In this document: piece by piece, positions 1 through 64,000 of the stretch
Position numbering within the stretch: position 1 is the first letter of the stretch
Layout: every line of letters begins with the position of its first letter
From: an uncultured Bacteroidales bacterium
GTDB taxonomy: Bacteria > Bacteroidota > Bacteroidia > Bacteroidales > Paludibacteraceae
NCBI GenBank assembly: GCA_937901225.1
Contig: CALCGX010000127.1
Span: forward strand, 12,643-76,642
DNA length: 64,000 nucleotides
Direction: 5' to 3'
Translations under genes and position numbers: made by a program
Notes under the pieces: model-generated
What the model saw: the letters and a program-made list of their open reading frames with translations, nothing else
Databases searched by the model: none
What the model was told of the DNA's origin: nothing

Positions 1-642
1 GGCATGAGCAATGCCATCAGCGTACAACAACCCATGTATCTTCGCCCACTCAATGACCCTAATTGGGGCAGCGAGGAGTGGCATAAAAATGCAACGGTAT
101 ATATCACAAATGGCACTCCAAGTGACTGCGTAAAATTAGCCTTAGATGTGTTGTTTGAAGGTGATCCTGCGCGCATCAATCTACTTGCTAGCGGCATCAA
201 CCACGGCTCAAACGCAGCAATCAATGTGATTTACTCAGGAACAATGGGAGCAGTATTTGTAGGAGCAGAACATGGAATACCCGCAATAGGTTATTCAATT
301 GATGACCATAATCCAGATGCTGATTTTAGCCATTTTGAGGCATATATCCTAGAACTAACCCGCCATCTCATCGAAGAAGGTATGCCTTATGGCGTATGCT
401 ATAATATCAACGCCCCTGTAGGTGAGCTTCAAGGTGTTCGTTGGACACGCCAATGCCGTGGTTTTTGGCAAAAAGAAATGGAAGAGCGTGTAGATGAGAA
501 AGGAGAGAAATACTACTGGTTGACAGGAGAATATGTAAATATCGAACCCGAAGTGGAGGGTACAGACATCTGGGCAATGAACAACCATTATGTTAGTGTA
601 CATCCTTGCACGATAGATCAAACCGCCTACGCAGAGATTTGA
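1..642 (+). CDS. surE: 5'/3'-nucleotidase SurE, C-terminal ~213 aa (N-terminus upstream of window)
   Basis: The frame is open to base 1. It contains the SurE signature GINHGSNAAINVIYSGTMGAV. The first residues, G-MSNAIS, match an internal SurE motif, so the ATG at 4 is not the true start. Confidence 0.85.
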   Translation, partial: GMSNAISVQQPMYLRPLNDPNWGSEEWHKNATVYITNGTPSDCVKLALDVLFEGDPARINLLASGINHGSNAAINVIYSGTMGAVFVGAEHGIPAIGYSIDDHNPDADFSHFEAYILELTRHLIEEGMPYGVCYNINAPVGELQGVRWTRQCRGFWQKEMEERVDEKGEKYYWLTGEYVNIEPEVEGTDIWAMNNHYVSVHPCTIDQTAYAEI

Positions 643-676
643 TAAATATTGGATAGGTATCCTACTGGGGCTTGCT

Positions 677-910
677 TTGCCAGCTGTGGTAGGATATGCA
701 TATGTTGAGCGCTTCAATTTGTGGTACACATTTGAGGCGTTCGATATGGGTTTGATGGGTGGTATATTGAGTAGGATATTGCAGGTTGGTATTTTCCCTA
801 ATTTGGCATTACTATTTGTGTTTTACACGATGGAAATGTGGAAGTTGGCTAAAGGTGTGTTGCTGGCAGCCCTACCATACCTTATTATGAGTATAGTTCT
901 TATGGCATAA
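677..910 (+). CDS. hypothetical small hydrophobic protein (77 aa)
   Basis: This ORF fills the surE-lpxB gap and has two hydrophobic segments. No recognisable motif; it may be non-coding. Confidence 0.25.
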   Translation: MPAVVGYAYVERFNLWYTFEAFDMGLMGGILSRILQVGIFPNLALLFVFYTMEMWKLAKGVLLAALPYLIMSIVLMA

Positions 911-931
911 TCATTACAATCATCAAGACTA

Positions 932-2068
932 TTGAAACCTTTAAAATTTTTCATAATCGCAGGTGAAGCCTCTGGTGATTTACATGCTTCTAATCTAATG
1001 AAAGCTTTGCGGAAGAAAGACGCTCACGTATCTTTCGTAGGCTTGGGTGGGGACAAAATGCGTGCAGAAGGTTGCGATATTCGCGTGGATTATCGCGAGA
1101 TGGCATATATGGGTATTTTGGCCGTTTTGAGCAACCTCGATAAGGTTAGACGCAATTTTTGTATTGCTAAACAAACACTATTAGAGGAAAAACCAGATGC
1201 ACTTATTCTGATTGATTATCCATCGTTTAATTTAAAAATAGCGAAGTTCTGTAAAAAGCACTTGCCCAATACGAAAGTGATTTACTATATCCCTCCTAAG
1301 ATTTGGGCATGGAAAAGGTGGCGTGTGCATAGCATCGCAAAATACTGCGATGAGATATTAGGTATCTTTCCATTTGAACCCGCGTTCTACGCTAAATACG
1401 GTTACAAGTGCCACTATGTTGGTAACCCCACCGCCGATTGTATTCGCGAGTTCACCGCTACATCACCCACAGGCAACGACACACCCACCATCGCTATTCT
1501 TCCAGGCTCTCGACGTAGCGAGATTAGCCATTGCTTACCTATAATGTTGGAGGCTGCACGAAAGGTTGCAGGAGAACGGTATCAAATCATCGTAACTGCT
1601 GCACCTGGAATAGAAGATGCTTTCTATCAATCATTTTTGCTACATGACGAAACGCTCACGCGCGATACCTATAATATCATTGCGCATGCACAAGCAGCGG
1701 TAGTGAATTCAGGTACCGCTACGTTAGAAACTGCTCTCATAGGATGTCCACAAACGGCAGTTTATCATGTGGCAGGAAGCAAGTATCTTGAGAAATTATT
1801 ACGTCCCATCCTATTTCGCATTTCTCATTTTACTTTAGTGAATATCATTCCTAATCAAGAAATAATTCAGGAACTAATCGCTAGTCGCTTTACCACGGAG
1901 AACGTTGCTCATGAGTTACATCGTTTACTATATGACCAAGAATATCGTACAAATATGTTAAAGCGGTATCAGCAATTACACACCATCTTAGGTAATGCAT
2001 CAGCAGCGAACAACGCAGCTGATAAGATTTATACATTAATTTTTAACTGCAATGAAACCAATCACTGA
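932..2068 (+). CDS. lpxB: lipid-A-disaccharide synthase
   Basis: TTG start, 378 aa. The motifs FIIAGEASGDLHASNLMKAL and LIDYPSFNLKIAKF are typical of LpxB. Confidence 0.9.
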   Translation: MKPLKFFIIAGEASGDLHASNLMKALRKKDAHVSFVGLGGDKMRAEGCDIRVDYREMAYMGILAVLSNLDKVRRNFCIAKQTLLEEKPDALILIDYPSFNLKIAKFCKKHLPNTKVIYYIPPKIWAWKRWRVHSIAKYCDEILGIFPFEPAFYAKYGYKCHYVGNPTADCIREFTATSPTGNDTPTIAILPGSRRSEISHCLPIMLEAARKVAGERYQIIVTAAPGIEDAFYQSFLLHDETLTRDTYNIIAHAQAAVVNSGTATLETALIGCPQTAVYHVAGSKYLEKLLRPILFRISHFTLVNIIPNQEIIQELIASRFTTENVAHELHRLLYDQEYRTNMLKRYQQLHTILGNASAANNAADKIYTLIFNCNETNH

Positions 2069-3320
2069 CATCGAAATAATGGCGCCTGTGGGCTGCTGGG
2101 AAAGTTTGGCTGCCGCTATTGAAGCGGGAGCTACAAGTGTGTATTTCGGTATAGAGTATCTGAATATGCGTTCACGTTCGTCTGCTAACTTCACGACTCA
2201 AGACCTCCATACGATTGTAGAACGTTGCCAAGCAGTAGGTGTGAAAACCTACCTGACACTCAACACAGTGATGTATCCAGAAGACTTGTCGTTGATGCGC
2301 GAGATCGTGGATCATGCTAAGGCGGCAGGCGTATCGGCTATCATCGCTTCGGATATCGCAGCATTGCAATATGCTTTTGCTTCGGGTGTTGAAGTGCATC
2401 TTTCTACCCAACTCAATATCGCCAATACAGAGGCGCTGAAGTTCTATGCTCAGTATGCCGATGTGGTGGTGTTGGCGCGTGAATTGAATATGGACCAAGT
2501 AGCAAGTATTTATCATGATATTGTAGAGCAAGATATCAGAGGTCCCAAGGGAGAATTGATTCGTATTGAGATGTTTTGCCATGGTGCTTTGTGTATGGCT
2601 GTGAGTGGCAAATGTTATCTGAGTCTCAATAACTTAGGTGCGAGTGCTAATCGAGGAGCCTGTATGCAGATTTGTCGTCGTGGCTACGTGGTGAAAGACA
2701 AAGAAAGCGATCTTGAATTGGAGGTGGATAATCAATATATCATGTCGCCTAAAGACCTCAAGACCATTCACTTCCTCAACAAAATGCTCGATGCTGGTGT
2801 GCGTGTACTCAAGATAGAAGGTCGTGCACGTGGAGCTGAGTATGTGAAGACGGTAGTGGAGTGTTATAAAGAAGCTGTTGATTTGTGGCTCAAGGACAAT
2901 GAAATATGGGCTACAGACGCAATTGAACCCCACATCGAAAATTGGAACACTCGTCTTGCTCGCGTCTTTAATCGTGGTTTCTGGGATGGCTATTACCAAG
3001 GACAAAAATTAGGCGAGTGGACGCATAAATATGGTTCACGAGCTACTCGCAAGAAGGTTTTTGCTGGTAAATGTACCAATTTCTTCAAGAATATTTCTGT
3101 GGCAGAATTTTATTTAGAAGCCACTAAGGAGATTCGTGAGGGCGATGAACTCCTCATTACAGGCGAAACAACGGGTGCCTATGAATTGGTGGCAAAAGAT
3201 ATCCACGATGCCAAAGGCCAACTTCGAACTGAGGTGCAAAAGGGTGAGTATTTTGCCCTCAAAACGGATAAGATGGTCCGTCGTGGTGATCGAATATTCC
3301 TGCTCAAAATCGAGGAATAA
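2052..3320 (+). CDS. peptidase U32 family protein (collagenase-like)
   Basis: N-terminal MAPVGCWESLAAAIEAGATSVYFG and the LKIEGRARGAEYV block are typical of U32. Overlaps the lpxB stop by 17 nt. Confidence 0.85.
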   Translation: MKPITDIEIMAPVGCWESLAAAIEAGATSVYFGIEYLNMRSRSSANFTTQDLHTIVERCQAVGVKTYLTLNTVMYPEDLSLMREIVDHAKAAGVSAIIASDIAALQYAFASGVEVHLSTQLNIANTEALKFYAQYADVVVLARELNMDQVASIYHDIVEQDIRGPKGELIRIEMFCHGALCMAVSGKCYLSLNNLGASANRGACMQICRRGYVVKDKESDLELEVDNQYIMSPKDLKTIHFLNKMLDAGVRVLKIEGRARGAEYVKTVVECYKEAVDLWLKDNEIWATDAIEPHIENWNTRLARVFNRGFWDGYYQGQKLGEWTHKYGSRATRKKVFAGKCTNFFKNISVAEFYLEATKEIREGDELLITGETTGAYELVAKDIHDAKGQLRTEVQKGEYFALKTDKMVRRGDRIFLLKIEE

Positions 3321-3324
3321 AACA

Positions 3325-3358
3325 AATAGACTTGGCGGTCCGCCAAGTCTATTTTCTT
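3325..3358. terminator. bidirectional intrinsic terminator hairpin between convergent genes
   Basis: A 14-bp perfect inverted repeat, aatagacttggcgg / ccgccaagtctatt, followed by a T-run. Confidence 0.6.
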
Positions 3359-3367
3359 AATTCTTAA

Positions 3368-5611
3368 TTAGAAAGTCGCCCCAGTATTCTTTTCTTCGGC
3401 TCCTGCATCTACTTTGTGCTCCTCTTCAAGCCAAAGCCATGTGGTATTACTTTCTTTGCCCAAGTACTGCACTTTGGCTTTTACGATTTTTGTACCTTCA
3501 GGCACTGCCACTGGCGCACTATATACTTGCCATTCGCCATCATCAAAGTTATAGAGTATCTCGCCACCTTCCATCACTTTGTTCATCGCCACGGTTAATG
3601 GCAAACTATCCACTGCCACTGGCTTCACACCGGGCTGTTGAATATGGAAATTACGACCGCTGGCTGCCAATTGTGGCACGAATACTTCATATACCAAGCG
3701 ATTGTATTCGCTCAAAGTCAATGCGCTGCGGTTGTTCCATGCGCGCTCTGCCAAACCGTAAATCTTTGGATAAATCTGCCACTCCACTTGCGCGAACGAA
3801 CGAATCACTTCGCCCCACAATTGCGCATTCATACCGATTACATTTGGGTGAATCAGTGGCTCCCAATCAAACGAACGATACTCATCGGTGTATCCACCCC
3901 AGTTGAGTCCTTTCTCTTCGTGGTGATTGCAGTATGCAAAGTCAAAGTACAAGCGGTTAGCGTTTGCTAATACCACGGGATAACCAGCCTCTGCCATCTC
4001 CAATGGCTTGGTATTGCTGTTGAGCCATGAGTAGCAAATGGCTTTGCTCTCGGGCTTGCAGAAGTGGGTGATTTCTTCCCAACCCATTGGTTGCAGGTTG
4101 TAGCGATTCAATATCTCCAACACCGCATCAATAAATGCCTGATGCTCCTCGCGTGTCAATGCACCCTTAGGTACTTCATCGCCACCAATGTTTAGTTGTG
4201 TCAATGGTTGTCCTGCCTCCTCGTGCATCTTCACCAACTCGGTCACGACATGGTCAATAAATTCCACTGCATAGGGCTTGGTTACATCAATCACATTGTC
4301 CGTATAGTTTTGTGCAGACTTATATACGCGAGCGTTGAACGCGCTGTCAGTCAGCATGTTACCCATTGCTTTCTTGGCTGCACGCATATGACCAGGCATG
4401 TCTATCTCTGGTATTACGCGGATGTGACGCTCGCCAGCGTATTTCAGCAATTCGATGTACTTCTCGCGTGTGATATAGCCATTGGCTGTGGTGGGCGCAT
4501 TAGGGTCCCAACCGCCACAATACATTGGCAGCAGACACTCGCTTTCATCGGTGGTATAACCGCGTTTAGAACCTATATCGGTCAGCTGTGGCAATCCTGG
4601 AATCTCCAATCGCCATGCCTCATCATCCGTCAAGTGGAAATGTAGCACATTCAGTTTGTGGTATGCCATGATGTCCAAAACGCGGTAGATAGAGTCCACG
4701 GGGTAGTAGTTGCGCACCACATCCAGCATGATACCGCGGTGGTGCAAGTCGGGGTAGTCGGTCACGCTGCCGCATGGCACCACTTCGCCCCATTGTTTCA
4801 ATGTCTGTTTGGCGTAGAACACACCTGCTTCATCGCTGGCTTCGATGGTGATTGTGCTTGGAGTAATAATCATGCGATAACCTTCCGCCACCATGTTCGC
4901 ATCGGTGCGAACGACCATTTCTGCCTTTGCCACTTCGCATACTCCTTCGGTATAAATAGCTTGCTTTGGCTGTGGCAACAACGGCTGCACAGCCTCTTTT
5001 CCAGCTCCCTTCCCTTCAGGGAGGGGGTGGGGGGCGGCTCTCTCGCCCAATACTCCTTCCACATAATCATACACATACGCACCTTCGGCGTAAGGTGTTT
5101 TCTCCCATGTTACGATACCTCGTTTCATCTGTTCTGGGCGCGTGAATGGCGCATAAGTGCAAGGGATACTAATTGGCTTCCCACTTTTCACCTTTCCGTT
5201 TTCCCCTTTCACCTTCACCAAGAAGAATCCCTCTGGGCGCGAAGTCTGACGGATGGCATTGCCTTTGAATAGCAACTTAAATGTTCGGCTGCTATCGGGC
5301 ATGAGTGGTTGAAAATCTTCCGTAGGTGTAATGCTGTGATAGCTGGCTTGCAATTCTGTTTGCAGAATTTGGTCGCCTTCTGTGTAGATAGGGTGGAGTG
5401 ACATGTAGTTGAAGTACAATATCCATCCTTCGTTGGTGATTGGTTTGTTCGAGTGGTTAGTGATGGTGTAGTAGAGTTCGCAAACTCCAGGTGTCACATC
5501 ATTCTTCCCCATTTCCCAGTGAATTGACATAGGAGGATTTTGAGTACATGATGCAAAGGTAATCATTGCTGTGATTCCTAAAAGACGTACAATGGCTTTC
5601 ATGATTTTCAA
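3368..5611 (-). CDS. GH20 beta-N-acetylhexosaminidase, secreted/lipoprotein
   Basis: HFHLTDDEAWRLEIPGL and NIGGDEVP are the GH20 catalytic blocks. Signal peptide with Cys (FASCTQ). 747 aa. Confidence 0.9.
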   Translation of the reverse strand: MKIMKAIVRLLGITAMITFASCTQNPPMSIHWEMGKNDVTPGVCELYYTITNHSNKPITNEGWILYFNYMSLHPIYTEGDQILQTELQASYHSITPTEDFQPLMPDSSRTFKLLFKGNAIRQTSRPEGFFLVKVKGENGKVKSGKPISIPCTYAPFTRPEQMKRGIVTWEKTPYAEGAYVYDYVEGVLGERAAPHPLPEGKGAGKEAVQPLLPQPKQAIYTEGVCEVAKAEMVVRTDANMVAEGYRMIITPSTITIEASDEAGVFYAKQTLKQWGEVVPCGSVTDYPDLHHRGIMLDVVRNYYPVDSIYRVLDIMAYHKLNVLHFHLTDDEAWRLEIPGLPQLTDIGSKRGYTTDESECLLPMYCGGWDPNAPTTANGYITREKYIELLKYAGERHIRVIPEIDMPGHMRAAKKAMGNMLTDSAFNARVYKSAQNYTDNVIDVTKPYAVEFIDHVVTELVKMHEEAGQPLTQLNIGGDEVPKGALTREEHQAFIDAVLEILNRYNLQPMGWEEITHFCKPESKAICYSWLNSNTKPLEMAEAGYPVVLANANRLYFDFAYCNHHEEKGLNWGGYTDEYRSFDWEPLIHPNVIGMNAQLWGEVIRSFAQVEWQIYPKIYGLAERAWNNRSALTLSEYNRLVYEVFVPQLAASGRNFHIQQPGVKPVAVDSLPLTVAMNKVMEGGEILYNFDDGEWQVYSAPVAVPEGTKIVKAKVQYLGKESNTTWLWLEEEHKVDAGAEEKNTGATF
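5003..5040. repeat. GC-rich palindromic element embedded in-frame in the GH20 gene (copy 1)
   Basis: The core cttcccttcagggagggg (5009-5026) is the exact reverse complement of 30415-30432. Flanking G/C runs are also shared. Confidence 0.7.
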
Positions 5612-5640
5612 TAAAAGTTAAACGCGATTCAATTTTTTTG

Positions 5641-5672
5641 CAAAGGTAAGTAATATTTTTGATATCTGCAAA
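5641..5672 (-). promoter_or_regulatory. Bacteroidota sigma-A promoter for the GH20 gene
   Basis: On the minus strand, a TACCTTTG -7 box (5641-5648) and a TTTG -33 box (5669-5672) with a 20-nt spacer. Confidence 0.55.
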
Positions 5673-5723
5673 TCTTTTTTCTTAACTTCTTGTGATGTGT
5701 TACGATGTTTTTGTTGTTGTGTT

Positions 5724-5798
5724 TCACCTATAAATCTTTAGTGATTCTTAGGTGATTCTTAGGTTATTCATAGGTGATTTATAGGTTATTCAGCATAC
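5724..5798. repeat. 11-bp-period tandem array, copy A (5 direct units plus 1 inverted unit)
   Basis: Units tctttagtgat, tcttaggtgat, tcttaggttat, tcataggtgat and ttataggttat occupy 5735-5789. The flanks tcacctataaa and tcagcatac are reverse complements of the flanks of array B at 42222-42328. Confidence 0.85.
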
Positions 5799-5932
5799 TT
5801 AACTATGCCTTTGCTAAGTTATACTTCAAATTTCAATGGTTGATTTCTGGCCAAAAGCAATCTTTTTTATTTCGCAATAATGTCATAAGAATAGGCGAAA
5901 TAATTACAAAATTTTATTTTTTTTCGAAAACG

Positions 5933-5964
5933 TTTGCAGGATTCAAAAAAAAACACTACCTTTG
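5933..5964 (+). promoter_or_regulatory. Bacteroidota sigma-A promoter for 6030..7502
   Basis: TTTG (5933-5936), a 20-nt spacer with A9, then TACCTTTG (5957-5964). About 85 percent identical to the promoter at 54472-54503. Confidence 0.6.
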
Positions 5965-6029
5965 TTGCCGATTTATGGATTTTGACTAACAAAAACACAA
6001 TCTTTTATATTAACTTAAAATTAGAAAAC

Positions 6030-7502
6030 ATGAAAAGAATTTTTATCTCTTTCCTCGCTGTTATAGCGATGGTAGGTATGGCAAATGCACAGCGCGTATG
6101 GGCGTACAATCTTGATTTAGAAGAGTCTGTTGGGGGACTTTCTATGTGCAAGTTTACTTTTGTTGCTACTGCTAATGCTACAACAGCTAATCTAGTCTTC
6201 TTTAATGCAGATGGTGTAGAGGTTGGCAAAGTAGCTGTGGAGAATGTTGTTAAGGGTGAGAATGTGGTGGAACTTAATCTTGATGCAATTCCTGGTCAAG
6301 GTGCTTTGAATTGGGCTGTGGAGCTGGCTGCTGAACCAATAGTAGAAATTACAGAGTTGACTGATGAGTCTGTGGATGTATTTCATTTCTACCTTTCACA
6401 AGGCGTAGCCATTAATAATAGTCCAGAGTCTGCACATTTTGGCAAAATTTACGTGGCTAATCCTCAGGTAGGTGCAGATGGAATGAGTGATTATACTAGC
6501 AACCAAGAACGTGGTATCTATGTGTTTGATCCACTTTTGAATTTGGAAAATGAGCCAGGTTATGGTTATTTGCCATTTGAGTTTTCGTTGGGCAATAGTT
6601 GGGATGCGATTCACCGCATAGCTGTTGATCCTAAAGATGGCACAGTCGCTTTTGCGAAATGGGATAAAGAGCCATTTTCTATTTATGCCGTTAGTCCTGA
6701 TAGTTTGAGTCCTGATGTGTGGTGGGATAATGTAGTGGACTTAACACCAGAATTGAACCAACCAGTATCTCTGTGCTATGACAAAGAGGGTACTTTGTGT
6801 GTGTTGTGTTATGATGCAAAGGGTCAAACTTCTTCTATTTATAGTATTTATAAGGTTCATGCTGATGGTACAACGGAGGCTGTGTTTACAGAAGAGGGTT
6901 GGATGGTTACTGGTCGTGCTGATATTGCTGCTGATGGACAAGGTGGCTATTGGGTGGTGACAAAAGCAACTGCCAACAATGATCCGACCGCTAAATTGAT
7001 GCATATTGGTCAAAATGGTATTGATTTTGAAGTTTCGAATGGTGCCGATACGTTGGGTATGCCAGAAAACTTTAACCGTGCTCAATTGGCATACGATATG
7101 AAGCGTGATATCTTGGCTATCGGTGGTGGCGGAAAGGTAACATTGTATAATGTGGCTTACGATGAGAATGGAGCCCCATTGATGGAGAAGTGGACAGAAA
7201 CTCCAATGTTTGATCCTGCAAAACCAGCATGGAATACGGACGGTATTGCATTTGACTATGCAGGCGATATGGTTGTGATGAGTGCATCCAACGAGCGCTT
7301 CTATAAATTTGCTATGCCAACCGATAATAATACTTGTACCACTCCGGCTCCAAAGACACAGTTAGTGTACAAGGGGGGGGATGAGACGGCTTTGCAAACG
7401 ACAACAACGGTAGAGCAAACTGCACGCAAAGTAATTATTGACGGACAATTATATATCCGCCGTGCGGGCAAATTGTATAATGCTATCGGTCAACAAAGAT
7501 AA
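6030..7502 (+). CDS. secreted beta-propeller-like protein (module Y) with a short T9SS-like C-terminal tail
   Basis: Signal peptide MKRIFISFLAVIAMVGMANA. The start is moved from the ORF-track 5934 to ATG 6030 because the promoter -7 box lies inside the longer ORF. It is a paralog of the N-terminus of 54567..58430 and of the C-terminal thirds of 9533..13303 and 50605..54342. Tail: KVIIDGQLYIRRAGKLYNAIGQQR. Confidence 0.8.
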   Translation: MKRIFISFLAVIAMVGMANAQRVWAYNLDLEESVGGLSMCKFTFVATANATTANLVFFNADGVEVGKVAVENVVKGENVVELNLDAIPGQGALNWAVELAAEPIVEITELTDESVDVFHFYLSQGVAINNSPESAHFGKIYVANPQVGADGMSDYTSNQERGIYVFDPLLNLENEPGYGYLPFEFSLGNSWDAIHRIAVDPKDGTVAFAKWDKEPFSIYAVSPDSLSPDVWWDNVVDLTPELNQPVSLCYDKEGTLCVLCYDAKGQTSSIYSIYKVHADGTTEAVFTEEGWMVTGRADIAADGQGGYWVVTKATANNDPTAKLMHIGQNGIDFEVSNGADTLGMPENFNRAQLAYDMKRDILAIGGGGKVTLYNVAYDENGAPLMEKWTETPMFDPAKPAWNTDGIAFDYAGDMVVMSASNERFYKFAMPTDNNTCTTPAPKTQLVYKGGDETALQTTTTVEQTARKVIIDGQLYIRRAGKLYNAIGQQR

Positions 7503-7515
7503 ATGATCTAATCAG

Positions 7516-7546
7516 GGAAGGGATGTTTTTTGTCCCTTCCTTTTTG
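7516..7546 (+). terminator. intrinsic terminator
   Basis: Hairpin ggaaggga / tcccttcc followed by T5. Confidence 0.65.
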
Positions 7547-7575
7547 TGTTTCAATGACTTAATAATGATTGCTTT

Positions 7576-9504
7576 ATGAATAAGAAAAATCTGCTTCTAT
7601 TGTGCTGTATGGTATTAGGCATTTTATGCGTATCTGCAGCTCCTAAAAGAGAGATGCGTGCAACATGGTTGACTGCTGTCGCAAATATTGATTGGCCAAT
7701 GTCTTCGACCAAAACAGTAGAGGCTCAACAGGCTGAATTATTAGAGTTGTTGGACGTATGCGTGGAAACGAATATGAATACCGTACTTTTGCATATTCGT
7801 CCTGCATGCGATGCCTTATATAAGTCTAAATATGAGCCATGGTCAAGCTATCTTAATCATGGGCGTGGCGTTGATCCTGGTTACGATCCATTGCAGTTCT
7901 GTATTGATGAGTGTCACAAGCGTGGATTGACATGCCATGGATGGATCAATCCATATCGCTATGGTAAGCGCGGTGGATACGATTGGACAGGCAATGATGA
8001 TACCACTCAATTGAATTACAAGCATACCCATCCAGAATGGTTGCTTTATTATAAAAATGATATTTACCTTGATCCTGCTCAACCCGAAGTGCGTCAGCGA
8101 ATCAAAGAGGTGGTGGGAGATATTATCAATAATTACGATGTGGATGGTATCTTGATGGATGACTACTTCTATCCATATGGTGGCACAACTAATCAAGATG
8201 CAGCTAGTGTAGAGAAATACAAACCTGCTGATATGAATGTGGGGGATTGGCGCCGTCAAAATGTCAATATGATGATCAAAGATGTCTATGATACCATTCA
8301 GGCGGTTAAACCTTGGGTGACGTTTGGTGTTTCGCCATTTGGTATTTGGACTACGGATTCTAATGTGGCACGAAAGCGCGGTATAAGACTGCCAAGTGGC
8401 ATCTCTGGTGGTAATATGTATGCTGAAATTTATTGCGATCCAGTAGCGTGGCTCGAAGAGGGAACGGTGGATTATATATCGCCACAGTTGTATTGGAAGG
8501 TTGGAGGTGGTCAAGATTACAAGCGATTGAGTCGTTGGTGGGCAGAACTTTGCAACCGTTTTGGTAAGCATTTTTATTCTAGCATGGCATTGTACAAATA
8601 TGAAGAGGGTGCAACAGGCTTTGCTATTAGTGATATCCGTCAGCAACTCGTTTATAATCGTGTAGTGACAGACAATGCGCCAGGTGCTGTATTCTACAAC
8701 ACGCGTGCATGGGCAGAATACAATGCGAAAAAGTTAAGAGTGAACTTAACTAAAAATGAAGCAGAGTTTCAATACATTGCTTTACCACCTGCGATCAACT
8801 GGAAACCTGCAAAAGAGCGCGTAATGGTGGAGAATTTAGCACTGAAAGGTCAAATGCTCTCATGGACACATGCGGATAAGGATGTGCACTTTGCGATATA
8901 TGCAGCAACAACGGATAGCGTGGGAACTTTCTCTATTGGCGAAACGTTGATAGGTGTTTCTTATACTACTTCATTCGAATTACCTGCTGGCATCAATCCA
9001 CAGGACTATCGCATCGGTGTGAGCGTGTTAGATAAATACAATAATGAATTCGCTTTACGTATCTTAGGAGAAGAATTGTTAACTCCTCAAGCACCAAAAT
9101 TGGTGTATCCTCGTGATGGCTATCCTTGTAAATTGCCTATTGTATTTGAATGGCAGGCGGTGGAAAAAGCGGATAGTTATATCATTCAAATAGCGCGTGA
9201 CGAGCAAATGCAAGACCTCTTAGCTGTGCAAGAAGTTGTCACAACTACCTTTTCTACTGACTTGCGTATCAATTTACAGCAATTACCTTTAGGAAATTAT
9301 TATTGGCGAGTGAAAGCACGTATTCCTAATGCAGGTGATACATGGAGCCCAGTTCGACGTGTAGAGTTTGCATTGGAAGATGCTGTGGATAACATTGAGG
9401 TAGAAATACCTGAATGTAAAAAGTACCTTGAAAATGGCTTACTACTAATCGAAAGAGAGGGGCGAATTTATAACTTATTAGGAAATGAAATAACAACAAA
9501 ATAA
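7576..9504 (+). CDS. glycoside-hydrolase-like family 10 (GHL10, YddW/YngK-like) protein with FN3-like domain and T9SS-like tail
   Basis: Signal peptide. The MRATWLTAVANIDWP block is typical of GHL10 (PF02638-type). C-terminal tail: LLLIEREGRIYNLLGNEITTK. Confidence 0.75.
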   Translation: MNKKNLLLLCCMVLGILCVSAAPKREMRATWLTAVANIDWPMSSTKTVEAQQAELLELLDVCVETNMNTVLLHIRPACDALYKSKYEPWSSYLNHGRGVDPGYDPLQFCIDECHKRGLTCHGWINPYRYGKRGGYDWTGNDDTTQLNYKHTHPEWLLYYKNDIYLDPAQPEVRQRIKEVVGDIINNYDVDGILMDDYFYPYGGTTNQDAASVEKYKPADMNVGDWRRQNVNMMIKDVYDTIQAVKPWVTFGVSPFGIWTTDSNVARKRGIRLPSGISGGNMYAEIYCDPVAWLEEGTVDYISPQLYWKVGGGQDYKRLSRWWAELCNRFGKHFYSSMALYKYEEGATGFAISDIRQQLVYNRVVTDNAPGAVFYNTRAWAEYNAKKLRVNLTKNEAEFQYIALPPAINWKPAKERVMVENLALKGQMLSWTHADKDVHFAIYAATTDSVGTFSIGETLIGVSYTTSFELPAGINPQDYRIGVSVLDKYNNEFALRILGEELLTPQAPKLVYPRDGYPCKLPIVFEWQAVEKADSYIIQIARDEQMQDLLAVQEVVTTTFSTDLRINLQQLPLGNYYWRVKARIPNAGDTWSPVRRVEFALEDAVDNIEVEIPECKKYLENGLLLIEREGRIYNLLGNEITTK

Positions 9505-9532
9505 ATTATTAACACTTAAATAACAATCAATC

Positions 9533-12500
9533 ATGAGAAAATTAGCACTATTATTTGGGCTACTTTTTGCAGTAATGCTTACTGCCCAAACCACCGTTAG
9601 TATTCGCGATCAAAAGATGGAAGTGAATCGTAATGGTGAAACGTATGTATTAGCACCTAATGGTGACGATGCCAGTTATTTCTGGGCAAGTGTTTCACCT
9701 GATGAAAAACATCTTGTTTATGTGACTGCTCGCTATGGCACTTTTGTCTGCGACATCAATGGCGAGAACGTTCGTTCAATGGGACGTATGAATGCGCCTA
9801 AATGGTTGGACAACAACCATGTATCAGGTATGCAAGAGTTTTATACGGGACATGATGAAATCGATTATATCCGTTATATTTCTCGTAACATCAATAGCCA
9901 TGATACGCGTGAATTGTCTGAGATTGAGCGTACTATTTTTATTGCTGCAGAAAATCAACGCTTAGCAGCAGCTAAAGAGCGCCAAATGAAGCGAATCGCA
10001 GCGAAAAAACAAGTAACTGCAAGAACCGATTTAAAAGGACTCAAAATATATCTTAATGCTGGACACGGTGGCTATGATAGCAATGACCGCAGTTGTTGGA
10101 CAGTTCCTGTGCCTGAAACTTGGAGCAATCCTAATGGTTATTGGGAGAGTAAGTCCAACCTGACTAAAGCATTGGCGCTTGAGGAAATGCTCAAGAAAGC
10201 TGGTGCTACTGTCATTATGTCACGTAGAACAAACAAATCTGGTGTACGTGATATTGAATACTATCCAGGCGCTACTGCTGCAGAAATAGCAGAGTTGAAG
10301 AATGGTGATGACCGCGATTTGAGTGCTATAGCAGAAGAGGCCAATGCAAACGATGTTGACCACTTCTTGTCTATTCACTCCAATGCATTGAATGGGCAAA
10401 CCAACTATCTTTTAATGCTCTATCACGGATACAATGACCAACCTACAGTTGCTCAAAGTGATAAGATGGCAGAGAGTAGTGGTAACATCCAGATTCAAAA
10501 CCCTCTGACCGTTTGGACTAGTCCAAAACCATTGTTGCGTGGTGATTTTACATTCTATGGTGATGATATGGGACTTGGAGTATTACGTCCTCTGACTGTG
10601 CCTGGCTTTTTGAGCGAAGGTAGTTTCCATGACTATGCTCCTGAAACTCACCGCCTTTGCAATGATGACTATTGTCGTCTTGAAGCCTTGCGTATGTACC
10701 AACACTTCCACAAGTGGTTTGAGGCTCCTCTTCCACAAACAGCTACCATTAGCGGTTGGGTGAAATCAAGCAATGAGTTGGTGGATGTATTGGGTGAACC
10801 TAAATTTGTATATGTTAAGAATAGTGATGACCAATGGTTGCCAATCAATGGTGCTAAAGTAGAGTTGTATAAAGGAACCACTAAGGTTGCTGAAAAAACA
10901 ACGGATAATTGGTACAATGGAGTGTTTGCATTCTACGATTTGACACCGGGTACATATAAACTAGTTGTTACCAAAGATAAATATGCTACTGTTACCACAG
11001 AGGTTACTGTAAAAGCAGAAGAGATCGCTGGTGTAAAAGTGCGTATGAAGAATATCCGTTTGCACTTGGAGGATTATCCAGAACAAGAGAATGATGCTGT
11101 CGCTTTGGATAAATATGAATTTGAGTTGGTGGAGACACTTCAAGCGAAATCAAATAATATTGTACGTGCTTTGCAACGCAATGGTAATTATTATGTTTTG
11201 GCAAATGGAGAAATCAAGAAAAGCAACGCAGATTTCTCTGTGACGACAGCTATACCATTGCCTGCAGGAGTGGAAATTTGCGATATAGCCTTTACTGCTG
11301 ACGATTATCTCGTAGCAAAAGCCAAAGATAAAGGCGCATTCTATACTTGGGATGAAAATCTGCAAAACCCAACACTTCTCTTCGAGGTAGCTTCTGTTAA
11401 GGGTAATTCTTTTGCTGTCAGTGGCGCGCGCTGGGAAAGTACATATTATCTTGGAGAAGGTACCAATATGCACAAGATTGTGTATAATGAAGATACGAAG
11501 AAAGCTACTGTTACTACCGAAACAGCTAAAGAAGATTTAACTGGCAAGCAACTGATGATTATGCCACAAGGTACTATCAGTACAGTTTATGGAGCTTCAT
11601 TCTTACGTTATGCGGATCGTATGTATATGGTTAAGCCAACAGGAAATAGCGATGCATTCCAATTGTACGATGTTACAGATGGTATCGCAAAAGCAAAGCC
11701 TGCAAGTGATGTCTATCCAGCTATATTTACAACAGATGCACCTGGTACACAAACAATGGCTTGGGTTGATGGATATACTATTCACGTGGCTACATTGGCA
11801 AATGGTTATAATTTGAAACATTACCAGACGCTTACCAGCCCTGTTGCTAACGTATTTGCAGGCGAAGTAGAATTCGATGGTAAAAATTTCTACTTCCGTT
11901 TAAATGAAGATGCTACAGATGTTAGTCTGACTATCGAGAAAAACAACGAAGTTGTACGTACTCATAGTTGGGGCGCGCTCAAAAAAGGTTTGCATAAGCA
12001 ATCCAATCCTTTCTGGGCTACAGCATTTGATCACTTTAGCATTGTAGCTACCGCACGTGCTGTATCTTTCCCTGTTAAGGTTAGCAATGATGATGAGATT
12101 TTCCAATTCTATGCTGCTCGTGGCGTAGCTGTGGATAAGACACCTACCAGTCCATACTTTGGTCGTATCTACGTAAGCAACTCTGTTGCTGGACAATGTA
12201 TAGAAGGTGAGGCTACTAAATACCGTAATTCTTCAATGGGTATCTTTGTGTTGAGTAATGACTTCACTGACATTACCAATCAAGGTGCTACTGGTTGGTT
12301 AGGTGGAGTAGAGTGGGGTGCTAACAACTCTAGTACCAATTATCAATTTGCATTAGCTCGTCCTGCTGTGGCTCCAGATGGCGATGTATTTGTGACTAGT
12401 TCTTCATACACATCTGCGGGTGTGTACATCATGAATCCTGCTAAGCCAGAGGCGACTTTCACACAAGTATTTGATGGACGTCGTTCGAAAGATAATGGCC

Positions 12501-13303
12501 AAATCATGAATAATAAGCGTAAAATGGTTGCCAATCCAGTTATGCATTGTTGCGTGATTGGTACAGGAAAAGACGAAGTGCTTTACACATACGATCGTGA
12601 CTGCTCCAAAGGTACTGTATATGGTAATATCAATCAATACAATCTTGGAGAAGTAGAGGCATTGCCTTGGACTGCTGAACCAACTGCAATTTTCTACGAT
12701 GATAAAGACAACTCTTTCATGGAAAATGCTTGTGGACAAATTGCATACGATCAACGAGGTGGCTTCTTCGTGAGTCAATATCGCTATAACTCTAGTTATG
12801 CAAAACCTGCATTGATTCACGTGAATGCAAAGGGTGTAGTGGATTTCAACATCTCTAACAATGGAGTAGATGCTGCTCAACAAGGTGGTATGGCTGTGAA
12901 TGCAGATGGTACATTGTTGGCAATGGGAACCGAACTCGGTATGGTGAAAGTTTGGGAGGTAGAGTACGATGCGAATGGAGCTCCTACTTTGACTGAGAAA
13001 TACACCATCAACTGGGGTGAAGACAAAGGAGTAACCATGGGTATTGATTTCGATGCTGCGGGCAACTTGTATATTGTCTCTAACTCGAATGAGCGTTTGA
13101 TGGTATATTCATTGCCTAATACCAATAATACCTATGCAACGCGTATCGCTTACCAATATGTACCAAATGCTGTGGAAAATGTTGTAGCAGAAACTATCAC
13201 ACGTCCTGGTGTTTATACTTTGTTTGGTCAATATTTGGGAGAAAGTGAAAACGGATTGCCACATGGTGTATATATCATTAATGGTAAAAAAGTAATCAAA
13301 TGA
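9533..13303 (+). CDS. multidomain secreted protein: TolB-like blade, N-acetylmuramoyl-L-alanine amidase (Amidase_3), CarboxypepD_reg-like, module X, module Y, T9SS C-terminal domain
   Basis: The amidase signature at about 10030-10660 is intact: NAGHGGYD, YWESKSNL, FLSIHSNAL, PGFLSEGSFH. The block GAKVELYKG...FYDLTPGTYKLVV is a CarboxypepD_reg-type fold. Tail: GVYTLFGQYLG...GVYIINGKKVIK. The stop overlaps the SusC start (ATGA). Confidence 0.85.
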   Translation: MRKLALLFGLLFAVMLTAQTTVSIRDQKMEVNRNGETYVLAPNGDDASYFWASVSPDEKHLVYVTARYGTFVCDINGENVRSMGRMNAPKWLDNNHVSGMQEFYTGHDEIDYIRYISRNINSHDTRELSEIERTIFIAAENQRLAAAKERQMKRIAAKKQVTARTDLKGLKIYLNAGHGGYDSNDRSCWTVPVPETWSNPNGYWESKSNLTKALALEEMLKKAGATVIMSRRTNKSGVRDIEYYPGATAAEIAELKNGDDRDLSAIAEEANANDVDHFLSIHSNALNGQTNYLLMLYHGYNDQPTVAQSDKMAESSGNIQIQNPLTVWTSPKPLLRGDFTFYGDDMGLGVLRPLTVPGFLSEGSFHDYAPETHRLCNDDYCRLEALRMYQHFHKWFEAPLPQTATISGWVKSSNELVDVLGEPKFVYVKNSDDQWLPINGAKVELYKGTTKVAEKTTDNWYNGVFAFYDLTPGTYKLVVTKDKYATVTTEVTVKAEEIAGVKVRMKNIRLHLEDYPEQENDAVALDKYEFELVETLQAKSNNIVRALQRNGNYYVLANGEIKKSNADFSVTTAIPLPAGVEICDIAFTADDYLVAKAKDKGAFYTWDENLQNPTLLFEVASVKGNSFAVSGARWESTYYLGEGTNMHKIVYNEDTKKATVTTETAKEDLTGKQLMIMPQGTISTVYGASFLRYADRMYMVKPTGNSDAFQLYDVTDGIAKAKPASDVYPAIFTTDAPGTQTMAWVDGYTIHVATLANGYNLKHYQTLTSPVANVFAGEVEFDGKNFYFRLNEDATDVSLTIEKNNEVVRTHSWGALKKGLHKQSNPFWATAFDHFSIVATARAVSFPVKVSNDDEIFQFYAARGVAVDKTPTSPYFGRIYVSNSVAGQCIEGEATKYRNSSMGIFVLSNDFTDITNQGATGWLGGVEWGANNSSTNYQFALARPAVAPDGDVFVTSSSYTSAGVYIMNPAKPEATFTQVFDGRRSKDNGQIMNNKRKMVANPVMHCCVIGTGKDEVLYTYDRDCSKGTVYGNINQYNLGEVEALPWTAEPTAIFYDDKDNSFMENACGQIAYDQRGGFFVSQYRYNSSYAKPALIHVNAKGVVDFNISNNGVDAAQQGGMAVNADGTLLAMGTELGMVKVWEVEYDANGAPTLTEKYTINWGEDKGVTMGIDFDAAGNLYIVSNSNERLMVYSLPNTNNTYATRIAYQYVPNAVENVVAETITRPGVYTLFGQYLGESENGLPHGVYIINGKKVIK

Positions 13304-16300
13304 AACGATTAGCATTTCTATTCATCGCATTGGCTACCGTAGTGGTGGCCAATGCTGCTATCGTCACAGGCCAAGTAGCAGATGCTCAAGGCGAACCTTT
13401 GATAGGTGTGAGTGTAGTTGTAACTGGTACCTCTGAGGGTACGATCACTGATTTTGATGGATTCTATACCATTGATGTGACTCCAGATGCACAACTGCAA
13501 TTCTCCTACATGGGTTATACGACTGTCACTGAAAAGGTCAATAACCGTACAACCATTAATGTCGTACTCAAAGAAGACACGCGTCTCTTGGATGAAGTGG
13601 TCGTAGTAGGTTATGATACTCAGCGCAAAGCCAATTTGACAGGTGCGGTAGGTTCTGTGAGTGTAGAAGATCAACTCGAAGGACGTCCGCTTGCCAACGT
13701 TGGTACGGGTATGCAAGGTGCAGTTGCAGGTCTTACAGTGACCAATTCTTCTGGTCGTTTGGGTGATACTCCTAAGTTCCGTATCCGTGGTGCTGTAGGT
13801 ACATTGCTCAATGAGGGTGGTAGTCAACCGCTTATTCTTGTGGATGGTGTGGAGATTAGCGATATTTCAATGATTAATGCGGATGATATCAAAGAAATTT
13901 CCGTCTTGAAAGATGCTGCTTCATCCAGTATCTATGGTACACGTGCAGCATTCGGTGTAATCCTGATTACTACCAAATCGGGTAGTGGTGTAGATTCTAA
14001 ATTCCGTGTAAACTACTCTAATAACTTCTCTTGGGCTACTCCTACAGCCTTACCTGAAATCGCAAAATCATACATTGGTGCTGAGATGGCTTTGGAAGCG
14101 CGTAATCGTCGCGTACCAGGTACAACGCTGTTTACCAACTCTTGCGGTCTTGTATGGAATGCTGAAGATATTGAGTATATGCGGGAATGGGAAAACGCAT
14201 TTGGAAATGCTGATCTCGGATCAGAAATGGTTGAAGGACGCGATTTTATTATCAAATCAGGTGTTCCTCACTTCTGGAGAAGTTGGAATGCTGCGGATGA
14301 ATATATCAATGATTTTTCATTCAGCCAACAGCACAATATGAGTTTTAGTGGTACTGCTGGAAAAACCAACTATTATATGGGTCTTAGTTATATGGGGCAA
14401 AATGGAGTTGTAAAAGTTAATCCAGACTCTTATAATCGTTTTTCTGTTAACTATTCTACCGATACCGAAATCAAACCTTGGCTCAAGGTACGTAGCAAAG
14501 CACTCTATACGCGCACGAATTTGGAAACACCATTCAACTTCAATACGGCAAGTTACGATGCGCTATACTACCTCTATCGTTGGCCCACCATCATGCCATA
14601 TGGTACCTATGAGGGAGAACCTTTCCGTAACTCTGTGACAGAAACTGCTGCGGCAAATATGAATTCAGATGTTAAGGATTATATGCGTTTTTCCGTAGGC
14701 GCGACTTTCGTTTTAGGTATTCCTGATTTGACATTGGATGTCGATTATACATATAACCTTGATAACCAAAATATCACTCAACGTGGTGGTACTGTTGGTG
14801 GATGGGATTTCTGGAGTGGTAGCATGTCACTTGTAGATAACTGGGCTGCCACTGCTCGTAATAAAGTGGATAAATACCAATACAATCGCAACTACCATGC
14901 TGGTAATGCTGTACTTCGTTACAAACATACTTGGAACGATGCACATAGTTTGAATGTGTTTGGTGGTATGAATATTGAGTATAAAGAAGTGGACTACGTC
15001 AATGCTGAGAAACGTGACTTATTGGATCAAACGAAACCAGAAATTTCATTGGCTATTGGTGATAACTTTATTTATGGAAGTCATACATCGTGGGCTATCA
15101 TGGGCTTTTTTGCGCGCGTGAACTATGCTTATAAAAATCGTTACCTCATTGAGTTGAATGGTCGTTTTGATGGCTCTTCTCGCTTCCCAACCGACCAACA
15201 ATGGGGCTTCTTCCCATCAGGTTCTCTTGGATGGGTGGCTAGCGAAGAGAATTTCTGGGAGGTACTTAATCCATATTGGAGTTTCCTCAAACTGCGTGCT
15301 TCTTATGGTTCGATTGGTAACCAAGATATTGGTGATAACCGATTCCGTGCTATCATGGCATCATCCAATAGTGGCTGGATTATGGGAGAGACGAATGTAC
15401 TTACTTTCTCTATGCCAACTGCATTGGCAGATGGATTTACATGGGAAACCATCAAGACTATCAATGGTGGTGTTGATATGCGTTTCTTTAATGACGATTT
15501 AGGTGTTAGTTTGGATGTATATCGCCGTATTAATGATGGTATGGTGGTGGGTGGTAGCGAAGTGCCAAGTACATTTGGTGCAACAGCTCCTTATGAAAAT
15601 GCTGCGCAATTGACTACTAACGGTTGGGAATTAGGTATTGACTACCACCATCGTTTCTCCAATGGCTTACGCTTGAATGTATCGGCCAATGTGTCGGATG
15701 CGTTGACTATCGTTACGAAGCACCCTCGTAAAACAACCTCTGTGATTGATGGAAGCAATTATGAGGGTAAAGTTTATGGCGAAATTTGGGGCTTCACCAC
15801 CGATCGTCTCTTCCAAGAAAGCGACTTTGATGAAAACGGAAATTTGTTGCCAGGTATTGCTACACAAACCTATTTTGAGAATAGCGGTTACAAATACAAA
15901 TATGGCCCAGGTGATGTGAAGTATATGGATTTAGATGGAAATGGTGAAATCAATTGGGGCGATAAGACTGTAGAGAATCATGGTGATTGGAGCCGCATTG
16001 GTAATGCAATCCCACGTTATGAATACAATTTCAAAATTGGTGTGGATTGGAAAGGTATTGACCTCAACATCTTCTTCCAAGGTGTAGGTTCGCGCCAATA
16101 CTGGGCTACTGGATCTATGATGATTCCAGGTTGGAACTTCTCTGAGGGTACATATTATGCACACCAAACTGACTATTGGACTCCTGAGAATACGAATGCT
16201 TGGTATCCTCGTTTGGCAGAAACCAACCAACCTGGACAATATTCTGCATCTGGATTCAACTTCTTGTGTCAAACACGTTATCTGTTAGATATGAGCTATC

Positions 16301-16539
16301 TTCGTCTCAAAAACATTACATTGGGATATAGCTTACCAGATAAAGTGTTAAAGAAAATGCATTTTGAGAAGTTCCGCATTTATTTTAGTGCAGAGAATGT
16401 ATGTGAGATTGATAAATTAGGTGATTTGCCTATTGATCCAGAAACTGCTACTTCATCTGGTGATGGTGGAGCGATGGGATTTGGACGTATTTATCCATTT
16501 ACTCGTCAATTGAGTTGCGGTTTGCAAATATCACTTTAA
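13300..16539 (+). CDS. SusC/RagA-family TonB-dependent outer-membrane transporter
   Basis: N-terminal CarboxypepD_reg domain, then LDEVVVVGYDTQRKANLTGAV and VLKDAASSSIYGTRAAFGVILITTK plug motifs. 1079 aa. No STN or anti-sigma-interacting extension. Confidence 0.9.
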   Translation: MKRLAFLFIALATVVVANAAIVTGQVADAQGEPLIGVSVVVTGTSEGTITDFDGFYTIDVTPDAQLQFSYMGYTTVTEKVNNRTTINVVLKEDTRLLDEVVVVGYDTQRKANLTGAVGSVSVEDQLEGRPLANVGTGMQGAVAGLTVTNSSGRLGDTPKFRIRGAVGTLLNEGGSQPLILVDGVEISDISMINADDIKEISVLKDAASSSIYGTRAAFGVILITTKSGSGVDSKFRVNYSNNFSWATPTALPEIAKSYIGAEMALEARNRRVPGTTLFTNSCGLVWNAEDIEYMREWENAFGNADLGSEMVEGRDFIIKSGVPHFWRSWNAADEYINDFSFSQQHNMSFSGTAGKTNYYMGLSYMGQNGVVKVNPDSYNRFSVNYSTDTEIKPWLKVRSKALYTRTNLETPFNFNTASYDALYYLYRWPTIMPYGTYEGEPFRNSVTETAAANMNSDVKDYMRFSVGATFVLGIPDLTLDVDYTYNLDNQNITQRGGTVGGWDFWSGSMSLVDNWAATARNKVDKYQYNRNYHAGNAVLRYKHTWNDAHSLNVFGGMNIEYKEVDYVNAEKRDLLDQTKPEISLAIGDNFIYGSHTSWAIMGFFARVNYAYKNRYLIELNGRFDGSSRFPTDQQWGFFPSGSLGWVASEENFWEVLNPYWSFLKLRASYGSIGNQDIGDNRFRAIMASSNSGWIMGETNVLTFSMPTALADGFTWETIKTINGGVDMRFFNDDLGVSLDVYRRINDGMVVGGSEVPSTFGATAPYENAAQLTTNGWELGIDYHHRFSNGLRLNVSANVSDALTIVTKHPRKTTSVIDGSNYEGKVYGEIWGFTTDRLFQESDFDENGNLLPGIATQTYFENSGYKYKYGPGDVKYMDLDGNGEINWGDKTVENHGDWSRIGNAIPRYEYNFKIGVDWKGIDLNIFFQGVGSRQYWATGSMMIPGWNFSEGTYYAHQTDYWTPENTNAWYPRLAETNQPGQYSASGFNFLCQTRYLLDMSYLRLKNITLGYSLPDKVLKKMHFEKFRIYFSAENVCEIDKLGDLPIDPETATSSGDGGAMGFGRIYPFTRQLSCGLQISL

Positions 16540-16569
16540 TTGTTGAATCCTTTATATTTAGAATAAAAT

Positions 16570-18351
16570 ATGAAAAAGATATTATTATTGTCACTTACAG
16601 TACTGTTGATGTGCACTTTGGTTGGTTGCGAGGATTTTCTCAACCAACCTCCTTATGATGATTTTACAGATGCAGAGTATTGGAAAAATGAAGATCAAGC
16701 TCGTACATTTATGTATGGCTTCTATACATCAATCTTCTCTGGTTATGGTTCTGGTGCTTCACATGGGCAATTCTTAATGGGGCAAACATCCAACGATGAT
16801 TTTGCTTCGGATGTTGAGCAACAAGATTTGACTCCGCTGGTAATACCTGAGGCTGATGGTTCTTGGAGTTTTACTAATATCCGCAAAGCGAATTACGTAT
16901 TAGAGAATATTGATCGCATTGATGCTAATGCTGCGGCCAAAAATCACTGGCGTGGTGTAGCGCGTTTCTTCCGTGCTTGTTATTATAGCAACCTCGTGTT
17001 CCGTTATGGTGATGTGCCTTGGTATGATCGTGTGCCTGCATTGAGCGATAATGATTATCTCTACAAGGATCGTGATTCACGCACGTTTGTAGATTCTTGC
17101 ATCATGGCAGATTTCCAATATGCAATGGATAGTGTGCGTGCGAATGATGGTAACTTGCAAATCAATAAGTATGTGGTAGCAGCAATGGCATCACGACTTC
17201 TTTTGCGCGAAGGAACATTCCTCAAATACCATAATTTAGATCAAGCCATGGCAGAGCAATGCCTTACGATGGCTAAGAATGCAGCAGAATTAGTAATGAA
17301 GTCGGGCAAGTATGCTGTTGCATCATCCTATAAGAACCTCTTTGTGAGCGAAGATCTGAGTACGAATCCTGAGATTATTATGTATCGTCAGTATGAGGAT
17401 GGTTTATTAGCGCACTCTACACTAGCATATTCTTATACCGAAGCACAAGCTGGTTTGAGCAAATCCCTCGCAGAGGATTTTGTGAATGCCAACGGCTTGC
17501 CTATATACGCTGAAAATGCGAAATGGTTAGCGAAAACGAGTGAAGACTTCTTTGCTAATCGTGACCCTCGTCTTGCAATGTGCATTCGCAATCATTATTG
17601 TATCAAAGGAGAGAGCCTTACTCCGTTCTCATATGCACTCTCTGGATATGCATGGAATAAGTTTATGGATGATAGCAAGGCTGGAGAGAAAAATCCTACA
17701 TGGGCAAGAGAAAAGAATACTACCGATGCACCTTGCGTGCGCTATGCTGAGGTATTGCTCAACTATGTGGAAGCTGCATATGAATTGCATCTTATGTCTA
17801 AATACACCTTTACACAAGCTGATTTGGATAAGTCAATCAATCTCATTCGTGCGCGTGCAGATGTGAACTTGCCTGCATTGCAAATGTTGGGTGATCAACC
17901 TGCTATAAACGGTGTAGCATTTGATGATCCTAAACGCCTGCAAATAGAGCAAAAAGCCAATGATGGTAAATTGATTACCCCATCTTTACTTTGGGAAATT
18001 CGTCGTGAACGACGTGTGGAATTATGTTTGGAAGGCTTCCGTCTCAACGACCTCAAGCGTTGGTGCAAGTTGGATTATATGTGGAATGAATGTAATCCAG
18101 ATATTCGCTATGGTGCATACATTCGTGTAAGCGACTACAAGAATAAGGATAAAGAGATTATCCTTGCAGGTAAGGTAGATCCACTCACCAACGATACTGT
18201 GACCAAAGAGGGGTATATTTTGCGTAATACTTTAGGAAAGCGTAATCGTCCAATTAAGCGTAATTATATCAATCCTATTCCTTCGGGACAAATTACGTTA
18301 TACAAATCCAAAGGATATACATTGTCTCAAAATACAGAATGGGGTTGGTAA
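16570..18351 (+). CDS. SusD/RagB-family nutrient-binding lipoprotein
   Basis: Lipobox LVGC followed by EDFLNQPPYDDFTDAEYW. Position immediately after SusC. 593 aa. Confidence 0.85.
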   Translation: MKKILLLSLTVLLMCTLVGCEDFLNQPPYDDFTDAEYWKNEDQARTFMYGFYTSIFSGYGSGASHGQFLMGQTSNDDFASDVEQQDLTPLVIPEADGSWSFTNIRKANYVLENIDRIDANAAAKNHWRGVARFFRACYYSNLVFRYGDVPWYDRVPALSDNDYLYKDRDSRTFVDSCIMADFQYAMDSVRANDGNLQINKYVVAAMASRLLLREGTFLKYHNLDQAMAEQCLTMAKNAAELVMKSGKYAVASSYKNLFVSEDLSTNPEIIMYRQYEDGLLAHSTLAYSYTEAQAGLSKSLAEDFVNANGLPIYAENAKWLAKTSEDFFANRDPRLAMCIRNHYCIKGESLTPFSYALSGYAWNKFMDDSKAGEKNPTWAREKNTTDAPCVRYAEVLLNYVEAAYELHLMSKYTFTQADLDKSINLIRARADVNLPALQMLGDQPAINGVAFDDPKRLQIEQKANDGKLITPSLLWEIRRERRVELCLEGFRLNDLKRWCKLDYMWNECNPDIRYGAYIRVSDYKNKDKEIILAGKVDPLTNDTVTKEGYILRNTLGKRNRPIKRNYINPIPSGQITLYKSKGYTLSQNTEWGW

Positions 18352-18405
18352 TCCTAATGTGAGTAAACTTAATAAAAATAATAGAACTAATTTTAATTAT
18401 CAATC

Positions 18406-20181
18406 ATGAAAAAGAATTTATTTTTCCTCAGTATGGCGGTCTTGAGCATGCTGATGGTTGGTTGTAGTGAACCAGAACAACAAGTCGGTGAAGCTTTGAT
18501 TAAGAATATCTCTATCAAAAATACCACTTGTCAAGGCAAAGTAGATAATACAGCTTTTACAGTTGTATTTGATGAAGTTCCTGCTGAGACACCAGTTGAA
18601 GCATTGCAATTTGATGGTAAATACTCATTAGGAGCAAGTTTGGAGAAAAAAGAATATGACTTCAGTAAGGGCTCATCTGAAGATGGTAAGCAATATATTG
18701 GTACAATTACAGTTGTAAATGGTACTGTATCGCAAGAATATCAGGTAACGCTTAATCTAACTGATCCTACATCAGATCCTAAATTGGTCAAATTAGTGAT
18801 GCAAAAGGCAGATGGAACAAATGTTGATGCACGTGTGTTGGCTGATGCAGAACCATTAGCCGTTGCACTAAATATGGAGGATGCTGATGAAGCTACTTTT
18901 GTAAGTGTTGAACTATATCCTGCACGTGCTTCATATTCTTTTACAGAGGCTATTGATGGTAAGATAACCAAAGATAATCCTGGTCAATTGGTAGTAGAGT
19001 TTATGGGAAGAAAATCATTCTATAACATTACTTTTGCAGCAGCTCCAGCACCAGGTGCAGACCTTACATCACCAATTATACATGATTTTTCTGTAACAAC
19101 GGAGAATACATATGTTGATTTTACAACCCTTACAGAGGGTGCTCTAAATACTCGAGGTTCGGACTTTGATGGAGAGCATGTGCTGATTGTTTCTCGTTCT
19201 GACAATGCAACTCCTACCCATCACCTCTTGAAAGTAAGCGATTTACTCAATGGAACAATCTCTCCAATTGAATTAAGCAAAGAGGGTATAGGTAATGCAG
19301 AAACAGATATGTTTGTTGTTAGCGCAGGTCGTTTAAGCCATGGACATATCTATGTATGTAACCTTGCAACTGCTTTGGGTGATGGACATACATTGAAAGT
19401 ATATCACTATGCGGATGCAACTGCTACTCCCGATGTTTGGGAATGGGATGGAACAGGTTTGGTTGATTTGAATGGTGAGGAAACATTTGTAGTACCTCGT
19501 TTAGGTGATAATATGTCTATTAACTTGGATGAGAATGGTAATGGCTATGCGTTCTTCTGCGGACAGGAGGCTTCTGCGGAACGTATCTATCGTATAGATG
19601 TTGCTAACTTCAACGAATTTTCCAATCCAACTGAAATTACTCTAGAAGAGGCTTTCCTATATTATGGTTATGTAAATCAAGTGGATGAAGATCGTTATTT
19701 GTTGACGAGTCACTATATGCTTTCGACATGGTTGATTGATAAGGATGGTAATCCACTTGTGTATATAGATTTCCAATCTACAGCAGCTGGTTTAAAACCA
19801 CACACAGGAGTTGATCCTCATGTTGTGAAGTACAATGGCGGTTATTACCTTATCTTTGCTTCTCCTTATAACAATACGAAACGTCTTGGCGTTGGTCCAG
19901 CTTTATATATGATTGATATTACCGAAGGCACTCAAGTAGATATTCAAACTGCCTTGCAAAATTTATCGGACACTTTGTGGTTTGATGAAGAAGGTATATG
20001 GGAACCTGATTTCCATTACTCATTAGATGTACTAAATATGGAAGCGGAACCGGCATCTCGTAAAACTGTTGCTGCTTGCGCAGCACAATGTAATGCTGCT
20101 GTCGTAAATGGTAAATTATTAGTGTATGCAGCAGCCGTTGGTGCTGGCTTTACTATCTTAGAGTTTTCTCCTGCGAAATAA
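18406..20181 (+). CDS. PUL-associated surface lipoprotein carrying a copy of module X (SGBP position)
   Basis: Lipobox MVGCSEP. The C-terminal half aligns by eye with module X of the T9SS cargo proteins through the blocks TPTHHLL, ELSKEGI, LKVYHYADATATPDVWEWD and LYMIDITEG. Confidence 0.7.
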   Translation: MKKNLFFLSMAVLSMLMVGCSEPEQQVGEALIKNISIKNTTCQGKVDNTAFTVVFDEVPAETPVEALQFDGKYSLGASLEKKEYDFSKGSSEDGKQYIGTITVVNGTVSQEYQVTLNLTDPTSDPKLVKLVMQKADGTNVDARVLADAEPLAVALNMEDADEATFVSVELYPARASYSFTEAIDGKITKDNPGQLVVEFMGRKSFYNITFAAAPAPGADLTSPIIHDFSVTTENTYVDFTTLTEGALNTRGSDFDGEHVLIVSRSDNATPTHHLLKVSDLLNGTISPIELSKEGIGNAETDMFVVSAGRLSHGHIYVCNLATALGDGHTLKVYHYADATATPDVWEWDGTGLVDLNGEETFVVPRLGDNMSINLDENGNGYAFFCGQEASAERIYRIDVANFNEFSNPTEITLEEAFLYYGYVNQVDEDRYLLTSHYMLSTWLIDKDGNPLVYIDFQSTAAGLKPHTGVDPHVVKYNGGYYLIFASPYNNTKRLGVGPALYMIDITEGTQVDIQTALQNLSDTLWFDEEGIWEPDFHYSLDVLNMEAEPASRKTVAACAAQCNAAVVNGKLLVYAAAVGAGFTILEFSPAK

Positions 20182-20201
20182 TCAACTATAACAACATTAT
20201 G

Positions 20202-20230
20202 CATAGAGGCTGCGTGCAGCAGCCTCTATG
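20202..20230 (+). terminator. hairpin at operon end (weak T-tail)
   Basis: A 12-bp perfect stem, catagaggctgc / gcagcctctatg. Confidence 0.45.
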
Positions 20231-20263
20231 TTGTAACTGTAAACAACAGAAAATACTCATAAT

Positions 20264-21142
20264 ATGAGAAAAGGTCTCTTATCGCTCATCTTGTTTCTAT
20301 TGGCAACAATACTTTCAGCCCAAAACATAATGAAAGTGTGGAGCAACGATACACTTATTGAATTTGATATATCTACGATAGATAGCATTACATTTGAAGT
20401 CAAAACAGAATATGTAGGAGTATTTTCTGTAGCAAACAATAAAAGGGTTGCTTTTGCGCCGGGCAACTTGCAATACATTCCTACAGCAGATACTTGGCTC
20501 TTTGCTGCTAATCAGTACGATTATATTGGTACACGCAATATGGTCAATCAAGCGTTTGCCGATACAATAGATTTATTTGCTTGGAGCACAGATACCGACC
20601 CTTCTACCGCATGGGGTGTGACCTTAGAGGATGATAACAACCTCTATGCGGGTAATTTCGTAGATTGGGGCACTACTATTGGTGATGGCAATACATGGCG
20701 TACACTTACGTCTGCAGAGTGGGAATATATGCGTGCTAAGCGTCCTAATGCTTCCAAACTCATTGGAGTTGGTTCAATCAATGGCATACATGGATTAATT
20801 CTCCTTCCTGATGGCTGGATTGCTCCAGATGGTATTACTTTTAAAAGTGGATACAGCGACAAGGAGTATAGTGCTATTGCTTTTGAAGAGTACCAATCCT
20901 TTACCATCGAACAGTGGAATACGATGCAAGCTGCGGGTGCAGTCTTCTTGCCTTGTGCTGGCTTCCGATTGGGGACTTCGTTAGCATATATGCAAATGGC
21001 AGGATTGTATTGGACTTCCTCGCCACATGCAGCATATGGTCCACAGTTTGCTAGTTACTTCCTCTTTATGTGCGATGGCGCAGGTATTGGATACGACACG
21101 CGTAGTGGCGGCAATGCAGTACGATTGGTTAAGGACTTGTAA
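20264..21142 (+). CDS. secreted hypothetical protein, FISUMP/DUF1566-like (weak call)
   Basis: Signal peptide. The blocks FAPGNLQY, WRTLTSAEWEYM, FLPCAGFR and LYWTSS resemble the Fibrobacter major paralogous domain pattern. Confidence 0.6.
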   Translation: MRKGLLSLILFLLATILSAQNIMKVWSNDTLIEFDISTIDSITFEVKTEYVGVFSVANNKRVAFAPGNLQYIPTADTWLFAANQYDYIGTRNMVNQAFADTIDLFAWSTDTDPSTAWGVTLEDDNNLYAGNFVDWGTTIGDGNTWRTLTSAEWEYMRAKRPNASKLIGVGSINGIHGLILLPDGWIAPDGITFKSGYSDKEYSAIAFEEYQSFTIEQWNTMQAAGAVFLPCAGFRLGTSLAYMQMAGLYWTSSPHAAYGPQFASYFLFMCDGAGIGYDTRSGGNAVRLVKDL

Positions 21143-21168
21143 TACAATAGGCATCAAAAACTAGTTAT

Positions 21169-22353
21169 ATGAAAAAAATCATTTCTCTTTTGGCTTTGTG
21201 CTGTTGCGCAATGATTATTGTTGCGGCGGAAAATGTTAAAGTTGGAGCAGAGCAAACCAAACAATATCTACCTTTGCTCAAAGGTAAACGTGTCGCGTTG
21301 ATGAGCAATCATACAGGCATTGTTATCCAAGGACAAGATACTATTCACACGCTTGATTTGTTACTCAAGCATGGTGTGAATGTTACTGCTATTTTCTCTC
21401 CTGAGCATGGTTTCCGTGGTACTGCACGCGAGGGCGAACATGTAGCAAGTAGCGTAGATGAGAAGACAGGCATACCTATTCTGTCGCTCTATGATGGTAA
21501 GAGTTACCGTCCTTCTAAAGAAGCAATGGCCACTTTTGATGTGCTTATCACCGACATCCAAGATGTAGGACTGCGTTTCTATACCTATTATATTACGATG
21601 TTTCGCCTCATGGACGCATGCGCACACGAAGGTAAGCAGTTTATCGTCTTCGACCGACCAAACCCTAATGGTTACTATGTGGATGGTCCTATCCTTGATA
21701 TGAAGCACAAATCTGGCGTGGGTGCATTGCCTATCCCTGTGGTGCATGGTATGACCTTGGGTGAACTGGCATTGATGATCAATGGTGAGAACTGGCTATA
21801 CGATTCGCTCCAAGTGGACCTGACTGTCATTCCTTGCAAAAATTATACTCACCAAACGTTATATCGTCTGCCAGTAGCGCCTTCGCCTAACCTACGCAAC
21901 ATGCTTTCTATTTACCTCTATCCTGCTGTGTGCTTGTTTGAGGCAACCCCTGTGTCTTTAGGTCGAGGTACGGATAAGCCATTCTTGTGCTATGGTCACC
22001 CCAATTTCAATGCGCCTCGCACCGAACCAAGTGCATATGGTCCTGCTATCACTTTCACGCCTAATCAATCTACTCAAAAAGGTCGCATTTGCGATGGTGT
22101 AGATCTCAGTGGTATGACCGAAGAAGAGGCACGTAAGGTAGGTTTCTCTTTGCGCTATCTGTTAGATGCTTACAAACATCTCAATATGGACAACTATTTC
22201 TTCCGTCCTTTCTTTGAGTTGTTGGTGGGACAAGATTATGTGCGTAAGATGATCAATCAAGGTAAGAGTGAGGAAGATATTCGTGCTTGCTGGCAAGAAG
22301 ATGTCGCTAAGTTCCAAGAGCAACGTCGTCCATATCTCCTCTACGAAGAATAA
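21169..22353 (+). CDS. DUF1343 / NamZ-like exo-beta-N-acetylmuramidase (GH171-type)
   Basis: LLKGKRVALMSNHTG, FSPEHGFRG and ITDIQDVGLRFYTY are characteristic DUF1343 blocks. Signal peptide present. Confidence 0.8.
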   Translation: MKKIISLLALCCCAMIIVAAENVKVGAEQTKQYLPLLKGKRVALMSNHTGIVIQGQDTIHTLDLLLKHGVNVTAIFSPEHGFRGTAREGEHVASSVDEKTGIPILSLYDGKSYRPSKEAMATFDVLITDIQDVGLRFYTYYITMFRLMDACAHEGKQFIVFDRPNPNGYYVDGPILDMKHKSGVGALPIPVVHGMTLGELALMINGENWLYDSLQVDLTVIPCKNYTHQTLYRLPVAPSPNLRNMLSIYLYPAVCLFEATPVSLGRGTDKPFLCYGHPNFNAPRTEPSAYGPAITFTPNQSTQKGRICDGVDLSGMTEEEARKVGFSLRYLLDAYKHLNMDNYFFRPFFELLVGQDYVRKMINQGKSEEDIRACWQEDVAKFQEQRRPYLLYEE

Positions 22354-22356
22354 TTT

Positions 22357-22394
22357 GTCTAACAGCCGTAAGCGGTCTAAAGTCTAACTTCTAA
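22357..22394. repeat. GTCTAA-type six-frame stop cassette (copy 1)
   Basis: gtctaaagtctaacttctaa lies at 22375-22394, with TAA every 7 nt on the plus strand and TAG every 7 nt on the minus strand. A near-identical 20-mer is at 29716-29735. Confidence 0.7.
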
Positions 22395-22401
22395 AAAATA
22401 T

Positions 22402-23853
22402 ATGAATTCATTAACTATTTTATTAGTCATTGCAGCTTATTTTGCGCTGCTGTTTTTTATTTCGTATTTAGCAGGACGTAAGGCAGACAATGCAGGTTTT
22501 TTCTCAGGAAACCGCAGTAGCAATTGGCTACTGGTAGCCATGTCCACCATTGGTGCTGCTATCTCGGGGGTCACTTTTGTAAGTGTACCAGGTATGGTTG
22601 CCACATCGGGTTGGGCATATATGCAGATGGTGCTTGGTTTCACCGTAGGTCAATTCTTGATTGCCTATGTACTTATCCCATTGTACTACAAACTCAACCT
22701 TACATCCATTTACCAATACCTCCAACAGCGTTTTGGCATGAATACCTACAAGTCGGGTGCTTGGCTCTTCTTTGTGAGCAAGATGCTTGGCGCTAGTGTG
22801 CGCTTGTTTGTGGTAAGCGAAGTGCTTCAGTTGTTGGTGTTCGATCGTTTAGCAGTGCCTGTCCCATTCTGGGTAAATGCCATTATTACTGTACTCATCG
22901 TGTATCTCTGCACCTTCAAGGGGGGCGTTAAGTCGCTCATATGGACAGATTTGCTCAAGACCTGCTGTCTTATCCTGTCTGTGGCTCTCTGCATCTACTT
23001 TGTGCTGCGCGCGGGCGTGAATATAGAAGGTTGGGGAGCAAGTGATATGACCCGCACCTTCTTCTTCGATGACCCTAAGAGCGGTAACTACTTCTGGAAA
23101 CAATTCCTGGCGGGTGTCTTCCTCGTGATTGCTACCACTGGTCTTGATCAAGACCTCATGCAGCGAACACTCTCATGCAAGAACCCACGCGAGAGTCAAA
23201 AGAACCTCATCGTAGGTGCACTCATGCAAATCGTAGTGATTGGTCTCTTCCTTTTCTTGGGTTATTTGCTCTATACCTATGCTGCTCAAACGGGTGTTGC
23301 CGAAGTTGCCAACCTCAAGGGCGATGAGGTATTCCCATTCTTGGCTACGGGCAACTACTTCCCTGTGATTGTGGGTGTCCTCTTTATTATCGGTTTTATC
23401 GCAGCGGCATATTCCGCAGCGGGTGGAGCCTTGACGGCACTAACAACCTCGTTCACGGTGGATATTCTCAACAAGGAGAAGGCCGACAACCTTACCAAAG
23501 TACGCACCATAGTGCACATAGGCATGGCTATACTGATGGCTGCTTGTATCTATGTCATCCACCTATTGAATGATGATTCGGTGATTCAAACCGTATATAA
23601 AGTTGCAAGTTATACCTATGGTCCATTGTTGGGTATGTTCTGTTTTGGTATCTTTACCAAGCAGCAAGTACGCGACCGTTGGATTCCATTGGTAGTGATA
23701 GCTGCACCTGTAATCACATGGATTATTGATGTCAATTCAGCCGTATGGTTTAATGGTTATGTGTTCTCTCACGAGCGCTTAATCTTGAATGCGCTACTCA
23801 CGTTTGTAGGTATGCTTTGCTTGTTGAATAGCACTGCAAAGCCAACCAAATAA
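22402..23853 (+). CDS. sodium:solute symporter (SSS) family transporter
   Basis: 483 aa, about 12-13 hydrophobic helices, SSS-like N-terminal region. The family call is from overall pattern only. Confidence 0.65.
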   Translation: MNSLTILLVIAAYFALLFFISYLAGRKADNAGFFSGNRSSNWLLVAMSTIGAAISGVTFVSVPGMVATSGWAYMQMVLGFTVGQFLIAYVLIPLYYKLNLTSIYQYLQQRFGMNTYKSGAWLFFVSKMLGASVRLFVVSEVLQLLVFDRLAVPVPFWVNAIITVLIVYLCTFKGGVKSLIWTDLLKTCCLILSVALCIYFVLRAGVNIEGWGASDMTRTFFFDDPKSGNYFWKQFLAGVFLVIATTGLDQDLMQRTLSCKNPRESQKNLIVGALMQIVVIGLFLFLGYLLYTYAAQTGVAEVANLKGDEVFPFLATGNYFPVIVGVLFIIGFIAAAYSAAGGALTALTTSFTVDILNKEKADNLTKVRTIVHIGMAILMAACIYVIHLLNDDSVIQTVYKVASYTYGPLLGMFCFGIFTKQQVRDRWIPLVVIAAPVITWIIDVNSAVWFNGYVFSHERLILNALLTFVGMLCLLNSTAKPTK

Positions 23854-23871
23854 CATGGTGATATATAAAGC

Positions 23872-23906
23872 AATAGGGTGTGCATCAGCACACCCTATTT
23901 GTTTTT
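23872..23906. terminator. bidirectional terminator between convergent SSS gene and rpoD
   Basis: A 12-bp perfect stem, aatagggtgtgc / gcacaccctatt, plus a T-run. Confidence 0.65.
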
Positions 23907-23920
23907 ATTTGTCATCAAAA

Positions 23921-24781
23921 TTATCCGAGATATGTCTTTAAGATACTGCTTCGTGAGCTGTGTTTAAGTTTCTTAATAGCCTTCTCTTTAATTTGTCGCA
24001 CACGCTCGCGCGTGAGGTCCAATTCGATGCCAATCTCTTCCAATGTTTTCTCTGGAACACCAATTCCGAAGAAACTGCGCAAGATATCCGCTTCGCGGGG
24101 AGTGAGTTGTTCCAGTGCACGATCAATCTCTCTGGAAAGCGATTCGTTGATCAGTTTGTAATCGGCATTAGGAGAGTCTTCGTTAACCATCACGTCGATA
24201 AGGCTATTGTCCTCGCCTTCTACGAATGGGGCATCTACACTGACTTGACGTCCTGACATCTTGAGTGTATCGGCAATCTTATCCACAGGAATGTCTAAGA
24301 TTTCAGCCAACTCCTCAGCACTTGGCTTACGCTCGTGCTCTTGCTCGAAACGTTGGAAAGCCTTGTTGATTTTGTTGAGCGAACCTACTTGGTTCAGTGG
24401 CAGGCGCACGATACGTGCTTGCTCTGCAAGAGCTTGTAGGATGGACTGACGAATCCACCATACGGCATATGAGATGAACTTGAAGCCACGTGTCTCATCG
24501 AATTTTTCTGCTGCTTTGATAAGCCCAAGGTTGCCTTCGTCAATCAGGTCAGGAAGGCTCAATCCTTGATTTTGATACTGTTTTGCTACAGAGACAACGA
24601 AGCGTAGATTGGCGCGTGTTAATTCCTCAAGGGCAGCTCTATCGCCATTGCGGATACGACCAGCCAACTCCACCTCACGATCAACCGAAATCAATGGCTC
24701 GCGACCAATCTCTTGGAGATACTTGTCGAGCGAAGCTGACTCGCGGTTGGTAATGGATTTTGTGATTTTTAACTGACGCAT
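23921..24781 (-). CDS. rpoD: primary RNA polymerase sigma factor (Bacteroidota sigma-A)
   Basis: 286 aa. Region 2 [17 protein letters not shown] and region 4.2 [24 protein letters not shown]. Confidence 0.92.
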
Positions 24782-24870
24782 GTAGTACAGTTAACAATTA
24801 ATAATTAATAGTTAATATTTGAAAAGCAATCATAATTCTTAATTCAAAATTAATAATTATCCTTGCTTTG

Positions 24871-24944
24871 TGATCCGGTCGGGATTCGAACCCGAGACCC
24901 ACAGCTTAGAAGGCTGTTGCTCTATCCAGCTGAGCTACCAGACC
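24871..24944 (-). tRNA. tRNA-Arg (anticodon TCT)
   Basis: Manual cloverleaf fold. Acceptor GGTCTGG/CCGGATC, anticodon loop CTTCTAA, T-loop TTCGAAT. 74 nt, no encoded CCA. Confidence 0.85.
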
Positions 24945-25034
24945 CTCGCGCGTTAGCGCGAAAATAAACTGTGCTTACGCACAAAATTACCTATGTAGGC
25001 ACACAAAATAGTGCCTACAAAGGCAATTAGGGCG

Positions 25035-25066
25035 CAAAATTACTGCTTTTTTTTGAATTATGCAAA
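25035..25066 (-). promoter_or_regulatory. sigma-A promoter upstream of tRNA-Arg (and possibly rpoD)
   Basis: The minus strand reads TTTG, then a 20-nt spacer (cataattcaaaaaaaagcag), then TAATTTTG. Confidence 0.5.
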
Positions 25067-25082
25067 TAATTTTGCAAATTTC

Positions 25083-25397
25083 TTACAAAAGTTCTTCAAA
25101 AAGCTTTTGCAGATCGGGTTTGCGCATAGCACCTACACTGCGATTTACCAACTCGCCGTTCTTAAAGAATAGGATCGTTGGGATGTTCATGATGCCGTAT
25201 GCAGAGCATGTCTCATCGTTGTCATCTACATTGAGCTTACCTACGGTGATCTTGCCTTCATACTCAGCTGCCAACTCTTCTACGATAGGCAACATCATCT
25301 TGCAAGGACCACACCAAGGTGCCCAAAAATCTACTACGAGGGGTTTGCCCTCTGCTAACAATTCTTGAAAGTTAGCATCTGTAATCTCTTTTGCCAT
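25083..25397 (-). CDS. trxA: thioredoxin
   Basis: WAPWCGPCK active site. 104 aa. Confidence 0.92.
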   Translation of the reverse strand: MAKEITDANFQELLAEGKPLVVDFWAPWCGPCKMMLPIVEELAAEYEGKITVGKLNVDDNDETCSAYGIMNIPTILFFKNGELVNRSVGAMRKPDLQKLFEELL

Positions 25398-25402
25398 AGT
25401 TG

Positions 25403-27667
25403 TTATATTTTTATTGTTTTATTTTCTGTCATACCTGATAGCAAGATGTCTGTGATAGGATCTTCTACCAAAGTTTGAATAGCGCGTTTCAGCGGACGCG
25501 CACCGTACTTGCGGTCGCGCGAACGCTCGAGCAACTGCTCTGTGGTCTTTTTTGTCAGTTGCAATTTGTAGCCCATTGCCTCCAAACGTAGTTTCAATGG
25601 GTGTAATTCAAGCGTCAAAATCTGTGCCAAAGCTTCGTCGTTTAACGGGTGGAAAACGACTACATTGTCTAATCGGTTGACAAACTCGGGTGGGAAAGTG
25701 CGATTCAATGCTTTCGTGAGCATATATTCCGACTGTTTCTCGTCGATTTCATCGGCATTGAAGCCTATACCAGCGCCAAATTCATTCAGCTGACGTGTGC
25801 CCACATTGCTTGTCATGATGATGATGGTGTTGCGAAAATCTACCACACGCCCCTGACGATCTGTCAGTCTCCCTTCATCCATGACTTGTAGCAGGATGTT
25901 AAATATGTCAGCATGTGCCTTCTCGATCTCATCGAATAGCACAATCGAATATGGTTTGCGGCGTACGGCTTCTGTCAGTTTACCTCCCTCTTCATGAGCA
26001 ACATATCCAGGAGGAGCACCCACGAGCAAACTTACAGTGTGCTTCTCAATATATTCTGACATGTCAAAGCGCACGATTGCATCGCGATTGCCAAACATCT
26101 CTTCTGCTAAACATTGTGCCAAGTGCGTCTTACCTACGCCTGTAGGACCGAGCAAGAAGAAGGTGCCAATCGGTTTGTTTGGATTGCGCAATCCCATACG
26201 CGAACGTTGTATGGCTTTCACAATGGTGTCAATGGCTTTGTCTTGCCCAATTACGCGTTGCTTGATTACCTCACTCATTTGACGCAATTGTTCGCCTTCA
26301 GCCTGCGCTACGCGCTGTACGGGTACGCCTGACATTCTGCTCACCACGAATGCTACATCCGCTTCGGTCACTTTGACCATTGTCTCATCGCCTTCTTGCT
26401 TTTTCGCCTGACTACCTTTCCACGCTCCAGCCTCATCCATGGCATCAATTGCCTTGTCTGGGAAGAAGCGGTCGGTAATATACCTATCGGTCAATTTTAC
26501 ACACGCGTGCAACGCTTCTTCGGTGTATTGTACATGATGGAAGGCACCATACACCTCGCTAATACGTGTCAGTACGGCATAGGTTTCTTCTGCTGAGGTA
26601 GGTTGTACCATCACTTTTTGGAAACGACGTTCCAAAGCCCCATCTTTTTCTATTGATTTGCGGTATTCGGTGATAGTGGTAGCGCCAATGCATTGTACTT
26701 CACCACGAGCCAAGGCGGGCTTGAGGATATTCGCCGCATCCAATGAGCCTTGTGCATTGCCCGCTCCCATAATAGTGTGGATTTCATCAACAAAAAGGAT
26801 GATCTCAGGGTGCTTGTGCAGTTCGTTGATAACGGACTTCATGCGCTCTTCAAACTGTCCGCGATAGGTAGTGCCTGCCACCATAGATGCGATATCCAAT
26901 GACACGATGCGTTTGCCTGCCAATGTAGCTGCTTCGCCACTCTCAATGCGCAATGCCAATCCCTCTACAATGGCCGATTTGCCTACACCAGGCTCGCCGA
27001 TGAGGATAGGGTTATTCTTCTTTCTGCGTGAGAGAATCTGTACCACGCGCTCTATCTCAGCTTGACGTCCTACTACAGGGTCAAGTTCGCCATTGCGCGC
27101 TTGAGCGGTCAAGTCGCGACCATATTTATCCAAAGCGGGTGTGCCTGTTTTGCTAGTCTTGGTTCTTTGTTCTTGGCTCTTGGTTCCCCATTCAAGCGGT
27201 TGTTCTCCAGCAAACTCCGAGTCAAGGTTGTTGCCATCTTGAGGTAATGGCTGTGGCTTAGGATATAGCCCTTCTATACGCTCATAATCAATACCAAACT
27301 GCTGCTCGATAAACATTGCAGGGTAGTTCACGCGCTCGCGTAGTAAACCAAGTAGCAAGTGTACCGAACCGCATTCTTCTGCGTGATAGATCTTAGCTTC
27401 GATTTGCATTAATCGCAATATGCGCAGGCTAGCGCGCGACATCTTTTGTGTTTCGTTGGTGCTTGCTTGCATCAATCGTTCATCAATCGCACGTTTGAGT
27501 TCCACTGGATTCAGTCCCGCTTGCATCAGCAGTTCGAATGCTTTGCCATTGGCCAATCGCAGAATACCCAACATCAAGTGGTCAGGCAGTACCTCGCTAT
27601 TGCCCAATCGCTGTGCCTCTTGTTGAGCATAAAGGAGAATAGTATTTAAATTATTTGTTTGTAGCAT
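25403..27667 (-). CDS. ClpA/ClpC-family AAA+ chaperone ATPase
   Basis: Clp_N repeats. Two Walker A motifs, GEPGVGKSAIVEGLA and GPTGVGKTHLAQ. 754 aa. Confidence 0.88.
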   Translation of the reverse strand: MLQTNNLNTILLYAQQEAQRLGNSEVLPDHLMLGILRLANGKAFELLMQAGLNPVELKRAIDERLMQASTNETQKMSRASLRILRLMQIEAKIYHAEECGSVHLLLGLLRERVNYPAMFIEQQFGIDYERIEGLYPKPQPLPQDGNNLDSEFAGEQPLEWGTKSQEQRTKTSKTGTPALDKYGRDLTAQARNGELDPVVGRQAEIERVVQILSRRKKNNPILIGEPGVGKSAIVEGLALRIESGEAATLAGKRIVSLDIASMVAGTTYRGQFEERMKSVINELHKHPEIILFVDEIHTIMGAGNAQGSLDAANILKPALARGEVQCIGATTITEYRKSIEKDGALERRFQKVMVQPTSAEETYAVLTRISEVYGAFHHVQYTEEALHACVKLTDRYITDRFFPDKAIDAMDEAGAWKGSQAKKQEGDETMVKVTEADVAFVVSRMSGVPVQRVAQAEGEQLRQMSEVIKQRVIGQDKAIDTIVKAIQRSRMGLRNPNKPIGTFFLLGPTGVGKTHLAQCLAEEMFGNRDAIVRFDMSEYIEKHTVSLLVGAPPGYVAHEEGGKLTEAVRRKPYSIVLFDEIEKAHADIFNILLQVMDEGRLTDRQGRVVDFRNTIIIMTSNVGTRQLNEFGAGIGFNADEIDEKQSEYMLTKALNRTFPPEFVNRLDNVVVFHPLNDEALAQILTLELHPLKLRLEAMGYKLQLTKKTTEQLLERSRDRKYGARPLKRAIQTLVEDPITDILLSGMTENKTIKI

Positions 27668-27681
27668 GATTGTCTAACTTC

Positions 27682-29712
27682 TTATTTGTAAAAATGCCAT
27701 GCCAATCCCGCTCTGAACATGTCTGGTGCCATCGGATAACCAGGCATCTCGAAGTATTGTTTGTTCATAAATGATGCGTTGAAGTGTTGGTATTGCGCAA
27801 ACAACTTCAGTCGCAAACTCTTTACATAGAAATTGGCATATACATTCATCACGGGGTAATTGCCCACTTGCTCTTGGTCTTGCACGCAGAATTGTCCCAA
27901 TGCTGGGTTTAGTATAGGGGCGTAATATTTCGTAAAGAATCGCATATCTACACCAATCTGCGTATCCAATGCCTTGAACCAACATCCGTGGTAGTAGAGG
28001 TTGTGGTATAGGGTGATGGCGGGCAATGGTAGTTTGTCAGAGGATGAGTGTTGATATACCACATGATTATCTAGATTCACCCATGGAGTGGTGATGTTGA
28101 GTTGCAAATCTGCTGCCAATACTTGTATATTACCATCCACTTGCTTAGGGGTGCCATCGGTGGAAAAATAAATATGATTGGTGATGTTCTCAAATGACAC
28201 ATTGAGCTTTGGCTTTACCCACTGGGTAGGATAAGCAATCTCTCCACTCACTTGTAATCGTAGAGGTCGCTGAAAATCATTATCCCAACGGTAGTGATTG
28301 CTGCGGTAGTGTGTCAGATAGTAATCGGGAACTTCGTTTCGGAAGAATGCTTTGGCGGTGATTGACATTGAGTCTTTGCCCAAACGGAAGCCTGCATCCA
28401 CATGTCCGTTTACCTGAAATTCGCCCAACTTGTATCCCAGTACGCATATGTTTCCATCAAATCCATAATGTACGTATTGTCCGCGATGCTTGTATAGCGC
28501 ACCGCCCACATAAGTATTGTTGGTCCAGCGTTGTCCAAAGAGGGTGTCTGGCATCAAGTGTAATGTGTTGGTAATGACATCGTTATATGAGTTACCCTGT
28601 GGGAAAGGGTTGAGATTGACAATGTTTTCCTCTTGTCCTATAGCGGTGGTATGACGCTGACATTCATTCATGGCATATACCATGGCACCGAATTTGAGTA
28701 CGGTATTAAACTCCTCTTCGAAGGTGACCGCCAAGGTGTTCTTGATGGTTAGGCATGCTGCGGAGTCGTTGGTTGCCACGGGGTTGTGATACTGGTTGGG
28801 CAGAATGCTTTGTGTGGCAGATTTCTCCACATACCGCTTCGTGCCATCGGTTACTTCGAATATATGGCGGAAGGTAGTCACGGGCACATACTCAATCTTG
28901 ATGGAGTCTTTCTTTACCCATTTGCCTTCTTCATCGCGCTCGCGGTAGTTTACTTTGCGTTCACGTTCTACGCAGATACTATAGTAATGATTCAGATACC
29001 CCGACAAATAGCGCAACGCCGACATACCCTGCATTCTTACTGGCATATCCTCTGGTTTGAGTACGCCTTGTAGATCAGCGGGATTCTGCAAGCCGCCGTT
29101 CTCAAAGTTGCTCAGCGTGTTCCATGTGAAGGACGATTGTAGCGAATAGTGGTCGCCATTGTAGCTTCCGAACACCGAACCGAATACCGTCTTACCTTCT
29201 TGATTGGCAAAACGACCATACGAGTTGAGGTAGTCGATGGTCATACCAAGATTGGTACGACGACTGACGTTGCCTGTGAAAGAAAAACTGATGTCGTTTT
29301 GGTCGAGGTTGGTAACAAACCCTTTTTTGTACGCAATGGTGGAGTAGGGGGTAGTGGTGTGATAGTATTTCACCTGTTGCGGTGTGATAATGTATGGGGT
29401 GTATGCATCTGCAAAGATGAAGTCCGTGGTCTTCTTTCGTGCGAAATAGATACGTGACTGACTGGGGGATATGAGGTTGGAGTTGCTGACGTTGGAGATG
29501 GAGTAATCATTGAGTGGGTCGCGCATGGGCAAATGCATATATGAGGAGTCGATACCTGCCAATGTGTCTGCTACGCCCGTCCATTCATCAAGTTGCCATG
29601 CTCGTATGATGGTAGGCACCGATTTCTTATCTTGAGCATACACATCTATCATGCTGCATAAAATCAATATGCAGGTGCAGATGATACGTGATATGTGGTT
29701 AATGCTGTGCAA
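27682..29712 (-). CDS. outer-membrane beta-barrel protein (putative-porin-like)
   Basis: TTG start, signal peptide ending VYAQ, alternating beta-strand-like pattern, aromatic C-terminus. The family call is tentative. Confidence 0.6.
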   Translation of the reverse strand: MHSINHISRIICTCILILCSMIDVYAQDKKSVPTIIRAWQLDEWTGVADTLAGIDSSYMHLPMRDPLNDYSISNVSNSNLISPSQSRIYFARKKTTDFIFADAYTPYIITPQQVKYYHTTTPYSTIAYKKGFVTNLDQNDISFSFTGNVSRRTNLGMTIDYLNSYGRFANQEGKTVFGSVFGSYNGDHYSLQSSFTWNTLSNFENGGLQNPADLQGVLKPEDMPVRMQGMSALRYLSGYLNHYYSICVERERKVNYRERDEEGKWVKKDSIKIEYVPVTTFRHIFEVTDGTKRYVEKSATQSILPNQYHNPVATNDSAACLTIKNTLAVTFEEEFNTVLKFGAMVYAMNECQRHTTAIGQEENIVNLNPFPQGNSYNDVITNTLHLMPDTLFGQRWTNNTYVGGALYKHRGQYVHYGFDGNICVLGYKLGEFQVNGHVDAGFRLGKDSMSITAKAFFRNEVPDYYLTHYRSNHYRWDNDFQRPLRLQVSGEIAYPTQWVKPKLNVSFENITNHIYFSTDGTPKQVDGNIQVLAADLQLNITTPWVNLDNHVVYQHSSSDKLPLPAITLYHNLYYHGCWFKALDTQIGVDMRFFTKYYAPILNPALGQFCVQDQEQVGNYPVMNVYANFYVKSLRLKLFAQYQHFNASFMNKQYFEMPGYPMAPDMFRAGLAWHFYK

Positions 29713-29715
29713 TGT

Positions 29716-29770
29716 GTCTAATGTCTAACTTCTAACAGCTTTTTTCGGTGGTCTAATATCGAACTTCTAA
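29716..29770. repeat. GTCTAA-type six-frame stop cassette (copy 2, plus a degenerate second copy)
   Basis: gtctaatgtctaacttctaa at 29716-29735 and ggtctaatatcgaacttctaa at 29750-29770. A partial copy, gtctaacttct, is at 27672-27682. Confidence 0.7.
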
Positions 29771-29804
29771 GATATCGCAAACTACCCCAATGTAAATTGG
29801 GCTG

Positions 29805-29836
29805 CAAAGGTACAAAAAAAAAAGTATATGTGCAAG
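29805..29836 (-). promoter_or_regulatory. candidate sigma-A promoter for 27682..29712
   Basis: Minus-strand TACCTTTG at 29805-29812. The -33 position reads CTTG (imperfect). T10 in the spacer. Confidence 0.4.
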
Positions 29837-29929
29837 AGTTTTTGTGAAATTTTCTGTAGGTTACGCGACCACTTCGCGACCACTGTAGCACATCTGTCGC
29901 CTATCTGTGTCATAGTGGTGGCACTCCGA

Positions 29930-30778
29930 TTATTGCAACTCAAAATTGTCCACATCTTGCCAAAGCGGTAGCACTTTGCGGAAGTGGTGGAGCTTAGCAA
30001 TATCGAACTCGGCAATCTTGGTGCCTTCTTCGTTGTCTTCGAAGTGCGCAATCGGCTGTAAACGAGTGTCATACGCTACAGAGTGACCGTTGTAATGTAA
30101 GCCCATTCCGTCGTCGCCTACGCAGTTGACGGCAGCAATATAGCACTGGTTTTCTGTAGCACGGGCTGCTATGAGCGCGTCCCAATATTGGATGCGGATG
30201 TCAGGCCAGTTGGCTACTACGAGAATGATGTCGTAATCATGTCCGCTGCGATTGCGTGCCCAGACAGGAAAACGCAAGTCATAGCAAACAAGCAAGAGGA
30301 TCTTAACTCCCTTGTATTCAAATATATGTCTTTCTTGTGCAGGTTGAAAGAATTGGTCTTCTCCGCCGTGGGCGTAGAGGTGGCGTTTGTCCTGTACAAA
30401 CAGCCTACCCCCGTCCCCTCCCTGAAGGGAAGAGAGATTAGAGCCACCCTCTAATTCCTCCCTATTTGGATAGACAGAATGAGGGGTAATCATGAAGCCG
30501 CGATTAACCAAACGCTGTCCGATGTCAGGCTTGCAGATAAACGAACTGACGATGGCAATGTTGTATGTATTTGCTAATCGCTGTAGGGTAGTCATAATCT
30601 CCTCATCCATGCTTTCTGCCAGTTCGGGGTGGTCAGTGCAAAAACCAGTGGCAAACATCTCGGGCAATACCGCTACGTCGGCTTTTCCAGCCAAGGCTGC
30701 GATACGTTCTTCTGCCAAGCGGAGATTGGCTTCTTTGTCTGCCCATGCGATGGGGTATTGTAGTAGTGCGACGCGCAT
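29930..30778 (-). CDS. carbon-nitrogen hydrolase family amidohydrolase (YafV/omega-amidase-like) with an internal insertion
   Basis: E-K-C triad context is present: VLPEMFATGF, DKRHLY, LLVCYDLRFP. It is 282 aa. From memory YafV-type proteins are about 255-260 aa (unverified); if so, the extra segment coincides with the GC-rich element. Confidence 0.85.
   Translation of the reverse strand: MRVALLQYPIAWADKEANLRLAEERIAALAGKADVAVLPEMFATGFCTDHPELAESMDEEIMTTLQRLANTYNIAIVSSFICKPDIGQRLVNRGFMITPHSVYPNREELEGGSNLSSLQGGDGGRLFVQDKRHLYAHGGEDQFFQPAQERHIFEYKGVKILLLVCYDLRFPVWARNRSGHDYDIILVVANWPDIRIQYWDALIAARATENQCYIAAVNCVGDDGMGLHYNGHSVAYDTRLQPIAHFEDNEEGTKIAEFDIAKLHHFRKVLPLWQDVDNFELQ
30405..30465. repeat. GC-rich palindromic element embedded in-frame in the C-N hydrolase gene (copy 2)
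   Basis: The core cccctccctgaagggaag (30415-30432) is the reverse complement of 5009-5026. Next to it is a perfect 7-bp-stem hairpin, attagag-ccacc-ctctaat. Confidence 0.7.
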
Positions 30779-30807
30779 AAAAAATTGCTATGAAATCAAT
30801 AACGCTG

Positions 30808-30839
30808 CAAAGTTACAAAAAAAAATAAATCCAAGCAAA
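30808..30839 (-). promoter_or_regulatory. sigma-A promoter for the C-N hydrolase gene
   Basis: Minus-strand TAACTTTG (30808-30815) and TTTG (30836-30839) with a 20-nt spacer containing T9. Confidence 0.55.
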
Positions 30840-30927
30840 TTATTTACAGAATAGTATATTTTTTTTTGCTTATAAAGGAAGAAAATGAGGTAAGATGGGT
30901 GACAATTTTCAAAAATCAGAGGAATTA

Positions 30928-30959
30928 TTTGGTTATGTCAAAAAAAAGCAGTATATTTG
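30928..30959 (+). promoter_or_regulatory. sigma-A promoter for 31020..31967
   Basis: TTTG (30928-30931), a 20-nt spacer with A8, then TATATTTG (30952-30959). Confidence 0.55.
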
Positions 30960-30967
30960 CCCGATTT

Positions 30968-30998
30968 TTCGCGCGTTTTAAAAATCCGTGCGCGCGAA
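30968..30998 (+). promoter_or_regulatory. GC-only stem hairpin in the 5' leader of 31020..31967
   Basis: ttcgcgcg, a 15-nt loop, then cgcgcgaa, immediately after the predicted transcription start. Confidence 0.3.
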
Positions 30999-31019
30999 TG
31001 GACTAAAATCTGTTAGAAA

Positions 31020-31967
31020 ATGAAAGGTAATTCGCAGTTAATAGTTATCGCCATATGTGCAGCTCTGTGTACGGGTATGTTGCATTTGTTGGGCGTGTTT
31101 GATTTGCAGGACAAAGGCCTGTCGGGTTGGAATCCGAATAGTATGTATAATGGAGTTATTGCCAAGGATACTAATGTGTATGGAATTAGTATGGTTGATC
31201 GACCATCTGTTGGTAATACCAGTCGTGTGACTACCTCCGTGCCAAGTGTTGCTACTAGTAGCATGCGCTCGAATAAAATATCAGCATTGCCATCTTCTAA
31301 GGTGATATCCTCTTCGGTGTCGTCTTCCTATGCGGGTGCGCCTCTCCGCACGACGTCATCGGCTTCGTACCGCAGTTTCGGTGGTGGCGGATACGCTGGT
31401 GGAGCGAATAATACATTTGTTTTCAACCAATTCAAAATGGCAAAATCTTCGCCTATGGGCATGTCTGTCATGCCGAATTTGAGTTATGTGCCTGCTGCAA
31501 GTTCGCGTGTCTATTCGTCTGCGCAGATGAGTGGTGGCGCTTATTCTTATTCTGCTCCTTCTATGGAGGGAGTTGCGCCTCGAGGAATAAATGGTCGTCG
31601 AAATGCAGGTGTGGGATTTGATGATATTTGGTCGGATTGGCTTTGGGGACTGCATGATGATGGTGATGGTACAGGTGCATGGATGTACGATAGCGGTGAT
31701 AACTACTACTACAATAGTTCTAAGTTGCGCGAGGCATTTGCTGCTTGGTTCAGTTCTAACTCTTCAAGTTTCCAAGGTATGACTGAGGAGGAGGCTTGGC
31801 TGTTGTTCTTGGAGTGGTTTGCTCCTAAAGACTCGGATGGCAATCTATTGGATACTGACCATAACTTCCGTTTCCCTATCTCTGATGGATTGGGAGTATT
31901 GACGGTGTTGGCATTGCTGTATGCATTTGTAATTTATTTGAAATTACGCAGTAAGAAAGTTGCTTAA
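31020..31967 (+). CDS. hypothetical Ser-rich membrane protein with N-terminal TM and C-terminal motif-TM-basic tail
   Basis: N-terminal TM LIVIAICAALCTGMLHLLGVF, a low-complexity S/G/A-rich middle, and a C-terminus PISDGLGVLTVLALLYAFVIYLKLRSKKVA. Confidence 0.6.
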   Translation: MKGNSQLIVIAICAALCTGMLHLLGVFDLQDKGLSGWNPNSMYNGVIAKDTNVYGISMVDRPSVGNTSRVTTSVPSVATSSMRSNKISALPSSKVISSSVSSSYAGAPLRTTSSASYRSFGGGGYAGGANNTFVFNQFKMAKSSPMGMSVMPNLSYVPAASSRVYSSAQMSGGAYSYSAPSMEGVAPRGINGRRNAGVGFDDIWSDWLWGLHDDGDGTGAWMYDSGDNYYYNSSKLREAFAAWFSSNSSSFQGMTEEEAWLLFLEWFAPKDSDGNLLDTDHNFRFPISDGLGVLTVLALLYAFVIYLKLRSKKVA

Positions 31968-31986
31968 TAGACATTATCATTGAATC

Positions 31987-33177
31987 ATGCGTTCCATGCA
32001 CAAAATATTGCTTTTCTTGTTTGCTGTTTTGATAGCAAACATATTGCCTACGTTTGCGGAAGAGCAATATGTGGATCCTGTATTTGGTGATACGATTGAC
32101 CGTACAGATGAGGATTTTGTGACGGTTTCGCTATTGGTGGCAGATCCTGGTCTCTCTACTTACTCGGTTTTGGGACATGCTTGTTTGCGTATGCAGTGTC
32201 CTGCATTTGACATGGATTATTGCTTCTCATATGAAAGTGAGAGTGTTGAAAATCGCATAGCTGATTACTTGGCAGGAAAACTGAAAATGGGACTGTTTGC
32301 GGTACCTGTAAAAGAATATTGTGATGGTTATGCTCAGGAAGGTCGCGGTGTCTATGAATATAAACTAAACCTCCCTTCTGTGGCGGAGCAAAATCTTTGG
32401 CGCATTCTTGATGAGCATGTAGCAAAAGGTAGTTGTTTGTCATATGATTACTTTAAACGAGGTTGTGCGATAACTTGTGTACAATTTATAGAAGAGGCGT
32501 TAGGCGAAACTCGTATTCAATATGATGCAAGTTTATTGCAGCGAGAAGCGACAAGTAAAGAGATCGTTTTGAGCCATTGTGACAAATTCAAATGGTCGGG
32601 GTTTGCATTTGCATTTTTAGCCGCAGGCGAGTCAGAGCAGTTGGTCAGTGGGTCAGAGCAGTTGTGTGTTCCTGCTGAATTGGTGCAAGCATGGAAAAGG
32701 GCATCAATCAATGGTGTTCCGCTTCTTGCACAAGAGCCTGTGGTCTTGGTAGAAGGTGCGCCACAGTGGGATGATAGTTGGTTTACGCCGATGTTATTAG
32801 CTTGGCTTATCCTATGTTTAGCCATTGCCAACATCTTTTGGAATAAACCTTATTGTGATTGGTTGATGTTGTTGGCGCAAACTGTGGTTGGAGCGGCTAT
32901 GATGTATTTGATTTGTTTCTCCAATTTGTGTTGTACTTCTTGGAACTGGCTCTTGATACCGTTTAATCCATTACCAGCAATTTTCTGGTATTGGCGTAAG
33001 TATTGGGCACTGCCTTATGTGGGTGTGATGATTGTATGGTCTTTGGTTATGGCGGCGAACTTGCTTTGGGGACATGTGCTGATGGATTGGTCGCATATCT
33101 TATTGGTACTTGCTTGGGCGCTGATAGTGCTGAAACAATCTCCTTGGGTGTGTACATTGCTATCGCACAAAAAATAG
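31987..33177 (+). CDS. DUF4105-like (Lnb N-terminal domain) membrane protein
   Basis: Signal peptide. The periplasmic block VSLLVADPGLSTYSVLGHACLRMQC resembles DUF4105. About 5 C-terminal TM helices. Confidence 0.6.
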   Translation: MRSMHKILLFLFAVLIANILPTFAEEQYVDPVFGDTIDRTDEDFVTVSLLVADPGLSTYSVLGHACLRMQCPAFDMDYCFSYESESVENRIADYLAGKLKMGLFAVPVKEYCDGYAQEGRGVYEYKLNLPSVAEQNLWRILDEHVAKGSCLSYDYFKRGCAITCVQFIEEALGETRIQYDASLLQREATSKEIVLSHCDKFKWSGFAFAFLAAGESEQLVSGSEQLCVPAELVQAWKRASINGVPLLAQEPVVLVEGAPQWDDSWFTPMLLAWLILCLAIANIFWNKPYCDWLMLLAQTVVGAAMMYLICFSNLCCTSWNWLLIPFNPLPAIFWYWRKYWALPYVGVMIVWSLVMAANLLWGHVLMDWSHILLVLAWALIVLKQSPWVCTLLSHKK

Positions 33178-33202
33178 ATGATAACTTTTTGAACCGAAAT
33201 AT

Positions 33203-36200
33203 ATGAATACAATAAAAATCCAATCTATGATACATTGTAATAAAATATGTTTTCAATTAGCCAAACCTTTGGTGTTATTGGTGTTTTTAACCAGCATTAC
33301 TAATGCAATATATGCATATAATACTCATTATACTCACTATTCTAAAGCGACCATTACTACAAGCAATGGTTTGGGTAAGGTGTATGTGAGTGATAATAAT
33401 ACTGCTCCTAATAATGGAAACTGGAAAAATGCTACAGCTACAGCTAATCAAAACTGTAGAGGAGATGAAAGTGAGGATTCGCATACATACTATTTCTACG
33501 CACAAAATCAATCCAATTGGTTGTGGGCTGGCTGGGAAAAAGATTATGTGTTAATAGAAAATTCCCAAGATGGGACATTGACAAATGGTTATTATAGAAC
33601 GGACCAAAGTGTGACGGCGGTAAGTGTGGATCAGAATGCTCCAACGGAGTTGAATATGATCGCTCTTTGGTGGTGTCCACAAATTACGAATACAGAGATA
33701 GTAGGAGTTACGACTGATCCTAAGTATGAAGAGACGATTACGATCACAGATCCTAATAGTCCAGCAATTCAACGAACAATTAATTTTGTTACGACAGAGG
33801 CTTTGAGTGCGGATAACTTCACACTTACGCCATTTAATATTGATACCTATACCACTTCTTATGAGGATCAGTATAGTGTCGATGTTACTATCCCAATTAG
33901 TGGAGAACATCATTTAGACCCTACTACCCACACTTTGACGTTAACCAGTAACTATAAGGGAAATCAAGCGGCTGCCTCTTCTGCTACTGCAACAATCAAA
34001 ATTATTGAGGATTATACGCCTCGATTTGGCTCGAGTGTAGATGCATACGAGTTTGTTCGTGGTACGGAGACAAAGATGTTTTCTATGGAGTGGCTGAATG
34101 CTGTTGCCAAACATAGCAATACAACATGGACAGTGAATCTCGTAGGAGACGATGTGTTTCAAATTACGAACGGAGGAAATACTGCTACTCCTGAAATTAC
34201 GTTTACCAAACCTGCATCGCCAGAAGAAAGTTATTCGGCGACATTGACTATCTCTTGTAGTTATAAAGGTATTCCGTCTAATATCATCGATAATCAGGGA
34301 AATGAACTGAAAGATGGAGCGGAGATTGTGCATGTCAAGACCATTGTATTAACGGCTTCTTTTGAACCTACAATCGTATGGACTCCTTCTGCTTATGATT
34401 TTAACACGATTGAATGTGGTACAGAAGTGACTAGTGGAAATATATCACTGCTCCATAATTTAGCAACAGATCCAACTGTGACAATCTCTGGCAATCCGAA
34501 TATTACATTCACCAAAAGTGAATTTACCAACAAGGAGGCAATCGTTATAGTTACCTTGGGCAGTGCACTGCCTGTGGGATCACATACTGCGACATTAACT
34601 GCGCTTGGCAAGAAAGAAAATGGAGATCCGATAGAAGCGGTTTTGGAGGTGAAAGTAAATGTAGTTTTGCAAACTCCAGTACTGCGAGGTACTCCTGCTA
34701 ACGAGCAAGTTAATCTGTTATGGGATAAAATACCTGGTGCAACCAAATATGAAATCAAATGGTCTGGAAATGGAAACAGTGGAACGATTACCATATCTGA
34801 CCCTAATCAAACGTCTTATCAACATACTGGATTAACCAACAACATACCTTATACGTACACACTAACTGCATATTGCGACGACAAAGATCGAAAGACATCC
34901 AATACAGTAGTTGTTGTTCCGCAATATTATCCGCTATATATTGCCAAAGAGCAAACCACGTATGGTGATGGTACAGTGGCAGTCTCAGCTGCTCATACCG
35001 GATTATACACGGGTGCTGTGGGTGATACGTACGAATTGAATGTATCGGCTGCATTCTCTGGCAAAGAGACGCAGTTTGAGTGGTTGTATCTATTTGTAGC
35101 AGAAACACCTCAGGGTAAGTATCCTTGTTACATCTATCGTAAAAATTCCGCAGAACGATATAGATACCATGGTCAAGTGGAAATGACTGATAACAAGAAA
35201 GATAAAACCTATTTCGAATTGACGACAGATATTGGTAGCGTTTATCTTGCGGGCTATTGTGGTAAGGCAACTACAGGTAATACTTGGACTGAGAATGGTG
35301 TGCTACATATAAAAAAGGGCAGTAAAAACACGATTGATTTATATTTGGATGGATTGCAGTTGTACGCCAAAGCGAAATCATCTACGACATATTCTACTAC
35401 ATCTGCATCAGAAGTGATGAATAATTTCGTAGGTAAATCTTACCCCATGGAGGGAAGTGGCGCGATATTCGTATTTGATGGCAGAAGTGGAGGCTTTAAT
35501 CCAACTTTGCACGTCTGCAATGAGAATATTCTCCAATCTACGCAAAGTATGGATTTAGCGGTTAATGCAGATACTACTATTAAATCAGGATTTACATCAA
35601 CCACAGTAAAATTTCAGATGCAATGCAAACAAGAATCATCTGTGATTCAGGCAATGGTGGATGGTACGGATGATGCTTTTGCAATCACAATAACGGATGC
35701 TTGGCATGATTTGGACGATGCGACCAATATGAATGGTTGTAGAACCAATGGTTTGATTACATTGCAAAAGGGTTTAACAAATCATCCTCTCATTAATTTG
35801 GGTCATGCCGGTAGTAGCTTTAATATAGCAGGTGGTCAGGTGAACTTTGGTAATCAATCAGGTATTTGTGTCACGGAATCCTACCAATATATGTATAGAC
35901 GGGATAAAATCTCGAGTAATACATTGGATACGTACGTATATGGTTGTTCAGAATACTCGATTACAAACAATAACACCGAAAACAATGGATTACAAAGTGG
36001 ATATGGTTTGAAGGGCACTGCCAACCAATCAATGAAGTTCTGTGATGGAACCATTCGTGCTGCAGTATCTCCGCTTGTGTGTCCTACCAATACTACCATT
36101 GATGGTGGCGCTTATCTGTGTGATGTCAAAGCTGGTACTAGTACGGATTTGTATAGTTCATATGATACAGGCAAACAACATAAATTGCATAAAATTGCAG

Positions 36201-37999
36201 TGGATGTTGTAGAGTCTGTTGGAACAATCGAAAATGGCTTGGTGGTATTTGAGACAACCCCAACTGCGGATGGCAAAGATGGTTTCCAAGTGTTGATGGA
36301 TAATTTATTCCCAAGTGCAAACTATCGAACGACAATTGATGCGCAAGAGGTATATGCTTCTTTGGCGGACTATTACAAGCCTTCTACGAAATATGGACAT
36401 GAGAGTCTTGCTCCTGTTGGAACAAAGCTCTATCTCATGTTGCCTCAAGATGGTTCAATTTCCTCTTATACTGGTTGGGCTTTGTGCGTACCAGAAGTGC
36501 AAAACGTTAATCAAAATATTGGTGGGGGGATGCAAGAGGTGTCTGCTGGTGGTACTACGGAAGTTGTACCTACAACCAAAGTGCCTGTTGCAGAATCAAG
36601 CTTGAAATTAACCAACCGATTGCTGTATGCTAAGATTGATGAGACAACCAAGAATGTGATTAAAGACCTTGATTTGTCTGGAGAGGATGCAACCGTGACA
36701 TTAGGTCATCATATTACAAATGCTGATGAATATACAATCAATGACAAAGTCTATATGCTTCTGCCTGTAGTCGCTGGTCAGTGGAATATGTTTGTAGCAC
36801 CATTTGATGTGCACAACGTGTATGCTATTGAAGCCTATCCAGAAAGTCTTTTGAAGAAGGTATATGGCGAGGAGAAAAGGGCTGGTACAGGACGCTACTA
36901 CATTACGGATATAGATGGCGCACGTAATGCGCAAGCGAAACGTTTGTTCGATTTGCTTGTCTATTGGATGTCTGTAGAAGACTTGGATGTAGATTTCTTT
37001 GGAGTGGCAGGTGGATATGGCAACTTTGTTGAAACTTGGATGAACTATGAGGCTGCCAATAAGGAGATGAAAGGCGGAGTGGAAATTGATGGTGATTATA
37101 CCCCTACCATCGAACAATTGTATCACTTCACAGGTACTACAGGCACGTACCCTAATGCGATGAAATGGTATGAGGCGAATTATTACTTGTATCAATCAAG
37201 TGGTCTTTGGGATTTCAATGCAGAGACTGGTGCTGTAGAAACAGATTGGATTGAAGTGACGGAGCAATCTGTACCACGCTCTACGGGAACACCTAATACC
37301 ATCATGCACAAGGGTGGTTTCTATTCGCTACAGTTCCCGTCTAACTATAGCAATGGTTGGGATTATTGGACAGGTAAGTATATTCTGTTAGAAGGTTATG
37401 GACCACAAACTATCGATGGTAGCAGCGTTATTAACAATGTACTACCTACGATCGTTAACACCCCAGATAATGCAGTGCAATTATATGGAAATGCTTCGTT
37501 TGCTAACTCGCAATCATTCCAACATGAAAATCTATACCACACTGCATTAAATGATAAAGGAGTGCTTGATTTTGTTCGTAAAACCGATGAAAAAGCATTC
37601 TTTGCTCCAATGGATGGTTTTGCAATAGGTGATCTAGATGGTGCTATTGAGACAATCACCACGGAAGCAGGACAAATAATGCAACAGCAGAGAAAAGCAA
37701 AATCTATCAATATGCAAACGGGTGAAGTGGTCTATGAGCAATCAACAACCATATTGGACGACAATCCAGGCGTTGCTACGGATTTGCCAACTATTATGGG
37801 AGATGTTGCGCTCATAGTGATGCCTACCGAAACTGGACTGGTGATGGTGCCTAAGTATCCACAGCAAGTGATGATCTACGATGTGGAAGGTAAATTGATC
37901 TTCAATCAATACGTTGTAGAGGAGCAATCTGTTGCACTGCCAAGCAGTATGTATATCGTGCGTGGAGAGCAAGATAAGATAAAAGTGGTTAAGAAATAG
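33203..37999 (+). CDS. giant (1598 aa) surface/adhesin-like T9SS cargo protein
   Basis: Signal peptide. FN3-like block (LWDKIPGATKYEIKW...YTYTLTAY). C-terminal sorting domain VMIYDVEGKLIFNQ...MYIVRGEQDKIKVVKK. Confidence 0.85.
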   Translation: MNTIKIQSMIHCNKICFQLAKPLVLLVFLTSITNAIYAYNTHYTHYSKATITTSNGLGKVYVSDNNTAPNNGNWKNATATANQNCRGDESEDSHTYYFYAQNQSNWLWAGWEKDYVLIENSQDGTLTNGYYRTDQSVTAVSVDQNAPTELNMIALWWCPQITNTEIVGVTTDPKYEETITITDPNSPAIQRTINFVTTEALSADNFTLTPFNIDTYTTSYEDQYSVDVTIPISGEHHLDPTTHTLTLTSNYKGNQAAASSATATIKIIEDYTPRFGSSVDAYEFVRGTETKMFSMEWLNAVAKHSNTTWTVNLVGDDVFQITNGGNTATPEITFTKPASPEESYSATLTISCSYKGIPSNIIDNQGNELKDGAEIVHVKTIVLTASFEPTIVWTPSAYDFNTIECGTEVTSGNISLLHNLATDPTVTISGNPNITFTKSEFTNKEAIVIVTLGSALPVGSHTATLTALGKKENGDPIEAVLEVKVNVVLQTPVLRGTPANEQVNLLWDKIPGATKYEIKWSGNGNSGTITISDPNQTSYQHTGLTNNIPYTYTLTAYCDDKDRKTSNTVVVVPQYYPLYIAKEQTTYGDGTVAVSAAHTGLYTGAVGDTYELNVSAAFSGKETQFEWLYLFVAETPQGKYPCYIYRKNSAERYRYHGQVEMTDNKKDKTYFELTTDIGSVYLAGYCGKATTGNTWTENGVLHIKKGSKNTIDLYLDGLQLYAKAKSSTTYSTTSASEVMNNFVGKSYPMEGSGAIFVFDGRSGGFNPTLHVCNENILQSTQSMDLAVNADTTIKSGFTSTTVKFQMQCKQESSVIQAMVDGTDDAFAITITDAWHDLDDATNMNGCRTNGLITLQKGLTNHPLINLGHAGSSFNIAGGQVNFGNQSGICVTESYQYMYRRDKISSNTLDTYVYGCSEYSITNNNTENNGLQSGYGLKGTANQSMKFCDGTIRAAVSPLVCPTNTTIDGGAYLCDVKAGTSTDLYSSYDTGKQHKLHKIAVDVVESVGTIENGLVVFETTPTADGKDGFQVLMDNLFPSANYRTTIDAQEVYASLADYYKPSTKYGHESLAPVGTKLYLMLPQDGSISSYTGWALCVPEVQNVNQNIGGGMQEVSAGGTTEVVPTTKVPVAESSLKLTNRLLYAKIDETTKNVIKDLDLSGEDATVTLGHHITNADEYTINDKVYMLLPVVAGQWNMFVAPFDVHNVYAIEAYPESLLKKVYGEEKRAGTGRYYITDIDGARNAQAKRLFDLLVYWMSVEDLDVDFFGVAGGYGNFVETWMNYEAANKEMKGGVEIDGDYTPTIEQLYHFTGTTGTYPNAMKWYEANYYLYQSSGLWDFNAETGAVETDWIEVTEQSVPRSTGTPNTIMHKGGFYSLQFPSNYSNGWDYWTGKYILLEGYGPQTIDGSSVINNVLPTIVNTPDNAVQLYGNASFANSQSFQHENLYHTALNDKGVLDFVRKTDEKAFFAPMDGFAIGDLDGAIETITTEAGQIMQQQRKAKSINMQTGEVVYEQSTTILDDNPGVATDLPTIMGDVALIVMPTETGLVMVPKYPQQVMIYDVEGKLIFNQYVVEEQSVALPSSMYIVRGEQDKIKVVKK

Positions 38000-38064
38000 G
38001 GAACTATATACATCTTGAGTTTACGACGAACAATTAGTGTTTATTGATTGATGTAATCCCGAAT

Positions 38065-38102
38065 AAAAAAAGCGAATTTCCAAAATGGGAATTCGCTTTT
38101 TT
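38065..38102. terminator. bidirectional intrinsic terminator
   Basis: A-run, then stem gcgaatttcc / gggaattcgc, then a T-run, between convergent genes. Confidence 0.7.
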
Positions 38103-38128
38103 ATTTGAATGCGTTATAATCGAAGATA

Positions 38129-39109
38129 TTATTTCTTCTTTGCAGGCTCGTTAGCAGGTTTGCCAATGGCTTCGCGCATGGTGGTGTCTGCTTGGATGTT
38201 TTGCATGCGGTAGTAGTCCATGATGCCGAGGTTGCCATTGCGGAAAGCTTCTGCCATAGCTTGTGGTACAAGCGCTTCTGCCTCAATCACTTTCGCTTTT
38301 GCCTCTTGTGCTTTGGCTTTCATTTCTTGCTCTGTAGCAATAGCCATAGCACGGCGTTCCTCTGCCTTGGCTTGAGCGATGTTCTTATCTGCCTCTGCTT
38401 GGTCCATTTGCAATTGTGCACCAATGTTTTTACCTACATCAATATCAGCAATATCAATACTCAGAATCTCAAAAGCAGTACCTGCATCTAGTCCCTTGCT
38501 GAGCACGAGTTTGGAGATGCTGTCAGGGTTTTCCAATACCATCTTGTGGCTATCCGATGAGCCGATAGATGATACGATACCTTCGCCTACACGAGCAAGG
38601 ATAGTGTCCTCGCCTGCACCACCGACCAATTGCTTGATATTGGCGCGCACGGTTACACGAGCCTTTGCGATGAGCTGAATGCCGTCCTTTGCCACAGCAG
38701 TCACAGGAGGAGTATCAATCACGCGAGGGTTCACCGACATTTGTACTGCCTCAAACACGTCACGACCAGCGAGGTCAATAGCTGTAGCCATTTGGAAAGT
38801 GAGTGCCATATTTGCTTTGCTAGCACTAACAAGGGCATGTACTACGCGCTCAATATGTCCACCTGCGAGGAAGTGCGCCTCCAGTCCGTCGCGCTTCACG
38901 TCGGTGAGACCAGCTTTATGCGCCTCAATAAGGCAGTTGACAATGCGTGTAGGTGGTACCTTACGGATACGCATCAGGAAGAGTTGTACTAACGAAACAT
39001 GTACACCGCTTACTACTGCGTTGATCCACAGCATGAAAGGTACATAGTAGAAGAAAATGATTACGAAAATGGCAAGGAGAGCCACTAATACAATTTGTAG
39101 TAGTTCCAT
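38129..39109 (-). CDS. floA: flotillin-like protein FloA (SPFH, UPF0365/YqfA)
   Basis: The N-terminus [53 protein letters not shown] is typical of FloA. 326 aa. Confidence 0.85.
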
Positions 39110-39164
39110 ATTATTTGAGTTTAAAGATAAATGTTTAACGAATTAACGAGTTAAACGGCGATGG

Positions 39165-39494
39165 TTATTTCTGTAAATCTTCCATGTGTTTGCCTGCGGA
39201 TGGCATATCCACACCGCCTTCGATCTTGGTGTCAAGTGCCATCTTGTTGAGCGCTTTACTCTTGAGGAATACCCAAATAGCGATGCCGCAAAGCACTACG
39301 CATGCAGCCAATGTGACATGACCCGCCCACGCCCATAATGCAACTAACTTAACATAGGCGATTACTACCGCTGCAATCAAACTGGCAAGTCCGAAGATAC
39401 CTGCAATACCAAAACCAGGCAGGAGAAACATCTCTGCCAATAACAGTCCTATGCCAAAGAGGACAAGAATGATGGTTAGAAGAATATAGGTCAT
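39165..39494 (-). CDS. NfeD-like small membrane protein (FloA partner)
   Basis: 109 aa, three hydrophobic helices, directly upstream of floA as in yqeZ-floA operons. Confidence 0.6.
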   Translation of the reverse strand: MTYILLTIILVLFGIGLLLAEMFLLPGFGIAGIFGLASLIAAVVIAYVKLVALWAWAGHVTLAACVVLCGIAIWVFLKSKALNKMALDTKIEGGVDMPSAGKHMEDLQK

Positions 39495-39559
39495 TGTGTT
39501 TTATGTTTAAAAAGTTTGAAAGGTTCTAAAAGTTTTAAGGGTGTTCGGTGTTTACGCCG

Positions 39560-39591
39560 CAAAGGTACAAAAAATAATACATATATGCAAA
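39560..39591 (-). promoter_or_regulatory. sigma-A promoter for the nfeD-like/floA operon
   Basis: Minus-strand TACCTTTG (39560-39567) and TTTG (39588-39591) with a 20-nt spacer. Confidence 0.55.
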
Positions 39592-39655
39592 CAAAAAAGC
39601 AAAAAAACAAAAAACTTTACTTTATATAAGTAATAGAAAAAAGCGGAAAAATAAA

Positions 39656-39687
39656 TTTGCACATATGAAATAAAAGTACTACCTTTG
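39656..39687 (+). promoter_or_regulatory. sigma-A promoter for topA
   Basis: TTTG (39656-39659), a 20-nt spacer, then TACCTTTG (39680-39687). Confidence 0.55.
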
Positions 39688-39788
39688 CCGCCGTTTTGCG
39701 AAAAAGACACCTTATTATATATAGGCTTTGTTGTGACTTGAGCGTCAGGAACGATGTTAAAGTCCTTAAAAAATAATGAATTAGAACA

Positions 39789-42104
39789 ATGAGCAAGAAT
39801 TTGATGATCGTAGAGTCTCCCAGCAAGGGAAAGACCATTGCCAAATATCTGGGCAAGGATTTTCGTTTGATGTCGTCGCAAGGGCATGTGCGTGACATTG
39901 AGGGAGTGGGTAAAAATAGCATGGGTATTGACTTTGACAATGGCTATGCACCTAACTATGTGATTGATAAAGATAAGATACAACTGGTAGATGCGCTGCG
40001 TAAAGAGGCACTGAAAGCAGACAAGGTATGGCTGGCAAGCGACCCTGACCGCGAGGGAGAGGCGATCGCATGGCATATTCAAGAAATATTGCAATTGCCT
40101 AAGGATAAAGTGTGCCGTATCACGTTTAATGATACAACCAAAGAGTCGATTTTGGAGGCAATCAATCATCCTCGTGATATTGATTATAACTTGGTCAATG
40201 CGCAGCAAGCACGTCGCGTGATGGACCGTATTGTGGGATTTGAGTTGTCACCTGTGTTGTGGAAAAAGGTCATTACTGGTTTGAGTGCAGGTCGTGTACA
40301 ATCGGTGGCTGTGCGCTTGATTGTAGAGCGTGAGCGTGAGATTGAGGAGTTTGTGCCAACAGCAAGCTACCGCTTGACTGCGGAGTTTGTGGGTGTGGCG
40401 TTGAATGGGGAAGAAACAACGTTTAAGACGGAGTTGAATCGTCGTTTTGCTACCAAAGAAGAGGCGCTTGCTTTTCTTGAGCGTTGCAAAGAATCTACTT
40501 TTACGCTCACATCTGTGACGCATAAGCCAGGTCATCGTTCTCCTGCACCTCCTTTTACCACCTCTACGTTGCAACAAGAGGCGGTGCGCAAGTTGCACTT
40601 CTCGGTGTCGAAGACGATGCGTTTGGCTCAGTCACTCTATGAGGCAGGTCATATTACTTATATGCGTACCGACTCGGTGAATCTTAGCGGGTTAGCAATC
40701 AATACGGCAAAAGCAACTATCTTGTCGGAGTACGGAGAGCAATACCACAAAGCACGTCAATATCAGACGAAATCAAAGAATGCTCAAGAAGCACACGAGG
40801 CTATTCGTCCAACGTATATGAATGTGCCTGTAGCGGGAAACAATAATGATGAACGTCGCCTATATGATTTGATTCGCAAACGTGCATTGGCTACACAAAT
40901 GGCTGATGTGGAGGTGGATACTACTCGTGTGGAAGTGGCGATGAGCAATTCGCCATATCTGTGGACTGCAACGCATGAGGTGATCACTTTTGATGGTTTT
41001 ATGCGCGTTTATACGCAAGCTGCGGACGAGGAATTGACTGCGAATAATCAAGCAGCTATCGCCTTGCTCAAGGAAAATGTCAATTGTCAGTTGTCAATCG
41101 TAAACGGTCAAGAGACCTTTACAAAGGCTCCAACGCGCTATCACGAGGGTTCGTTGGTGGATAAGATGGATGAATTGGGTATTGGTCGTCCGTCCACGTA
41201 TGCAACTGTGATAGAGACGATACAGTCGCGTAAGTATGTGGAGCGTGGAGCTGTGGAGGGCGTAAAACGTAGTTACAATGTGTTGACGCTCAGCAATGGC
41301 AAGATAACGGATAAGCATAAAACAGAAGTAGTAGGAGCGGACTCTGGCAAGCTTCTTCCTACTGACCTTGGACGTATTGCCAATGACTTCTTGGTGGAGC
41401 AATTCCCTACCATATTGAGTTATGACTTTACGGCTCATTCTGAGGAGAGTTTCGATGCTATCGCTGCGGGTGAAGCGAATTGGGTACAGACAGTGGATGA
41501 GTTTTATCAGACTTTCCATCCGCTGATTAAGCAAGTACCATCTGGTAAGATGGCTGCACGATTGATAGGTCAGCATCCTCAGACGGGAGAGCCAATTTTA
41601 GCGCGTATTACCAAGAATGGCCCTTGCGTGCAATTGGGAGATAGCGATACAGAGAAACCAAAGTTTGCTTCTATGCAAAAAGGACAAAGTATCTTCACGA
41701 TTACGATAGATGAGGCATTGGCTTTGTTTGCGAATGCTTTGCCTCGCACTTTGGGCGAATGGCAAGGCGAAGAAGTGGTGGTGGGCGAAGGTAAATATGG
41801 TCCATATGTTCGTCATGCGGGAGTGTTTACGAGTTTGCCTAAAACAGTTGATCCATACACGATTACGTTGGATGATGCCATTGTGCTTTTTGAGCAGAAG
41901 AAGCAGGCTGATGAGCCAATTCATGTGTTTGGAGAAATACAGGTGTTGAATGGTAGGTATGGTGCGTATCTTAGGACTCCAGAGGGTAATTATCGCTTAC
42001 CAAAGTCGGTGGATGTGCAAGCTTTGACGGAGGCGAAGTGTCGTGAGATCATCGGATCGAGTGAGCCAGCAGCAGCCAAGAAACGCTTTACAAAGAAGAA
42101 ATAG
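39789..42104 (+). CDS. topA: DNA topoisomerase I
   Basis: Toprim N-terminus MIVESPSKGKTIAKYLG. Active-site Tyr context ITYMRTDS. 771 aa. Confidence 0.93.
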   Translation: MSKNLMIVESPSKGKTIAKYLGKDFRLMSSQGHVRDIEGVGKNSMGIDFDNGYAPNYVIDKDKIQLVDALRKEALKADKVWLASDPDREGEAIAWHIQEILQLPKDKVCRITFNDTTKESILEAINHPRDIDYNLVNAQQARRVMDRIVGFELSPVLWKKVITGLSAGRVQSVAVRLIVEREREIEEFVPTASYRLTAEFVGVALNGEETTFKTELNRRFATKEEALAFLERCKESTFTLTSVTHKPGHRSPAPPFTTSTLQQEAVRKLHFSVSKTMRLAQSLYEAGHITYMRTDSVNLSGLAINTAKATILSEYGEQYHKARQYQTKSKNAQEAHEAIRPTYMNVPVAGNNNDERRLYDLIRKRALATQMADVEVDTTRVEVAMSNSPYLWTATHEVITFDGFMRVYTQAADEELTANNQAAIALLKENVNCQLSIVNGQETFTKAPTRYHEGSLVDKMDELGIGRPSTYATVIETIQSRKYVERGAVEGVKRSYNVLTLSNGKITDKHKTEVVGADSGKLLPTDLGRIANDFLVEQFPTILSYDFTAHSEESFDAIAAGEANWVQTVDEFYQTFHPLIKQVPSGKMAARLIGQHPQTGEPILARITKNGPCVQLGDSDTEKPKFASMQKGQSIFTITIDEALALFANALPRTLGEWQGEEVVVGEGKYGPYVRHAGVFTSLPKTVDPYTITLDDAIVLFEQKKQADEPIHVFGEIQVLNGRYGAYLRTPEGNYRLPKSVDVQALTEAKCREIIGSSEPAAAKKRFTKKK

Positions 42105-42109
42105 CGCGG

Positions 42110-42182
42110 CGAGAAGTAGCGCAGTTGGTAGCGCACCACGTTCGGGACGTGGGGGTCGCGTGTTCGAATCACGTCTTCTCGA
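42110..42182 (+). tRNA. tRNA-Pro (anticodon CGG)
   Basis: Manual cloverleaf fold. Acceptor CGAGAAG/CTTCTCG, anticodon loop TTCGGGA, T-loop TTCGAAT. 73 nt. Starts 5 nt after the topA stop. Confidence 0.85.
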
Positions 42183-42188
42183 CAAAAA

Positions 42189-42210
42189 AGGACAGGGATG
42201 TCCTTTTTTT
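42189..42210 (+). terminator. intrinsic terminator after tRNA-Pro
   Basis: aggaca-ggga-tgtcct hairpin flanked by an A-run and T7. Confidence 0.6.
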
Positions 42211-42221
42211 GTTATGGTGAT

Positions 42222-42328
42222 GTATGCTGAATCACCTATAAATCACCTATAAATCACATAAGAATAACCTATGAATCACCAAAGAATCACTAAAGAATAA
42301 CTAAAGAATCACTAAAGATTTATAGCGG
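42222..42328. repeat. 11-bp-period tandem array, copy B (8 units)
   Basis: Left flank gtatgctga. The units atcacctataa x2, atcacataaga, ataacctatga, atcaccaaaga, atcactaaaga, ataactaaaga and atcactaaaga occupy 42231-42318. Right flank tttatagcggaaa. Confidence 0.9.
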
Positions 42329-42462
42329 AAAGATAGTGAAAGAAAAGGGACTGACTAAACCTAATTGACGTAAACCTAAAACAAAGTGATGAAACGTATT
42401 GGGAATGAGCGGCTTGAAAAATGAGGTGTTTGGTTGAAAATATAGAAAAAGTACTCTTTTTT

Positions 42463-42494
42463 CTTGGGAATTTCAAAAAAAAATAGTAACTTTG
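42463..42494 (+). promoter_or_regulatory. candidate sigma-A promoter for 42601..49607
   Basis: TAACTTTG at 42487-42494, A10 in the spacer. The -33 position reads TTGG (imperfect). Confidence 0.4.
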
Positions 42495-42600
42495 CAGGCT
42501 AATTTGTTTTTATAAAACAAGAAGACGTGTGTGGTGCGTATAATTGCCCCGATATTTTGTGTCAAAGAAGGAATGTAATATTTGATTTTTAAGGATAAAA

Positions 42601-42948
42601 GTGACTAATTCGTATTCTCATACAGCCCAAATCATGGATACACCTGGCATGATGCACCATGCAGGGTATGTGTTTAAGGATCCATGTACGGGTTGGAATT
42701 CGTTTACTGCTTCAGGTACTGGCAGCTTTGCTGCTATTTCGGCTGAGGTAGGTGGTAGTGTTTGTACCCAGGAAAACCTGTTTGGTGGTCCTGTGAAAGT
42801 GAATGGAATGGTATATGCAGCTCGTCCTGATAGACCACCAATAGGACAGGAGATGCCAGTAGGAGGTATGCTGTTGCCGATGTTGGTGATGGTGTGTGCA
42901 TATGTGTTGGTAAAAGTGGTTAAACGTAAGAAATCTCAAGCCTTATGA
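42601..42948 (+). CDS. small tail-anchored hypothetical protein (start GTG 42601 or ATG 42634)
   Basis: No N-terminal signal peptide. C-terminus MPVGGMLLPMLVMVCAYVLVKVVKRKKSQAL. The stop overlaps the start of the giant gene (ATGA at 42945-42948). Confidence 0.5.
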   Translation: MTNSYSHTAQIMDTPGMMHHAGYVFKDPCTGWNSFTASGTGSFAAISAEVGGSVCTQENLFGGPVKVNGMVYAARPDRPPIGQEMPVGGMLLPMLVMVCAYVLVKVVKRKKSQAL

Positions 42949-45900
42949 AAAGATTTTTTCTCTTAGTATATATTTGTCTGAGTTGTCTGATTGCGCAAGC
43001 GCAGGTGACAGATGGTGTGTTTGTGAGCGGAGATATCGTATCGTTTAGTTATGATAGCGACCCATGGGTGCAATATGATTTTCGTTTGTATTTGGAGGCA
43101 AGTAGTGACGGTGTGCGTGCTCCACGGGTGATATCGGATGACTGCTTGTGGCGGATGCGTATTGATCAGAATGGTTCGTCTTACTATTATAGTTTTCAGA
43201 ATTTGACTACAGGATATTGGTTGAGTGTGGATAACTCAAGTCCACAGGGGGCGACAAATGTAGGTGCTCTGACTTTGGTTCCCGATAGTTCTGCAGCAGC
43301 GGCTTTTCGCTTCGGAAATATGGTGGATTCGCAGAAGGGGTCCTATTGGTTGGGTGAGATTTACTACATGGCCACAATGCACTGGGGGCAAGTGCTACCA
43401 TTGTATGTGACTTTGGATTTTACGGTTGCGAACTGGAGTCCTTATACGATTCATGTGGAGAAATGGGAGCGAAAAGGTACAGGTGATGCGTGGGCGCACT
43501 TCAACCCAGCGAAGATAGAGTTTACCTACGATGATGTGTTGGAGCGTGATGTGCGCTTTGTGATTGAGCATACCACAGAGACGTATTACCAGATAGTAAG
43601 ACGTCCTAATGAAGAGCCGCTACTTCGACGCACATCCATTGAGGTGGACCCAAATCAAGTGAAAGAGGTGCATGTGTATTGGGAGTCAACGGGTGCGAAT
43701 AAGAGCAAAGAGACATGGCTCAATCCAGCAAACTTCTCGTTTAACTATCCTAATCTCCAATATACTTGCCCAGATACATCGCGTGTGATGATGAGGCTGG
43801 GTGAGGTGGAAGAGATTAAAGCGGCTGACGGACATAAGCAATGGCAGTTTCCTTTGGCACCAGTAGGAGAGAGTCCGATGGATTTGAAGGGTATTATCTA
43901 TCCCGAATTGGATAGTCAAGGCAACCAGTTGGGTATCTTGACTTGGATAGACTATTCGGATAATGTGGTGGTGGAGTATAAATACGGCAACCAGAGCTTC
44001 AGCAAGAAGATGCGCGTGGTTCGTAAGTCGTATCACAAAGAGGAGTTGAATCCAATCTCGGTGTCGATAAATCCAGTGACCTATACCTTCCGTGAGGTGG
44101 CTGAGGCAAAAGACTTTGTGGTAAATGTGCAGCATCAACATGGTTCTGTGATTTACAATGTGGATGGTCAAGAGATTGTTCGTGAGGCAGAAGGCGAAGT
44201 AGAAATAATATCCTTGAATGATGCGCATTGGACATTTAGCTTCGAGAATGGTTGGGAAGGGCTTAGTTGTGAAGTGCTGGACGATGGTAAAACGATTCGA
44301 GTGAGTACACCAGAGAATGAAAGTAATAGTAAGCGTACTGCGACATTGGTAGGAACATATTCCAATCAAACTGATGCTGAGCATAAACACGCAGGTGAGT
44401 TCCGTATTCCAATCGCTCAGCGTGTGGAAGCAGGTGGTATACAATTCGAGACGCAAGCAGGTGCAGGTCATACAGGAGCATGGACGGCAGGGCAAGAGCA
44501 GTTGACACATACCTCGGAGCGTACCATATACTATTTGCCTAACCAGGAGATAGAACTCCGTTTGGCAGAGTCGGGGTACTCGGGCTATATGCGCTGGTAT
44601 GACTATGAGACCAAGGGGGATCCCTATTATAACCATGTAGAGGGCTATTTGTCCACTTCATGGATTCGTTCGCCTCGTTCGGCGGACGGCACACCATTTG
44701 CTGCTATCAATACGCCACAGAGTGCAGAAACGATTCAAGATGAAGGTATATCGTATGGATTGTATTCTTTCAACAGAAATAACGACCGATATGGCGCTCA
44801 GACCGCAGGTACAGATGCTAACTATGGTGGTGTGCTGAATGAAAACAATACTGGTAACGCCGCTCCAATCCTCAAGGGATGGGATTATACGTATAATGCG
44901 AGCGCAAGCACGGCTGAGGCTAAAGCAGCTTCGGGCTATCATACGATGGCGTGTGATGTAAGTGCATATACCGATTATGAATATACTTTGCATAATGGTC
45001 AGATCACTTCGATAACAGAGCCAACGCTATCTTATCGCCAAATCTTCCATCTTAAGCCAGCTGAAGAGATGGCGGATACACTGCAAGCGCGAACGGGCAG
45101 AGGTGAGTATTTGGAAACGTATAAATATCAGGCTCCATCGGGTAAACAGATCCTTTTGTCCACTGAGCATCGCTATGTCCAATACCGTTCGCATTTGTCT
45201 GAGATGTGCTATTTCTATCGCGATGGTAGTGACCAAGTGCAACGTATTCCAGCATCAGCATTCTCATGGACAAGAGAGGTGTGGGATAATCAAACTAAGG
45301 ACTATCTACTTGCACAGGGATATACCCCTACATATACCGCTGAACTTGACTATCTGATAGTTAGAAGTGATAATTACACCATGGGCGAGCAGCAAGTGAA
45401 GCATAGGTATCGTTTGACAGCAGCACCAGCCGACTCAGAGCCATTGCTGATAGCTGAGTTTGAGGTGGAGTTTGTGGATGTGGAGAAATGTGGTCCAACG
45501 ACACAAACAATCATCACTCAAGCCCGTATTGAAAATGAATATGAGGTGTTGAGTAGCATTAATTTTGATGACAACAACGATACGCATTTGCCATGGGGAC
45601 AGATATCGTATGGATATGTGTATGCAACGGGTGAATTGGCACAAGAAGCTAATTTCCGCCGTGGTGCAACGCAAGGTGCGTTCCCATTCTATGGTGAATA
45701 CACGATATTGTCTTCCGTGAACAAAGATTGGGCTATGGCATCGGCTCATTCGGGTAAGGCATTGTATGTGGATGGTACCATGGAACCAGGTTTGGTGGCC
45801 AGTCTTACCACGGGTAAGCCTATTTGTTCGGGTCAAACGATGTATTGCTCGGCATGGTTCTGCAACCCTGCACCGGCTAACTGGTCAGGCCAAGGTAACC

Positions 45901-48900
45901 CAATCTTCCGCTTTAATGTTCAAGGAAAGAATAAGGGAGAAGCAGATTGGCAGAATGTAGGCGTGTATTTTGTGGGCGAGTTGCTCAAAGGTAGGGGTTG
46001 GCAGCAGATTAACTTCCCGATTGAATCGGCGAGTGGCTATGACTCTACGCGCGTATCGATTTATAACTTTGCGACTACCAACCAAGGTAACGACTTTATG
46101 GTGGACGATATTACTCTATATGTATCGCAGTTGCCAATGGCGGCTTACCATGGTAAGATGACCTGTCGCTCGACGAATAATGGTGTCAGCAGTGCAGCAG
46201 CCGTGTTGCGATTGGATTATAGCAATATGGAGGTAGGTTCGGATGCGTATATCTATTATCAGATTTACAATGAGACAGCAGACAAAGCATTGAATCCAAC
46301 CTATCAAGAGGGAGATGAAACGCTACCTATCTACTACCATGACTATGATCATGAACATGGTAATCTGGCAACCAATCACGCCTATGGTTCGATACACATT
46401 CCTGATGCTAATTATGTGCCTTCGGAGAGTAGGGGAGATATTATCTATTACTCGGTGGCCAAGATGCTGGATGAGATGGGTGATGCGGTACATAAGAAGG
46501 CCTATGTGAAGACGGTGAATAATGGTGTGGAAAAATGGCTGTTGTATGTGGCGCATATCATCGAAAATACCGAAGAGCCTGATGAGGCGTTGAATAAGTT
46601 ATATGCTGGTGATAGCTATTGGATGCGTATGGCATATTCGGTGGATGAGTTGGACGAGGACAACTGTAACATGCAAACACCATTGCATGCTACGCAACAG
46701 ACTAAGTTTGATCTCCGCAATTCGGATGGCGGTCTGGTGGATGAGGAGTTTGACTTGGAATCGGCAGGCAATTGCGCCAATGACATGTATTATCTGACGG
46801 TGGCAGTGAAAAATACCTTTGCAGATGAGGTGGGTGGTGCGCTCAAGGATAAGAAGGTACCTATCTATGCGGATTGGTTGGTAACTGTGGAGTCGGATGA
46901 TGTATATGGTGATAAAGAGGCTACATTGGAGCAACAATTGGCAGCGGATGAGGCATTTAAAGCGTTGTATAAGTACACGCATGGACAAGTGACTGCGGCT
47001 ATCATGTACGATATGAGACGTCCATCTACGGCTGATGATCCTAATCCAAACTATTATGCTACTCGCTTTGAGGATTTGAAGGTGGATGCATTTGAGTCAA
47101 GACAAAACTATGATATCGTGAAGCATCTCCATGATAATGGTTGGTTGCAGTTCTATGATACAACGGCTCATTTCTATCTTGGAGCAAATGATACTGCGCG
47201 CTACTGGTGCTTCCCTATTGAGGGTACTGCTACCATGACGGTGAACTATCAGGGTAAGGACACTTTGGTGGTGCTCAAAGATTGTAATGAGCCACGTTGG
47301 GTGAAAGTGACTTCTGCAGAAGCTAGTCGCTTCTTGAATATCTTACCAATCGCATCTGAACATATAACGGAGCAACAAAGAACAGAACTTCCTGTTTATA
47401 AGATTGTTATTGGTGATACGTCTGCCATCAAAATCCCTGTTACTGACATGGGTGGAGATACCAAGATTGCTAATTGTGAGATAGTAGAAGAAAATGGTAA
47501 AAAATACTTTACTCTCAATACAGATGCCATCAGTTTTGTTAACCCTGAAACAGGAGAAGTGTTGCCTGTTGATCCTAGCAAAACGGTTGAAGCAGGTAGA
47601 GAATACATCGCACGTTTGCAGTTGACTACAGGTGCCGATGGCGTGGATTATGAAGGATGCAAAGTGGGATATATCTTCATCAAAATACAAGTGTTGCCAC
47701 AAACAGTGGTATGGCGCCCAGGTACAAGCACCATCAACGGTTGGGGCTTGAACGAAAACTGGAAAAGTTGGGAGGATACCAATGGCAATAAGCAGGTGGA
47801 TGATGGAGATACGTTTGGAGTAGGATATGTGCCAATGGCTGGTGTAGATGTGATTATCCCTAAGATGGATAATGAGTTGCGCTATCCATACATTGTGCCC
47901 GATAATGAGCACTTGGATGACCCAGAATCGGATCACAAGCACAATCACTACCCAATGACCATCAATCATGATGTGCATAAATGTCGCAATATCTACTTTG
48001 CTTCGGGGGCACGCATCAACAACCAACATCTGTTGGAGTATGAGAAGGCGTTTGTGGATATGCAGCTGACTTCTACTAAGTGGAATATGATGTCTGCACC
48101 GCTGAAAGATATGTATACAGGTGATATGTTTATTCCTCATACAGGCGACTATATATCAGGGTCCGCAATGGAGAGCGATAATCCGTTTGAGGTGTCATCC
48201 TTCCAGGGTACACGTGCTGGGGATGCGGCATACGCATTCTGGTTGTCATTCTATAATAAGGATATTGTTACCCGTTATGAGGGTGGAAAAGATGTAACAG
48301 AAACAGCCACTGCTGAGTTCTGCGAGTCGAACTCGTTGATTCAACCATTGGAGGTAGGACAAGGTTTCCAACTCTTGGGCTTTGGTCCTGGAGATAGTAT
48401 GGAAGATATGATTGTTCGTTTGCCTAAGCCAGATGAGCGTTATTCGTATTTCAGCCCTTCGGGTTATGAAACTTCTTCTGTGGTGGTTCCTTCGCGAGAG
48501 GAGGCATATCGTTTGGCATTTACTCCAACCGATAACACGATGCAAATTACCTTGACGAATGGGGTGGAGAGCAATGCTTTTGTATTTGGTAATCCTACGT
48601 TGTCGTATATTGATATGCGTGCACTATTGGCTGATAATGAGCAGTTTAGTTCAGAGTTCTATTATATGCAGAACGACTCATGGCAGTCGGCTACGGTGGA
48701 AGTGGCAGCCACATCTTCGGATCGATACTTGCCTCCGATGCGTTCGGTAATGCTCAAGTTGCGCGATGGGGCAACGGCGACTACTGCCCAAGTAGTATTA
48801 AGTACCGATCATTTGACGCTGAATAACTCGCTGAAGTCAAAGGTGGCACCTGTGATGCGTGCACCTCAGCGCGATGTAATGCAAGAGGCTGAGGTGATGA

Positions 48901-49607
48901 CGATCTATGCTTTTGCTGCGGGCAATTATGCACGCTGTATGTTGGCTACACATGCTGAGGCGAATGATTATTATTTGCAGGGCGAGGATGCATTGTTCTT
49001 GTCGTCGGGTGTGGAAGTGACGGTGAAGGATAATTCGGCAGTATCTCCGCTGAACCTCTATACGGTGGCAGAGCAAGTGCCGATGATGACCGATCTGCGT
49101 CAAGGAGTTAGTGAAATACCATTGGCAGTTTTGGCAAATGCAGATGCAAGGGATGAGCATATGCAATTGGCATTCTATCTCTCTGAAAACTGGACTAAGG
49201 AGTGCTATCTTTGGGATACCATGACGGGCGCAAAATACCGAATCCTCAATGGCTTGATGTTGCAATTACCGATGTCGGAGAACCATGAGCAACGCTATGT
49301 GATTGTAGGTCCAGATACCTATGTGGGAGAAGGCAATGATGGTGGTGTGGCTACATCTACTATGAGTGCACTTCCAGCCGATGGCCAATTACATGCTTAT
49401 TCACATGCTGCGGGGATGTTGACGGTGGCATCTAACCAGTTGATAAAATCGGTGGTGGTATATGATATGCTCGGACGTGTATTGCTGGAGCATGATATGA
49501 ATCTGTGGAATAACGAAGTGACTTTACCAGTACCTTCGGGTATGTGTGTGGTGGAAGCTTATTTGAGTAATCAAACAACGCTTCATCAGCCAGCCATGGT
49601 GAAGTAA
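42945..49607 (+). CDS. giant (2220 aa) surface/adhesin-like T9SS cargo protein
   Basis: Signal peptide ending AQAQ. Jelly-roll/CBM-like block NQGNDFMVDDITLYV. C-terminal sorting domain VVVYDMLGRVLLEH...HQPAMVK. Confidence 0.85.
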   Translation: MKRFFLLVYICLSCLIAQAQVTDGVFVSGDIVSFSYDSDPWVQYDFRLYLEASSDGVRAPRVISDDCLWRMRIDQNGSSYYYSFQNLTTGYWLSVDNSSPQGATNVGALTLVPDSSAAAAFRFGNMVDSQKGSYWLGEIYYMATMHWGQVLPLYVTLDFTVANWSPYTIHVEKWERKGTGDAWAHFNPAKIEFTYDDVLERDVRFVIEHTTETYYQIVRRPNEEPLLRRTSIEVDPNQVKEVHVYWESTGANKSKETWLNPANFSFNYPNLQYTCPDTSRVMMRLGEVEEIKAADGHKQWQFPLAPVGESPMDLKGIIYPELDSQGNQLGILTWIDYSDNVVVEYKYGNQSFSKKMRVVRKSYHKEELNPISVSINPVTYTFREVAEAKDFVVNVQHQHGSVIYNVDGQEIVREAEGEVEIISLNDAHWTFSFENGWEGLSCEVLDDGKTIRVSTPENESNSKRTATLVGTYSNQTDAEHKHAGEFRIPIAQRVEAGGIQFETQAGAGHTGAWTAGQEQLTHTSERTIYYLPNQEIELRLAESGYSGYMRWYDYETKGDPYYNHVEGYLSTSWIRSPRSADGTPFAAINTPQSAETIQDEGISYGLYSFNRNNDRYGAQTAGTDANYGGVLNENNTGNAAPILKGWDYTYNASASTAEAKAASGYHTMACDVSAYTDYEYTLHNGQITSITEPTLSYRQIFHLKPAEEMADTLQARTGRGEYLETYKYQAPSGKQILLSTEHRYVQYRSHLSEMCYFYRDGSDQVQRIPASAFSWTREVWDNQTKDYLLAQGYTPTYTAELDYLIVRSDNYTMGEQQVKHRYRLTAAPADSEPLLIAEFEVEFVDVEKCGPTTQTIITQARIENEYEVLSSINFDDNNDTHLPWGQISYGYVYATGELAQEANFRRGATQGAFPFYGEYTILSSVNKDWAMASAHSGKALYVDGTMEPGLVASLTTGKPICSGQTMYCSAWFCNPAPANWSGQGNPIFRFNVQGKNKGEADWQNVGVYFVGELLKGRGWQQINFPIESASGYDSTRVSIYNFATTNQGNDFMVDDITLYVSQLPMAAYHGKMTCRSTNNGVSSAAAVLRLDYSNMEVGSDAYIYYQIYNETADKALNPTYQEGDETLPIYYHDYDHEHGNLATNHAYGSIHIPDANYVPSESRGDIIYYSVAKMLDEMGDAVHKKAYVKTVNNGVEKWLLYVAHIIENTEEPDEALNKLYAGDSYWMRMAYSVDELDEDNCNMQTPLHATQQTKFDLRNSDGGLVDEEFDLESAGNCANDMYYLTVAVKNTFADEVGGALKDKKVPIYADWLVTVESDDVYGDKEATLEQQLAADEAFKALYKYTHGQVTAAIMYDMRRPSTADDPNPNYYATRFEDLKVDAFESRQNYDIVKHLHDNGWLQFYDTTAHFYLGANDTARYWCFPIEGTATMTVNYQGKDTLVVLKDCNEPRWVKVTSAEASRFLNILPIASEHITEQQRTELPVYKIVIGDTSAIKIPVTDMGGDTKIANCEIVEENGKKYFTLNTDAISFVNPETGEVLPVDPSKTVEAGREYIARLQLTTGADGVDYEGCKVGYIFIKIQVLPQTVVWRPGTSTINGWGLNENWKSWEDTNGNKQVDDGDTFGVGYVPMAGVDVIIPKMDNELRYPYIVPDNEHLDDPESDHKHNHYPMTINHDVHKCRNIYFASGARINNQHLLEYEKAFVDMQLTSTKWNMMSAPLKDMYTGDMFIPHTGDYISGSAMESDNPFEVSSFQGTRAGDAAYAFWLSFYNKDIVTRYEGGKDVTETATAEFCESNSLIQPLEVGQGFQLLGFGPGDSMEDMIVRLPKPDERYSYFSPSGYETSSVVVPSREEAYRLAFTPTDNTMQITLTNGVESNAFVFGNPTLSYIDMRALLADNEQFSSEFYYMQNDSWQSATVEVAATSSDRYLPPMRSVMLKLRDGATATTAQVVLSTDHLTLNNSLKSKVAPVMRAPQRDVMQEAEVMTIYAFAAGNYARCMLATHAEANDYYLQGEDALFLSSGVEVTVKDNSAVSPLNLYTVAEQVPMMTDLRQGVSEIPLAVLANADARDEHMQLAFYLSENWTKECYLWDTMTGAKYRILNGLMLQLPMSENHEQRYVIVGPDTYVGEGNDGGVATSTMSALPADGQLHAYSHAAGMLTVASNQLIKSVVVYDMLGRVLLEHDMNLWNNEVTLPVPSGMCVVEAYLSNQTTLHQPAMVK

Positions 49608-49633
49608 AATAGATAGAAAGAAACACATTTTTT

Positions 49634-49675
49634 TGCCGAGGAACACCAGAAAAAGATGTTCTTCGGCATTTTTTA
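49634..49675 (+). terminator. intrinsic terminator
   Basis: A 12-bp stem, tgccgaggaaca / tgttcttcggca (one G-U pair), plus T6. Confidence 0.65.
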
Positions 49676-49695
49676 TGCAAAAAAAATGGGGAATA

Positions 49696-49727
49696 GTTGT
49701 GAGTTTCATTATTTTTGACTAACTTTG
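49696..49727 (+). promoter_or_regulatory. candidate sigma-A promoter for 49781..54342
   Basis: TAACTTTG at 49720-49727. The -33 region is imperfect (GTTG/TTGT). Confidence 0.35.
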
Positions 49728-49780
49728 TCGCCGTATTGATAAACTAACTTTTTATTATTAACCATAAAAACACAACAATC

Positions 49781-50608
49781 ATGAAAAAAGTCTATCTTTT
49801 TTTGGCGTTGGCTATCCCAATGATGGCAAGCGCACAGTTGTTGGAGGTGGCTTCTACTGAGCGCGTTGCTGCGAATGCAGATGCGAAGGTGGCAGCATTC
49901 AGCCCTAATGGCGACTATCTCCTCCTGACAAACACCAGTAACCAAGGTTTACAACGCATGGATTTGGCTACCCAGAAGGTAACCAAAATCACCAGTGCAG
50001 ATGGCGCAGGTTACAATGTGAAGATTGCTCAAGACGGCAATCAAATCATTTATCGTGAGGTAACTCTCGATGCTACTAAGAGCCGCGTGAGCAACATTAT
50101 TCGCCACGATTTGGCTGCTAACAAGGCACAAGTGGTAGCAAAGCAACAATCACATCTTGCTGCTATGGTGGCTGATGTGAATCGTCCTTCTTTCTCAGTT
50201 CAAGACCGTCAATTGATGATGACCAAGAACGGCAAGACTATTGTTTTCTCTCCTAATGGTCAACAATACAGCTACCACTGGGCATCTCTTTCTCCTAACG
50301 GTAAGAAAGTGGCTTACTACATCAGCGCAGTAGGTTGCTTCGTATGCGACATTGATGGCAAGAATATCCAATTCATCGGTCACAACTGCCTCGCTCCAGT
50401 ATGGTATAATGACAATATTATCCTTGGTTGTGATGCTAAGGACAATGGCGAAGTGGTTTTGGAATCTGCAATCGTAGCTTACAGCTTGGACGGCAAGAAA
50501 CAAGTGCTGACCAATGGCGAGCAGATTGCTGTGTTCCCACAAGCAGCTGAGGGCAAGATTGCTTACTCTACCTCAGAAGGTGAAATCTATGTTATGAATA
50601 TTAAATGA
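49781..50608 (+). CDS. secreted TolB-like beta-propeller-blade protein (split-off homolog of the N-terminus of 9533..13303)
   Basis: Signal peptide. WASLSPNGKKVAYYISAVGCFVCDIDGKNIQFIGH aligns with FWASVSPDEKHLVYVTARYGTFVCDINGENVRSMG of the fused protein. The stop overlaps the next start (ATGA). Confidence 0.8.
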   Translation: MKKVYLFLALAIPMMASAQLLEVASTERVAANADAKVAAFSPNGDYLLLTNTSNQGLQRMDLATQKVTKITSADGAGYNVKIAQDGNQIIYREVTLDATKSRVSNIIRHDLAANKAQVVAKQQSHLAAMVADVNRPSFSVQDRQLMMTKNGKTIVFSPNGQQYSYHWASLSPNGKKVAYYISAVGCFVCDIDGKNIQFIGHNCLAPVWYNDNIILGCDAKDNGEVVLESAIVAYSLDGKKQVLTNGEQIAVFPQAAEGKIAYSTSEGEIYVMNIK

Positions 50609-53600
50609 TGCATACTACTATGAAAAAGACATTATTGATTATGGCAGCATGCGTAGTTAGCATCGCCATGTTTGCAACTGACTTGACAGGCAAACGTATT
50701 TATATCAACCCAGGTCACGGTAGTTGGGGTCCTAACGACCGTCCTAATGCTACTATCCCTTATCCTAACTTGGCATCTACTGGCATGCCTGATACTTGCG
50801 GTTTCTACGAGACCAACACCAACCTGTGGAAGTGTCTTGAATTGCGCGACCGCTTGGAGGCAGCCGGTGCTTTTGTGATGATGTCACACACACAAGGTGG
50901 TCCTTGGCCATACGAGAAAGTGGATGGCGAATATCCAGACTACACCTATGAGCACTATAAGAATTTGCCTGATTATGAGAAATACAATCGTCCATTGTTG
51001 GATATCGCTGATGAGGCTGAGGCAAACAATATGGACTACTTCATTTCTGTACACTCTAATGCGGCAACTGATGGTAATACCGTTAACTATTTGTCTTACT
51101 TCTATCGTGGTCAAACTGATGGTACACACGTAGTTCCAGGTGCTGTTGACATGTGTAAGGCTTCTTGGTATCATGCTTTTGAGTGCCGCTCTATGGACGG
51201 TCTTGAGCCAAACAACTACGACACCCGTGATCCAGAGACTTCTAAGCACATCTTGGCTGATATGAACTTCTATGGAAGTAGTTATGATGCTACTCTTCCT
51301 TCTTCTGGTAAGACTTATACTGGTTACCTCGGCGTATTGCACCATGGTGTTCCTGGTTTCCTCGTAGAGGGTTACTTCCATACCTATCAACCAGCTCGTC
51401 ACCGTGCGTTGAACCCTGACTATTGCAAGCAAGAGGGTATTCGCTACTATCGTGGTATTGTGGATTACTTCAAGGCTGAGCCAGAGACCAAGGGTTATAT
51501 CTTGGGTACAGTAAAGGATGAGCACAATGCCTTCGTACACGAGCTCTACAAGTATGCTCCTAACACCAATGACCAATACAAGCCATTGAACGGTGCTGTG
51601 GTTACATTGAGCAAAGAGAGCGGCGAAGTGGTGGCTACCTATCAAGTAGATAGTTGCTACAATGGTTTGTTCTACTTCCCTGACCTTGAGCCAGGTACTT
51701 ACAAGTTGGATGCAACAATGGATGGTTACAAACCATTGCACCGCAAATACCAAACCGTAGTCGTTGAGGCAAATGCTACCAGTTATCCATTCCTCTTCTT
51801 GGAGGATACTGCTCATATTGATCTCACTGGTCTCTATGAAGATTATCCAAATCCAGAGCAACCTGCTTATGCAGCATTGCCAGCGCAATTCAACATGAAG
51901 CAAAATGACCCTAAAGACAATACCGCTAAGATCAAGGGTACTATCAAACGTACTATCCAACACGCTGACTCTGTATTCTACCTCACACACGAGGAGGATG
52001 GTACAGCGCATATCTACGTGCTCAACAATACTACTGGCGCATTGGATACCATCTCTACCGTAGGTATCGTTCCAGTTGATCCAACCAACCCTGGTGATCA
52101 CTTGGCACTCTCTGATATCGCTATCACTTGCGATGGTAAATTGGTAGGTGTTAACTATGTTCGCTGCTACTATGGTGCTAGTTACGTAGAGTCTGGCTAC
52201 AAAGAAGGTACTTCTCGTTTCTATATTTGGGATGACTTCTTTGCAGATCCTGCACTATGGTTTACAAGCCAATTCACTAGCAACTCATTAAAGTCTGACC
52301 AAGGTTATACCATGGCTCTCTATGGTATGTCCACCAACTGCCATATCATCACCACTGGTGTTCACCGCTATGGTAATGGTGCTCGCTACAGCGTTTATAA
52401 CGTAGTAAATGATATGGTAGCTAGCGAAACATACTATGGCTGGGAACTTGGTGCAGGTTCAGATGAAGAAGCTGAATTTGACGAGTTGTACGATGGTACA
52501 GATTTCCGTCTTACTCTTTCTCCACGTGGCGAGAAGACCAACCTCATTATGGATGCAGAGAAAATGGCTCCAGTAGAGTTTACATTCCCAGAGGCTTCTA
52601 ACCTACCACTCGTTGTTTTTGGTGGTATAGATTCTACCCTCATTGGTACCAAGTTCCAAGGCGCATCATACTTCATGTACGCAGGTCGCAGCATGATGGT
52701 TACTCCATTCCAAAACGCTGAAGGCTTTGTAGCTGGTCTTAAGCTCTTTGACATCACCGACGGTATGGACAATGCTGTAGAGGTGAAATTGGATTACGGT
52801 TTCTTTGAGCCTTACGGAGCTCCTACCGCTCACGCAAGTGCAGGTGCATATGTGGATGGTGCAGTGCTTAACCTCTATCTCTATGTAGATGGTTTGGTAT
52901 GGTCATTCACAACTGTTGGCGTTCAACAACCTATCGTTGAGCGTATGAACGCATTGAACCTCAAGGTTGCTAAAACCGAATTCGACTACATCTTCTCATT
53001 CGTAGCAAACCAAGATGCTCCATACGCAGCTATCCTCTTCTACGATGAGAACAAAGAGGTGGTTGAGCAAATTGACATCGAAGCTACTAAGGGCGAGAAC
53101 CAAGTACGCGTTGCTGTTGACATGCTTCCATCTGAGGCTAAAACTTGGGGTATTACCCTCACAGGTACTCCTGTTCCTGGTATGGGCCTTGTTGCAGATC
53201 ACGTAGATTCTACTATGCTCAAACCATATGCTATCGTTAATAGTCATCCTCTCACCGACCAATTCGGTCAACTCTATGTGATGGAAGGCACAGGTGATAA
53301 CAAGGGTGTATCTATCTACGACATCAATATGAACAAGCTCAACACTACTCCATATGTATCTACCGATGCTGCATGGAATGCTCCTAAGCGTTTGGCAATT
53401 GCATCTGACGGTACATTGTTCATCGCAGAGTATAGCGACGATCATAGTGGTGTATATGTGATGGATCCTGCTCAACCTGAGAATATTACCCAATTCTTTG
53501 TTGGTGAGCGTGATGGTAATGGTGTTATTTCTAATGGTGGCGTTAACGTAGGTGCTTCTACCGCAGGTATCTCTATCTACAAAGAGGGTGCAGAGTCTAA

Positions 53601-54342
53601 ACTCGTCGTTTACAACGAGGACTTTGGTGCTTCTTTGGGTAATATCTTGATCTACAATATCGGTCAAGAGGACGGTTCTATCGTTAAGACTTGGGAAGGT
53701 GCTCCTTCTGAGGTTTATGGTAAGGGCAGCAACTTGGCTGGTCTTGTTAACAAGAACGGTCAACCTATTCTCACTGACTACGGATTCTTCGTTTCTACTC
53801 TCCGTTATGCAGGTGGTAACAATAGCTACGCTACTTCTTGCCGCTACTACAACTTTGATCAAGAGTGCGAATTCTCTACTCACTACGATCAATATGTAGG
53901 TTATGTCAATGGTAGCAACGATGGTGCTTTGGCTCTCAGCAACGATCAAAAGTACCTCGTATTGCCAGACGATAACAACCAATTCGTAGTATTTGAGTGC
54001 GCATGGGATGAAGAGGGTAAACTTAGCGTGAAGTATGTAGAGTCATTTGTTCACAACCTTGGCCCTGTTTACCAATTGAGCTTCGACTACGCAGGTAACT
54101 TGATCGCTTCTGCAGCAGGTCACGTAGCTCGCTACACCATGCCAACAGCTGATAACACCATCGTTATTCCAGCTAAGACTGCGTTGGCAGATGCTCCTGA
54201 GTACGATCCAACAGCTGTAGAAAATGTGAAACCTGCTGTTCTTGATCGCAATGCTCCTATGTATGACATACTTGGTCGCCAAGTGGATAAGACATATCGC
54301 GGTATTGTTATCCAAAACGGACAAGCATATCTCGTGCGTTGA
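50605..54342 (+). CDS. multidomain secreted protein: Amidase_3, CarboxypepD_reg-like, module X, module Y, T9SS-like tail
   Basis: Amidase signature at about 50690-51420: NPGHGSWG, FYETNTNL, FISVHSNAAT, PGFLVEGYFH. FYFPDLEPGTYKLDA block. Tail PMYDILGRQVDKTYRGIVIQNGQAYLVR. Confidence 0.85.
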   Translation: MMHTTMKKTLLIMAACVVSIAMFATDLTGKRIYINPGHGSWGPNDRPNATIPYPNLASTGMPDTCGFYETNTNLWKCLELRDRLEAAGAFVMMSHTQGGPWPYEKVDGEYPDYTYEHYKNLPDYEKYNRPLLDIADEAEANNMDYFISVHSNAATDGNTVNYLSYFYRGQTDGTHVVPGAVDMCKASWYHAFECRSMDGLEPNNYDTRDPETSKHILADMNFYGSSYDATLPSSGKTYTGYLGVLHHGVPGFLVEGYFHTYQPARHRALNPDYCKQEGIRYYRGIVDYFKAEPETKGYILGTVKDEHNAFVHELYKYAPNTNDQYKPLNGAVVTLSKESGEVVATYQVDSCYNGLFYFPDLEPGTYKLDATMDGYKPLHRKYQTVVVEANATSYPFLFLEDTAHIDLTGLYEDYPNPEQPAYAALPAQFNMKQNDPKDNTAKIKGTIKRTIQHADSVFYLTHEEDGTAHIYVLNNTTGALDTISTVGIVPVDPTNPGDHLALSDIAITCDGKLVGVNYVRCYYGASYVESGYKEGTSRFYIWDDFFADPALWFTSQFTSNSLKSDQGYTMALYGMSTNCHIITTGVHRYGNGARYSVYNVVNDMVASETYYGWELGAGSDEEAEFDELYDGTDFRLTLSPRGEKTNLIMDAEKMAPVEFTFPEASNLPLVVFGGIDSTLIGTKFQGASYFMYAGRSMMVTPFQNAEGFVAGLKLFDITDGMDNAVEVKLDYGFFEPYGAPTAHASAGAYVDGAVLNLYLYVDGLVWSFTTVGVQQPIVERMNALNLKVAKTEFDYIFSFVANQDAPYAAILFYDENKEVVEQIDIEATKGENQVRVAVDMLPSEAKTWGITLTGTPVPGMGLVADHVDSTMLKPYAIVNSHPLTDQFGQLYVMEGTGDNKGVSIYDINMNKLNTTPYVSTDAAWNAPKRLAIASDGTLFIAEYSDDHSGVYVMDPAQPENITQFFVGERDGNGVISNGGVNVGASTAGISIYKEGAESKLVVYNEDFGASLGNILIYNIGQEDGSIVKTWEGAPSEVYGKGSNLAGLVNKNGQPILTDYGFFVSTLRYAGGNNSYATSCRYYNFDQECEFSTHYDQYVGYVNGSNDGALALSNDQKYLVLPDDNNQFVVFECAWDEEGKLSVKYVESFVHNLGPVYQLSFDYAGNLIASAAGHVARYTMPTADNTIVIPAKTALADAPEYDPTAVENVKPAVLDRNAPMYDILGRQVDKTYRGIVIQNGQAYLVR

Positions 54343-54375
54343 TACTAATTGAGCAAGTGCTCATATATAATAATT

Positions 54376-54410
54376 CCAAGGAACGAGTCATCCTCGTTCC
54401 TTGGTTTTTT
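54376..54410 (+). terminator. intrinsic terminator
   Basis: A 12-bp perfect stem, ccaaggaacgag / ctcgttccttgg, plus T6. Confidence 0.75.
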
Positions 54411-54471
54411 GTCTATATCCCTTAGTAACATTTCTAAAAGTTCAATAAAAATTAAACTTTTTCCGAAAACG

Positions 54472-54503
54472 TTTGCAGGTATCAAAAAAAAGTTGTACCT
54501 TTG
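54472..54503 (+). promoter_or_regulatory. sigma-A promoter for 54567..58430
   Basis: TTTG (54472-54475), a 20-nt spacer with A8, then TACCTTTG (54496-54503). Homologous to 5933-5964. Confidence 0.6.
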
Positions 54504-54566
54504 TCGCCGTGTTATGTAGATAACAAGCTAATAAACAATAATTATTAACCTTAAATTCATTACAAC

Positions 54567-57500
54567 ATGAAAAAACTTTTACTATCTCTCCTTGCTCTTG
54601 TAGCAATGATTGGTACAATCAGCGCGCAACGCGCTTGGGCGTACGATTTGGGGTTGGGCTATGCTTCCGATACCTACACATTCTCTTTCAAAGCAACTAC
54701 AGCTGCTAATGCGACCCTTATCTTTACGGATGCTGAGGGTACTGAGTTGGCAACACATGATGCTGGTGCTGTTGTTGCAGGTGCTAATACTGTTTCTTTG
54801 CCCAAAGCTCAACTTCCAGAAGGTGACGCTATTTATTGGGCAGTAAAATTAACAGGTGAAGCAATCGCAAATTTAGTAGAAGTTACTGATGCTTCTAAAG
54901 GTATTTACAGCTTCTACTTGCCACAAGGTGTAGCCGTTGACAACAATCCAGAGTCTTCTACTTTTGGTAATATTTACGTAGCTCAATCAACTAACGGTGC
55001 ATCTGATGGTGGTTCTACCCGTGCTGATAACCAAAAACAAGGTATCTTTATTTATGATCAAACATTGGCAGAACTCAATCCTACATCAAATGTAGGTATC
55101 ATTCCAAGCAATGTGACTTTATCTTCTACCACTGATCGTCAAGCGATGAAGCGTATCGTTATCAATCCTGTAACCAACGAAGTTGCATTTATTCACAACT
55201 TGGATCCGGTGGCAATCTGGGCAGTACCTGCTAACAACGTAGGGGGCGAGGCTAAGAACCTTATTGATGGTCTTGGATTTACAGCTGCCAATGCTGCTTG
55301 CTTCGGTGAGGATGGTTCTTTGTATGTATTAGTATCTCCTGGTTATCCAGCTCCAGGTTCACTCTACAAGATAACTGATGGTGTAGTAGATACATTGTTT
55401 GCTAATTATGGAAAATTTGGTAATGCAGACGTAGCTTTGGCTTCTGATGGTCGTGGTGGTGTTTGGATAGCTCAAAACCGTGGTCAATTAGACGGATTCA
55501 ACCAACTTACCCACGTTAATGCTGCTGGTGAGATAGACTTCGAAGTAAACTCTACTACCCCTAACGGCATTGAAAGTGCTAATACTGCTCGTGGTACTAT
55601 GGCTTACAATCCTAATGAAGATGTACTCGCTTTGGGTATTGGTGCTACAAATACCATTGGTGCATCTCTTTATAAGGTGACATATGATGCAGAGACTGGT
55701 GTTCCCTCGTTGGCATTCTTGGCAAAGACTCCTTCTTTGGGTAAGAACGTGGATGGTCTTGCATTTGACTACGCTGGTGACCTTTATGGTTTGTCCGCAA
55801 ATAAAGAGCGTTTCTATAAATATGCTGTTCCTACCAACAACAACGTTTGCAGAACTCCTGCCCCTAAAGCACAGGTGATTGTAAACTCTTCTTCTGTAGT
55901 GACCTACACCATTAATGCAACTGCAAATGATGACAAGATGGGTACCGTGACAGGTGGTGGTGTGTATCTAAAAGATGCAGAAGTTATTTTAACAGCAACT
56001 CCTGCTGATGGTCATACTTTTGTTAAGTGGAGCAACGAGTCCACCGAAAACCCATTGATATTTACTGCTATTGAAGACCTTACAATTTCTGCAATCTTCG
56101 AAGTTCTTTCTTATACCGTTACTCTTTCTGCTAATGATGCAACTAAAGGTACTGTTGAAGGTACTGGCACTTATGAATATGGTACAGAAGTAACTCTCTC
56201 TGCAACTCCTGCTGATGGTTATGAATTTGTTGATTGGAGCAATGGAAGCAAGGAGAATCCTTTGACAATTACCGTAAAAGAAGATACCGAACTTACCGCA
56301 AACTTCCGCGCTGTGATGGCTTCCTCTATCACTTTGAATGCTCTGCCTGTACAAGACTATAGCGCAAGCATCGTAGGTACTATCAAACGTGCTGTTCAAA
56401 ACGGTGAGAACACCATCGTTCTTTCACACGAAGTAGATGGCACTCCTCACATCTACAACGTAGCTCATGCTACACAAACCGTTACTGAACTTTCTCAAGA
56501 AGGTGTAAATGCTGCGGCTGATGGTTTCCTCGCTATCTCCGATATTGCAGTTACCGAAGATGGTAAATTAGTGGCTTGTAACTATGTACATTGCACATTT
56601 ACCCCTTCAAATACTTCTTATTTCTATATTTGGAATGATTTAGCAGCAGCTCCATCTGTATGGTTTACTTCTCAAAAGTCAGGTAATTACAACGATGCGT
56701 ATATGGGATATACCATGGCGTTGAAAGGCACCTCTCAAAATGCTGAAGTAACAATCTCAGCGTTTAATAAGAGCAATAGTAATACTCGTTATTCACACCT
56801 TTATGTGGTGGATGGTACTTACAGTGATGCAAGTTATAAGTATAGTCGAGACAATGCGGCATTACATCCTAATACATTAGGAAAGAATACTTATGAGTTG
56901 AACGCATCTCCACTTGCTGCTGGCAAATGGATTGTTGATGGCGAATTGAATTCTCCTATTGAATTTGTAGAGAAAAACGCAGTAGCTATTGATACTTATA
57001 CTGCACTTAATTCAAATGTTCTCGGTAAGAAATACAATGGTGCTTATTATCTCAAGAACTACAACGACCACCATTTCATGATTGCCCCATATGCTAACGA
57101 GGAGGGACTGCTTGCTGGTGTGAAAGTGATTGGTATCACAGATGGTTTTGCTGCACCAACCGTACTAGCTTCTAATACTGACCTTGATATTGCTGTAGAG
57201 GCAACCACTGCTTCTGCAACGGCTGTAGTTGATGCAGAAGGCAATTTGACTATCCACCTCTTTGCGGATGCACGAGTATATACCTTTACAGAGAAAGCGG
57301 TTGATCCTACTCCTCCAGAAGTAGAACTTGTAGGTGTTGTTAAACGTGCACTCACCATTGGCGAAAGCACCGTTGTTCTCACTCACGAGGCTAATGGTAC
57401 TCCTCATATCTACAATATCGTAGGCGAAGAAATCGCAGAGATTTCTCAAGAAGGCGTTATCGCTCGCGATCCTGAGAACCCAGGCGATCATCTTGCAATC

Positions 57501-58430
57501 TCTGATATCGCTGTTACTGAGGATGGCAAACTTGTAGCTGTCAACTATGTACGTTGCTATAATGCTCCTGCTTATGTAGAGAGTGGATACAAAGAGGGTA
57601 CTACTCGCTTCTATATGTGGGATGCGCTTACTGCAGATCCAACTATTTGGTTTACATCACAATACACCTCTAATTCACTCAAATCTGATCAAGGTTACAC
57701 CATGGCACTCAATGGTTCTTCTACCGATTGCCAAATCATCATCACGGGTGTTCACCGTTATGGCAATGGTGCACGCTTTAGCAACTTCAAGGTGGTGGAT
57801 GGTGCTTTGTCTAGCACATCATACTTCGGTTGGTCACTTGGTTTAGGTTCAAATGAAGAGGCTGTGTTTGATGAGGCTTTAGATGGTACTAACTTCCAAC
57901 TCTCAGTATCTCCTCGCAATAATGCAGACTTTATCATGGATGCAGAGAAGATGGCTCCAGTAGAGTGGCAAATACCTGCTACCTCTAAAGAAGATCCTAT
58001 CGTTCTTGGCGAATTGGATGCAGCACTTGTTGGCGTGAAATTCAATGGTGTTACTTATCTTACCGTAGGCGCACAAACTATCATGGTAGCGCCTTATGCT
58101 GACGCAGAAGGCAAACTCGCAGGTGTTAAGGTGCTTGACATCACCGCAGGTCTTGATAAGGCTACTGAGCTCAAAGTAGCTAACTTAGACGCTGCTGTTG
58201 AGGCTACCGCTGCTGCTACTGCTGTGGCTGTTGCAGACAACGTGCTCACCATTACCCTCGTAGCTGATGCTACTCTCCATGTACTTGAGGTGGAACTTGA
58301 GAAGGGGCCTGCTACCGCTCTTGAGAACATCGCTGTTGAGGGTAAAGCAATCAAGATGATTAAGAACGGTCAATTGATCATTATCAAGAACGGCATTCAA
58401 TACAACGTTCAAGGTGCGGTTGTAAAATAA
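54567..58430 (+). CDS. multidomain secreted protein: module Y, two InlB-B-repeat-like (Listeria-Bacteroides repeat) domains, two tandem copies of module X, T9SS-like tail
   Basis: Signal peptide. The N-terminus is paralogous to 6030..7502. Repeats ...GTVTGGGVYLKDAEVILTATPADGHTFVKWSN and ...GTVEGTGTYEYGTEVTLSATPADGYEFVDWSN. Module X copies at about 56320-57280 and 57320-58290. Tail IKMIKNGQLIIIKNGIQYNVQGAVVK. Confidence 0.85.
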   Translation: MKKLLLSLLALVAMIGTISAQRAWAYDLGLGYASDTYTFSFKATTAANATLIFTDAEGTELATHDAGAVVAGANTVSLPKAQLPEGDAIYWAVKLTGEAIANLVEVTDASKGIYSFYLPQGVAVDNNPESSTFGNIYVAQSTNGASDGGSTRADNQKQGIFIYDQTLAELNPTSNVGIIPSNVTLSSTTDRQAMKRIVINPVTNEVAFIHNLDPVAIWAVPANNVGGEAKNLIDGLGFTAANAACFGEDGSLYVLVSPGYPAPGSLYKITDGVVDTLFANYGKFGNADVALASDGRGGVWIAQNRGQLDGFNQLTHVNAAGEIDFEVNSTTPNGIESANTARGTMAYNPNEDVLALGIGATNTIGASLYKVTYDAETGVPSLAFLAKTPSLGKNVDGLAFDYAGDLYGLSANKERFYKYAVPTNNNVCRTPAPKAQVIVNSSSVVTYTINATANDDKMGTVTGGGVYLKDAEVILTATPADGHTFVKWSNESTENPLIFTAIEDLTISAIFEVLSYTVTLSANDATKGTVEGTGTYEYGTEVTLSATPADGYEFVDWSNGSKENPLTITVKEDTELTANFRAVMASSITLNALPVQDYSASIVGTIKRAVQNGENTIVLSHEVDGTPHIYNVAHATQTVTELSQEGVNAAADGFLAISDIAVTEDGKLVACNYVHCTFTPSNTSYFYIWNDLAAAPSVWFTSQKSGNYNDAYMGYTMALKGTSQNAEVTISAFNKSNSNTRYSHLYVVDGTYSDASYKYSRDNAALHPNTLGKNTYELNASPLAAGKWIVDGELNSPIEFVEKNAVAIDTYTALNSNVLGKKYNGAYYLKNYNDHHFMIAPYANEEGLLAGVKVIGITDGFAAPTVLASNTDLDIAVEATTASATAVVDAEGNLTIHLFADARVYTFTEKAVDPTPPEVELVGVVKRALTIGESTVVLTHEANGTPHIYNIVGEEIAEISQEGVIARDPENPGDHLAISDIAVTEDGKLVAVNYVRCYNAPAYVESGYKEGTTRFYMWDALTADPTIWFTSQYTSNSLKSDQGYTMALNGSSTDCQIIITGVHRYGNGARFSNFKVVDGALSSTSYFGWSLGLGSNEEAVFDEALDGTNFQLSVSPRNNADFIMDAEKMAPVEWQIPATSKEDPIVLGELDAALVGVKFNGVTYLTVGAQTIMVAPYADAEGKLAGVKVLDITAGLDKATELKVANLDAAVEATAAATAVAVADNVLTITLVADATLHVLEVELEKGPATALENIAVEGKAIKMIKNGQLIIIKNGIQYNVQGAVVK

Positions 58431-58458
58431 TTGACTCTTAGTGAGCAATTCAATATTC

Positions 58459-58488
58459 AAGAGAGTGCCACACGGCACTCTCTTTTTT
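58459..58488 (+). terminator. intrinsic terminator
   Basis: An 11-bp perfect stem, aagagagtgcc / ggcactctctt, plus a T-run. Confidence 0.75.
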
Positions 58489-58568
58489 GTCATTTTGGCA
58501 GTTGGGAGTATATCGGCAGTATTTAACCCCCTTTTGCATAGTTTTTGTACAAGTATTTGTAATATAGA

Positions 58569-60263
58569 ATGCTTATGAAGACAAAAGACCTTATTGCTAA
58601 GCGGTTGCGTCGCGAGAAAGCGATGGAACGCAAGAATAGAAATAAACAACAAGTTGCCCAACAACGCACAACTACGGAGATGCGTGATGTGGAATATACA
58701 CTTCCTACAGGGTTCTCCGATGAGGTACTCAACGAAGTGAAGCAACTACCCAATCAGTCCATCTCGCAAAACGAGGTGATGCGTCGTCGTGATATGCGCG
58801 ATGTACTCACATTCACCATAGACCCCGATGAGGCAAAAGACTTTGATGATGCACTATCCTTCCAGATATTGGATACGGGTAATTATCAAGTAGGTATTCA
58901 TATTGCTGATGTCACCCACTATGTGCAAGAGCAGACAGCATTGGACGATGAGGCATATCAGCGAGGCACGAGTGTGTATTTGGTTGATCGGGTGATTCCA
59001 ATGCTACCCGAACGCTTGAGCAACGAGCTTTGTAGTCTGCGCCCCGATGAGGATAAACTTTGTATGTCGGTTATCGTGGAGATGGACCAACAAGCCAAAG
59101 TGATTCGCCATAAGATTTGCCGTACAGTGATTCGCTCCAACTACCGTTTGACCTATCGTCAAGCGCAAGAGTTGCTGGAGAATAGTTTACAGTTGAAAGT
59201 TGACAGTTTACAGTTGAAAGTTGACAGTGGACAGTTGAGAGAGGCATTGCAGGTGCTGAATGGATTGGCGAAGCAATTGCGTGCTAATCGTTTCCGCCAA
59301 GGAGCAATCAACTTCGAAACCCCTGAGGTGCATTTCCGTTTGGATGAGCACAATGAGCCCGTTGAGATATTTTTCCATAACTCGCTTGATACCAACCATC
59401 TGATAGAAGAGTTTATGTTGCTTGCCAATCGCATTGTGGCAACGGCGATAGGAAAAGTAAAAGGCGAAAATGCTAAGGAGAATGCGGAAAATGGAGAGGG
59501 TAAAAAGAGCGAAAAAGCTAAACCTATGGTATATCGTGTGCACGATAACCCCGATCCTGAGAAGATAGGGAAACTGAGTACGTTTATCAAGCGTTTTGGA
59601 TTAAATCTCAAAGTGTCGTCTAATAGCAAGACGACTCACAAGCATATCAATGCCTTGTTGGACGATTGTCAAGGTATGCCGTGTCAAACATTGGTAGAGA
59701 CCCTCACCATTCGCTCCATGGCGAAAGCAGTGTATTCGACGGATAATATTGGGCACTATGGTTTGGCGTTTCCATATTACACACATTTCACATCGCCTAT
59801 CCGTCGGTATCCCGATATGATGGTGCATCGTTTGGTGTCACGCTATTTGCTGCAATCGAAAGCGAAATGTCGTGCCGACAAAGAGGAGTTGGAGCAGGCA
59901 TGTGTACATTGTTCGGAGTGTGAGTTGGCAGCGCAAATGGCCGAGCGTGATTCCATCAAAGAGATGCATGCACGTTGGATTAGTAGCCATCTGGGCGAGG
60001 AGTTTGATGCGATTATTAGCGGAGTGACCGAATTTGGGTTGTTTGTACAACTCACTGACACCATGACCGAAGGTCTGGTGCCTATCCGCACCATTGAGCC
60101 ACATGATTATATGCAGTTTGATGAGGAGAACTATTGTTTGATTGCAGCTCGCAGTGGAAATACCTATACACTATCTGATAAGGTACGCGTGCGCGTAACA
60201 AAAGTGGATATCGAACGCAAATTGATAGACTTTGTACTGGTAGAGCACGAAGAATATCGTTGA
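58569..60263 (+). CDS. RNase R/RNase II-family 3'-5' exoribonuclease lacking the N-terminal cold-shock domains
   Basis: RNB motifs AKDFDDALS and HYGLAFPYYTHFTSPIRRYPD. C-terminal S1 domain (ISGVTEFGLFVQL). Only 564 aa, with a K/R-rich N-terminus. Confidence 0.85.
   Translation: MLMKTKDLIAKRLRREKAMERKNRNKQQVAQQRTTTEMRDVEYTLPTGFSDEVLNEVKQLPNQSISQNEVMRRRDMRDVLTFTIDPDEAKDFDDALSFQILDTGNYQVGIHIADVTHYVQEQTALDDEAYQRGTSVYLVDRVIPMLPERLSNELCSLRPDEDKLCMSVIVEMDQQAKVIRHKICRTVIRSNYRLTYRQAQELLENSLQLKVDSLQLKVDSGQLREALQVLNGLAKQLRANRFRQGAINFETPEVHFRLDEHNEPVEIFFHNSLDTNHLIEEFMLLANRIVATAIGKVKGENAKENAENGEGKKSEKAKPMVYRVHDNPDPEKIGKLSTFIKRFGLNLKVSSNSKTTHKHINALLDDCQGMPCQTLVETLTIRSMAKAVYSTDNIGHYGLAFPYYTHFTSPIRRYPDMMVHRLVSRYLLQSKAKCRADKEELEQACVHCSECELAAQMAERDSIKEMHARWISSHLGEEFDAIISGVTEFGLFVQLTDTMTEGLVPIRTIEPHDYMQFDEENYCLIAARSGNTYTLSDKVRVRVTKVDIERKLIDFVLVEHEEYR
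59184..59242 (+). repeat. 21-bp in-frame tandem duplication inside the RNB gene
   Basis: agtttacagttgaaagttgac occurs twice exactly (59184-59225) plus a degenerate third unit, encoding LQLKVDS LQLKVDS GQL. Confidence 0.85.
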
Positions 60264-60297
60264 ACTTTGATGCCCTAACAACTTTTTCCACTCAAAA

Positions 60298-60329
60298 TTT
60301 GCACATACGCAAATTTTGTTGTACCTTTG
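60298..60329 (+). promoter_or_regulatory. sigma-A promoter for 60347..61319
   Basis: TTTG (60298-60301), a 20-nt spacer, then TACCTTTG (60322-60329). Confidence 0.55.
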
Positions 60330-60346
60330 TACCCAAATCGGGTATT

Positions 60347-61105
60347 TTGAAATCAATTAAAACGATATTACTGGCTATGCTCTTGCTGCTTTCGCCTATG
60401 CTATGGGCGGAAGTGGTGACTTTGCGTACGGGACAAACGGTCAAGGGAGAAGTGCTATTGCAAAACGAAGAGGTAGTGATTGTACGCACCAAGAATGGTA
60501 TGCGTTATCAGTATCCAGCCAGCGAAGTGGTATCCATCAAGGCAGAAGAACTGGCAGCAAAAGAGGATGAATTAGCTGGTAAAAAACGCAATGTACGCGC
60601 TGTCAATATGCGTTTTCAACTCCATAGTGGAGCAGTATATGTCCCTCAAATGGGGTGGGGCGGTCAGGTGGCTGCGGATTGGATGGTAGGTTCGCGTATG
60701 ATTCAAGGTAAACGGTTGTTTGTAGGCGGTGGTATCGGCTATCGAGCAAAAATAATGCCTACTACTCTTGCAGATACAACATCTTCCAACACAACATATT
60801 CTTTTATTCCATTACAGGCAATGGTTTCCCTGCCATTGCTGGAGCATCAACATGCGCCAGTCATAGGGATTAGTGCAGGATATGGCTTTGCAGCCAATAA
60901 AGATACTCAAGGCGGTATATGCGTGGGAGTTGATTTGGGCTGGAATTATATAATCAATGAGCAATCCAGTTTGCAACTGAGCTTATATGCGGATTGGCAA
61001 CAAGCCAGAGCGAATGTGAAGCAGGTCGTAGCGGATAAAGAATATATTAACCATATGGGATGTAACTTTATCTCAATGGGTTTGAAATTAGCCATATTAT
61101 TTTAA
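60347..61105 (+). CDS. hypothetical secreted/outer-membrane protein
   Basis: The start is moved to in-frame TTG 60347 (MKSIKTILLAMLLLLSPMLWA signal peptide) because the promoter lies inside the ORF-track start at 60260. An alternative ATG is at 60377. The G/A/Y-rich C-terminal half ends in F, which is beta-barrel-like. Confidence 0.6.
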   Translation: MKSIKTILLAMLLLLSPMLWAEVVTLRTGQTVKGEVLLQNEEVVIVRTKNGMRYQYPASEVVSIKAEELAAKEDELAGKKRNVRAVNMRFQLHSGAVYVPQMGWGGQVAADWMVGSRMIQGKRLFVGGGIGYRAKIMPTTLADTTSSNTTYSFIPLQAMVSLPLLEHQHAPVIGISAGYGFAANKDTQGGICVGVDLGWNYIINEQSSLQLSLYADWQQARANVKQVVADKEYINHMGCNFISMGLKLAILF

Positions 61106-61115
61106 TCACCATAAG

Positions 61116-61319
61116 ATGAAAGCCGTAAAGAAGTTTCATAGCCAACCTGAGCGTCGCAAGCATCGCGTGAGTATCATGCTCAACGATAGTGAGAAGCGTG
61201 CGCTGGAGCGCTATTGCGATCAATATACGGTGAAGAATCGTTCGCGTTTGATACGTGAAACGCTGATGCGCAATATCTTAAAGCGCTTTGAGAAAGACTC
61301 TCCTACGTTGTTTGATTGA
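61116..61319 (+). CDS. small ribbon-helix-helix-like DNA-binding protein (67 aa)
   Basis: HRVSIMLNDSEKRALERYCDQYTVKNRSRLIRETLMRNIL fits a beta-strand/helix/helix RHH (CopG/MobC-like) pattern. It lies 10 nt after the preceding gene. Confidence 0.55.
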   Translation: MKAVKKFHSQPERRKHRVSIMLNDSEKRALERYCDQYTVKNRSRLIRETLMRNILKRFEKDSPTLFD

Positions 61320-61359
61320 CGACCCTTAGCCCATGGCCATCCTACGGGGAAAGTATTGG

Positions 61360-61417
61360 ATGGTAACAGCATGGTAATGGAATGGTAACGGAGTGGTATC
61401 GAGAAGTATAGCGGAAA
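61360..61417. repeat. 11/12-bp-period tandem array, copy C, with the shared TATAGCGGAAA box
   Basis: Units atggtaacagc, atggtaatgga, atggtaacggag and tggtatcgaga are followed by tatagcggaaa. That 11-mer is identical to the right flank of array B. Confidence 0.7.
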
Positions 61418-61512
61418 TACCCAACTTTTGAATGAGGAATTTTGAATGATGAATTGCTGCTGATTGCACGTATCGGCAGAGATGTAGAATAAATGATAAA
61501 TGATTATATAAC

Positions 61513-61542
61513 AAAATCGCCACTCAATCGAGTGGCGATTTT
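61513..61542. terminator. bidirectional terminator downstream of secDF
   Basis: A 12-bp perfect stem, aaaatcgccact / agtggcgatttt. Confidence 0.65.
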
Positions 61543-61563
61543 GATTACTATTGATTAGAATGA

Positions 61564-64000
61564 TTATTTCTCAGCTTTCTTAGCTTTGCGACGAGCGATA
61601 GCCTCTTGGATATCGTAAGCAAGAGGAGTAGCCACGCAGAGAGTTGAATAAGTACCAACGATCACACCCAACATCAATGCGAATACGAAACCGCGGATGG
61701 TCTCACCACCGAAGCAGAAGATTGCGAGCAATACCACAAAGGTGGACATAGAGGTTGAGAATGTACGGCTCAAAGTATCGTTCAACGCATTGTTCATGTT
61801 GAGCATGAGTTCGCGTTTTGGATATAGACCTTTATATTCGCGCACGCGATCGAAGACAACCACAGTATCGTTGATAGAGTAACCGATGATAGTCAAGATA
61901 GCAGCGATAAATGATTGGTCAATCTCCATAGAGAATGGCATTACCTTCCAGAGGAGCGCATATGCACCAAGCACAAAGAGTGCGTCGTGTGCCAAACCAA
62001 CCAATGCACCTACTGAAAATGCCACATTGCGGAAACGGAGCAATACATAGAGGAAGATACCGAGCAACGCTGCCAAGACTGCCCAAATAGCAGATTGGGT
62101 AATATCGTCAGCTACAGCAGGACCTACCTTTTGAGATTGCATAATACCTACTTCTGGGTTGATCTCGGTAGATTTGAACTCATCAAATGTTACATCTTCA
62201 GCCAAGAAAGGTTTGCAACCCTCGTAGAGCAATGCCTCAATGGTTGCCTCTACATTGTCAGAATTGTCGTTAATGAGGTAGTTGGTAGAGATACGTACTT
62301 GGTTAGCATCACCGATGGTGATTACATTGAGTGCGAAGTTCTCCTCGTCACCCAACTCAGCCTTAGCCGCCATGAAGACGTTATCCAAACTTGCATTTAC
62401 CTCCTCAGTATTCACATCTTGAGCAAAACGAACGATATAGTTGCGACCTCCTGAGAAGTCAATACCAAGGTTCAATTTACCGAAGAAATGTGGGTTAAGT
62501 GCCAAAGCACCCAAAACAACGATAATTCCAGAGATGATGTAAGTTACCTTACGACCACCGATGAAGTTCACCTTGGTGTTTTGCAAGAAGTTTTGCATCA
62601 ACTTGGTAGTGAAGTTCAACTCCTTAGCATTCTCTCTCTTAGCATAAGCCTCGAGCAACATACGGCAAACGAACACAGCGGTCAAGAAAGAAGACACGAT
62701 ACCAATCATGTATGTTACAGCGAAACCCTTGATAGGACCTGTACCGAAGATAGCCAAGATAGCACCTGTCAAGAATGAGGTAACGTTAGAGTCAATAATC
62801 GCAGAGATAGCACCGCTGAAACCATCCTCGATAGCTTTGCGCAAGCCCTTACCTGCACGACGCTCCTCGCGGATACGCTCGTAGATAAGTACGTTAGCAT
62901 CCACTGCCATACCCATGGTCAACACGATACCGGCGATACCAGGCAAGGTCAATACAGCGGAGAAAGAAGACAAGATACCTGCCAACAAGAATACGTTGCA
63001 GAGCAATGCAATATTAGCAAACATACCAGCGGTAAAGCCATAGTAGCAAATCATGTAGAGCATGATAAGGATAAAGCCCAACACGAAGCTCCACATACCT
63101 GCAGTGATAGCCTCTTGACCAAGTGATGGACCAACTACGTCCTCTTGGATAATGCGTGCAGGAGCAGGCATCTTACCAGAGTTCAAGGTGTTAGCCAAGT
63201 CCTTAGCCTCTTCTACGGTAAAGTTACCAGTGATTTGTGAGCTACCACCTGCGATCTCGTTTTGTACAGTTGGGAAGCTATATACATAGCCATCGAGTAC
63301 GATAGCGATAGATTTGCCAATATTGTCGCGTGTGATACGTTGCCAATCGCGTGCACCCTCAGCATTCATAGTCATACTTACGTTAGCGTAAGCAGATGTT
63401 TGACCGAAGTCAGCGCGAGCGTCAGTGATCACATCACCCTCGAGTGAAGGACGACCATTGGTTTGTGATTTCAACGCAACGAGTTGATAGAATGATTCTG
63501 CCGCATCAATAGCCTTCACAGTCCAGCAGAGCTTCAACTCGCGTGGAAGAACTGATTTAGCTACTTGAGAGTTGAGCATAGCCATTACCTTAGCGGTATC
63601 GCTGTAGTGAACAGTACCTACCACTGGACCACGGTATGCTTGACCTGCTTGGTTGACAGAAGGATTGAGAACTGCGAAGAGAGGATTGTTCTTCTTGTAC
63701 TCCTCTACAGCAGCTTGTTGGTCAGCCTCCAATTGTGCAAGGCTATCAGCAGCGAGATCCTCAACGAGCGCATCTACGTCATCAGCCACTACTTCCTCTT
63801 CCACCACCTCAACTTCTGCTACCTCAGCTTGAGCAGCCTCAGTGCTTGCGTTTGCCTTAGCTACCTCATTGTTGATTTGAGCTAATTGTGGAAGAATCTC
63901 AGAGAGGTCATATGTCTCCCAGAACTCAAGGTTAGCAGAACCTTGGAGCAGTTTACGTACACGCTCAGGCTCTTTGATACCAGGCAACTCAATGAGAATA
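61564..64000 (-). CDS. secDF: protein translocase subunit SecDF fusion (N-terminus beyond window end)
   Basis: Multi-TM SecD and SecF halves. The frame stays open to base 64000 (…ILIELPGIKEPERV), so the ATG at 63987 is internal. Confidence 0.88.
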   Translation of the reverse strand, partial: ILIELPGIKEPERVRKLLQGSANLEFWETYDLSEILPQLAQINNEVAKANASTEAAQAEVAEVEVVEEEVVADDVDALVEDLAADSLAQLEADQQAAVEEYKKNNPLFAVLNPSVNQAGQAYRGPVVGTVHYSDTAKVMAMLNSQVAKSVLPRELKLCWTVKAIDAAESFYQLVALKSQTNGRPSLEGDVITDARADFGQTSAYANVSMTMNAEGARDWQRITRDNIGKSIAIVLDGYVYSFPTVQNEIAGGSSQITGNFTVEEAKDLANTLNSGKMPAPARIIQEDVVGPSLGQEAITAGMWSFVLGFILIMLYMICYYGFTAGMFANIALLCNVFLLAGILSSFSAVLTLPGIAGIVLTMGMAVDANVLIYERIREERRAGKGLRKAIEDGFSGAISAIIDSNVTSFLTGAILAIFGTGPIKGFAVTYMIGIVSSFLTAVFVCRMLLEAYAKRENAKELNFTTKLMQNFLQNTKVNFIGGRKVTYIISGIIVVLGALALNPHFFGKLNLGIDFSGGRNYIVRFAQDVNTEEVNASLDNVFMAAKAELGDEENFALNVITIGDANQVRISTNYLINDNSDNVEATIEALLYEGCKPFLAEDVTFDEFKSTEINPEVGIMQSQKVGPAVADDITQSAIWAVLAALLGIFLYVLLRFRNVAFSVGALVGLAHDALFVLGAYALLWKVMPFSMEIDQSFIAAILTIIGYSINDTVVVFDRVREYKGLYPKRELMLNMNNALNDTLSRTFSTSMSTFVVLLAIFCFGGETIRGFVFALMLGVIVGTYSTLCVATPLAYDIQEAIARRKAKKAEK

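Follow-up and report, generated by a model that had tools for sequence, protein, structure and literature searches.

The gene cluster analyzed here lies within a 64-kb stretch of DNA (hereafter, the window) from a gut Paludibacteraceae bacterium, and joins an outer-membrane SusC/SusD importer to three kinds of cell-wall-cutting enzymes. The open reading frames, the intergenic gaps (28, -4, 30 and 54 nt) and the ATGA stop/start overlap at 13300-13303 are all as described in the initial annotation, and the protein families that it assigned were confirmed by Pfam profile searches. That annotation placed the operon at 7576-20181, but the cluster continues on the same strand through a 292-amino acid secreted protein, NamZ and a symporter to a strong hairpin at 23872-23899, and it may begin at an upstream secreted protein (ATG at 6030).

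The gene at 3368-5611 on the minus strand, transcribed divergently from the cluster, encodes a GH20 beta-N-acetylhexosaminidase (Glyco_hydro_20, E 1.8e-79, plus GH20b), a lipoprotein (signal ...ITFASC/TQNPP) with a GGDE catalytic motif. This gene is present divergently upstream in most close relatives, and a GH20 gene is adjacent in two of the related loci that we retrieved, L017 and L120. A match to the likely Bacteroidetes -7 promoter element TAnnTTTG, TACCTTTG, was found at 5957-5964 (+), 66 nt upstream of the ATG at 6030, with a mirror element for GH20 at 5641-5648 (-), although these are consensus matches only; no such element was detected on the plus strand in the gap 7503-7575. The gene at 6030-7502 (+) encodes a secreted protein of about 490 amino acids (the open reading frame opens at 5934, but the likely start is MKRIF at 6030) that ends in a short tag, ...DGQLYIRRAGKLYNAIGQQR. 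It has no Pfam or NCBIfam hit, but its residues 148-470 align to residues 855-1203 of the amidase described below (BLASTP E 1e-23), within the part that is predicted to be beta-propeller, and it is 35% identical to the N-terminal part of a 1287-amino acid protein encoded at 54567-58430. Relatives of this protein are present in many related loci. A hairpin with a 12-bp stem followed by a T-run, which may be a partial terminator, an attenuator or an RNA-stability element, separates this gene from the next (7514-7542, +).

The gene at 7576-9504 (+) encodes a secreted GHL10 enzyme of 642 amino acids (E 6.4e-64), with a C-terminal extension of roughly 260 amino acids and a short C-terminal tag. The initial annotation described it as a GHL10-like hydrolase; we found that it is a close homologue, over residues 24-380, of Clostridioides difficile Cwp19 (PDB 5oq2, E 1.3e-79), the only well-characterized GHL10 enzyme and an experimentally demonstrated peptidoglycan lytic transglycosylase (PMC6016235). 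Of the thirteen proposed Cwp19 pocket residues (PMC5765458), W36, W127, R132, D195, D196, Y197, S250, Q295 and Y297 are conserved, whereas Q77 is H, G328 is S, F367 is Y and S368 is N. Given that Cwp19 is a slow enzyme and that another GHL10 member has been reported to act on starch (PMC9967864), the specificity of this family is not settled, and we regard the protein as a putative peptidoglycan lytic transglycosylase or muramidase.

The next gene (9533-13303, +) encodes a secreted multidomain N-acetylmuramoyl-L-alanine amidase of 1256 amino acids that comprises, in order, a PD40/TolB-like fragment (about residues 21-120), a long helix, an Amidase_3 domain (about 165-400), a transthyretin-like domain (about 405-505), predicted tandem beta-propellers (about 521-1205) and a 35-amino acid C-terminal tag. 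The Pfam match to Amidase_3 covers residues 172-378 (48.5 bits, with a cut-off of 27), and a CarboxypepD_reg domain was detected as well. The motifs GHGG, YWES, SIHSN and LSEG are present, and H178, E205, H282 and E362 are invariant across the 24 aligned family members. A profile search against PDB retrieved CwlD, LytH, AmiB and AmiA with the H/E/H/E residues aligned, and an AlphaFold model (pLDDT 81) matched CwlD, LytH, AmiC2 and CwlV in Foldseek with target-normalized TM-scores of 0.72-0.80, such that the protein is predicted to adopt the Amidase_3 fold. A model of the C-terminal part (pLDDT 86.8) gave tandem-propeller matches.

The start of the SusC gene (13300-16539, +) overlaps the amidase stop codon and, judged from tblastn and match coordinates, this overlap is kept in 12 of the 14 related loci that hold both genes. 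The product is a SusC/RagA-type TonB-dependent transporter (TIGR04056, 827 bits, E 2.5e-248, plus the SusC signature, with Pfam Plug, barrel and CarbopepD_reg_2 domains) that lacks an STN domain. It is followed by a SusD-family lipoprotein (16570-18351, +; SusD_RagB, E 2.4e-30, and SusD-like_3; signal ...LVGC/EDFLN) and a DUF4623 lipoprotein (18406-20181, +; E 5.9e-47; signal ...MVGC/SEPEQ), both with acidic residues after the Cys, which in the DUF4623 protein suggest surface exposure. The latter sits where polysaccharide utilization loci (PULs) usually encode a surface glycan-binding protein, is similar to an uncharacterized structure (PDB 4ftd, E 4e-26), shows weak similarity to the propeller modules, and is preceded by SusC-SusD in all 35 related loci of at least 15 kb.

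Downstream, a gene at 20264-21142 (+) encodes a secreted 292-amino acid protein of unknown family that has no Pfam or NCBIfam hit even at E <= 10 but is conserved at this position in close relatives (the related loci L001-L006, L015, L035, L100 and L101). The gene at 21169-22353 (+) encodes a NamZ (GH171) exo-beta-N-acetylmuramidase (NamZ_N, E 6.5e-75; NamZ_C, E 3.2e-34) with a signal peptide, presumably periplasmic. It is of the BfNamZ2/TfNamZ2 (MurNAc-releasing) type, as indicated by its match to PDB 4jja (BfNamZ2, E 4e-160) compared with 4k05 (BfNamZ1, E 2e-46) and by published clade assignments (bioRxiv 10.1101/2021.12.02.470905). The last gene (22402-23853, +) encodes a sodium:solute symporter family inner-membrane transporter (SSF, E 1.5e-23; TIGR00813, E 1.3e-45), a candidate MurNAc importer (MurT-like). 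A 58-75% identical orthologue lies next to NamZ in Bacteroides salyersiae, Bacteroides sp., Dysgonomonadaceae and more distant Paludibacteraceae loci, and closer relatives reach 99%. The cluster is closed by a bidirectional terminator-like hairpin with a 12-bp stem and 6 G-C pairs (23872-23899), the only strong one lying between genes from 7576 to 23899, and the genes from GHL10 through the symporter probably form one transcription unit.

No HTCS or ECF/anti-sigma gene lies nearby, in agreement with the initial annotation; a sigma factor gene at 23921-24781 (-) appeared, by inspection, to encode an RpoD-type primary sigma factor. MurK, MurQ, AmpG and any regulator are absent from the 64 kb. 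Elsewhere in the window (49781-54342, +), we identified an unlinked paralogous pair, a PD40 beta-propeller protein (275 amino acids) and a second Amidase_3 multidomain protein (1245 amino acids), with a stop/start overlap but no SusCD beside them. The second amidase is 27% identical to the first over 1265 columns (E 9e-73), and the PD40 protein is 40% identical to residues 21-99 of the first amidase.

To assess whether this gene association is conserved, we collected related loci with two different anchors. Anchored on the amidase domain, at least 586 loci were found; among 43 loci of at least 15 kb, GHL10 is present in 35, PD40 in 38 and SusC in 23. Many amidase homologues, for example in Paludibacter, are not next to SusCD. 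Anchored on DUF4623, 46 loci were found in Paludibacteraceae, Dysgonomonadaceae, Bacteroidaceae, Muribaculaceae, Porphyromonadaceae and Prevotellaceae; of those of at least 15 kb, SusC and SusD are present in 35 of 35, amidase-type hits in 33 of 35 and NamZ in 16 of 35. The cassette SusC-SusD-DUF4623 plus GHL10/(PD40)/Amidase_3 recurs in at least six Bacteroidales families, including cultured Bacteroides nordii, often with NamZ and the symporter beside it. Gene order differs between families, so the linkage is selected rather than inherited by inertia. In one relative, L017, MurQ-like SIS, NlpC/P60+SH3, MR_MLE (L-Ala-D/L-Glu) epimerase-type, SpoIID and GH20 genes lie beside the cassette.

The initial annotation proposed that the SusCD pair imports peptidoglycan fragments released at the surface by T9SS-delivered amidases. 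The comparative evidence supports this interpretation, with the exception of the delivery route, for which the support is only indirect. The amidase, GHL10 and propeller proteins of the window carry short, non-canonical C-terminal tags that match no T9SS sorting-domain model, even at E <= 10; only homologues carry Por_Secre_tail, and an extracellular location is accordingly inferred only from these homologues and an alignment.

We consider it likely that this is a polysaccharide-utilization-type locus whose substrate is bacterial peptidoglycan, although this inference rests on gene content, conserved active sites and conserved linkage rather than on expression, growth or enzyme data. In the working model that we infer, the secreted amidase strips stem peptides from MurNAc, dissolving the peptide cross-links and leaving naked glycan strands, which the secreted GHL10 enzyme cuts into oligosaccharides. 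The propeller modules of the amidase, the related secreted protein and the DUF4623 lipoprotein would hold the substrate at the cell surface, while SusD and SusC would capture and import peptide-free (GlcNAc-MurNAc)n oligomers. In the periplasm, the GH20 lipoprotein and NamZ would alternately remove non-reducing GlcNAc and MurNAc, and the symporter would take MurNAc into the cytoplasm, where MurK- and MurQ-type enzymes encoded elsewhere would process it. NamZ enzymes act on peptide-free glycan, and TfNamZ2-type enzymes release MurNAc only from a MurNAc non-reducing end, so they need a prior amidase and a GlcNAc-ase. The locus supplies both, although GH20 is not the usual family for peptidoglycan GlcNAc removal and remains a plausible but unproven exo-GlcNAc-ase for this glycan.

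The same machinery could, possibly, be primarily anabolic, salvaging MurNAc or GlcNAc-MurNAc from the cell walls of neighbors for the bacterium's own wall synthesis, as in the MurNAc auxotroph Tannerella forsythia, rather than providing carbon and energy. The NamZ-symporter pair mirrors the T. forsythia namZ1-murT arrangement, T. forsythia grows on muropeptides from other bacteria (PMC5388701), and no catabolic MurQ gene is in the window. However, a high-capacity SusCD system with several large secreted enzymes is more typical of nutrient harvesting, and L017 has a MurQ-like etherase and peptide-catabolic genes beside the cassette. A primarily bacteriolytic or antagonistic system directed at living neighbors, especially Gram-positives, with uptake as a secondary benefit, appears unlikely. 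The proteins are large, multidomain and secreted, with binding-type propellers, Cwp19 causes lysis (PMC6016235), paralogous amidase and giant secreted proteins lie elsewhere in the window without SusCD, and many homologues stand apart from SusCD; nevertheless, the translationally overlapped coupling of the amidase to SusC and the conserved linkage to NamZ and the transporter point to uptake as the selected function, and no immunity-like gene is evident.

A different amino-sugar polymer, such as chitin or chito-oligosaccharides, host N-glycans or poly-beta-1,6-GlcNAc (PNAG) biofilm matrix, seems a still more doubtful substrate. GH20 enzymes commonly act on chitobiose, N-glycans and PNAG, and the closest structural neighbor of Cwp19 is the PgaB C-terminal domain (PMC5765458), but no GH18, GH19 or GH84-type genes are in the locus, the Amidase_3 active site is intact and invariant, NamZ is strongly similar to BfNamZ2, and the MurQ-like, NlpC/P60 and epimerase-type neighbors in L017 are peptidoglycan-related. 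Least likely of all is that the amidase and GHL10 are housekeeping autolysins whose position beside SusCD is incidental. Amidase_3 and lytic transglycosylases are classic enzymes of cell division and turnover, but the conserved, reshuffled linkage to SusCD-DUF4623 in six families, the T9SS sorting domains of homologues, which send cargo outside the outer membrane, the conserved stop/start overlap with SusC and a 1256-amino acid architecture unlike that of AmiA/B/C all speak against this possibility.

Among known systems, the T. forsythia peptidoglycan/MurNAc salvage cluster (lytB-ampG-namZ1-murT-murK-murQ; Tanf_08345-08385), also from Bacteroidales, similarly places a NamZ-family exo-muramidase next to an inner-membrane MurNAc-type transporter, with the predicted purpose of exploiting peptidoglycan from other bacteria. 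No SusC/SusD, amidase or DUF4623 genes appear among those listed for that cluster, which is controlled by the hybrid two-component regulator GppX, whereas the window has no evident regulator, lacks AmpG, MurK and MurQ, and encodes a NamZ of the NamZ2 rather than the NamZ1 type. The Bacillus subtilis amiE-nagZ-namZ/murQRP muropeptide-rescue operon follows the same enzymatic logic, in which an exo-GlcNAc-ase, a MurNAc-L-Ala amidase and NamZ degrade peptidoglycan sequentially from non-reducing ends, followed by MurNAc uptake. B. subtilis, however, is Gram-positive, with no outer membrane and no SusCD, AmiE is not an Amidase_3 multidomain protein, NagZ is GH3 rather than GH20, and uptake is by the PTS transporter MurP rather than an SSS symporter. 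Cwp19 has a homologous catalytic domain, but is anchored by CWB2 repeats to the producer's own wall and acts as an autolysin, whereas here the domain has a different C-terminal extension and tag and sits in a nutrient-uptake locus of a Gram-negative bacterium.

As in canonical Bacteroidota PULs (Sus-like systems), a SusC/SusD pair is followed by a surface lipoprotein, and secreted or surface endo-acting enzymes, periplasmic exo-glycosidases and an inner-membrane transporter lie in one co-directional cluster. Here, however, the key depolymerizing activity includes a peptide amidase and a GHL10 enzyme, and no HTCS, ECF/anti-sigma or SusR-type regulator is in this lineage, although relatives have FecR with an STN-SusC, or a GntR gene. 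The predicted substrate is a cross-linked glycopeptide from bacteria rather than a plant, host or algal glycan. Consistent with the initial annotation, which knew of no characterized SusCD locus with this wiring, we found no experimental description of a peptidoglycan PUL in the literature searched, which did not include most subscription journals. While the imported species and the physiological purpose, be it catabolism, MurNAc salvage or bacteriolysis, are a matter of inference, and such a use has not yet been shown by experiment for this type of locus, the conserved cluster most likely lets this bacterium feed on, or salvage sugars from, the peptidoglycan of other bacteria.

The initial annotation described a SusC/SusD operon joined to peptidoglycan-cleaving enzymes, and we found all the ORFs that it named at the coordinates it gave. 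Pfam and NCBIfam searches identified a GH20 gene on the minus strand (3368-5611, E 1.8e-79), a GHL10 gene (7576-9504, E 6.4e-64), a 1256-aa protein with an Amidase_3 domain and a transthyretin-like CarboxypepD_reg domain (9533-13303), SusC (TIGR04056, 827 bits), SusD (SusD_RagB and SusD-like_3), DUF4623, NamZ (21169-22353) and an SSS symporter (22402-23853). The gaps from GHL10 to DUF4623 are 28, -4, 30 and 54 nt, and the stop codon of the amidase overlaps the start of SusC in ATGA at 13300-13303. Match coordinates indicate that this overlap is retained in 12 of the 14 related loci that hold both genes. Adjacent genes for a SusC-like TonB-dependent transporter and a SusD-like lipoprotein are accompanied by carbohydrate-active enzymes on the same or the divergent strand, as in other polysaccharide utilisation loci (PULs). 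In contrast, no linked HTCS, ECF/anti-sigma, SusR or GntR-type regulator was detected near the locus within the 64-kb window, and the SusC lacks an STN domain.

The Amidase_3 domain (PF01520) was detected at 48.5 bits, against a cut-off of 27, over residues 172-378. The motifs GHGG, YWES, SIHSN and LSEG correspond to H178, E205, H282 and E362, which are invariant in 24 family members, including a 37%-identical paralogue. A direct phmmer search of the whole 1256-aa protein against PDB yielded nothing, but a family profile hit the solved Amidase_3 enzymes CwlD (7e-7), LytH, AmiB and AmiA. In these alignments, the four residues match GHGG of LytH, sEkdiN and SIHLNA of CwlD, and LVETGF of AmiB, which appear to be the metal-binding and catalytic positions of the family. 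An AlphaFold model of residues 1-520 (pLDDT 81) is predicted to adopt the Amidase_3 fold, with Foldseek matches to CwlD, LytH, AmiC2 and CwlV at E 1e-8 to 7e-7 and target-normalised TM-scores of 0.72-0.80, although two insert loops (186-205 and 366-375) are of low confidence. The model also shows an N-terminal TolB/PD40-like fragment and a transthyretin-like domain, whereas residues 521-1256 are modelled, with pLDDT 86.8, as tandem beta-propellers. The N-terminal fragment (window 9593-9829, amidase residues 21-99) comprises only about 80 residues of a PD40 beta-propeller protein that, in most other lineages and in the window's own paralogous pair, is encoded by a separate gene of about 300 aa immediately upstream of the amidase, suggesting a lineage-specific deletion and fusion.

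The GHL10 protein, which the initial annotation left as a generic hydrolase, matches PF02638 at 216 bits and Clostridioides difficile Cwp19 (PDB 5oq2) at E 1.3e-79 over 357 residues. Cwp19 is the characterised GHL10 enzyme, which lyses Micrococcus cells and yields 1,6-anhydromuropeptides, and is accordingly a peptidoglycan lytic transglycosylase (PMC5765458, PMC6016235). Nine of the thirteen proposed pocket residues are identical, including R132 and D195/D196/Y197, whereas Q77 is replaced by H, G328 by S, F367 by Y and S368 by N; given that the catalytic mechanism of the family is itself unresolved, this level of conservation does not establish the activity of the protein encoded here. The NamZ (GH171) contains both NamZ_N (E 6.5e-75) and NamZ_C (E 3.2e-34) and matches BfNamZ2 (4jja) at E 4e-160, compared with 2e-46 for BfNamZ1 (4k05). 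This places it with TfNamZ2, which releases MurNAc from MurNAc-terminated, peptide-free glycan.

After DUF4623, the co-directional cluster continues through a conserved 292-aa secreted protein, NamZ and the symporter, with gaps of 82, 26 and 48 nt, and ends at a hairpin with a 12-bp stem at 23872-23899. No model matched the 292-aa protein, and we claim no family for it. No terminator-like hairpin lies between genes after 7576. Upstream of GHL10 lies a secreted protein of about 490 aa (6030-7502, ATG at 6030) that has no family hit but is homologous to the second propeller region of the amidase (E 1e-23), and this gene is followed by a hairpin at 7514-7542. The only Bacteroidetes-type -7 element (TAnnTTTG) on the plus strand of the intergenic DNA is located at 5957-5964, ahead of this gene, and none is present in the 73-nt gap before GHL10. 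The transcription unit may therefore start at about 5957 and read through an internal hairpin. A scan for sigma-70-type promoters was uninformative (51 sites found against 54 expected). An 11-nt tandem repeat at 5741-5792 (consensus GTGATTCATAG, 4.7 copies), in the divergent promoter region between GH20 and the propeller protein, is present only in the two closest relatives, with variable copy number (5 in locus L001 and 3 in L002), and is absent from more distant loci, so that it was rejected as a conserved regulatory site. An Rfam search of the window detected no riboswitch or other RNA element apart from two tRNAs at 24870-24944 and 42110-42183 (tRNA-Arg(TCT) on the minus strand and tRNA-Pro(CGG) on the plus strand).

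SusD, DUF4623 and GH20 are lipoproteins in which the Cys is followed by EDF, SEPEQ and TQNPP, respectively; the first two have the acidic stretch that appears typical of surface-exposed Bacteroidota lipoproteins. The proposal in the initial annotation that the amidases are delivered by the T9SS is not demonstrated. The last 100 residues of the amidase, GHL10, the propeller protein and a second amidase encoded in the window gave no hit to Pfam or NCBIfam models of T9SS sorting domains (PF18962, TIGR04183, type B and type C), even at E <= 10. Many homologues do carry Por_Secre_tail (PF18962), among them the amidase homologue of the cultured Bacteroides salyersiae DSM 18765 (locus L075, 9944-13828; E 3e-14). 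The window amidase aligns only with the last strands of this domain and ends in a 35-residue remnant of them, whereas other orthologues, as well as GHL10 and the propeller protein of the window, end in a distinct tag of the form ..NGQLxIxRxGKxYNxxGxx. Altogether, four secreted proteins of the window end in short, non-canonical tags: the propeller protein (7440-7502), GHL10 (9430-9504) and a 1287-aa protein (58365-58430) share the form ..(D/N)GQLxIxRxGKxYNxxGxx, and the amidase (13200-13303) ends in ..GVYTLFGQYLGESENGLPHGVYIINGKKVIK. In orthologues, the same position holds a full T9SS type A sorting domain. These tags, which are interchangeable between orthologues and match no Pfam or NCBIfam model, may be a minimal or novel sorting signal, and export beyond the outer membrane is plausible but unproven.

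The closest public relatives, with 94-99.7% amino-acid identity across the locus, are Paludibacteraceae MAGs from ruminant and other animal guts. To assess the conservation of the linkage, we scanned species-representative genomes with the amidase domain as the anchor and found at least 586 relatives. Among the 43 fetched loci of at least 15 kb, GHL10 is present in 35, a PD40 protein in 38, SusC in 23, SusD in 19 and DUF4623 in 17. A second scan, anchored on DUF4623, returned 46 loci from Paludibacteraceae, Dysgonomonadaceae, Bacteroidaceae (including Bacteroides nordii JCM 12987), Muribaculaceae, Porphyromonadaceae and Prevotellaceae. SusC-SusD precede DUF4623 in 35 of 35 loci of at least 15 kb, and amidase-type genes occur in 33 of 35, NamZ in 16 and the symporter in 11. 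Contigs with 65-83% identical copies of the locus (L010, L027 and L104-L106) are filed under Mycobacteriaceae, Acidaminococcaceae and Muribaculaceae genome bins, of which the first two at least are probably binning errors.

The gene order differs between families. Prevotella has SusC-SusD-DUF4623-GHL10-PD40-amidase, B. salyersiae DSM 18765 has PD40-amidase-NamZ-symporter, and a human-gut Porphyromonadaceae genome (locus L088, 969-14120) has FecR followed by STN-SusC-SusD-DUF4623-PD40-amidase-GHL10. In one relative, L017, genes for SpoIID, GH20, an MR_MLE (L-Ala-D/L-Glu-epimerase-type) protein, NlpC/P60+SH3, GntR and a MurQ-like SIS protein lie directly upstream of GHL10-PD40-amidase-propeller-SusC-SusD-DUF4623-NamZ. 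Linkage that survives rearrangement, together with neighbours from peptidoglycan peptide and MurNAc catabolism, is the strongest evidence that the substrate is peptidoglycan. Different lineages therefore use different regulators for the same cassette: ECF/anti-sigma in L088, a GntR gene in L017 and in locus L090, and none seen in the window. The propeller modules are likewise shuffled between separate genes and fusions, given that in a sister clade (L003-L006 and L015) the amidase homologues, of about 1710 aa, are extended by about 450 residues at the C-terminus, and the extension is homologous to the separate propeller/T9SS protein of L017. Within the window, a second cluster without SusCD (42945-58430) encodes a 2220-aa secreted protein with no Pfam hit and a weak T9SS-like C-terminus, a PD40 protein (49781-50608), the second Amidase_3 multidomain protein (50605-54342) and the 1287-aa protein. 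The latter is a mosaic whose N-terminal part is 35% identical to the propeller protein at 6030-7502 and whose residues 907-1204 are 55% identical to part of the second amidase.

From these observations, we infer a mechanism in which the amidase removes every stem peptide, and with it the cross-links, freeing glycan strands that the GHL10 enzyme shortens. The propeller modules shared by the amidase, the upstream secreted protein and the 1287-aa paralogue probably bind the substrate; DUF4623 shows only weak similarity to these modules, and a profile-profile comparison with the amidase propellers was only marginal (probability 50%). SusCD would import the oligomers, and periplasmic GH20 and NamZ would alternately trim GlcNAc and MurNAc, in accord with the published requirement of NamZ enzymes for peptide-free, MurNAc-terminated substrate. 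The symporter, encoded 48 nt downstream of NamZ in a pairing that is conserved in other families, would then import MurNAc, as murT does next to namZ1 in Tannerella forsythia, whereas MurK- and MurQ-type steps must be encoded elsewhere. No MFS/AmpG protein, BadF-type kinase or SIS etherase was found among the window ORFs scanned, although a MurQ-like SIS gene is adjacent in the relatives L017 and L036. The role of GH20 as the peptidoglycan GlcNAc-ase, the identity of the imported species and the purpose of the system, be it catabolism, MurNAc salvage or bacteriolysis, are all inferences. Nevertheless, we consider it likely that this is a peptidoglycan-targeting PUL.

Under this model, the locus works like a Sus-type PUL fused to the NagZ/AmiE/NamZ logic of Bacillus subtilis and the NamZ-MurT salvage module of T. 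forsythia. It differs from the T. forsythia cluster in having SusCD, the amidase, GHL10 and DUF4623, and in lacking AmpG, MurK and MurQ, and from classical PULs in the use of a peptide amidase and the absence, in this lineage, of a linked regulator. Full-text literature searches, from which most subscription journals were missing so that a prior description cannot be excluded, found no characterised peptidoglycan PUL and no paper that mentions DUF4623; several candidate papers mention peptidoglycan only in passing or through counts of GH23, GH73 or GT51 genes. A bolder possibility, which we regard as tentative, is that this is the first recognised outer-membrane import system for peptidoglycan in Bacteroidota, a widely conserved 'peptidoglycan utilisome' in which a surface-tethered multidomain amidase and a GHL10 lytic transglycosylase dismantle foreign sacculi, or even living Gram-positive neighbours, and a dedicated SusCD-DUF4623 complex imports the denuded glycan strands. 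Such a system would make the bacterial cell wall a major, previously unassigned PUL substrate in gut and rumen ecosystems and would supply the outer-membrane step that is missing from the Tannerella-type MurNAc scavenging pathway, while the short C-terminal tags would represent a new class of minimal sorting signal that replaces the T9SS sorting domain.

Peptidoglycan is among the most abundant polymers in gut and rumen contents, and its fragments are potent immune signals (NOD1/NOD2 ligands), but as far as the searchable literature shows, neither an outer-membrane uptake route for it nor a dedicated PUL has been characterised in Bacteroidota. The conserved SusCD-DUF4623-GHL10-amidase-NamZ cassette is a concrete and genetically tractable candidate because it is present in cultured B. 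nordii and partly in B. salyersiae. It would assign functions to DUF4623 and to Gram-negative GHL10 proteins, and would explain how abundant Bacteroidales recycle bacterial necromass and how MurNAc scavengers pass fragments across the outer membrane. It could also affect how much immunostimulatory muropeptide reaches the host.

Follow-up and report, generated by a model that had tools for sequence, protein, structure and literature searches.

Amidase and beta-propeller proteins encoded at two related loci of a Bacteroidales genome, one of them a candidate peptidoglycan-utilisation locus

Results

Gene organization and transcription signals

The window, by which we mean the whole 64-kb stretch of DNA analysed, contains two related gene clusters, referred to here as locus A and locus B. 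The host organism is known from MAGs alone. All genes and protein-coding parts of the two loci described below are on the forward strand, except for one glycosidase gene. Locus A starts with the ORFs A1 (6030-7502), A2 (7576-9504; GHL10 domain, 6.4e-64) and A3 (9533-13303), the latter encoding a 1,250-aa amidase protein. The stop codon of A3 overlaps the start of a gene for a SusC-like TonB-dependent transporter (13300-16539; Plug, TonB_dep_Rec and CarbopepD_reg_2 domains), which is followed by genes for a SusD-like lipoprotein (16570-18351; SusD_RagB, 2.4e-30), a DUF4623 lipoprotein (18406-20181), a hypothetical protein of 292 aa (20264-21142), a NamZ exo-beta-N-acetylmuramidase of family GH171 (21169-22353) and a MurT-like sodium:solute symporter (SSF; 22402-23853), the DUF4623, NamZ and SSF assignments being based on Pfam. 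Divergent from this operon, on the reverse strand, lies the gene of a GH20 beta-N-acetylhexosaminidase (3368-5611; Glyco_hydro_20, 1.8e-79), whose N-terminus (...ITFASC) carries a lipoprotein signal. Locus B consists of B1 (49781-50608), encoding 275 aa, with a TAACTTTG motif at 49720-49727 (forward strand), B2 (50605-54342) and B3 (54567-58430). Neither SusC/SusD nor glycosidase genes were found in locus B.

A sigma-70 promoter scan is uninformative for a Bacteroidota genome, and only its terminator matches were used. A terminator-like hairpin with a 12-bp stem and a T run (54376-54404, forward strand) separates B2 from B3, and another follows B3 (58459-58484). The region upstream of A1 (5920-5969, forward strand) consists of TTTTTTTCGAAAACGTTTGCA, 20 nt and TACCTTTG, with the boxes TTTG (5933-5936) at -33 and TAnnTTTG (5957-5964) at -7, which, from the Bacteroides promoter consensus, we take to be a promoter. 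It is conserved, as shown by alignment with the upstream regions of B3 and of Y genes (see below) of other species. The homologous region of B3 (54459-54509, forward strand) has TTTG at -33 (54472-54475) and TACCTTTG at -7 (54496-54503). A 15-mer of the A1 promoter occurs exactly at A1 and with one mismatch at 54463-54477; otherwise there were three matches with three mismatches, which is at chance level.

The tight, conserved pair in locus B is B1 and B2, and B3 stands behind the strong terminator with its own predicted promoter. When locus B was compared with the corresponding locus of a MAG of the same species (L026), the segment 54410-58037 was 64-80% identical or unalignable, whereas the flanks were 92-93% identical. 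As judged from this comparison, B3 is a cassette that has been replaced between near-identical strains. Locus B is a non-PUL paralogue with two predicted transcription units, one for B1 and B2 and one for the apparently fast-evolving, putative binding protein B3.

Propeller modules Y and X

The preliminary description of this DNA had claimed that locus B is made of the parts of locus A in a different order, and that one of these parts, module Y, makes up A1, the N-terminus of B3 and the C-terminal parts of both amidase proteins. Both claims were borne out by BLASTP between window proteins and by independent profiles. A1 was similar to B3 (residues 1-471; E 2e-74, 35% identity), A3 (residues 855-1203; E 1e-22) and B2 (E 8e-12), A3 and B2 were collinear across about 1,250 aa (27% identity, E 4e-72), and residues 21-99 of A3 matched residues 137-216 of B1 (E 9e-18, 40% identity). 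A module Y HMM, built solely from homologues outside the window, matched A1 (7e-209), B3 (residues 1-467; 3e-176), A3 (residues 837-1204; 1e-42) and B2 (residues 779-1210; 2e-27). Thus, all similarities claimed earlier for the five proteins are highly significant in pairwise and profile alignments, with E values of 1e-27 to 1e-209 for the outside-homologue profiles. Low-complexity or chance similarity was ruled out, because profiles made from non-window homologues recover every copy.

Module Y consists of an Ig-like domain and a 6-bladed NHL-type beta-propeller. In A1, which belongs to subfamily alpha, module Y stands alone: a signal peptide precedes the Ig-like domain (about 6102-6332) and the propeller (about 6387-7349), and a type-1 tail of 25 aa (7383-7499) follows them. 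At E<=0.01, A1 matched no Pfam or NCBIfam model, including the curated models for NHL and other propellers. With a limit of E<=1e-30, module Y has matches in 533 clusters (50% identity). The NERFYK..PT.NN block, which had been noticed as common to all copies, is indeed shared. It spans the final strand of the propeller and the linker, and among 42 sequences conservation reaches 90% or more at E422, K426, A428, P430, T431 and N434. The AF2 model of module Y (pLDDT 86.8) gave teneurin NHL, Pizza6, Mei-P26 NHL and DFPase as top Foldseek matches (probability 1.00), and further matches included TolB and two 'auxiliary nutrient binding proteins' of Bacteroides PULs, BT_3476 (3tc9) and 4hw6. The DUF4623 PUL protein was considered as a relative of Y and rejected (hhalign probability 1%).

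A second shared propeller, module X, had been missed before. It occurs once in each amidase protein (A3 residues 521-759, B2 residues 437-765) and twice in B3 (residues 586-905 and 919-1236), with 55% identity between the B2 and B3 copies (E 2e-103). X and Y are not diverged copies of one propeller, as their profile-profile alignment comprised the C-terminal tail alone. Since a word-index search with module X yielded only 11 proteins, mostly fragments, the alignment was shallow and the AF2 model, a generic propeller, reached a pLDDT of just 71.9. In B3, module Y (alpha; 54567-55967) is followed by two Flg_new_2 (InlB B-repeat) domains (about 55905-56312), the X copies a (56322-57281) and b (57321-58274) and a type-1 tail (58284-58427).

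The closest folds of X and Y are teneurin-type NHL and lectin-like propellers. Both folds are generic, with TM values of about 0.4-0.5 to everything, and carry no ligand information. Motifs conserved in Y-alpha, NNPES for instance, do not recur in Y-beta or Y-gamma, which favours binding over a shared active site. In its overall build, with an Ig-like domain at the N-terminus and a propeller of six blades, module Y agrees with the PUL-encoded BT_3476 (3tc9) and BACOVA_00264 (4hw6), the similarity being at the fold level alone (TM about 0.4). Where these two proteins have lipoprotein anchors, Y proteins carry an SPI signal and a C-terminal tail, and Y is also found fused to an enzyme or expanded into giant multi-Y proteins. 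We infer that X and Y are substrate-binding or scaffolding modules, similar to surface glycan-binding proteins; it is the PUL context of locus A that gives the non-amidase parts this likely role.

The amidases

A3 and B2 exceeded the Amidase_3 (PF01520) cutoff of 27 with 48.5 and 32.1 bits, respectively. The zinc ligands (H/E/H) and the catalytic E, represented by H18, E45, H122 and E202 in the numbering of the A3 domain segment, are invariant in seven diverse family members, and the motifs GHG, E(S/T)N.NL, S.HSNA and GFL.EG align with AmiA-like 8c0j and with CwlD 7rag. The catalytic signatures ascribed to both amidases are therefore real and preserved in both lineages. A single-sequence search of the PDB with the B2 amidase domain gave no matches, and a profile was needed. 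A3 and B2 are predicted peptidoglycan amidases that would cleave the MurNAc-L-Ala bond.

A3 consists of a signal peptide, a PD40 half-propeller (9590-9907), a helical linker, Amidase_3 (10028-10732), CarboxypepD_reg (10838-11047), module X (11093-11809), module Y (beta; 11876-13177) and a short type-2 tail (13178-13300). The parts of B2 are Amidase_3 (50677-51504), CarboxypepD_reg (51574-51774), module X (51913-52899), module Y (gamma; 52939-54234) and a type-2 tail (54235-54339).

The PD40 partner

B1 is a PD40-type propeller of about six blades (Pfam PD40, 23.4 bits; cutoff 20.9) with an SPI signal and without a C-terminal sorting tail. It scored 20.7 bits with the TolB model TIGR02800, below the cutoff of 343, and no tol-pal genes are nearby. 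It is not a TolB orthologue, taking into account this score, its length (275 aa, TolB about 430 aa) and the PDB profile match, which was limited to some 60 residues in the TolB blades (E about 1e-3). Its homologues fall into 1,085 clusters, of which the best 120 have lengths of 261-275 aa and identities of 84-99%, and a B2-like amidase directly follows B1 in every contig examined.

The partner exists in three states. It is a separate gene in B1, L026, L042, L047 and L050; in locus B, the outgroup PUL L042 and other contigs, a full-length version (275-281 aa) immediately precedes the amidase gene. Its C-terminal half is fused into the amidase in A3 and 13 orthologues, and nine amidases of the same family lack it. 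The fission/fusion relationship described earlier holds, but the fused piece is not one blade: it corresponds to B1 profile positions of about 126-262 of 275, that is, to about half of B1. Similarly, the ATGA at 50605-50608, which had been read as an overlap of the B1 stop with the B2 start, is present, but the overlap is unambiguous only in L042, as an alternative B2 start (ATG 50620), at which relatives are called, gives a canonical MKKTLL signal peptide and an 11-nt gap. The partner would first have been a separate gene upstream of the amidase, and the fusion of its C-terminal half to the enzyme would have taken place in the PUL lineage of the Paludibacteraceae.

The tight association of B1 with the enzyme fits a reading in which the exported amidases are bacteriolysins used in interbacterial antagonism, lysing mainly Gram-positive neighbours, with feeding through locus A being secondary. 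B1, or the half-propeller of A3, would then be a periplasmic immunity or latency factor that spares the wall of the producer while the enzyme is in transit, comparable to T9SS protease prodomains or to the immunity proteins of T6SS amidase effectors. Having a signal peptide and no sorting tail, B1 would stay periplasmic. Its coupling to the amidase, its sequence conservation and the constant presence of the amidase behind it agree with such a role, as does the fast turnover of B3 and other Y/X proteins between strains, which conflict or recognition would predict. However, nine amidases of the family have no PD40 partner, a fused half could not stay behind as an immunity factor unless cleaved, and B1 resembles no known inhibitor, the weak TolB blades being its sole matches. 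We regard antagonism as an unlikely main function, and doubt to the same degree that the PD40 propeller is a periplasmic latency or immunity factor, which would represent an undescribed class of amidase inhibitors or prodomains.

Export signals and C-terminal tails

By inspection, the Sec signals are hydrophobic SPI peptides with AQ or FA at their ends. For A1, A2, A3, B2 and B3, the tails matched no T9SS CTD model (PF18962/TIGR04183) even at E<=10, and NCBIfam gave no match either. The L042 orthologues of the amidase and of the Y protein have a Por_Secre_tail (44.8 and 42.2 bits, cutoff 27), and the window tails, only 25-40 aa long, align with parts of this CTD and not with the whole. The type-1 tail of A2, which is like that of A1, matches Y-profile positions 440-475 (E 6e-6). 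Genes for the T9SS machinery were not found within the 64-kb window. T9SS secretion of the window proteins is plausible; their export route and final location are tentative, because the tails reach no CTD model and lack parts of the canonical domain. Possibly, the 25-40-aa tails go back to the T9SS CTD and represent a minimal sorting signal of a new type.

Architecture of the family

A census of the best 145 family representatives revealed the architectures Y, Y-Y, Y-X, AMI-X-Y-Y, Y-Y-AMI-Y and B1-AMI-X-Y-Y. AMI-X-Y and an alpha-type Y are encoded by two genes or joined in one protein; in seven other loci AMI-X-Y plus an extra Y is a single polypeptide, and the boundary between the B2 and B3 genes coincides with the Y|Y junction within single AMI-X-Y-Y proteins of other genomes. 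Amidase proteins and amidase-less Y proteins thus form pairs in other genomes too, as had been proposed, and are often fused into one protein. The preliminary description had envisaged a duplicated two-protein secreted module; paralogy and domain shuffling are confirmed, but rather than a fixed pair duplicated once, the two loci represent a large combinatorial family. BIG (42945-49607) and a 1,598-aa protein were rejected as family members, as neither has X or Y matches and BIG is missing from other B-type loci.

The census also bears on the view that X and Y are building blocks of giant S-layer-like coats or of host or plant adhesins, with the amidase as an occasional passenger whose pairing says little on propeller function. 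An amidase is present in only 19 of the best 145 representatives, the majority of which are giants of 1,000-2,900 aa with Y alone or with Y and X. As the remaining 126 are amidase-less, the function of X and Y at the surface may be a broader one that does not involve peptidoglycan. The closest folds, the Flg_new_2 and BspA-type LRR domains of some members and the replacement of B3 alleles would also suit a coat or an adhesin. In contrast, each family amidase found has a Y module of its own, and most have X as well; a stand-alone Y gene is fixed in the PUL of about 14 genomes; A1 and B3 have a promoter element in common; and Y arrays adjoin NamZ-SSF in L032 and SSF in L024 and L035. On balance, a coat or adhesin function as the primary role appears improbable.

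Locus A as a candidate peptidoglycan-utilisation locus

About 14 loci share the gene order GH20 (reverse strand), Y, GHL10, PD40half-AMI-X-Y, SusC, SusD, among them loci of species in which the Y protein is just 37-44% identical to A1. In about 14 loci the GH20 gene adjoins the Y gene, and SusC/SusD are directly 3' of the amidase in other species too. Locus A has adjacent susC and susD genes, and GH20, GHL10, Amidase_3 and NamZ are all peptidoglycan-related in characterised relatives: Cwp19, the founder of GHL10, is a peptidoglycan lytic transglycosylase (PMC6016235), NamZ is an exo-beta-N-acetylmuramidase (PMC8054146), and MurT of T. forsythia, a MurNAc transporter of the sodium-symporter superfamily (PMC5790795), is encoded by Tanf_08375, next to namZ1 (Tanf_08370).

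In the process that we propose, A1, the lytic-transglycosylase-like A2 and the amidase A3 would be exported to bind cell-wall debris, strip stem peptides and cut glycan strands extracellularly. The fragments would be captured by SusD and the DUF4623 lipoprotein and imported by SusC, NamZ and GH20 would free MurNAc and GlcNAc, and MurNAc would be taken up via the MurT-like symporter.

The same enzymes could in principle serve housekeeping, acting on the cell's own peptidoglycan in daughter-cell separation or turnover, with B1 activating them much as EnvC or NlpD activate AmiA/B/C, and with the propellers tethering the enzyme in the envelope. In favour of this view, the cell-division amidases belong to Amidase_3, an AmiA-like chain ranked first among the PDB profile matches, the B1-B2 pair is widespread and conserved, and the window proteins have no detectable canonical T9SS CTD. 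However, A3 is translationally coupled to SusC in a PUL with NamZ, GH20 and a MurT-like importer, which is a catabolic context; the bona fide T9SS CTDs of the L042 orthologues point to export past the outer membrane; and each genome has three or more amidase loci (L003, L019 and L026 belong to the same MAG), with tandem duplicates and strain-level variation, which is atypical of division amidases. A housekeeping function is accordingly hard to credit.

Peptidoglycan utilisation is, as a whole, the best explanation for locus A and probably the correct one. With similar, somewhat better than even confidence, this assignment can be combined with that of locus B: both loci appear to belong to a lineage-specific, shuffled family of exported proteins of gut Paludibacteraceae and related Bacteroidales, assembled from a zinc Amidase_3, a prealbumin-like spacer, the two unrelated, presumably non-catalytic propellers X and Y and a PD40 propeller partner. 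A foraging role of locus B is extrapolated from locus A, as locus B lacks SusC/SusD and glycosidases.

Discussion

Locus A looks like a variant of known nutrient-uptake systems, not like a new kind. Its enzyme logic is that of the scavenging pathways of T. forsythia and B. subtilis (NamZ, NagZ, AmiE, MurT/MurP; PMC8054146, 10.1101/2021.12.02.470905, PMC5790795), in which an amidase takes off the stem peptides and exo-hexosaminidases including NamZ free MurNAc and GlcNAc, and, as in namZ1-murT of T. forsythia, a sodium-symporter-family gene adjoins namZ. Unlike these pathways, locus A has SusC/SusD, a GHL10 enzyme and upstream enzymes that are predicted to be exported, and its amidase is a 1,250-aa Amidase_3 protein with two propellers instead of the AmiE type. 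A2 shares the GHL10 catalytic domain with Cwp19 of Clostridioides difficile (PMC6016235), but it has a type-1 tail, lacks CWB2 repeats and is encoded in a Gram-negative PUL.

With canonical Bacteroidota PULs, locus A shares the SusC/SusD pair and co-located degradative enzymes. The chitin utilisation locus of Flavobacterium johnsoniae is a T9SS-dependent PUL with the secreted ChiA. Both are SusC/SusD loci with a large multidomain first-acting enzyme for which export by way of a C-terminal sorting domain, in place of lipoprotein anchoring, is known (ChiA) or predicted, and the L042 orthologues have a Por_Secre_tail; in locus A, however, the predicted substrate is peptidoglycan and the window proteins have CTD remnants of 25-40 aa matching no model. 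The amidases share with AmiA/B/C, CwlD and LytH the Amidase_3 domain, its zinc ligands and catalytic Glu and a dedicated partner, encoded or fused, although the similarity to these characterised enzymes is very remote (profile E about 1e-5). In contrast to AmiA/B/C, a PD40 propeller takes the place of a LytM-domain protein as partner, and the context is catabolic and export-oriented.

SusC/SusD loci for peptidoglycan have been noted bioinformatically (PMC10199937), and no dissected example was found in the literature searched. Literature searches, partly diluted by unrelated-word matches, returned nothing directly comparable, whether a peptidoglycan PUL that has been characterised or an amidase secreted by the T9SS.

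Peptidoglycan is an abundant, little-studied gut nutrient, for which this family offers a conserved candidate locus with every enzyme class needed for cell-wall breakdown. X and Y, two propeller families without a Pfam match, could be new peptidoglycan-binding modules. The different states of the PD40 partner (separate, half-fused, absent) and the Y|Y boundary amount to a natural experiment that bears on the question of which parts have to act together. The enzymes would also be relevant to competition in rumen and hindgut communities if they lyse neighbouring cells.

Locus A as a putative peptidoglycan utilization locus

The genes of locus A are arranged in the order GH20 (- strand), A1, A2, A3, SusC, SusD, a DUF4623 lipoprotein, a hypothetical protein, NamZ and a sodium:solute symporter. 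A1 (6030-7502, + strand) encodes a stand-alone copy of the propeller module Y, A2 (7576-9504, + strand) a protein bearing a GHL10 domain and A3 (9533-13303, + strand) an amidase. Cwp19, the founding GHL10 enzyme, is a peptidoglycan lytic transglycosylase (PMC6016235), and NamZ, an exo-beta-N-acetylmuramidase, occurs chiefly in Bacteroidetes (PMC8054146). With GH20, the GHL10 protein (cf. Cwp19), the amidase and NamZ all present, the SusC/SusD pair is thus surrounded by every enzyme class required for peptidoglycan dismantling, as predicted from sequence. Murein genes in PULs had already been reported (PMC10199937). It is rather likely that locus A is a PUL for peptidoglycan foraging, with an exported binding and pre-digesting front-end, SusCD import and periplasmic trimming, and that locus B is its non-PUL paralogue; homology and gene context are the basis of this and of every other functional statement on these loci. 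The stop codon of A3 overlaps the start of SusC (ATGA at 13300-13303), and the PUL of another species (L001) has a matching amidase/SusC overlap at 18656-18659. Occurrence of the same overlap in two species suggests that translation of the exported enzyme is coupled to that of the outer-membrane transporter.

Modules shared by the two loci

Locus B consists of B1 (49781-50608), which encodes a PD40-type protein, B2 (50605-54342), which encodes a second amidase, and B3 (54567-58430), whose product lacks an amidase; all three are on the + strand. The window derives from an uncultured member of the Paludibacteraceae living in the gut, and its loci A and B are 98% and ~92-95% identical, respectively, to two sites on one contig (JBGUSG010000012.1) of the MAG fecal_MAG_99. 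The paralogy of the two loci, proposed by eye in the preliminary description, was borne out by BLASTP among the window proteins: in module Y, A1 is 35% identical to residues 1-471 of B3 (E 2e-74), 27% to residues 855-1203 of A3 (E 1e-22) and 26% to B2 (E 8e-12), and A3 and B2 are collinear over nearly their full length (27%, E 4e-72). A module Y profile built from homologues outside the window only recovered all four window copies (A1, 7e-209; B3, 3e-176; A3, 1e-42; B2, 2e-27). The NERFYK..PT.NN block, described before as common to all copies, proved to have a conservation of at least 90% across 42 sequences and represents the closing strand of the propeller and the linker after it. In the AF2 model (pLDDT 86.8) an Ig-like sandwich is followed by a six-bladed NHL-type propeller, for which Foldseek found teneurin NHL, Pizza6, DFPase, BT_3476 and BACOVA_00264; the last two, 'auxiliary nutrient binding proteins' of Bacteroides PULs, share this Ig-plus-propeller build. 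A1 had no match in Pfam or NCBIfam.

A third module common to both loci, X, had been overlooked. It occupies residues 437-765 of B2, 586-905 and 919-1236 of B3, and 521-759 of A3. Between B2 and B3 it is 55% identical (BLASTP, E 2e-103), and an independent HMM gave 1e-70 to 1e-96. Its AF2 model is a generic propeller of ~6 blades (pLDDT 71.9), and comparison of X with Y detected no relationship between them. The amidase domains of A3 and B2 both score above the Pfam Amidase_3 cutoff. As had been claimed, they keep the catalytic signatures: neither the zinc ligands (His/Glu/His) nor the catalytic Glu varies in either lineage, and these residues line up with the motifs of AmiA-like 8c0j and CwlD 7rag.

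The PD40 partner

The product of B1, a small propeller of PD40 type, has about six blades; its identification as TolB was rejected, the resemblance to TolB blades being weak. Homologues fall into 1,085 clusters; lengths in the top 120 are confined to 261-275 aa, at 84-99% identity. Two contig look-ups placed a B2-like amidase directly 3' of B1, sometimes in tandem ([B1][AMI][B1][AMI], where AMI is Amidase_3). If the amidases were antagonistic bacteriolysins, B1 could be an immunity or latency factor, which we consider unlikely; a role of B1 as activator of amidases engaged in housekeeping cell-wall remodelling appears more improbable still. The ATGA reported at 50605-50608 as the overlap of B1 and B2 is present, but B2 has an alternative start: an ATG at 50620 provides a more typical signal peptide (MKKTLL) and agrees with gene calls in relatives, where the gap is 11 nt. 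In a more distant Bacteroidales with the same kind of PUL (L042), the B1-like gene (281 aa) is separate, and its stop and the start of the amidase gene overlap unambiguously as ATGA.

That the PD40 piece is separate in locus B and fused in A3 was confirmed by the similarity of A3 (residues 21-99) to B1 (residues 137-216; 40% identity, E 9e-18) and by the same fusion in 13 relatives. A3 and all 13 Paludibacteraceae PUL amidases keep only positions ~126-262 of the 275-position PD40 profile, directly after the signal peptide and before a helical linker; nine other amidases are without any PD40. The most economical reading, with its direction taken from the outgroup, is that the PD40 gene was separate at first and that the PUL-lineage fusion then would have lost its N-terminal half.

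Distribution and domain shuffling

A survey for module Y in one genome per species yielded 44 loci, nearly all from Paludibacteraceae or unclassified Bacteroidales of animal guts. Annotated with the window's own domains, they were of three kinds. About 14 are of the PUL type, GH20(-), Y, GHL10, PD40half-AMI-X-Y(-Y), SusC, SusD, an order kept even where the Y protein of the species is only 37-44% identical to A1. The proposed pairing of an amidase with a module Y protein thus recurs in other genomes, as a Y gene plus an AMI-X-Y gene. Non-PUL amidase loci (L014, L016, L019, L021 with two in tandem, L022, L023 and L041) encode one AMI-(X)-Y-Y protein of 1,530-2,070 aa, and many array loci encode giant proteins of Y only or Y/X. 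Two amidase loci of typical Bacteroidales SusC/SusD type, L010 (CAVEZM010000019.1) and L029 (CAVGOI010000019.1), are in bins labelled Acidaminococcaceae and Mycobacteriaceae; these contigs are most likely mis-binned.

An exhaustive profile search gave 533 clusters (50% identity) at E<=1e-30 and 978 at E<=1e-10. Of the 145 best representatives, the amidase is present in 19 and X in 36, and domain orders are highly varied (Y-Y, Y-X, AMI-X-Y-Y, Y-Y-AMI-Y, B1-AMI-X-Y-Y). One could regard these proteins as a family of general surface-coat proteins or adhesins to which the amidase is incidental; we give this little credence and favour peptidoglycan foraging. A rough neighbour-joining tree separated three Y subfamilies: alpha (A1, B3, stand-alone PUL Y genes and the terminal Y of fused amidases), beta (Y within PUL amidases, including A3) and gamma (the first Y of non-PUL amidases, including B2). 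With B2 in gamma and B3 in alpha, the B2/B3 gene boundary corresponds to the gamma/alpha junction within single proteins elsewhere, a second fission/fusion relation. The MAG that carries counterparts of both loci has, at the least, a third amidase locus (L019, JBGUSG010000011.1), coding for a 2,074-aa AMI-X-Y-Y-Y protein after a Y-Y-Y giant, and other genomes (L021, L047) carry tandem duplicates, [AMI-X-Y-Y]x2 or [B1][AMI]x2; the family is therefore multi-copy within each genome.

Export signals and C-terminal tails

SPI-type signals ending in AQ are present in A1, A3, B1, B3 and the 2,220-aa product of the gene preceding B1; NamZ has an SPI signal, and SusD, DUF4623 and GH20 have lipoprotein signals. 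None of the family's members in the window matched T9SS C-terminal domain (CTD) models. In the L042 orthologues of the amidase and the Y protein, Por_Secre_tail is above threshold in both, and the short tails of the window proteins stand in place of this canonical CTD. Aligning the C-termini showed two conserved kinds of tail. Type 2, on A3 (13178-13300) and B2 (54235-54339), keeps only two CTD motifs within ~35 aa. The 25-aa type-1 tail of A1 (7383-7499), A2 (9418-9501) and B3 (58284-58427), K.i.NGQl.IiRdGk.YN..Gq.v, aligns to the first half of the CTD and matched no Pfam or NCBIfam model. Besides the GHL10 enzyme (E 6e-6), at least 74 of the 145 best family representatives bear this tail, which, being common to unrelated proteins (Y proteins, GHL10 enzyme), looks like a putative sorting or anchoring signal.

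Transcription units and variability of locus B

Two giant predicted exported proteins of the window, at 42945-49607 (2,220 aa) and 33203-37999 (1,598 aa), are almost without domain annotation. Their C-termini are weakly T9SS-CTD-like (E 0.005-0.015), both lack modules X and Y, and the 2,220-aa gene is kept upstream of B1 in the closest relative only. This gene is followed at 49636-49668 by a terminator-like hairpin, GCCGAGGAACA...TGTTCTTCGGC then a T run (read by eye), downstream of which B1 has its own TAACTTTG motif (49720-49727). B1-B2 would thus be a transcription unit apart from the giant gene. Another terminator-like hairpin, with a 12-bp stem, lies between B2 and B3, and one more after B3.

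B3 has its own promoter region, which is 74% identical over ~170-200 nt to the corresponding region upstream of A1 in close relatives (L003, L026) and is also conserved 5' of Y-alpha genes in other species. The element common to A1 (5920-5969) and B3 (54459-54509), TTTTTTTCGAAAACGTTTGCA, 20 nt, then TACCTTTG (also given as TACCTTTGTCGCCG), comprises a core, AAACGTTT, that is palindromic, together with -33 and -7 motifs of Bacteroidetes type. Within the window a 15-mer of it is matched exactly 5' of A1 and with a single mismatch 5' of B3; the three remaining matches have 3 mismatches each, within chance. The shared element suggests that A1 and B3 are co-regulated, and may serve the two loci as a common operator and promoter.

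Compared with a same-species MAG (L026, 9732-13750), 54410-58037, most of B3, is 64-80% identical or unalignable, whereas the flanks are 92-93% identical. The Y module of B3 is 83% identical to one from another species (L011) and 44% to the same-position copy in L026. B3 thus behaves as an exchangeable cassette, replaced or hypervariable, and B1+B2 as a stable unit.

Proposed function

Amidase_3, GHL10, NamZ, SusCD, CTD-type export and propeller binding modules are already known. New are the two unannotated propeller families X and Y, the combinatorial joining of these families to a peptidoglycan amidase, the three states of the PD40 partner (separate, half-fused, absent) and the truncated C-terminal tails. 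In the proposed foraging scheme the amidase, the GHL10 enzyme and the Y protein would be exported to bind and pre-digest cell-wall material, with X and Y as non-catalytic modules for binding or scaffolding. Fragments would then enter via SusCD and be trimmed in the periplasm by NamZ and GH20, and MurNAc would be taken up by the symporter. A second amidase, accompanied by its PD40 partner, would come from locus B, as would a variable binding protein.

Follow-up and report, generated by a model that had tools for sequence, protein, structure and literature searches.

The window, a 64,000-nucleotide stretch of DNA from an uncultured Paludibacteraceae bacterium (contig CALCGX010000127.1), encodes several large exported proteins that share a module of about 320 residues, here called X. 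Module X is a genuine repeat, with similarity between its copies far above chance, and the explanation we favour is that it forms a branch, not catalogued before, of the superfamily containing Pfam DUF4623. Its predicted fold is a six-bladed beta-propeller. Judging from its position and associations, X may be a non-catalytic surface recognition propeller for a peptidoglycan-derived substrate, a reading to which we give a little under an even chance. All features described below are on the plus strand.

With an iterated X HMM, three full-length copies and one shortened copy were found. Two lie in tandem in the 1287-aa protein A (54567..58430), namely A1 (56361-57296, aa 599-910, 386 bits, profile positions 4-333) and A2 (57318-58295, aa 918-1243, 424 bits). 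Copy B (51919-52914, 379 bits) occupies aa 439-770 of the 1245-aa protein B (50605..54342), and the divergent copy C (11156-11788, 51 bits in two pieces) occupies aa 542-752 of the 1256-aa PUL amidase C (9533..13303). When the entire window was searched in six frames with the iterated profile, copy C was recovered with an E-value of 1e-15 and no copies beyond these four came to light. Copy C covers profile positions 10-147 and 215-319, and lacks some 67 positions in the middle, equivalent to about one blade; a block-by-block correspondence to the other copies was seen by eye. The protein identity is 44% between A1 and A2, 36% between A1 and B, and 53-55% between A2 and B (BLASTP E 1e-104), the last value being lower than the approximately 70% estimated in an earlier, sequence-only reading of the window. 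That reading had counted five copies. All five sites exist, and their stated coordinates agree to about 40 nt or better with the HMM envelopes or, for the fifth, with the aligned core; however, the fifth, in lipoprotein D (18406..20181), is a remote homologue and not a close copy. Of the seven conserved blocks picked out by eye, a relaxed search showed five to be present in A1, A2 and B, while MDAEKMAPVE was found only in A2 and B, and DIT.G was the only block literally present in D. The block (F/Y)Y.W....P..WFTSQ gave no regex match as encoded, yet the alignment contains it in A1 (FYIWND...PSVWFTSQ), A2 and B. The isolated X modules had no Pfam, NCBIfam or PDB sequence match.

Lipoprotein D is a member of the catalogued family DUF4623 (PF15416). 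Its beta-propeller region (19045..20169, aa 214-588) matches the Pfam model with 160.6 bits and an E-value of 5.9e-47, the gathering cut-off being 28.9 bits, and D matches the solved structure PDB 4FTD with E-values of 4e-26 as a single sequence and 5e-49 as a profile. Thus, the earlier view that the module could not be assigned to a known family does not hold for the lipoprotein copy. As read from the sequence, the N-terminus of D is MKKNLFFLSMAVLSMLMVGC-SEPEQ, with a lipoprotein signal peptide (lipobox LMVGC, aa 16-20); N-terminal Ig-like domains and the putative binding domain, the propeller, follow. The signal peptides of A, B and C are without the lipobox cysteine.

As the HMMER profiles of X fail to detect D (about 2 bits), the link between X and D needs profile-profile and fold comparison. 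Neither the isolated copies A1, A2, B and C (E up to 10) nor the full X-bearing proteins (E up to 0.01) matched Pfam DUF4623. By hhalign, X aligned with DUF4623 over 221-231 columns, with probabilities of 92.8% (E 3.9e-7), 94.5% (E 7.8e-8) and 95.6% (E 1.1e-8) as the profiles were broadened, and the amidase-type X subgroup alone reached 96.2% (E 2.6e-9). The controls gave 1.4% for X against Y, a second module described below, 0.3-0.6% for Y against DUF4623, and at most 0.3% for reversed or shuffled DUF4623, so the lipoprotein copy stood up to the profile-profile alignment on which the sequence-only reading had staked it. The core of D that aligns with X spans aa 251-508 (nt 19156-19929). X is therefore about 95% probable, by profile-profile alignment, to be a distant relative of DUF4623. 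The common motifs are N, Y/W, P..W, G and DIT.G, and the shared residues are mostly glycine, proline and aromatic, plus one asparagine and DIT.G; the conserved polar X residues R15, D68, D74, R158 and E222 are absent from the shared set. A mapping to a known domain with an unrelated role would have spoken against the proposed recognition function, but this does not apply because DUF4623 has no known function. The literature searched does not mention DUF4623, and where 4FTD appears in it, another subject than this protein is meant.

The AlphaFold model of A1 (pLDDT 78, pTM 0.84) is all-beta with about 25 strands. Its top Foldseek match in the PDB is 4FTD (E 1.7e-7, TM 0.58), nearly equalled by sialidases (E 2.6e-7, TM 0.52-0.60); six-bladed sialidases, PON1 and propeller lectins follow, and pseudaminidase and GH145 are also among the matches. 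Matches of the sialidase type are generic among propellers, as the unrelated module Y also matches sialidase entries. Conserved throughout X are R15, D68, D74, Y104, W106, R158 and E222, and most of the conserved polar residues fall within stretches predicted as beta-strands in typical blade motifs. No Pfam match to BNR/Asp-box, sialidase or other enzyme families was found for X at E up to 10.

The proteins that carry X or Y have modular architectures. Protein A consists of a signal peptide, module Y (aa 21-445; Y HMM 428 bits, with a model and fold search of Y), two InlB B-repeat domains (Pfam Flg_new_2 twice), the two X copies and a short C-terminal motif; Pfam found no catalytic domain in it. 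According to Pfam and the X and Y HMMs, protein B contains Amidase_3 (aa 32-285), CarboxypepD_reg (aa 324-390), X, Y and the short C-terminal motif. Protein C has a PD40-like N-terminus, Amidase_3, CarboxypepD_reg, the shortened X and Y (Pfam, X/Y HMMs and BLASTP), and is colinear with B over its full length (27% identity, E 2e-72). A stand-alone Y protein (6030..7502; open reading frame listed from 5934, likely ATG at 6030) comprises a signal peptide, Y (HMM E 1e-98, profile positions 1-443) and the short C-terminal motif, and has no Pfam or NCBIfam match. Modelling and fold search indicate that module Y combines an Ig-like domain with an NHL-type propeller. In the exported multidomain proteins of this genome, X is nearly always paired with Y. 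Neither proteins A, B, C and D nor the modules taken in isolation matched LysM, SH3b, SPOR, PGRP or CWB2 in sequence.

Proteins A, B and C have N-terminal signal peptides. The sequence-only reading had regarded the X proteins of the window as T9SS cargo, but their C-termini match no T9SS sorting-domain model. Por_Secre_tail (PF18962)/TIGR04183 was absent from A, B, C, the GHL10-family protein described below and the Y-only protein, searched both as full proteins and as isolated C-termini at E up to 10, and the short C-terminal motif, when aligned by hhalign with relatives that are CTD-positive, gave 0.9%. Por_Secre_tail is present in P0239, P0257 and P0266, which are distant X proteins.

X is rare, with 287 clusters among 1.84 billion representatives, and occurs in two architectures. 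Amidase_3-CarboxypepD_reg-X-Y accounts for about 70 of the 147 listed representative clusters, distant Bacteroidales included, and is the oldest and most widespread one. The other, Y-InlB-X, is expanded in Paludibacteraceae and is non-catalytic: none of 43 sampled proteins has a catalytic Pfam domain, and X sits there among binding-type modules, so X-bearing proteins cannot in general be called secreted enzymes, as had been proposed. Tandem X-X and X-X-X arrays occur, and many Y-InlB-X proteins have X as their final large domain, ahead of the C-terminal motif. A few Paludibacteraceae X proteins add the starch-binding modules CBM26, X25 and SusF_SusE. Most X genes, including those of A and B in the window, do not adjoin SusC/SusD genes, and a genome scan found no X-family locus in Bacteroides and Prevotella, though both carry DUF4623.

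The gene of lipoprotein D belongs to a polysaccharide utilization locus (PUL). The stop of the protein C gene overlaps the start of the gene for a SusC-like TonB-dependent transporter (13300..16539; Pfam Plug and TonB_dep_Rec_b-barrel), and a SusD-like protein (16570..18351; Pfam SusD_RagB) is encoded directly upstream of D. A GHL10-family protein (7576..9504; PF02638, E 6e-64) and a NamZ-family exo-beta-N-acetylmuramidase (21169..22353; NamZ_N E 6.5e-75, NamZ_C E 3e-34) are encoded nearby, as are a GH20 protein (Pfam) and a sugar transporter. In related Paludibacteraceae loci, a homologous amidase precedes SusC and NamZ holds the same position. The placement of the lipoprotein where SusE/F-type proteins are normally encoded, as proposed from the sequence, was confirmed in the window and in all seven DUF4623 contexts sampled across genera, where the DUF4623 gene directly follows SusC-SusD. 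In three of the seven, GHL10 is the next gene after DUF4623, and in Paludibacteraceae-type contexts NamZ is found two genes downstream; a GH9/CE4 protein is additionally encoded in one Bacteroides DUF4623 PUL. The peptidoglycan lytic transglycosylase Cwp19 belongs to GHL10 (PMC6016235), and NamZ acts on peptide-free peptidoglycan glycans made by amidase (bioRxiv 10.1101/2021.12.02.470905). GHL10 is not purely peptidoglycan-active, as a Deinococcus member is reported to act on starch (PMC9967864). No description of a SusC/SusD-type peptidoglycan locus or of a DUF4623 function was found in the literature searched.

Taken together, X/DUF4623 may well help this gut bacterium to capture bacterial cell-wall fragments. 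The analysis shows that the modules recur and are homologous, how they are predicted to fold, in which domain architectures they occur and that gene order is conserved; a surface location, ligand binding, peptidoglycan as the ligand and each of the following steps are what we infer. In the two exported amidases, B and C, the X and Y modules would hold peptidoglycan fragments or sacculi while Amidase_3 strips the stem peptides. Lipoprotein D would then hold the resulting glycan strands or muropeptides at SusC/SusD, where the GHL10 enzyme may cut them, and after import GH20 and NamZ could release GlcNAc and MurNAc, an SSF symporter presumably taking up the sugars. We read X as non-catalytic because the residues it shares with DUF4623 are mostly glycine, proline and aromatic, and its conserved polar residues are not shared. 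The proposal of a recognition unit common to importer and enzymes is supported insofar as the propeller accompanies peptidoglycan-active enzymes in both settings, i.e., in Amidase_3 fusions and in PULs with GHL10 and NamZ. It does not extend to the Y-InlB-X proteins, and X is not demonstrably peptidoglycan-specific, because these are non-catalytic and a few X proteins hold starch-binding modules.

The starch-binding modules agree less well with specificity for peptidoglycan than with a role that is generic or variable. X and DUF4623 could be lectin-like propellers whose specificity varies from copy to copy as in CBM families, with only some copies, if any, binding wall material. The diversity of the copies noted above (A1-A2 44%, A1-B 36%), the company of CBM26, X25 and SusF_SusE, the propeller lectins among the fold matches and the GH9/CE4 protein, suggestive of GlcN/GlcNAc polymers in general, are consistent with this, but we consider it unlikely, since the Amidase_3 fusion is the oldest and most widespread architecture and GHL10 and NamZ are the recurring neighbours of DUF4623. 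An explanation that we find improbable to a similar degree is that the propellers dock exported proteins and lipoproteins to SusC/SusD or another outer-membrane component, the ligand being recognized elsewhere, e.g., by Y, SusD or CBMs. The common denominator would then be export to a probably outer-surface site beside SusC/SusD-type machinery, without a shared catalytic partner; the location of X ahead of the C-terminal motif and the structural appearance of the residues conserved throughout the superfamily agree with docking. However, most X genes lie apart from SusC/SusD genes, tandem arrays suit multivalent ligand binding better, and Bacteroides and Prevotella have DUF4623 but yielded no X-family locus in the genome scan. 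We consider it very unlikely that the X propeller itself is a new kind of enzyme with a sialidase-like fold, e.g., a glycosidase, a lyase or one that cleaves peptidoglycan, which would make protein A an enzyme: six-bladed enzymes dominate the fold matches, seven residues are conserved family-wide and MurNAc carries a carboxylate, as does sialic acid, but the conserved polar residues are not kept in DUF4623 and lie mostly inside blade strands, enzyme family matches are absent, and the SusE/F position in which DUF4623 is encoded is a non-catalytic one.

In dense gut communities, peptidoglycan fragments serve as a nutrient, and they also signal to host innate immunity; their capture and import by Bacteroidales is poorly described. 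On the peptidoglycan-recognition reading, a wider and more doubtful possibility is that X and DUF4623 form a new family of peptidoglycan-binding beta-propeller modules, and that SusC-SusD-DUF4623-GHL10, joined in some lineages by NamZ, GH20 and amidase, is an outer-membrane system, widespread but so far undescribed, with which Bacteroidales of the gut (Bacteroides and Prevotella among them) harvest the wall fragments of other bacteria, the module having been expanded in Paludibacteraceae into a surface capture repertoire. Should X and DUF4623 bind cell-wall glycans, the solved structure 4FTD would acquire a testable role, the SusC-SusD-DUF4623-GHL10 genes of cultivable Bacteroides and Prevotella would offer a small, conserved and tractable model, and cell-wall hydrolases would be seen to have a new targeting module. 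If X does not bind, the annotation still stands: about 290 clusters, linked to Amidase_3 proteins, that make up a new family at the Pfam level.

Among known systems, the closest is DUF4623 with the structure 4FTD (BACEGG_03550 of Bacteroides eggerthii), of which D is a member and to whose propeller X aligns over about 220 columns. DUF4623 proteins are lipoproteins of 450-590 aa encoded after SusD, whereas X is part of large multidomain proteins that are exported, with tandem copies in some, and, unlike D, reaches neither the Pfam model nor 4FTD by sequence search. D resembles the SusE/SusF-type surface glycan-binding lipoproteins in its gene position after SusD, its lipoprotein signal peptide and its Ig-like N-terminus followed by a putative binding domain, but it has no SusE/SusF Pfam match and that domain is a beta-propeller instead of a beta-sandwich CBM. 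With six-bladed sialidase-like propellers (GH33, pseudaminidase) and the Photorhabdus PLL/PHL lectins, X shares the overall fold (TM-score 0.5-0.6, Foldseek E 1e-7 to 1e-5), at a sequence identity of 8-14% and without a BNR/Asp-box match. The proposed role, a non-catalytic module targeting a fused Amidase_3, is like that of the wall-binding modules of peptidoglycan hydrolases, such as the CWB2 cell-wall-binding module on the hydrolase Cwp19 (PMC6016235), LysM, SH3b, SPOR and PGRP, from which X differs in fold and size, being a propeller of about 320 aa without sequence match to them. Finally, the locus shares the logic of the AmiE-NagZ-NamZ system of B. subtilis and the NamZ/AmpG/MurT salvage of Tannerella forsythia, i.e., an amidase, a beta-N-acetylglucosaminidase-type GH20, NamZ and a sugar transporter (bioRxiv 10.1101/2021.12.02.470905). 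The paper on T. forsythia reports no Sus-type genes (bioRxiv 10.1101/2021.12.02.470905); in the window, unlike in both salvage systems, the enzymes are grouped around SusC/SusD together with a DUF4623 lipoprotein and with exported amidases that bear propellers.

Module X, a repeated unit of approximately 320 residues, occurs twice (copies A1 and A2) in protein A, a product of 1287 amino acids encoded at 54567–58430 downstream of the SusC/SusD locus, once in protein B (50605–54342, also downstream of that locus), and in a shortened form in protein C (9533–13303). When the four proteins were compared by BLASTP, A2 (aa 907–1235) and B (aa 429–763) were 53–55% identical (E-value 1e-104), and the roughly 70% identity that a sequence-only reading had estimated was thus too high (53% measured). 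A1 and B shared 32% identity (E-value 5e-44), and proteins C and B were colinear end to end (27%, E-value 2e-72). A profile derived from the copies in the window and from metagenomic relatives, and iterated over 167 domain instances, scored A1, A2, B, and C at 386, 424, 379, and 51 bits, respectively, at sites within about 40 nt of those proposed by eye, while a six-frame scan of the whole window revealed no further copies. The copy in protein C, suspected earlier to be divergent, is present and turned out to be shortened as well, with profile positions 10–147 and 215–319 matched and approximately one blade's worth left without a counterpart. Alignment of the profile with the single C sequence by hhalign covered just 40 columns, and the iterated HMM was required. 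In a relaxed search, five of seven sequence blocks quoted as conserved were found in A1, A2, and B, and MDAEKMAPVE was found in A2 and B but not in A1; the block (F/Y)Y.W....P..WFTSQ gave no regular-expression match as encoded but was seen in the alignment. In lipoprotein D, DIT.G was the only block found.

Lipoprotein D (591 aa, 18406–20181; propeller at approximately aa 215–591) is a typical member of an already catalogued family without an assigned function. It scored 160.6 bits for Pfam DUF4623 (cut-off 28.9), and it aligned with the structural-genomics structure 4FTD (BACEGG_03550 of Bacteroides eggerthii) with an E-value of 4e-26, or 5e-49 with the family profile. The isolated X modules, on the other hand, gave noise alone against Pfam at E-values up to 10 (DUF1176 0.13; Lactonase 0.012), DUF4623 included among the families not matched, and neither A1 nor the X profile retrieved a relevant match from PDB sequences. 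NCBIfam matched none of A, B, D, the Y-only protein, or the 292-aa protein. The initial reading had assigned the module to no known family; isolated X indeed has no such match, but D does.

Plain HMMER profiles of X missed D, and that of the D family barely found protein A (at most 8 bits); the link between X and D comes solely from HH-level comparison. A BLASTP match between A1 and D (E-value 4e-7) was set aside as homology evidence, as the database consisted of four sequences and the match would be insignificant at real-database size. Profile–profile alignment of X with DUF4623 gave a probability of 92.8% (E-value 3.9e-7) for the initial alignments, 94.5% when X was represented by 167 instances, and 95.6% (E-value 1.1e-8, 221 columns) after 4FTD-type DUF4623 proteins of Bacteroides and Prevotella had been added. 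The controls were clean, with 1.4% for X against the unrelated propeller Y, 0.3–0.6% for Y against DUF4623, and at most 0.3% for reversed or column-shuffled DUF4623, so that the proposed relationship of D to the module withstood this comparison. We conclude that X represents a distant, so far uncatalogued branch of the DUF4623 superfamily. By itself, the amidase-type X subgroup reached 96.2% and the Paludibacteraceae Y-InlB-X subgroup just 40.6%, which argues that the amidase-type X domain is, as judged from sequence, the evolutionary bridge to DUF4623. The positions common to X and DUF4623 are N81, Y104/W106, P113..W116, G131, and the DIT.G motif. Conserved inside the X family are R15, D68, D74, Y104, W106, R158, and E222; the polar residues among them do not recur in DUF4623, and the residues common to the whole superfamily look structural.

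The structure of A1 was modeled using AlphaFold2 from an alignment of 11 sequences. The model (pLDDT 78, pTM 0.84) is all-beta with approximately 25 strands, the number that six blades of four strands each would lead one to expect. Its best PDB match was 4FTD (E-value 1.7e-7, TM 0.58), followed closely by six-bladed sialidases, a pseudaminidase, paraoxonase, and propeller lectins. Because the margin of 4FTD over generic propellers is small, the predicted fold agrees with the sequence link to DUF4623 without proving it by itself. A viral structure library returned generic propeller matches alone. The possibility that Arg, Tyr, and Glu form a sialidase-like active site in X was considered and set aside, as the residues are not common with DUF4623 and sit within predicted strands.

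When 1.84 billion representative proteins were searched exhaustively with HMMER, only 287 X clusters were recovered at E-values up to 0.001; their members are named merely "hypothetical protein" or "N-acetylmuramoyl-L-alanine amidase". Scanning one genome for each species gave 52 loci, of which nearly all belonged to Paludibacteraceae MAGs and a few to other Bacteroidales. The window's own domains were mapped onto the 147 representatives listed, among which approximately 70 had the Amidase_3-CarboxypepD_reg-X-Y architecture of B and C, and approximately 60 resembled A, with module Y and InlB B-repeat followed by one to three X copies and a short C-terminal motif. In a few proteins, X alone is followed by a genuine Por_Secre_tail domain. 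Module Y accompanies X almost always and is a distinct domain, predicted to consist of an Ig-like sandwich and an NHL-type six-bladed propeller, with fold matches to Pizza6, TRIM2/3 NHL, Lin41 filamin-NHL, and TolB. No catalytic Pfam domain was found in 43 sampled Y-InlB-X proteins. As for other modules in such proteins, InlB B-repeats were found in 21 out of 36, and a few also carried SusF_SusE, CBM26, or X25 starch-binding modules. The unannotated 522-aa ORF at 5934–7502 (likely start 6030) encodes a stand-alone Y (HMM E-value 1e-98); its product carries a signal peptide and the C-terminal motif of A, and has no Pfam or NCBIfam match. Thus, both amidase propeller types also exist as separate proteins of the SusC/SusD locus.

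A PD40-like ORF (49781–50608), likewise downstream of the SusC/SusD locus, overlaps the start of B by 4 nt. Since its aa 137–216 resemble aa 21–99 of protein C (window 9533–9830; 40% identity, E-value 2e-21), protein C looks like a partial fusion of a two-gene PD40-ORF/amidase cassette. The pair of PD40-ORF and Amidase-X-Y gene is kept in many Paludibacteraceae and distant Bacteroidales loci (L049–L051).

Proteins A, B, and C each start with a signal peptide and end in a short conserved motif. They had been taken for T9SS cargo, yet neither Por_Secre_tail nor TIGR04183 matched the full proteins or the isolated C-termini, and the short motif did not resemble, at the profile level, the CTDs of those distant X proteins that match Pfam; T9SS secretion of A, B, and C is plausible but putative. 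The C-termini of A (58390–58430), GHL10 (9440–9504), and the Y-only protein (7430–7502) have in common the motif K.I.NGQL.I...G..YN..G..V(K), which is present in these otherwise unrelated exported proteins and in most metagenomic relatives. None of the sorting-domain models matched it, and it may direct sorting in this lineage specifically. Two other exported proteins are very large (2220 aa, 42945–49607, and 1598 aa, 33203–37999) and had essentially no Pfam match apart from a weak fn3 match in the latter; the end of the former resembles a type A T9SS sorting domain by eye, which Pfam did not report. Downstream of A, a 564-aa ORF (58569–60263) contains the direct peptide repeat LQLKVDS LQLKVDS (window approximately 59200–59260), probably a short in-frame tandem duplication.

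Window 3368–23853 looks like a SusC/SusD-type peptidoglycan utilisation locus. As read from ORF listing, translation, and Pfam scans, it comprises GH20 (3368–5611, minus strand), the Y-only ORF, GHL10 (7576–9504), the 1256-aa protein C with Amidase_3 (protein B being the second such protein), SusC (13300–16539), SusD (16570–18351), D, an unannotated 292-aa ORF (20264–21142), NamZ (21169–22353), and a sodium:solute symporter (SSF; 22402–23853). At 13300–13303 the SusC start codon overlaps the stop codon of amidase C, an arrangement suggesting that the exported amidase is translationally coupled to the transporter genes. The nearest genomes are uncultured Paludibacteraceae MAGs from the guts of ruminants and other animals, the window proteins are present on an 80.9-kb public contig, and the order from amidase to SSF is kept in other Paludibacteraceae (L053) at approximately 55% protein identity. 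The literature searched, with incomplete coverage, contained no description of a SusC/SusD-type peptidoglycan locus, no mention of DUF4623 (matches to the string "4FTD" were unrelated), and nothing relevant on NamZ with SusD, peptidoglycan PULs, or T9SS amidase propellers; such absence is weak evidence of novelty.

The DUF4623 gene directly followed SusC and SusD in all seven sampled contexts (Paludibacteraceae, Bacteroides-like, Prevotellaceae, and others), in support of the earlier placing of D where binding lipoproteins of the SusE/F type are encoded. A lipobox is present in D. In Paludibacteraceae the conserved order is amidase, SusC, SusD, DUF4623, a 295-aa ORF, NamZ, and SSF, while in three Bacteroides or Prevotella-type loci GHL10 is the next gene after DUF4623, followed once by a GH9/CE4 protein. 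The secreted 292-aa protein, with WxxLTxxEW and YWTSS-type motifs seen by eye and no family match, is kept in related loci, where its gene lies between those of DUF4623 and NamZ, and L017 and L021 have homologues near X-protein genes.

Both superfamily branches are tied to peptidoglycan enzymes, X by fusion with Amidase_3 and DUF4623 by its conserved neighbourhood with SusC/SusD, GHL10, and NamZ. Together with the SusE/F-type position, the lipobox of D, the structural-looking shared residues, and the lack of the polar X residues in DUF4623, this leads us to favour, tentatively and from sequence features, the reading of X/DUF4623 as a non-catalytic recognition propeller for a peptidoglycan-derived substrate. 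A variable or non-peptidoglycan glycan specificity would fit the combination of X with starch modules and the divergence of the copies from each other, and we regard it as unlikely; a role in protein docking at the outer membrane appears similarly improbable. That X is a new catalytic propeller is very doubtful.

The recognition-propeller hypothesis is addressable in cultivable Bacteroides and Prevotella with SusC-SusD-DUF4623-GHL10. Judging from the enzyme families, the amidase would strip stems at the cell surface, the material would be captured at SusC/SusD, cut by GHL10, and imported, after which GH20 and NamZ would perform exo-cleavage and the symporter would take up the products. In known systems, the catalytic part of Cwp19, with which C. 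difficile cuts peptidoglycan as a lytic transglycosylase, belongs to GHL10 (PMC6016235), and another GHL10 member is reportedly active on starch (PMC9967864). NamZ enzymes cut the peptide-free peptidoglycan glycan strands made by an amidase (bioRxiv 10.1101/2021.12.02.470905).
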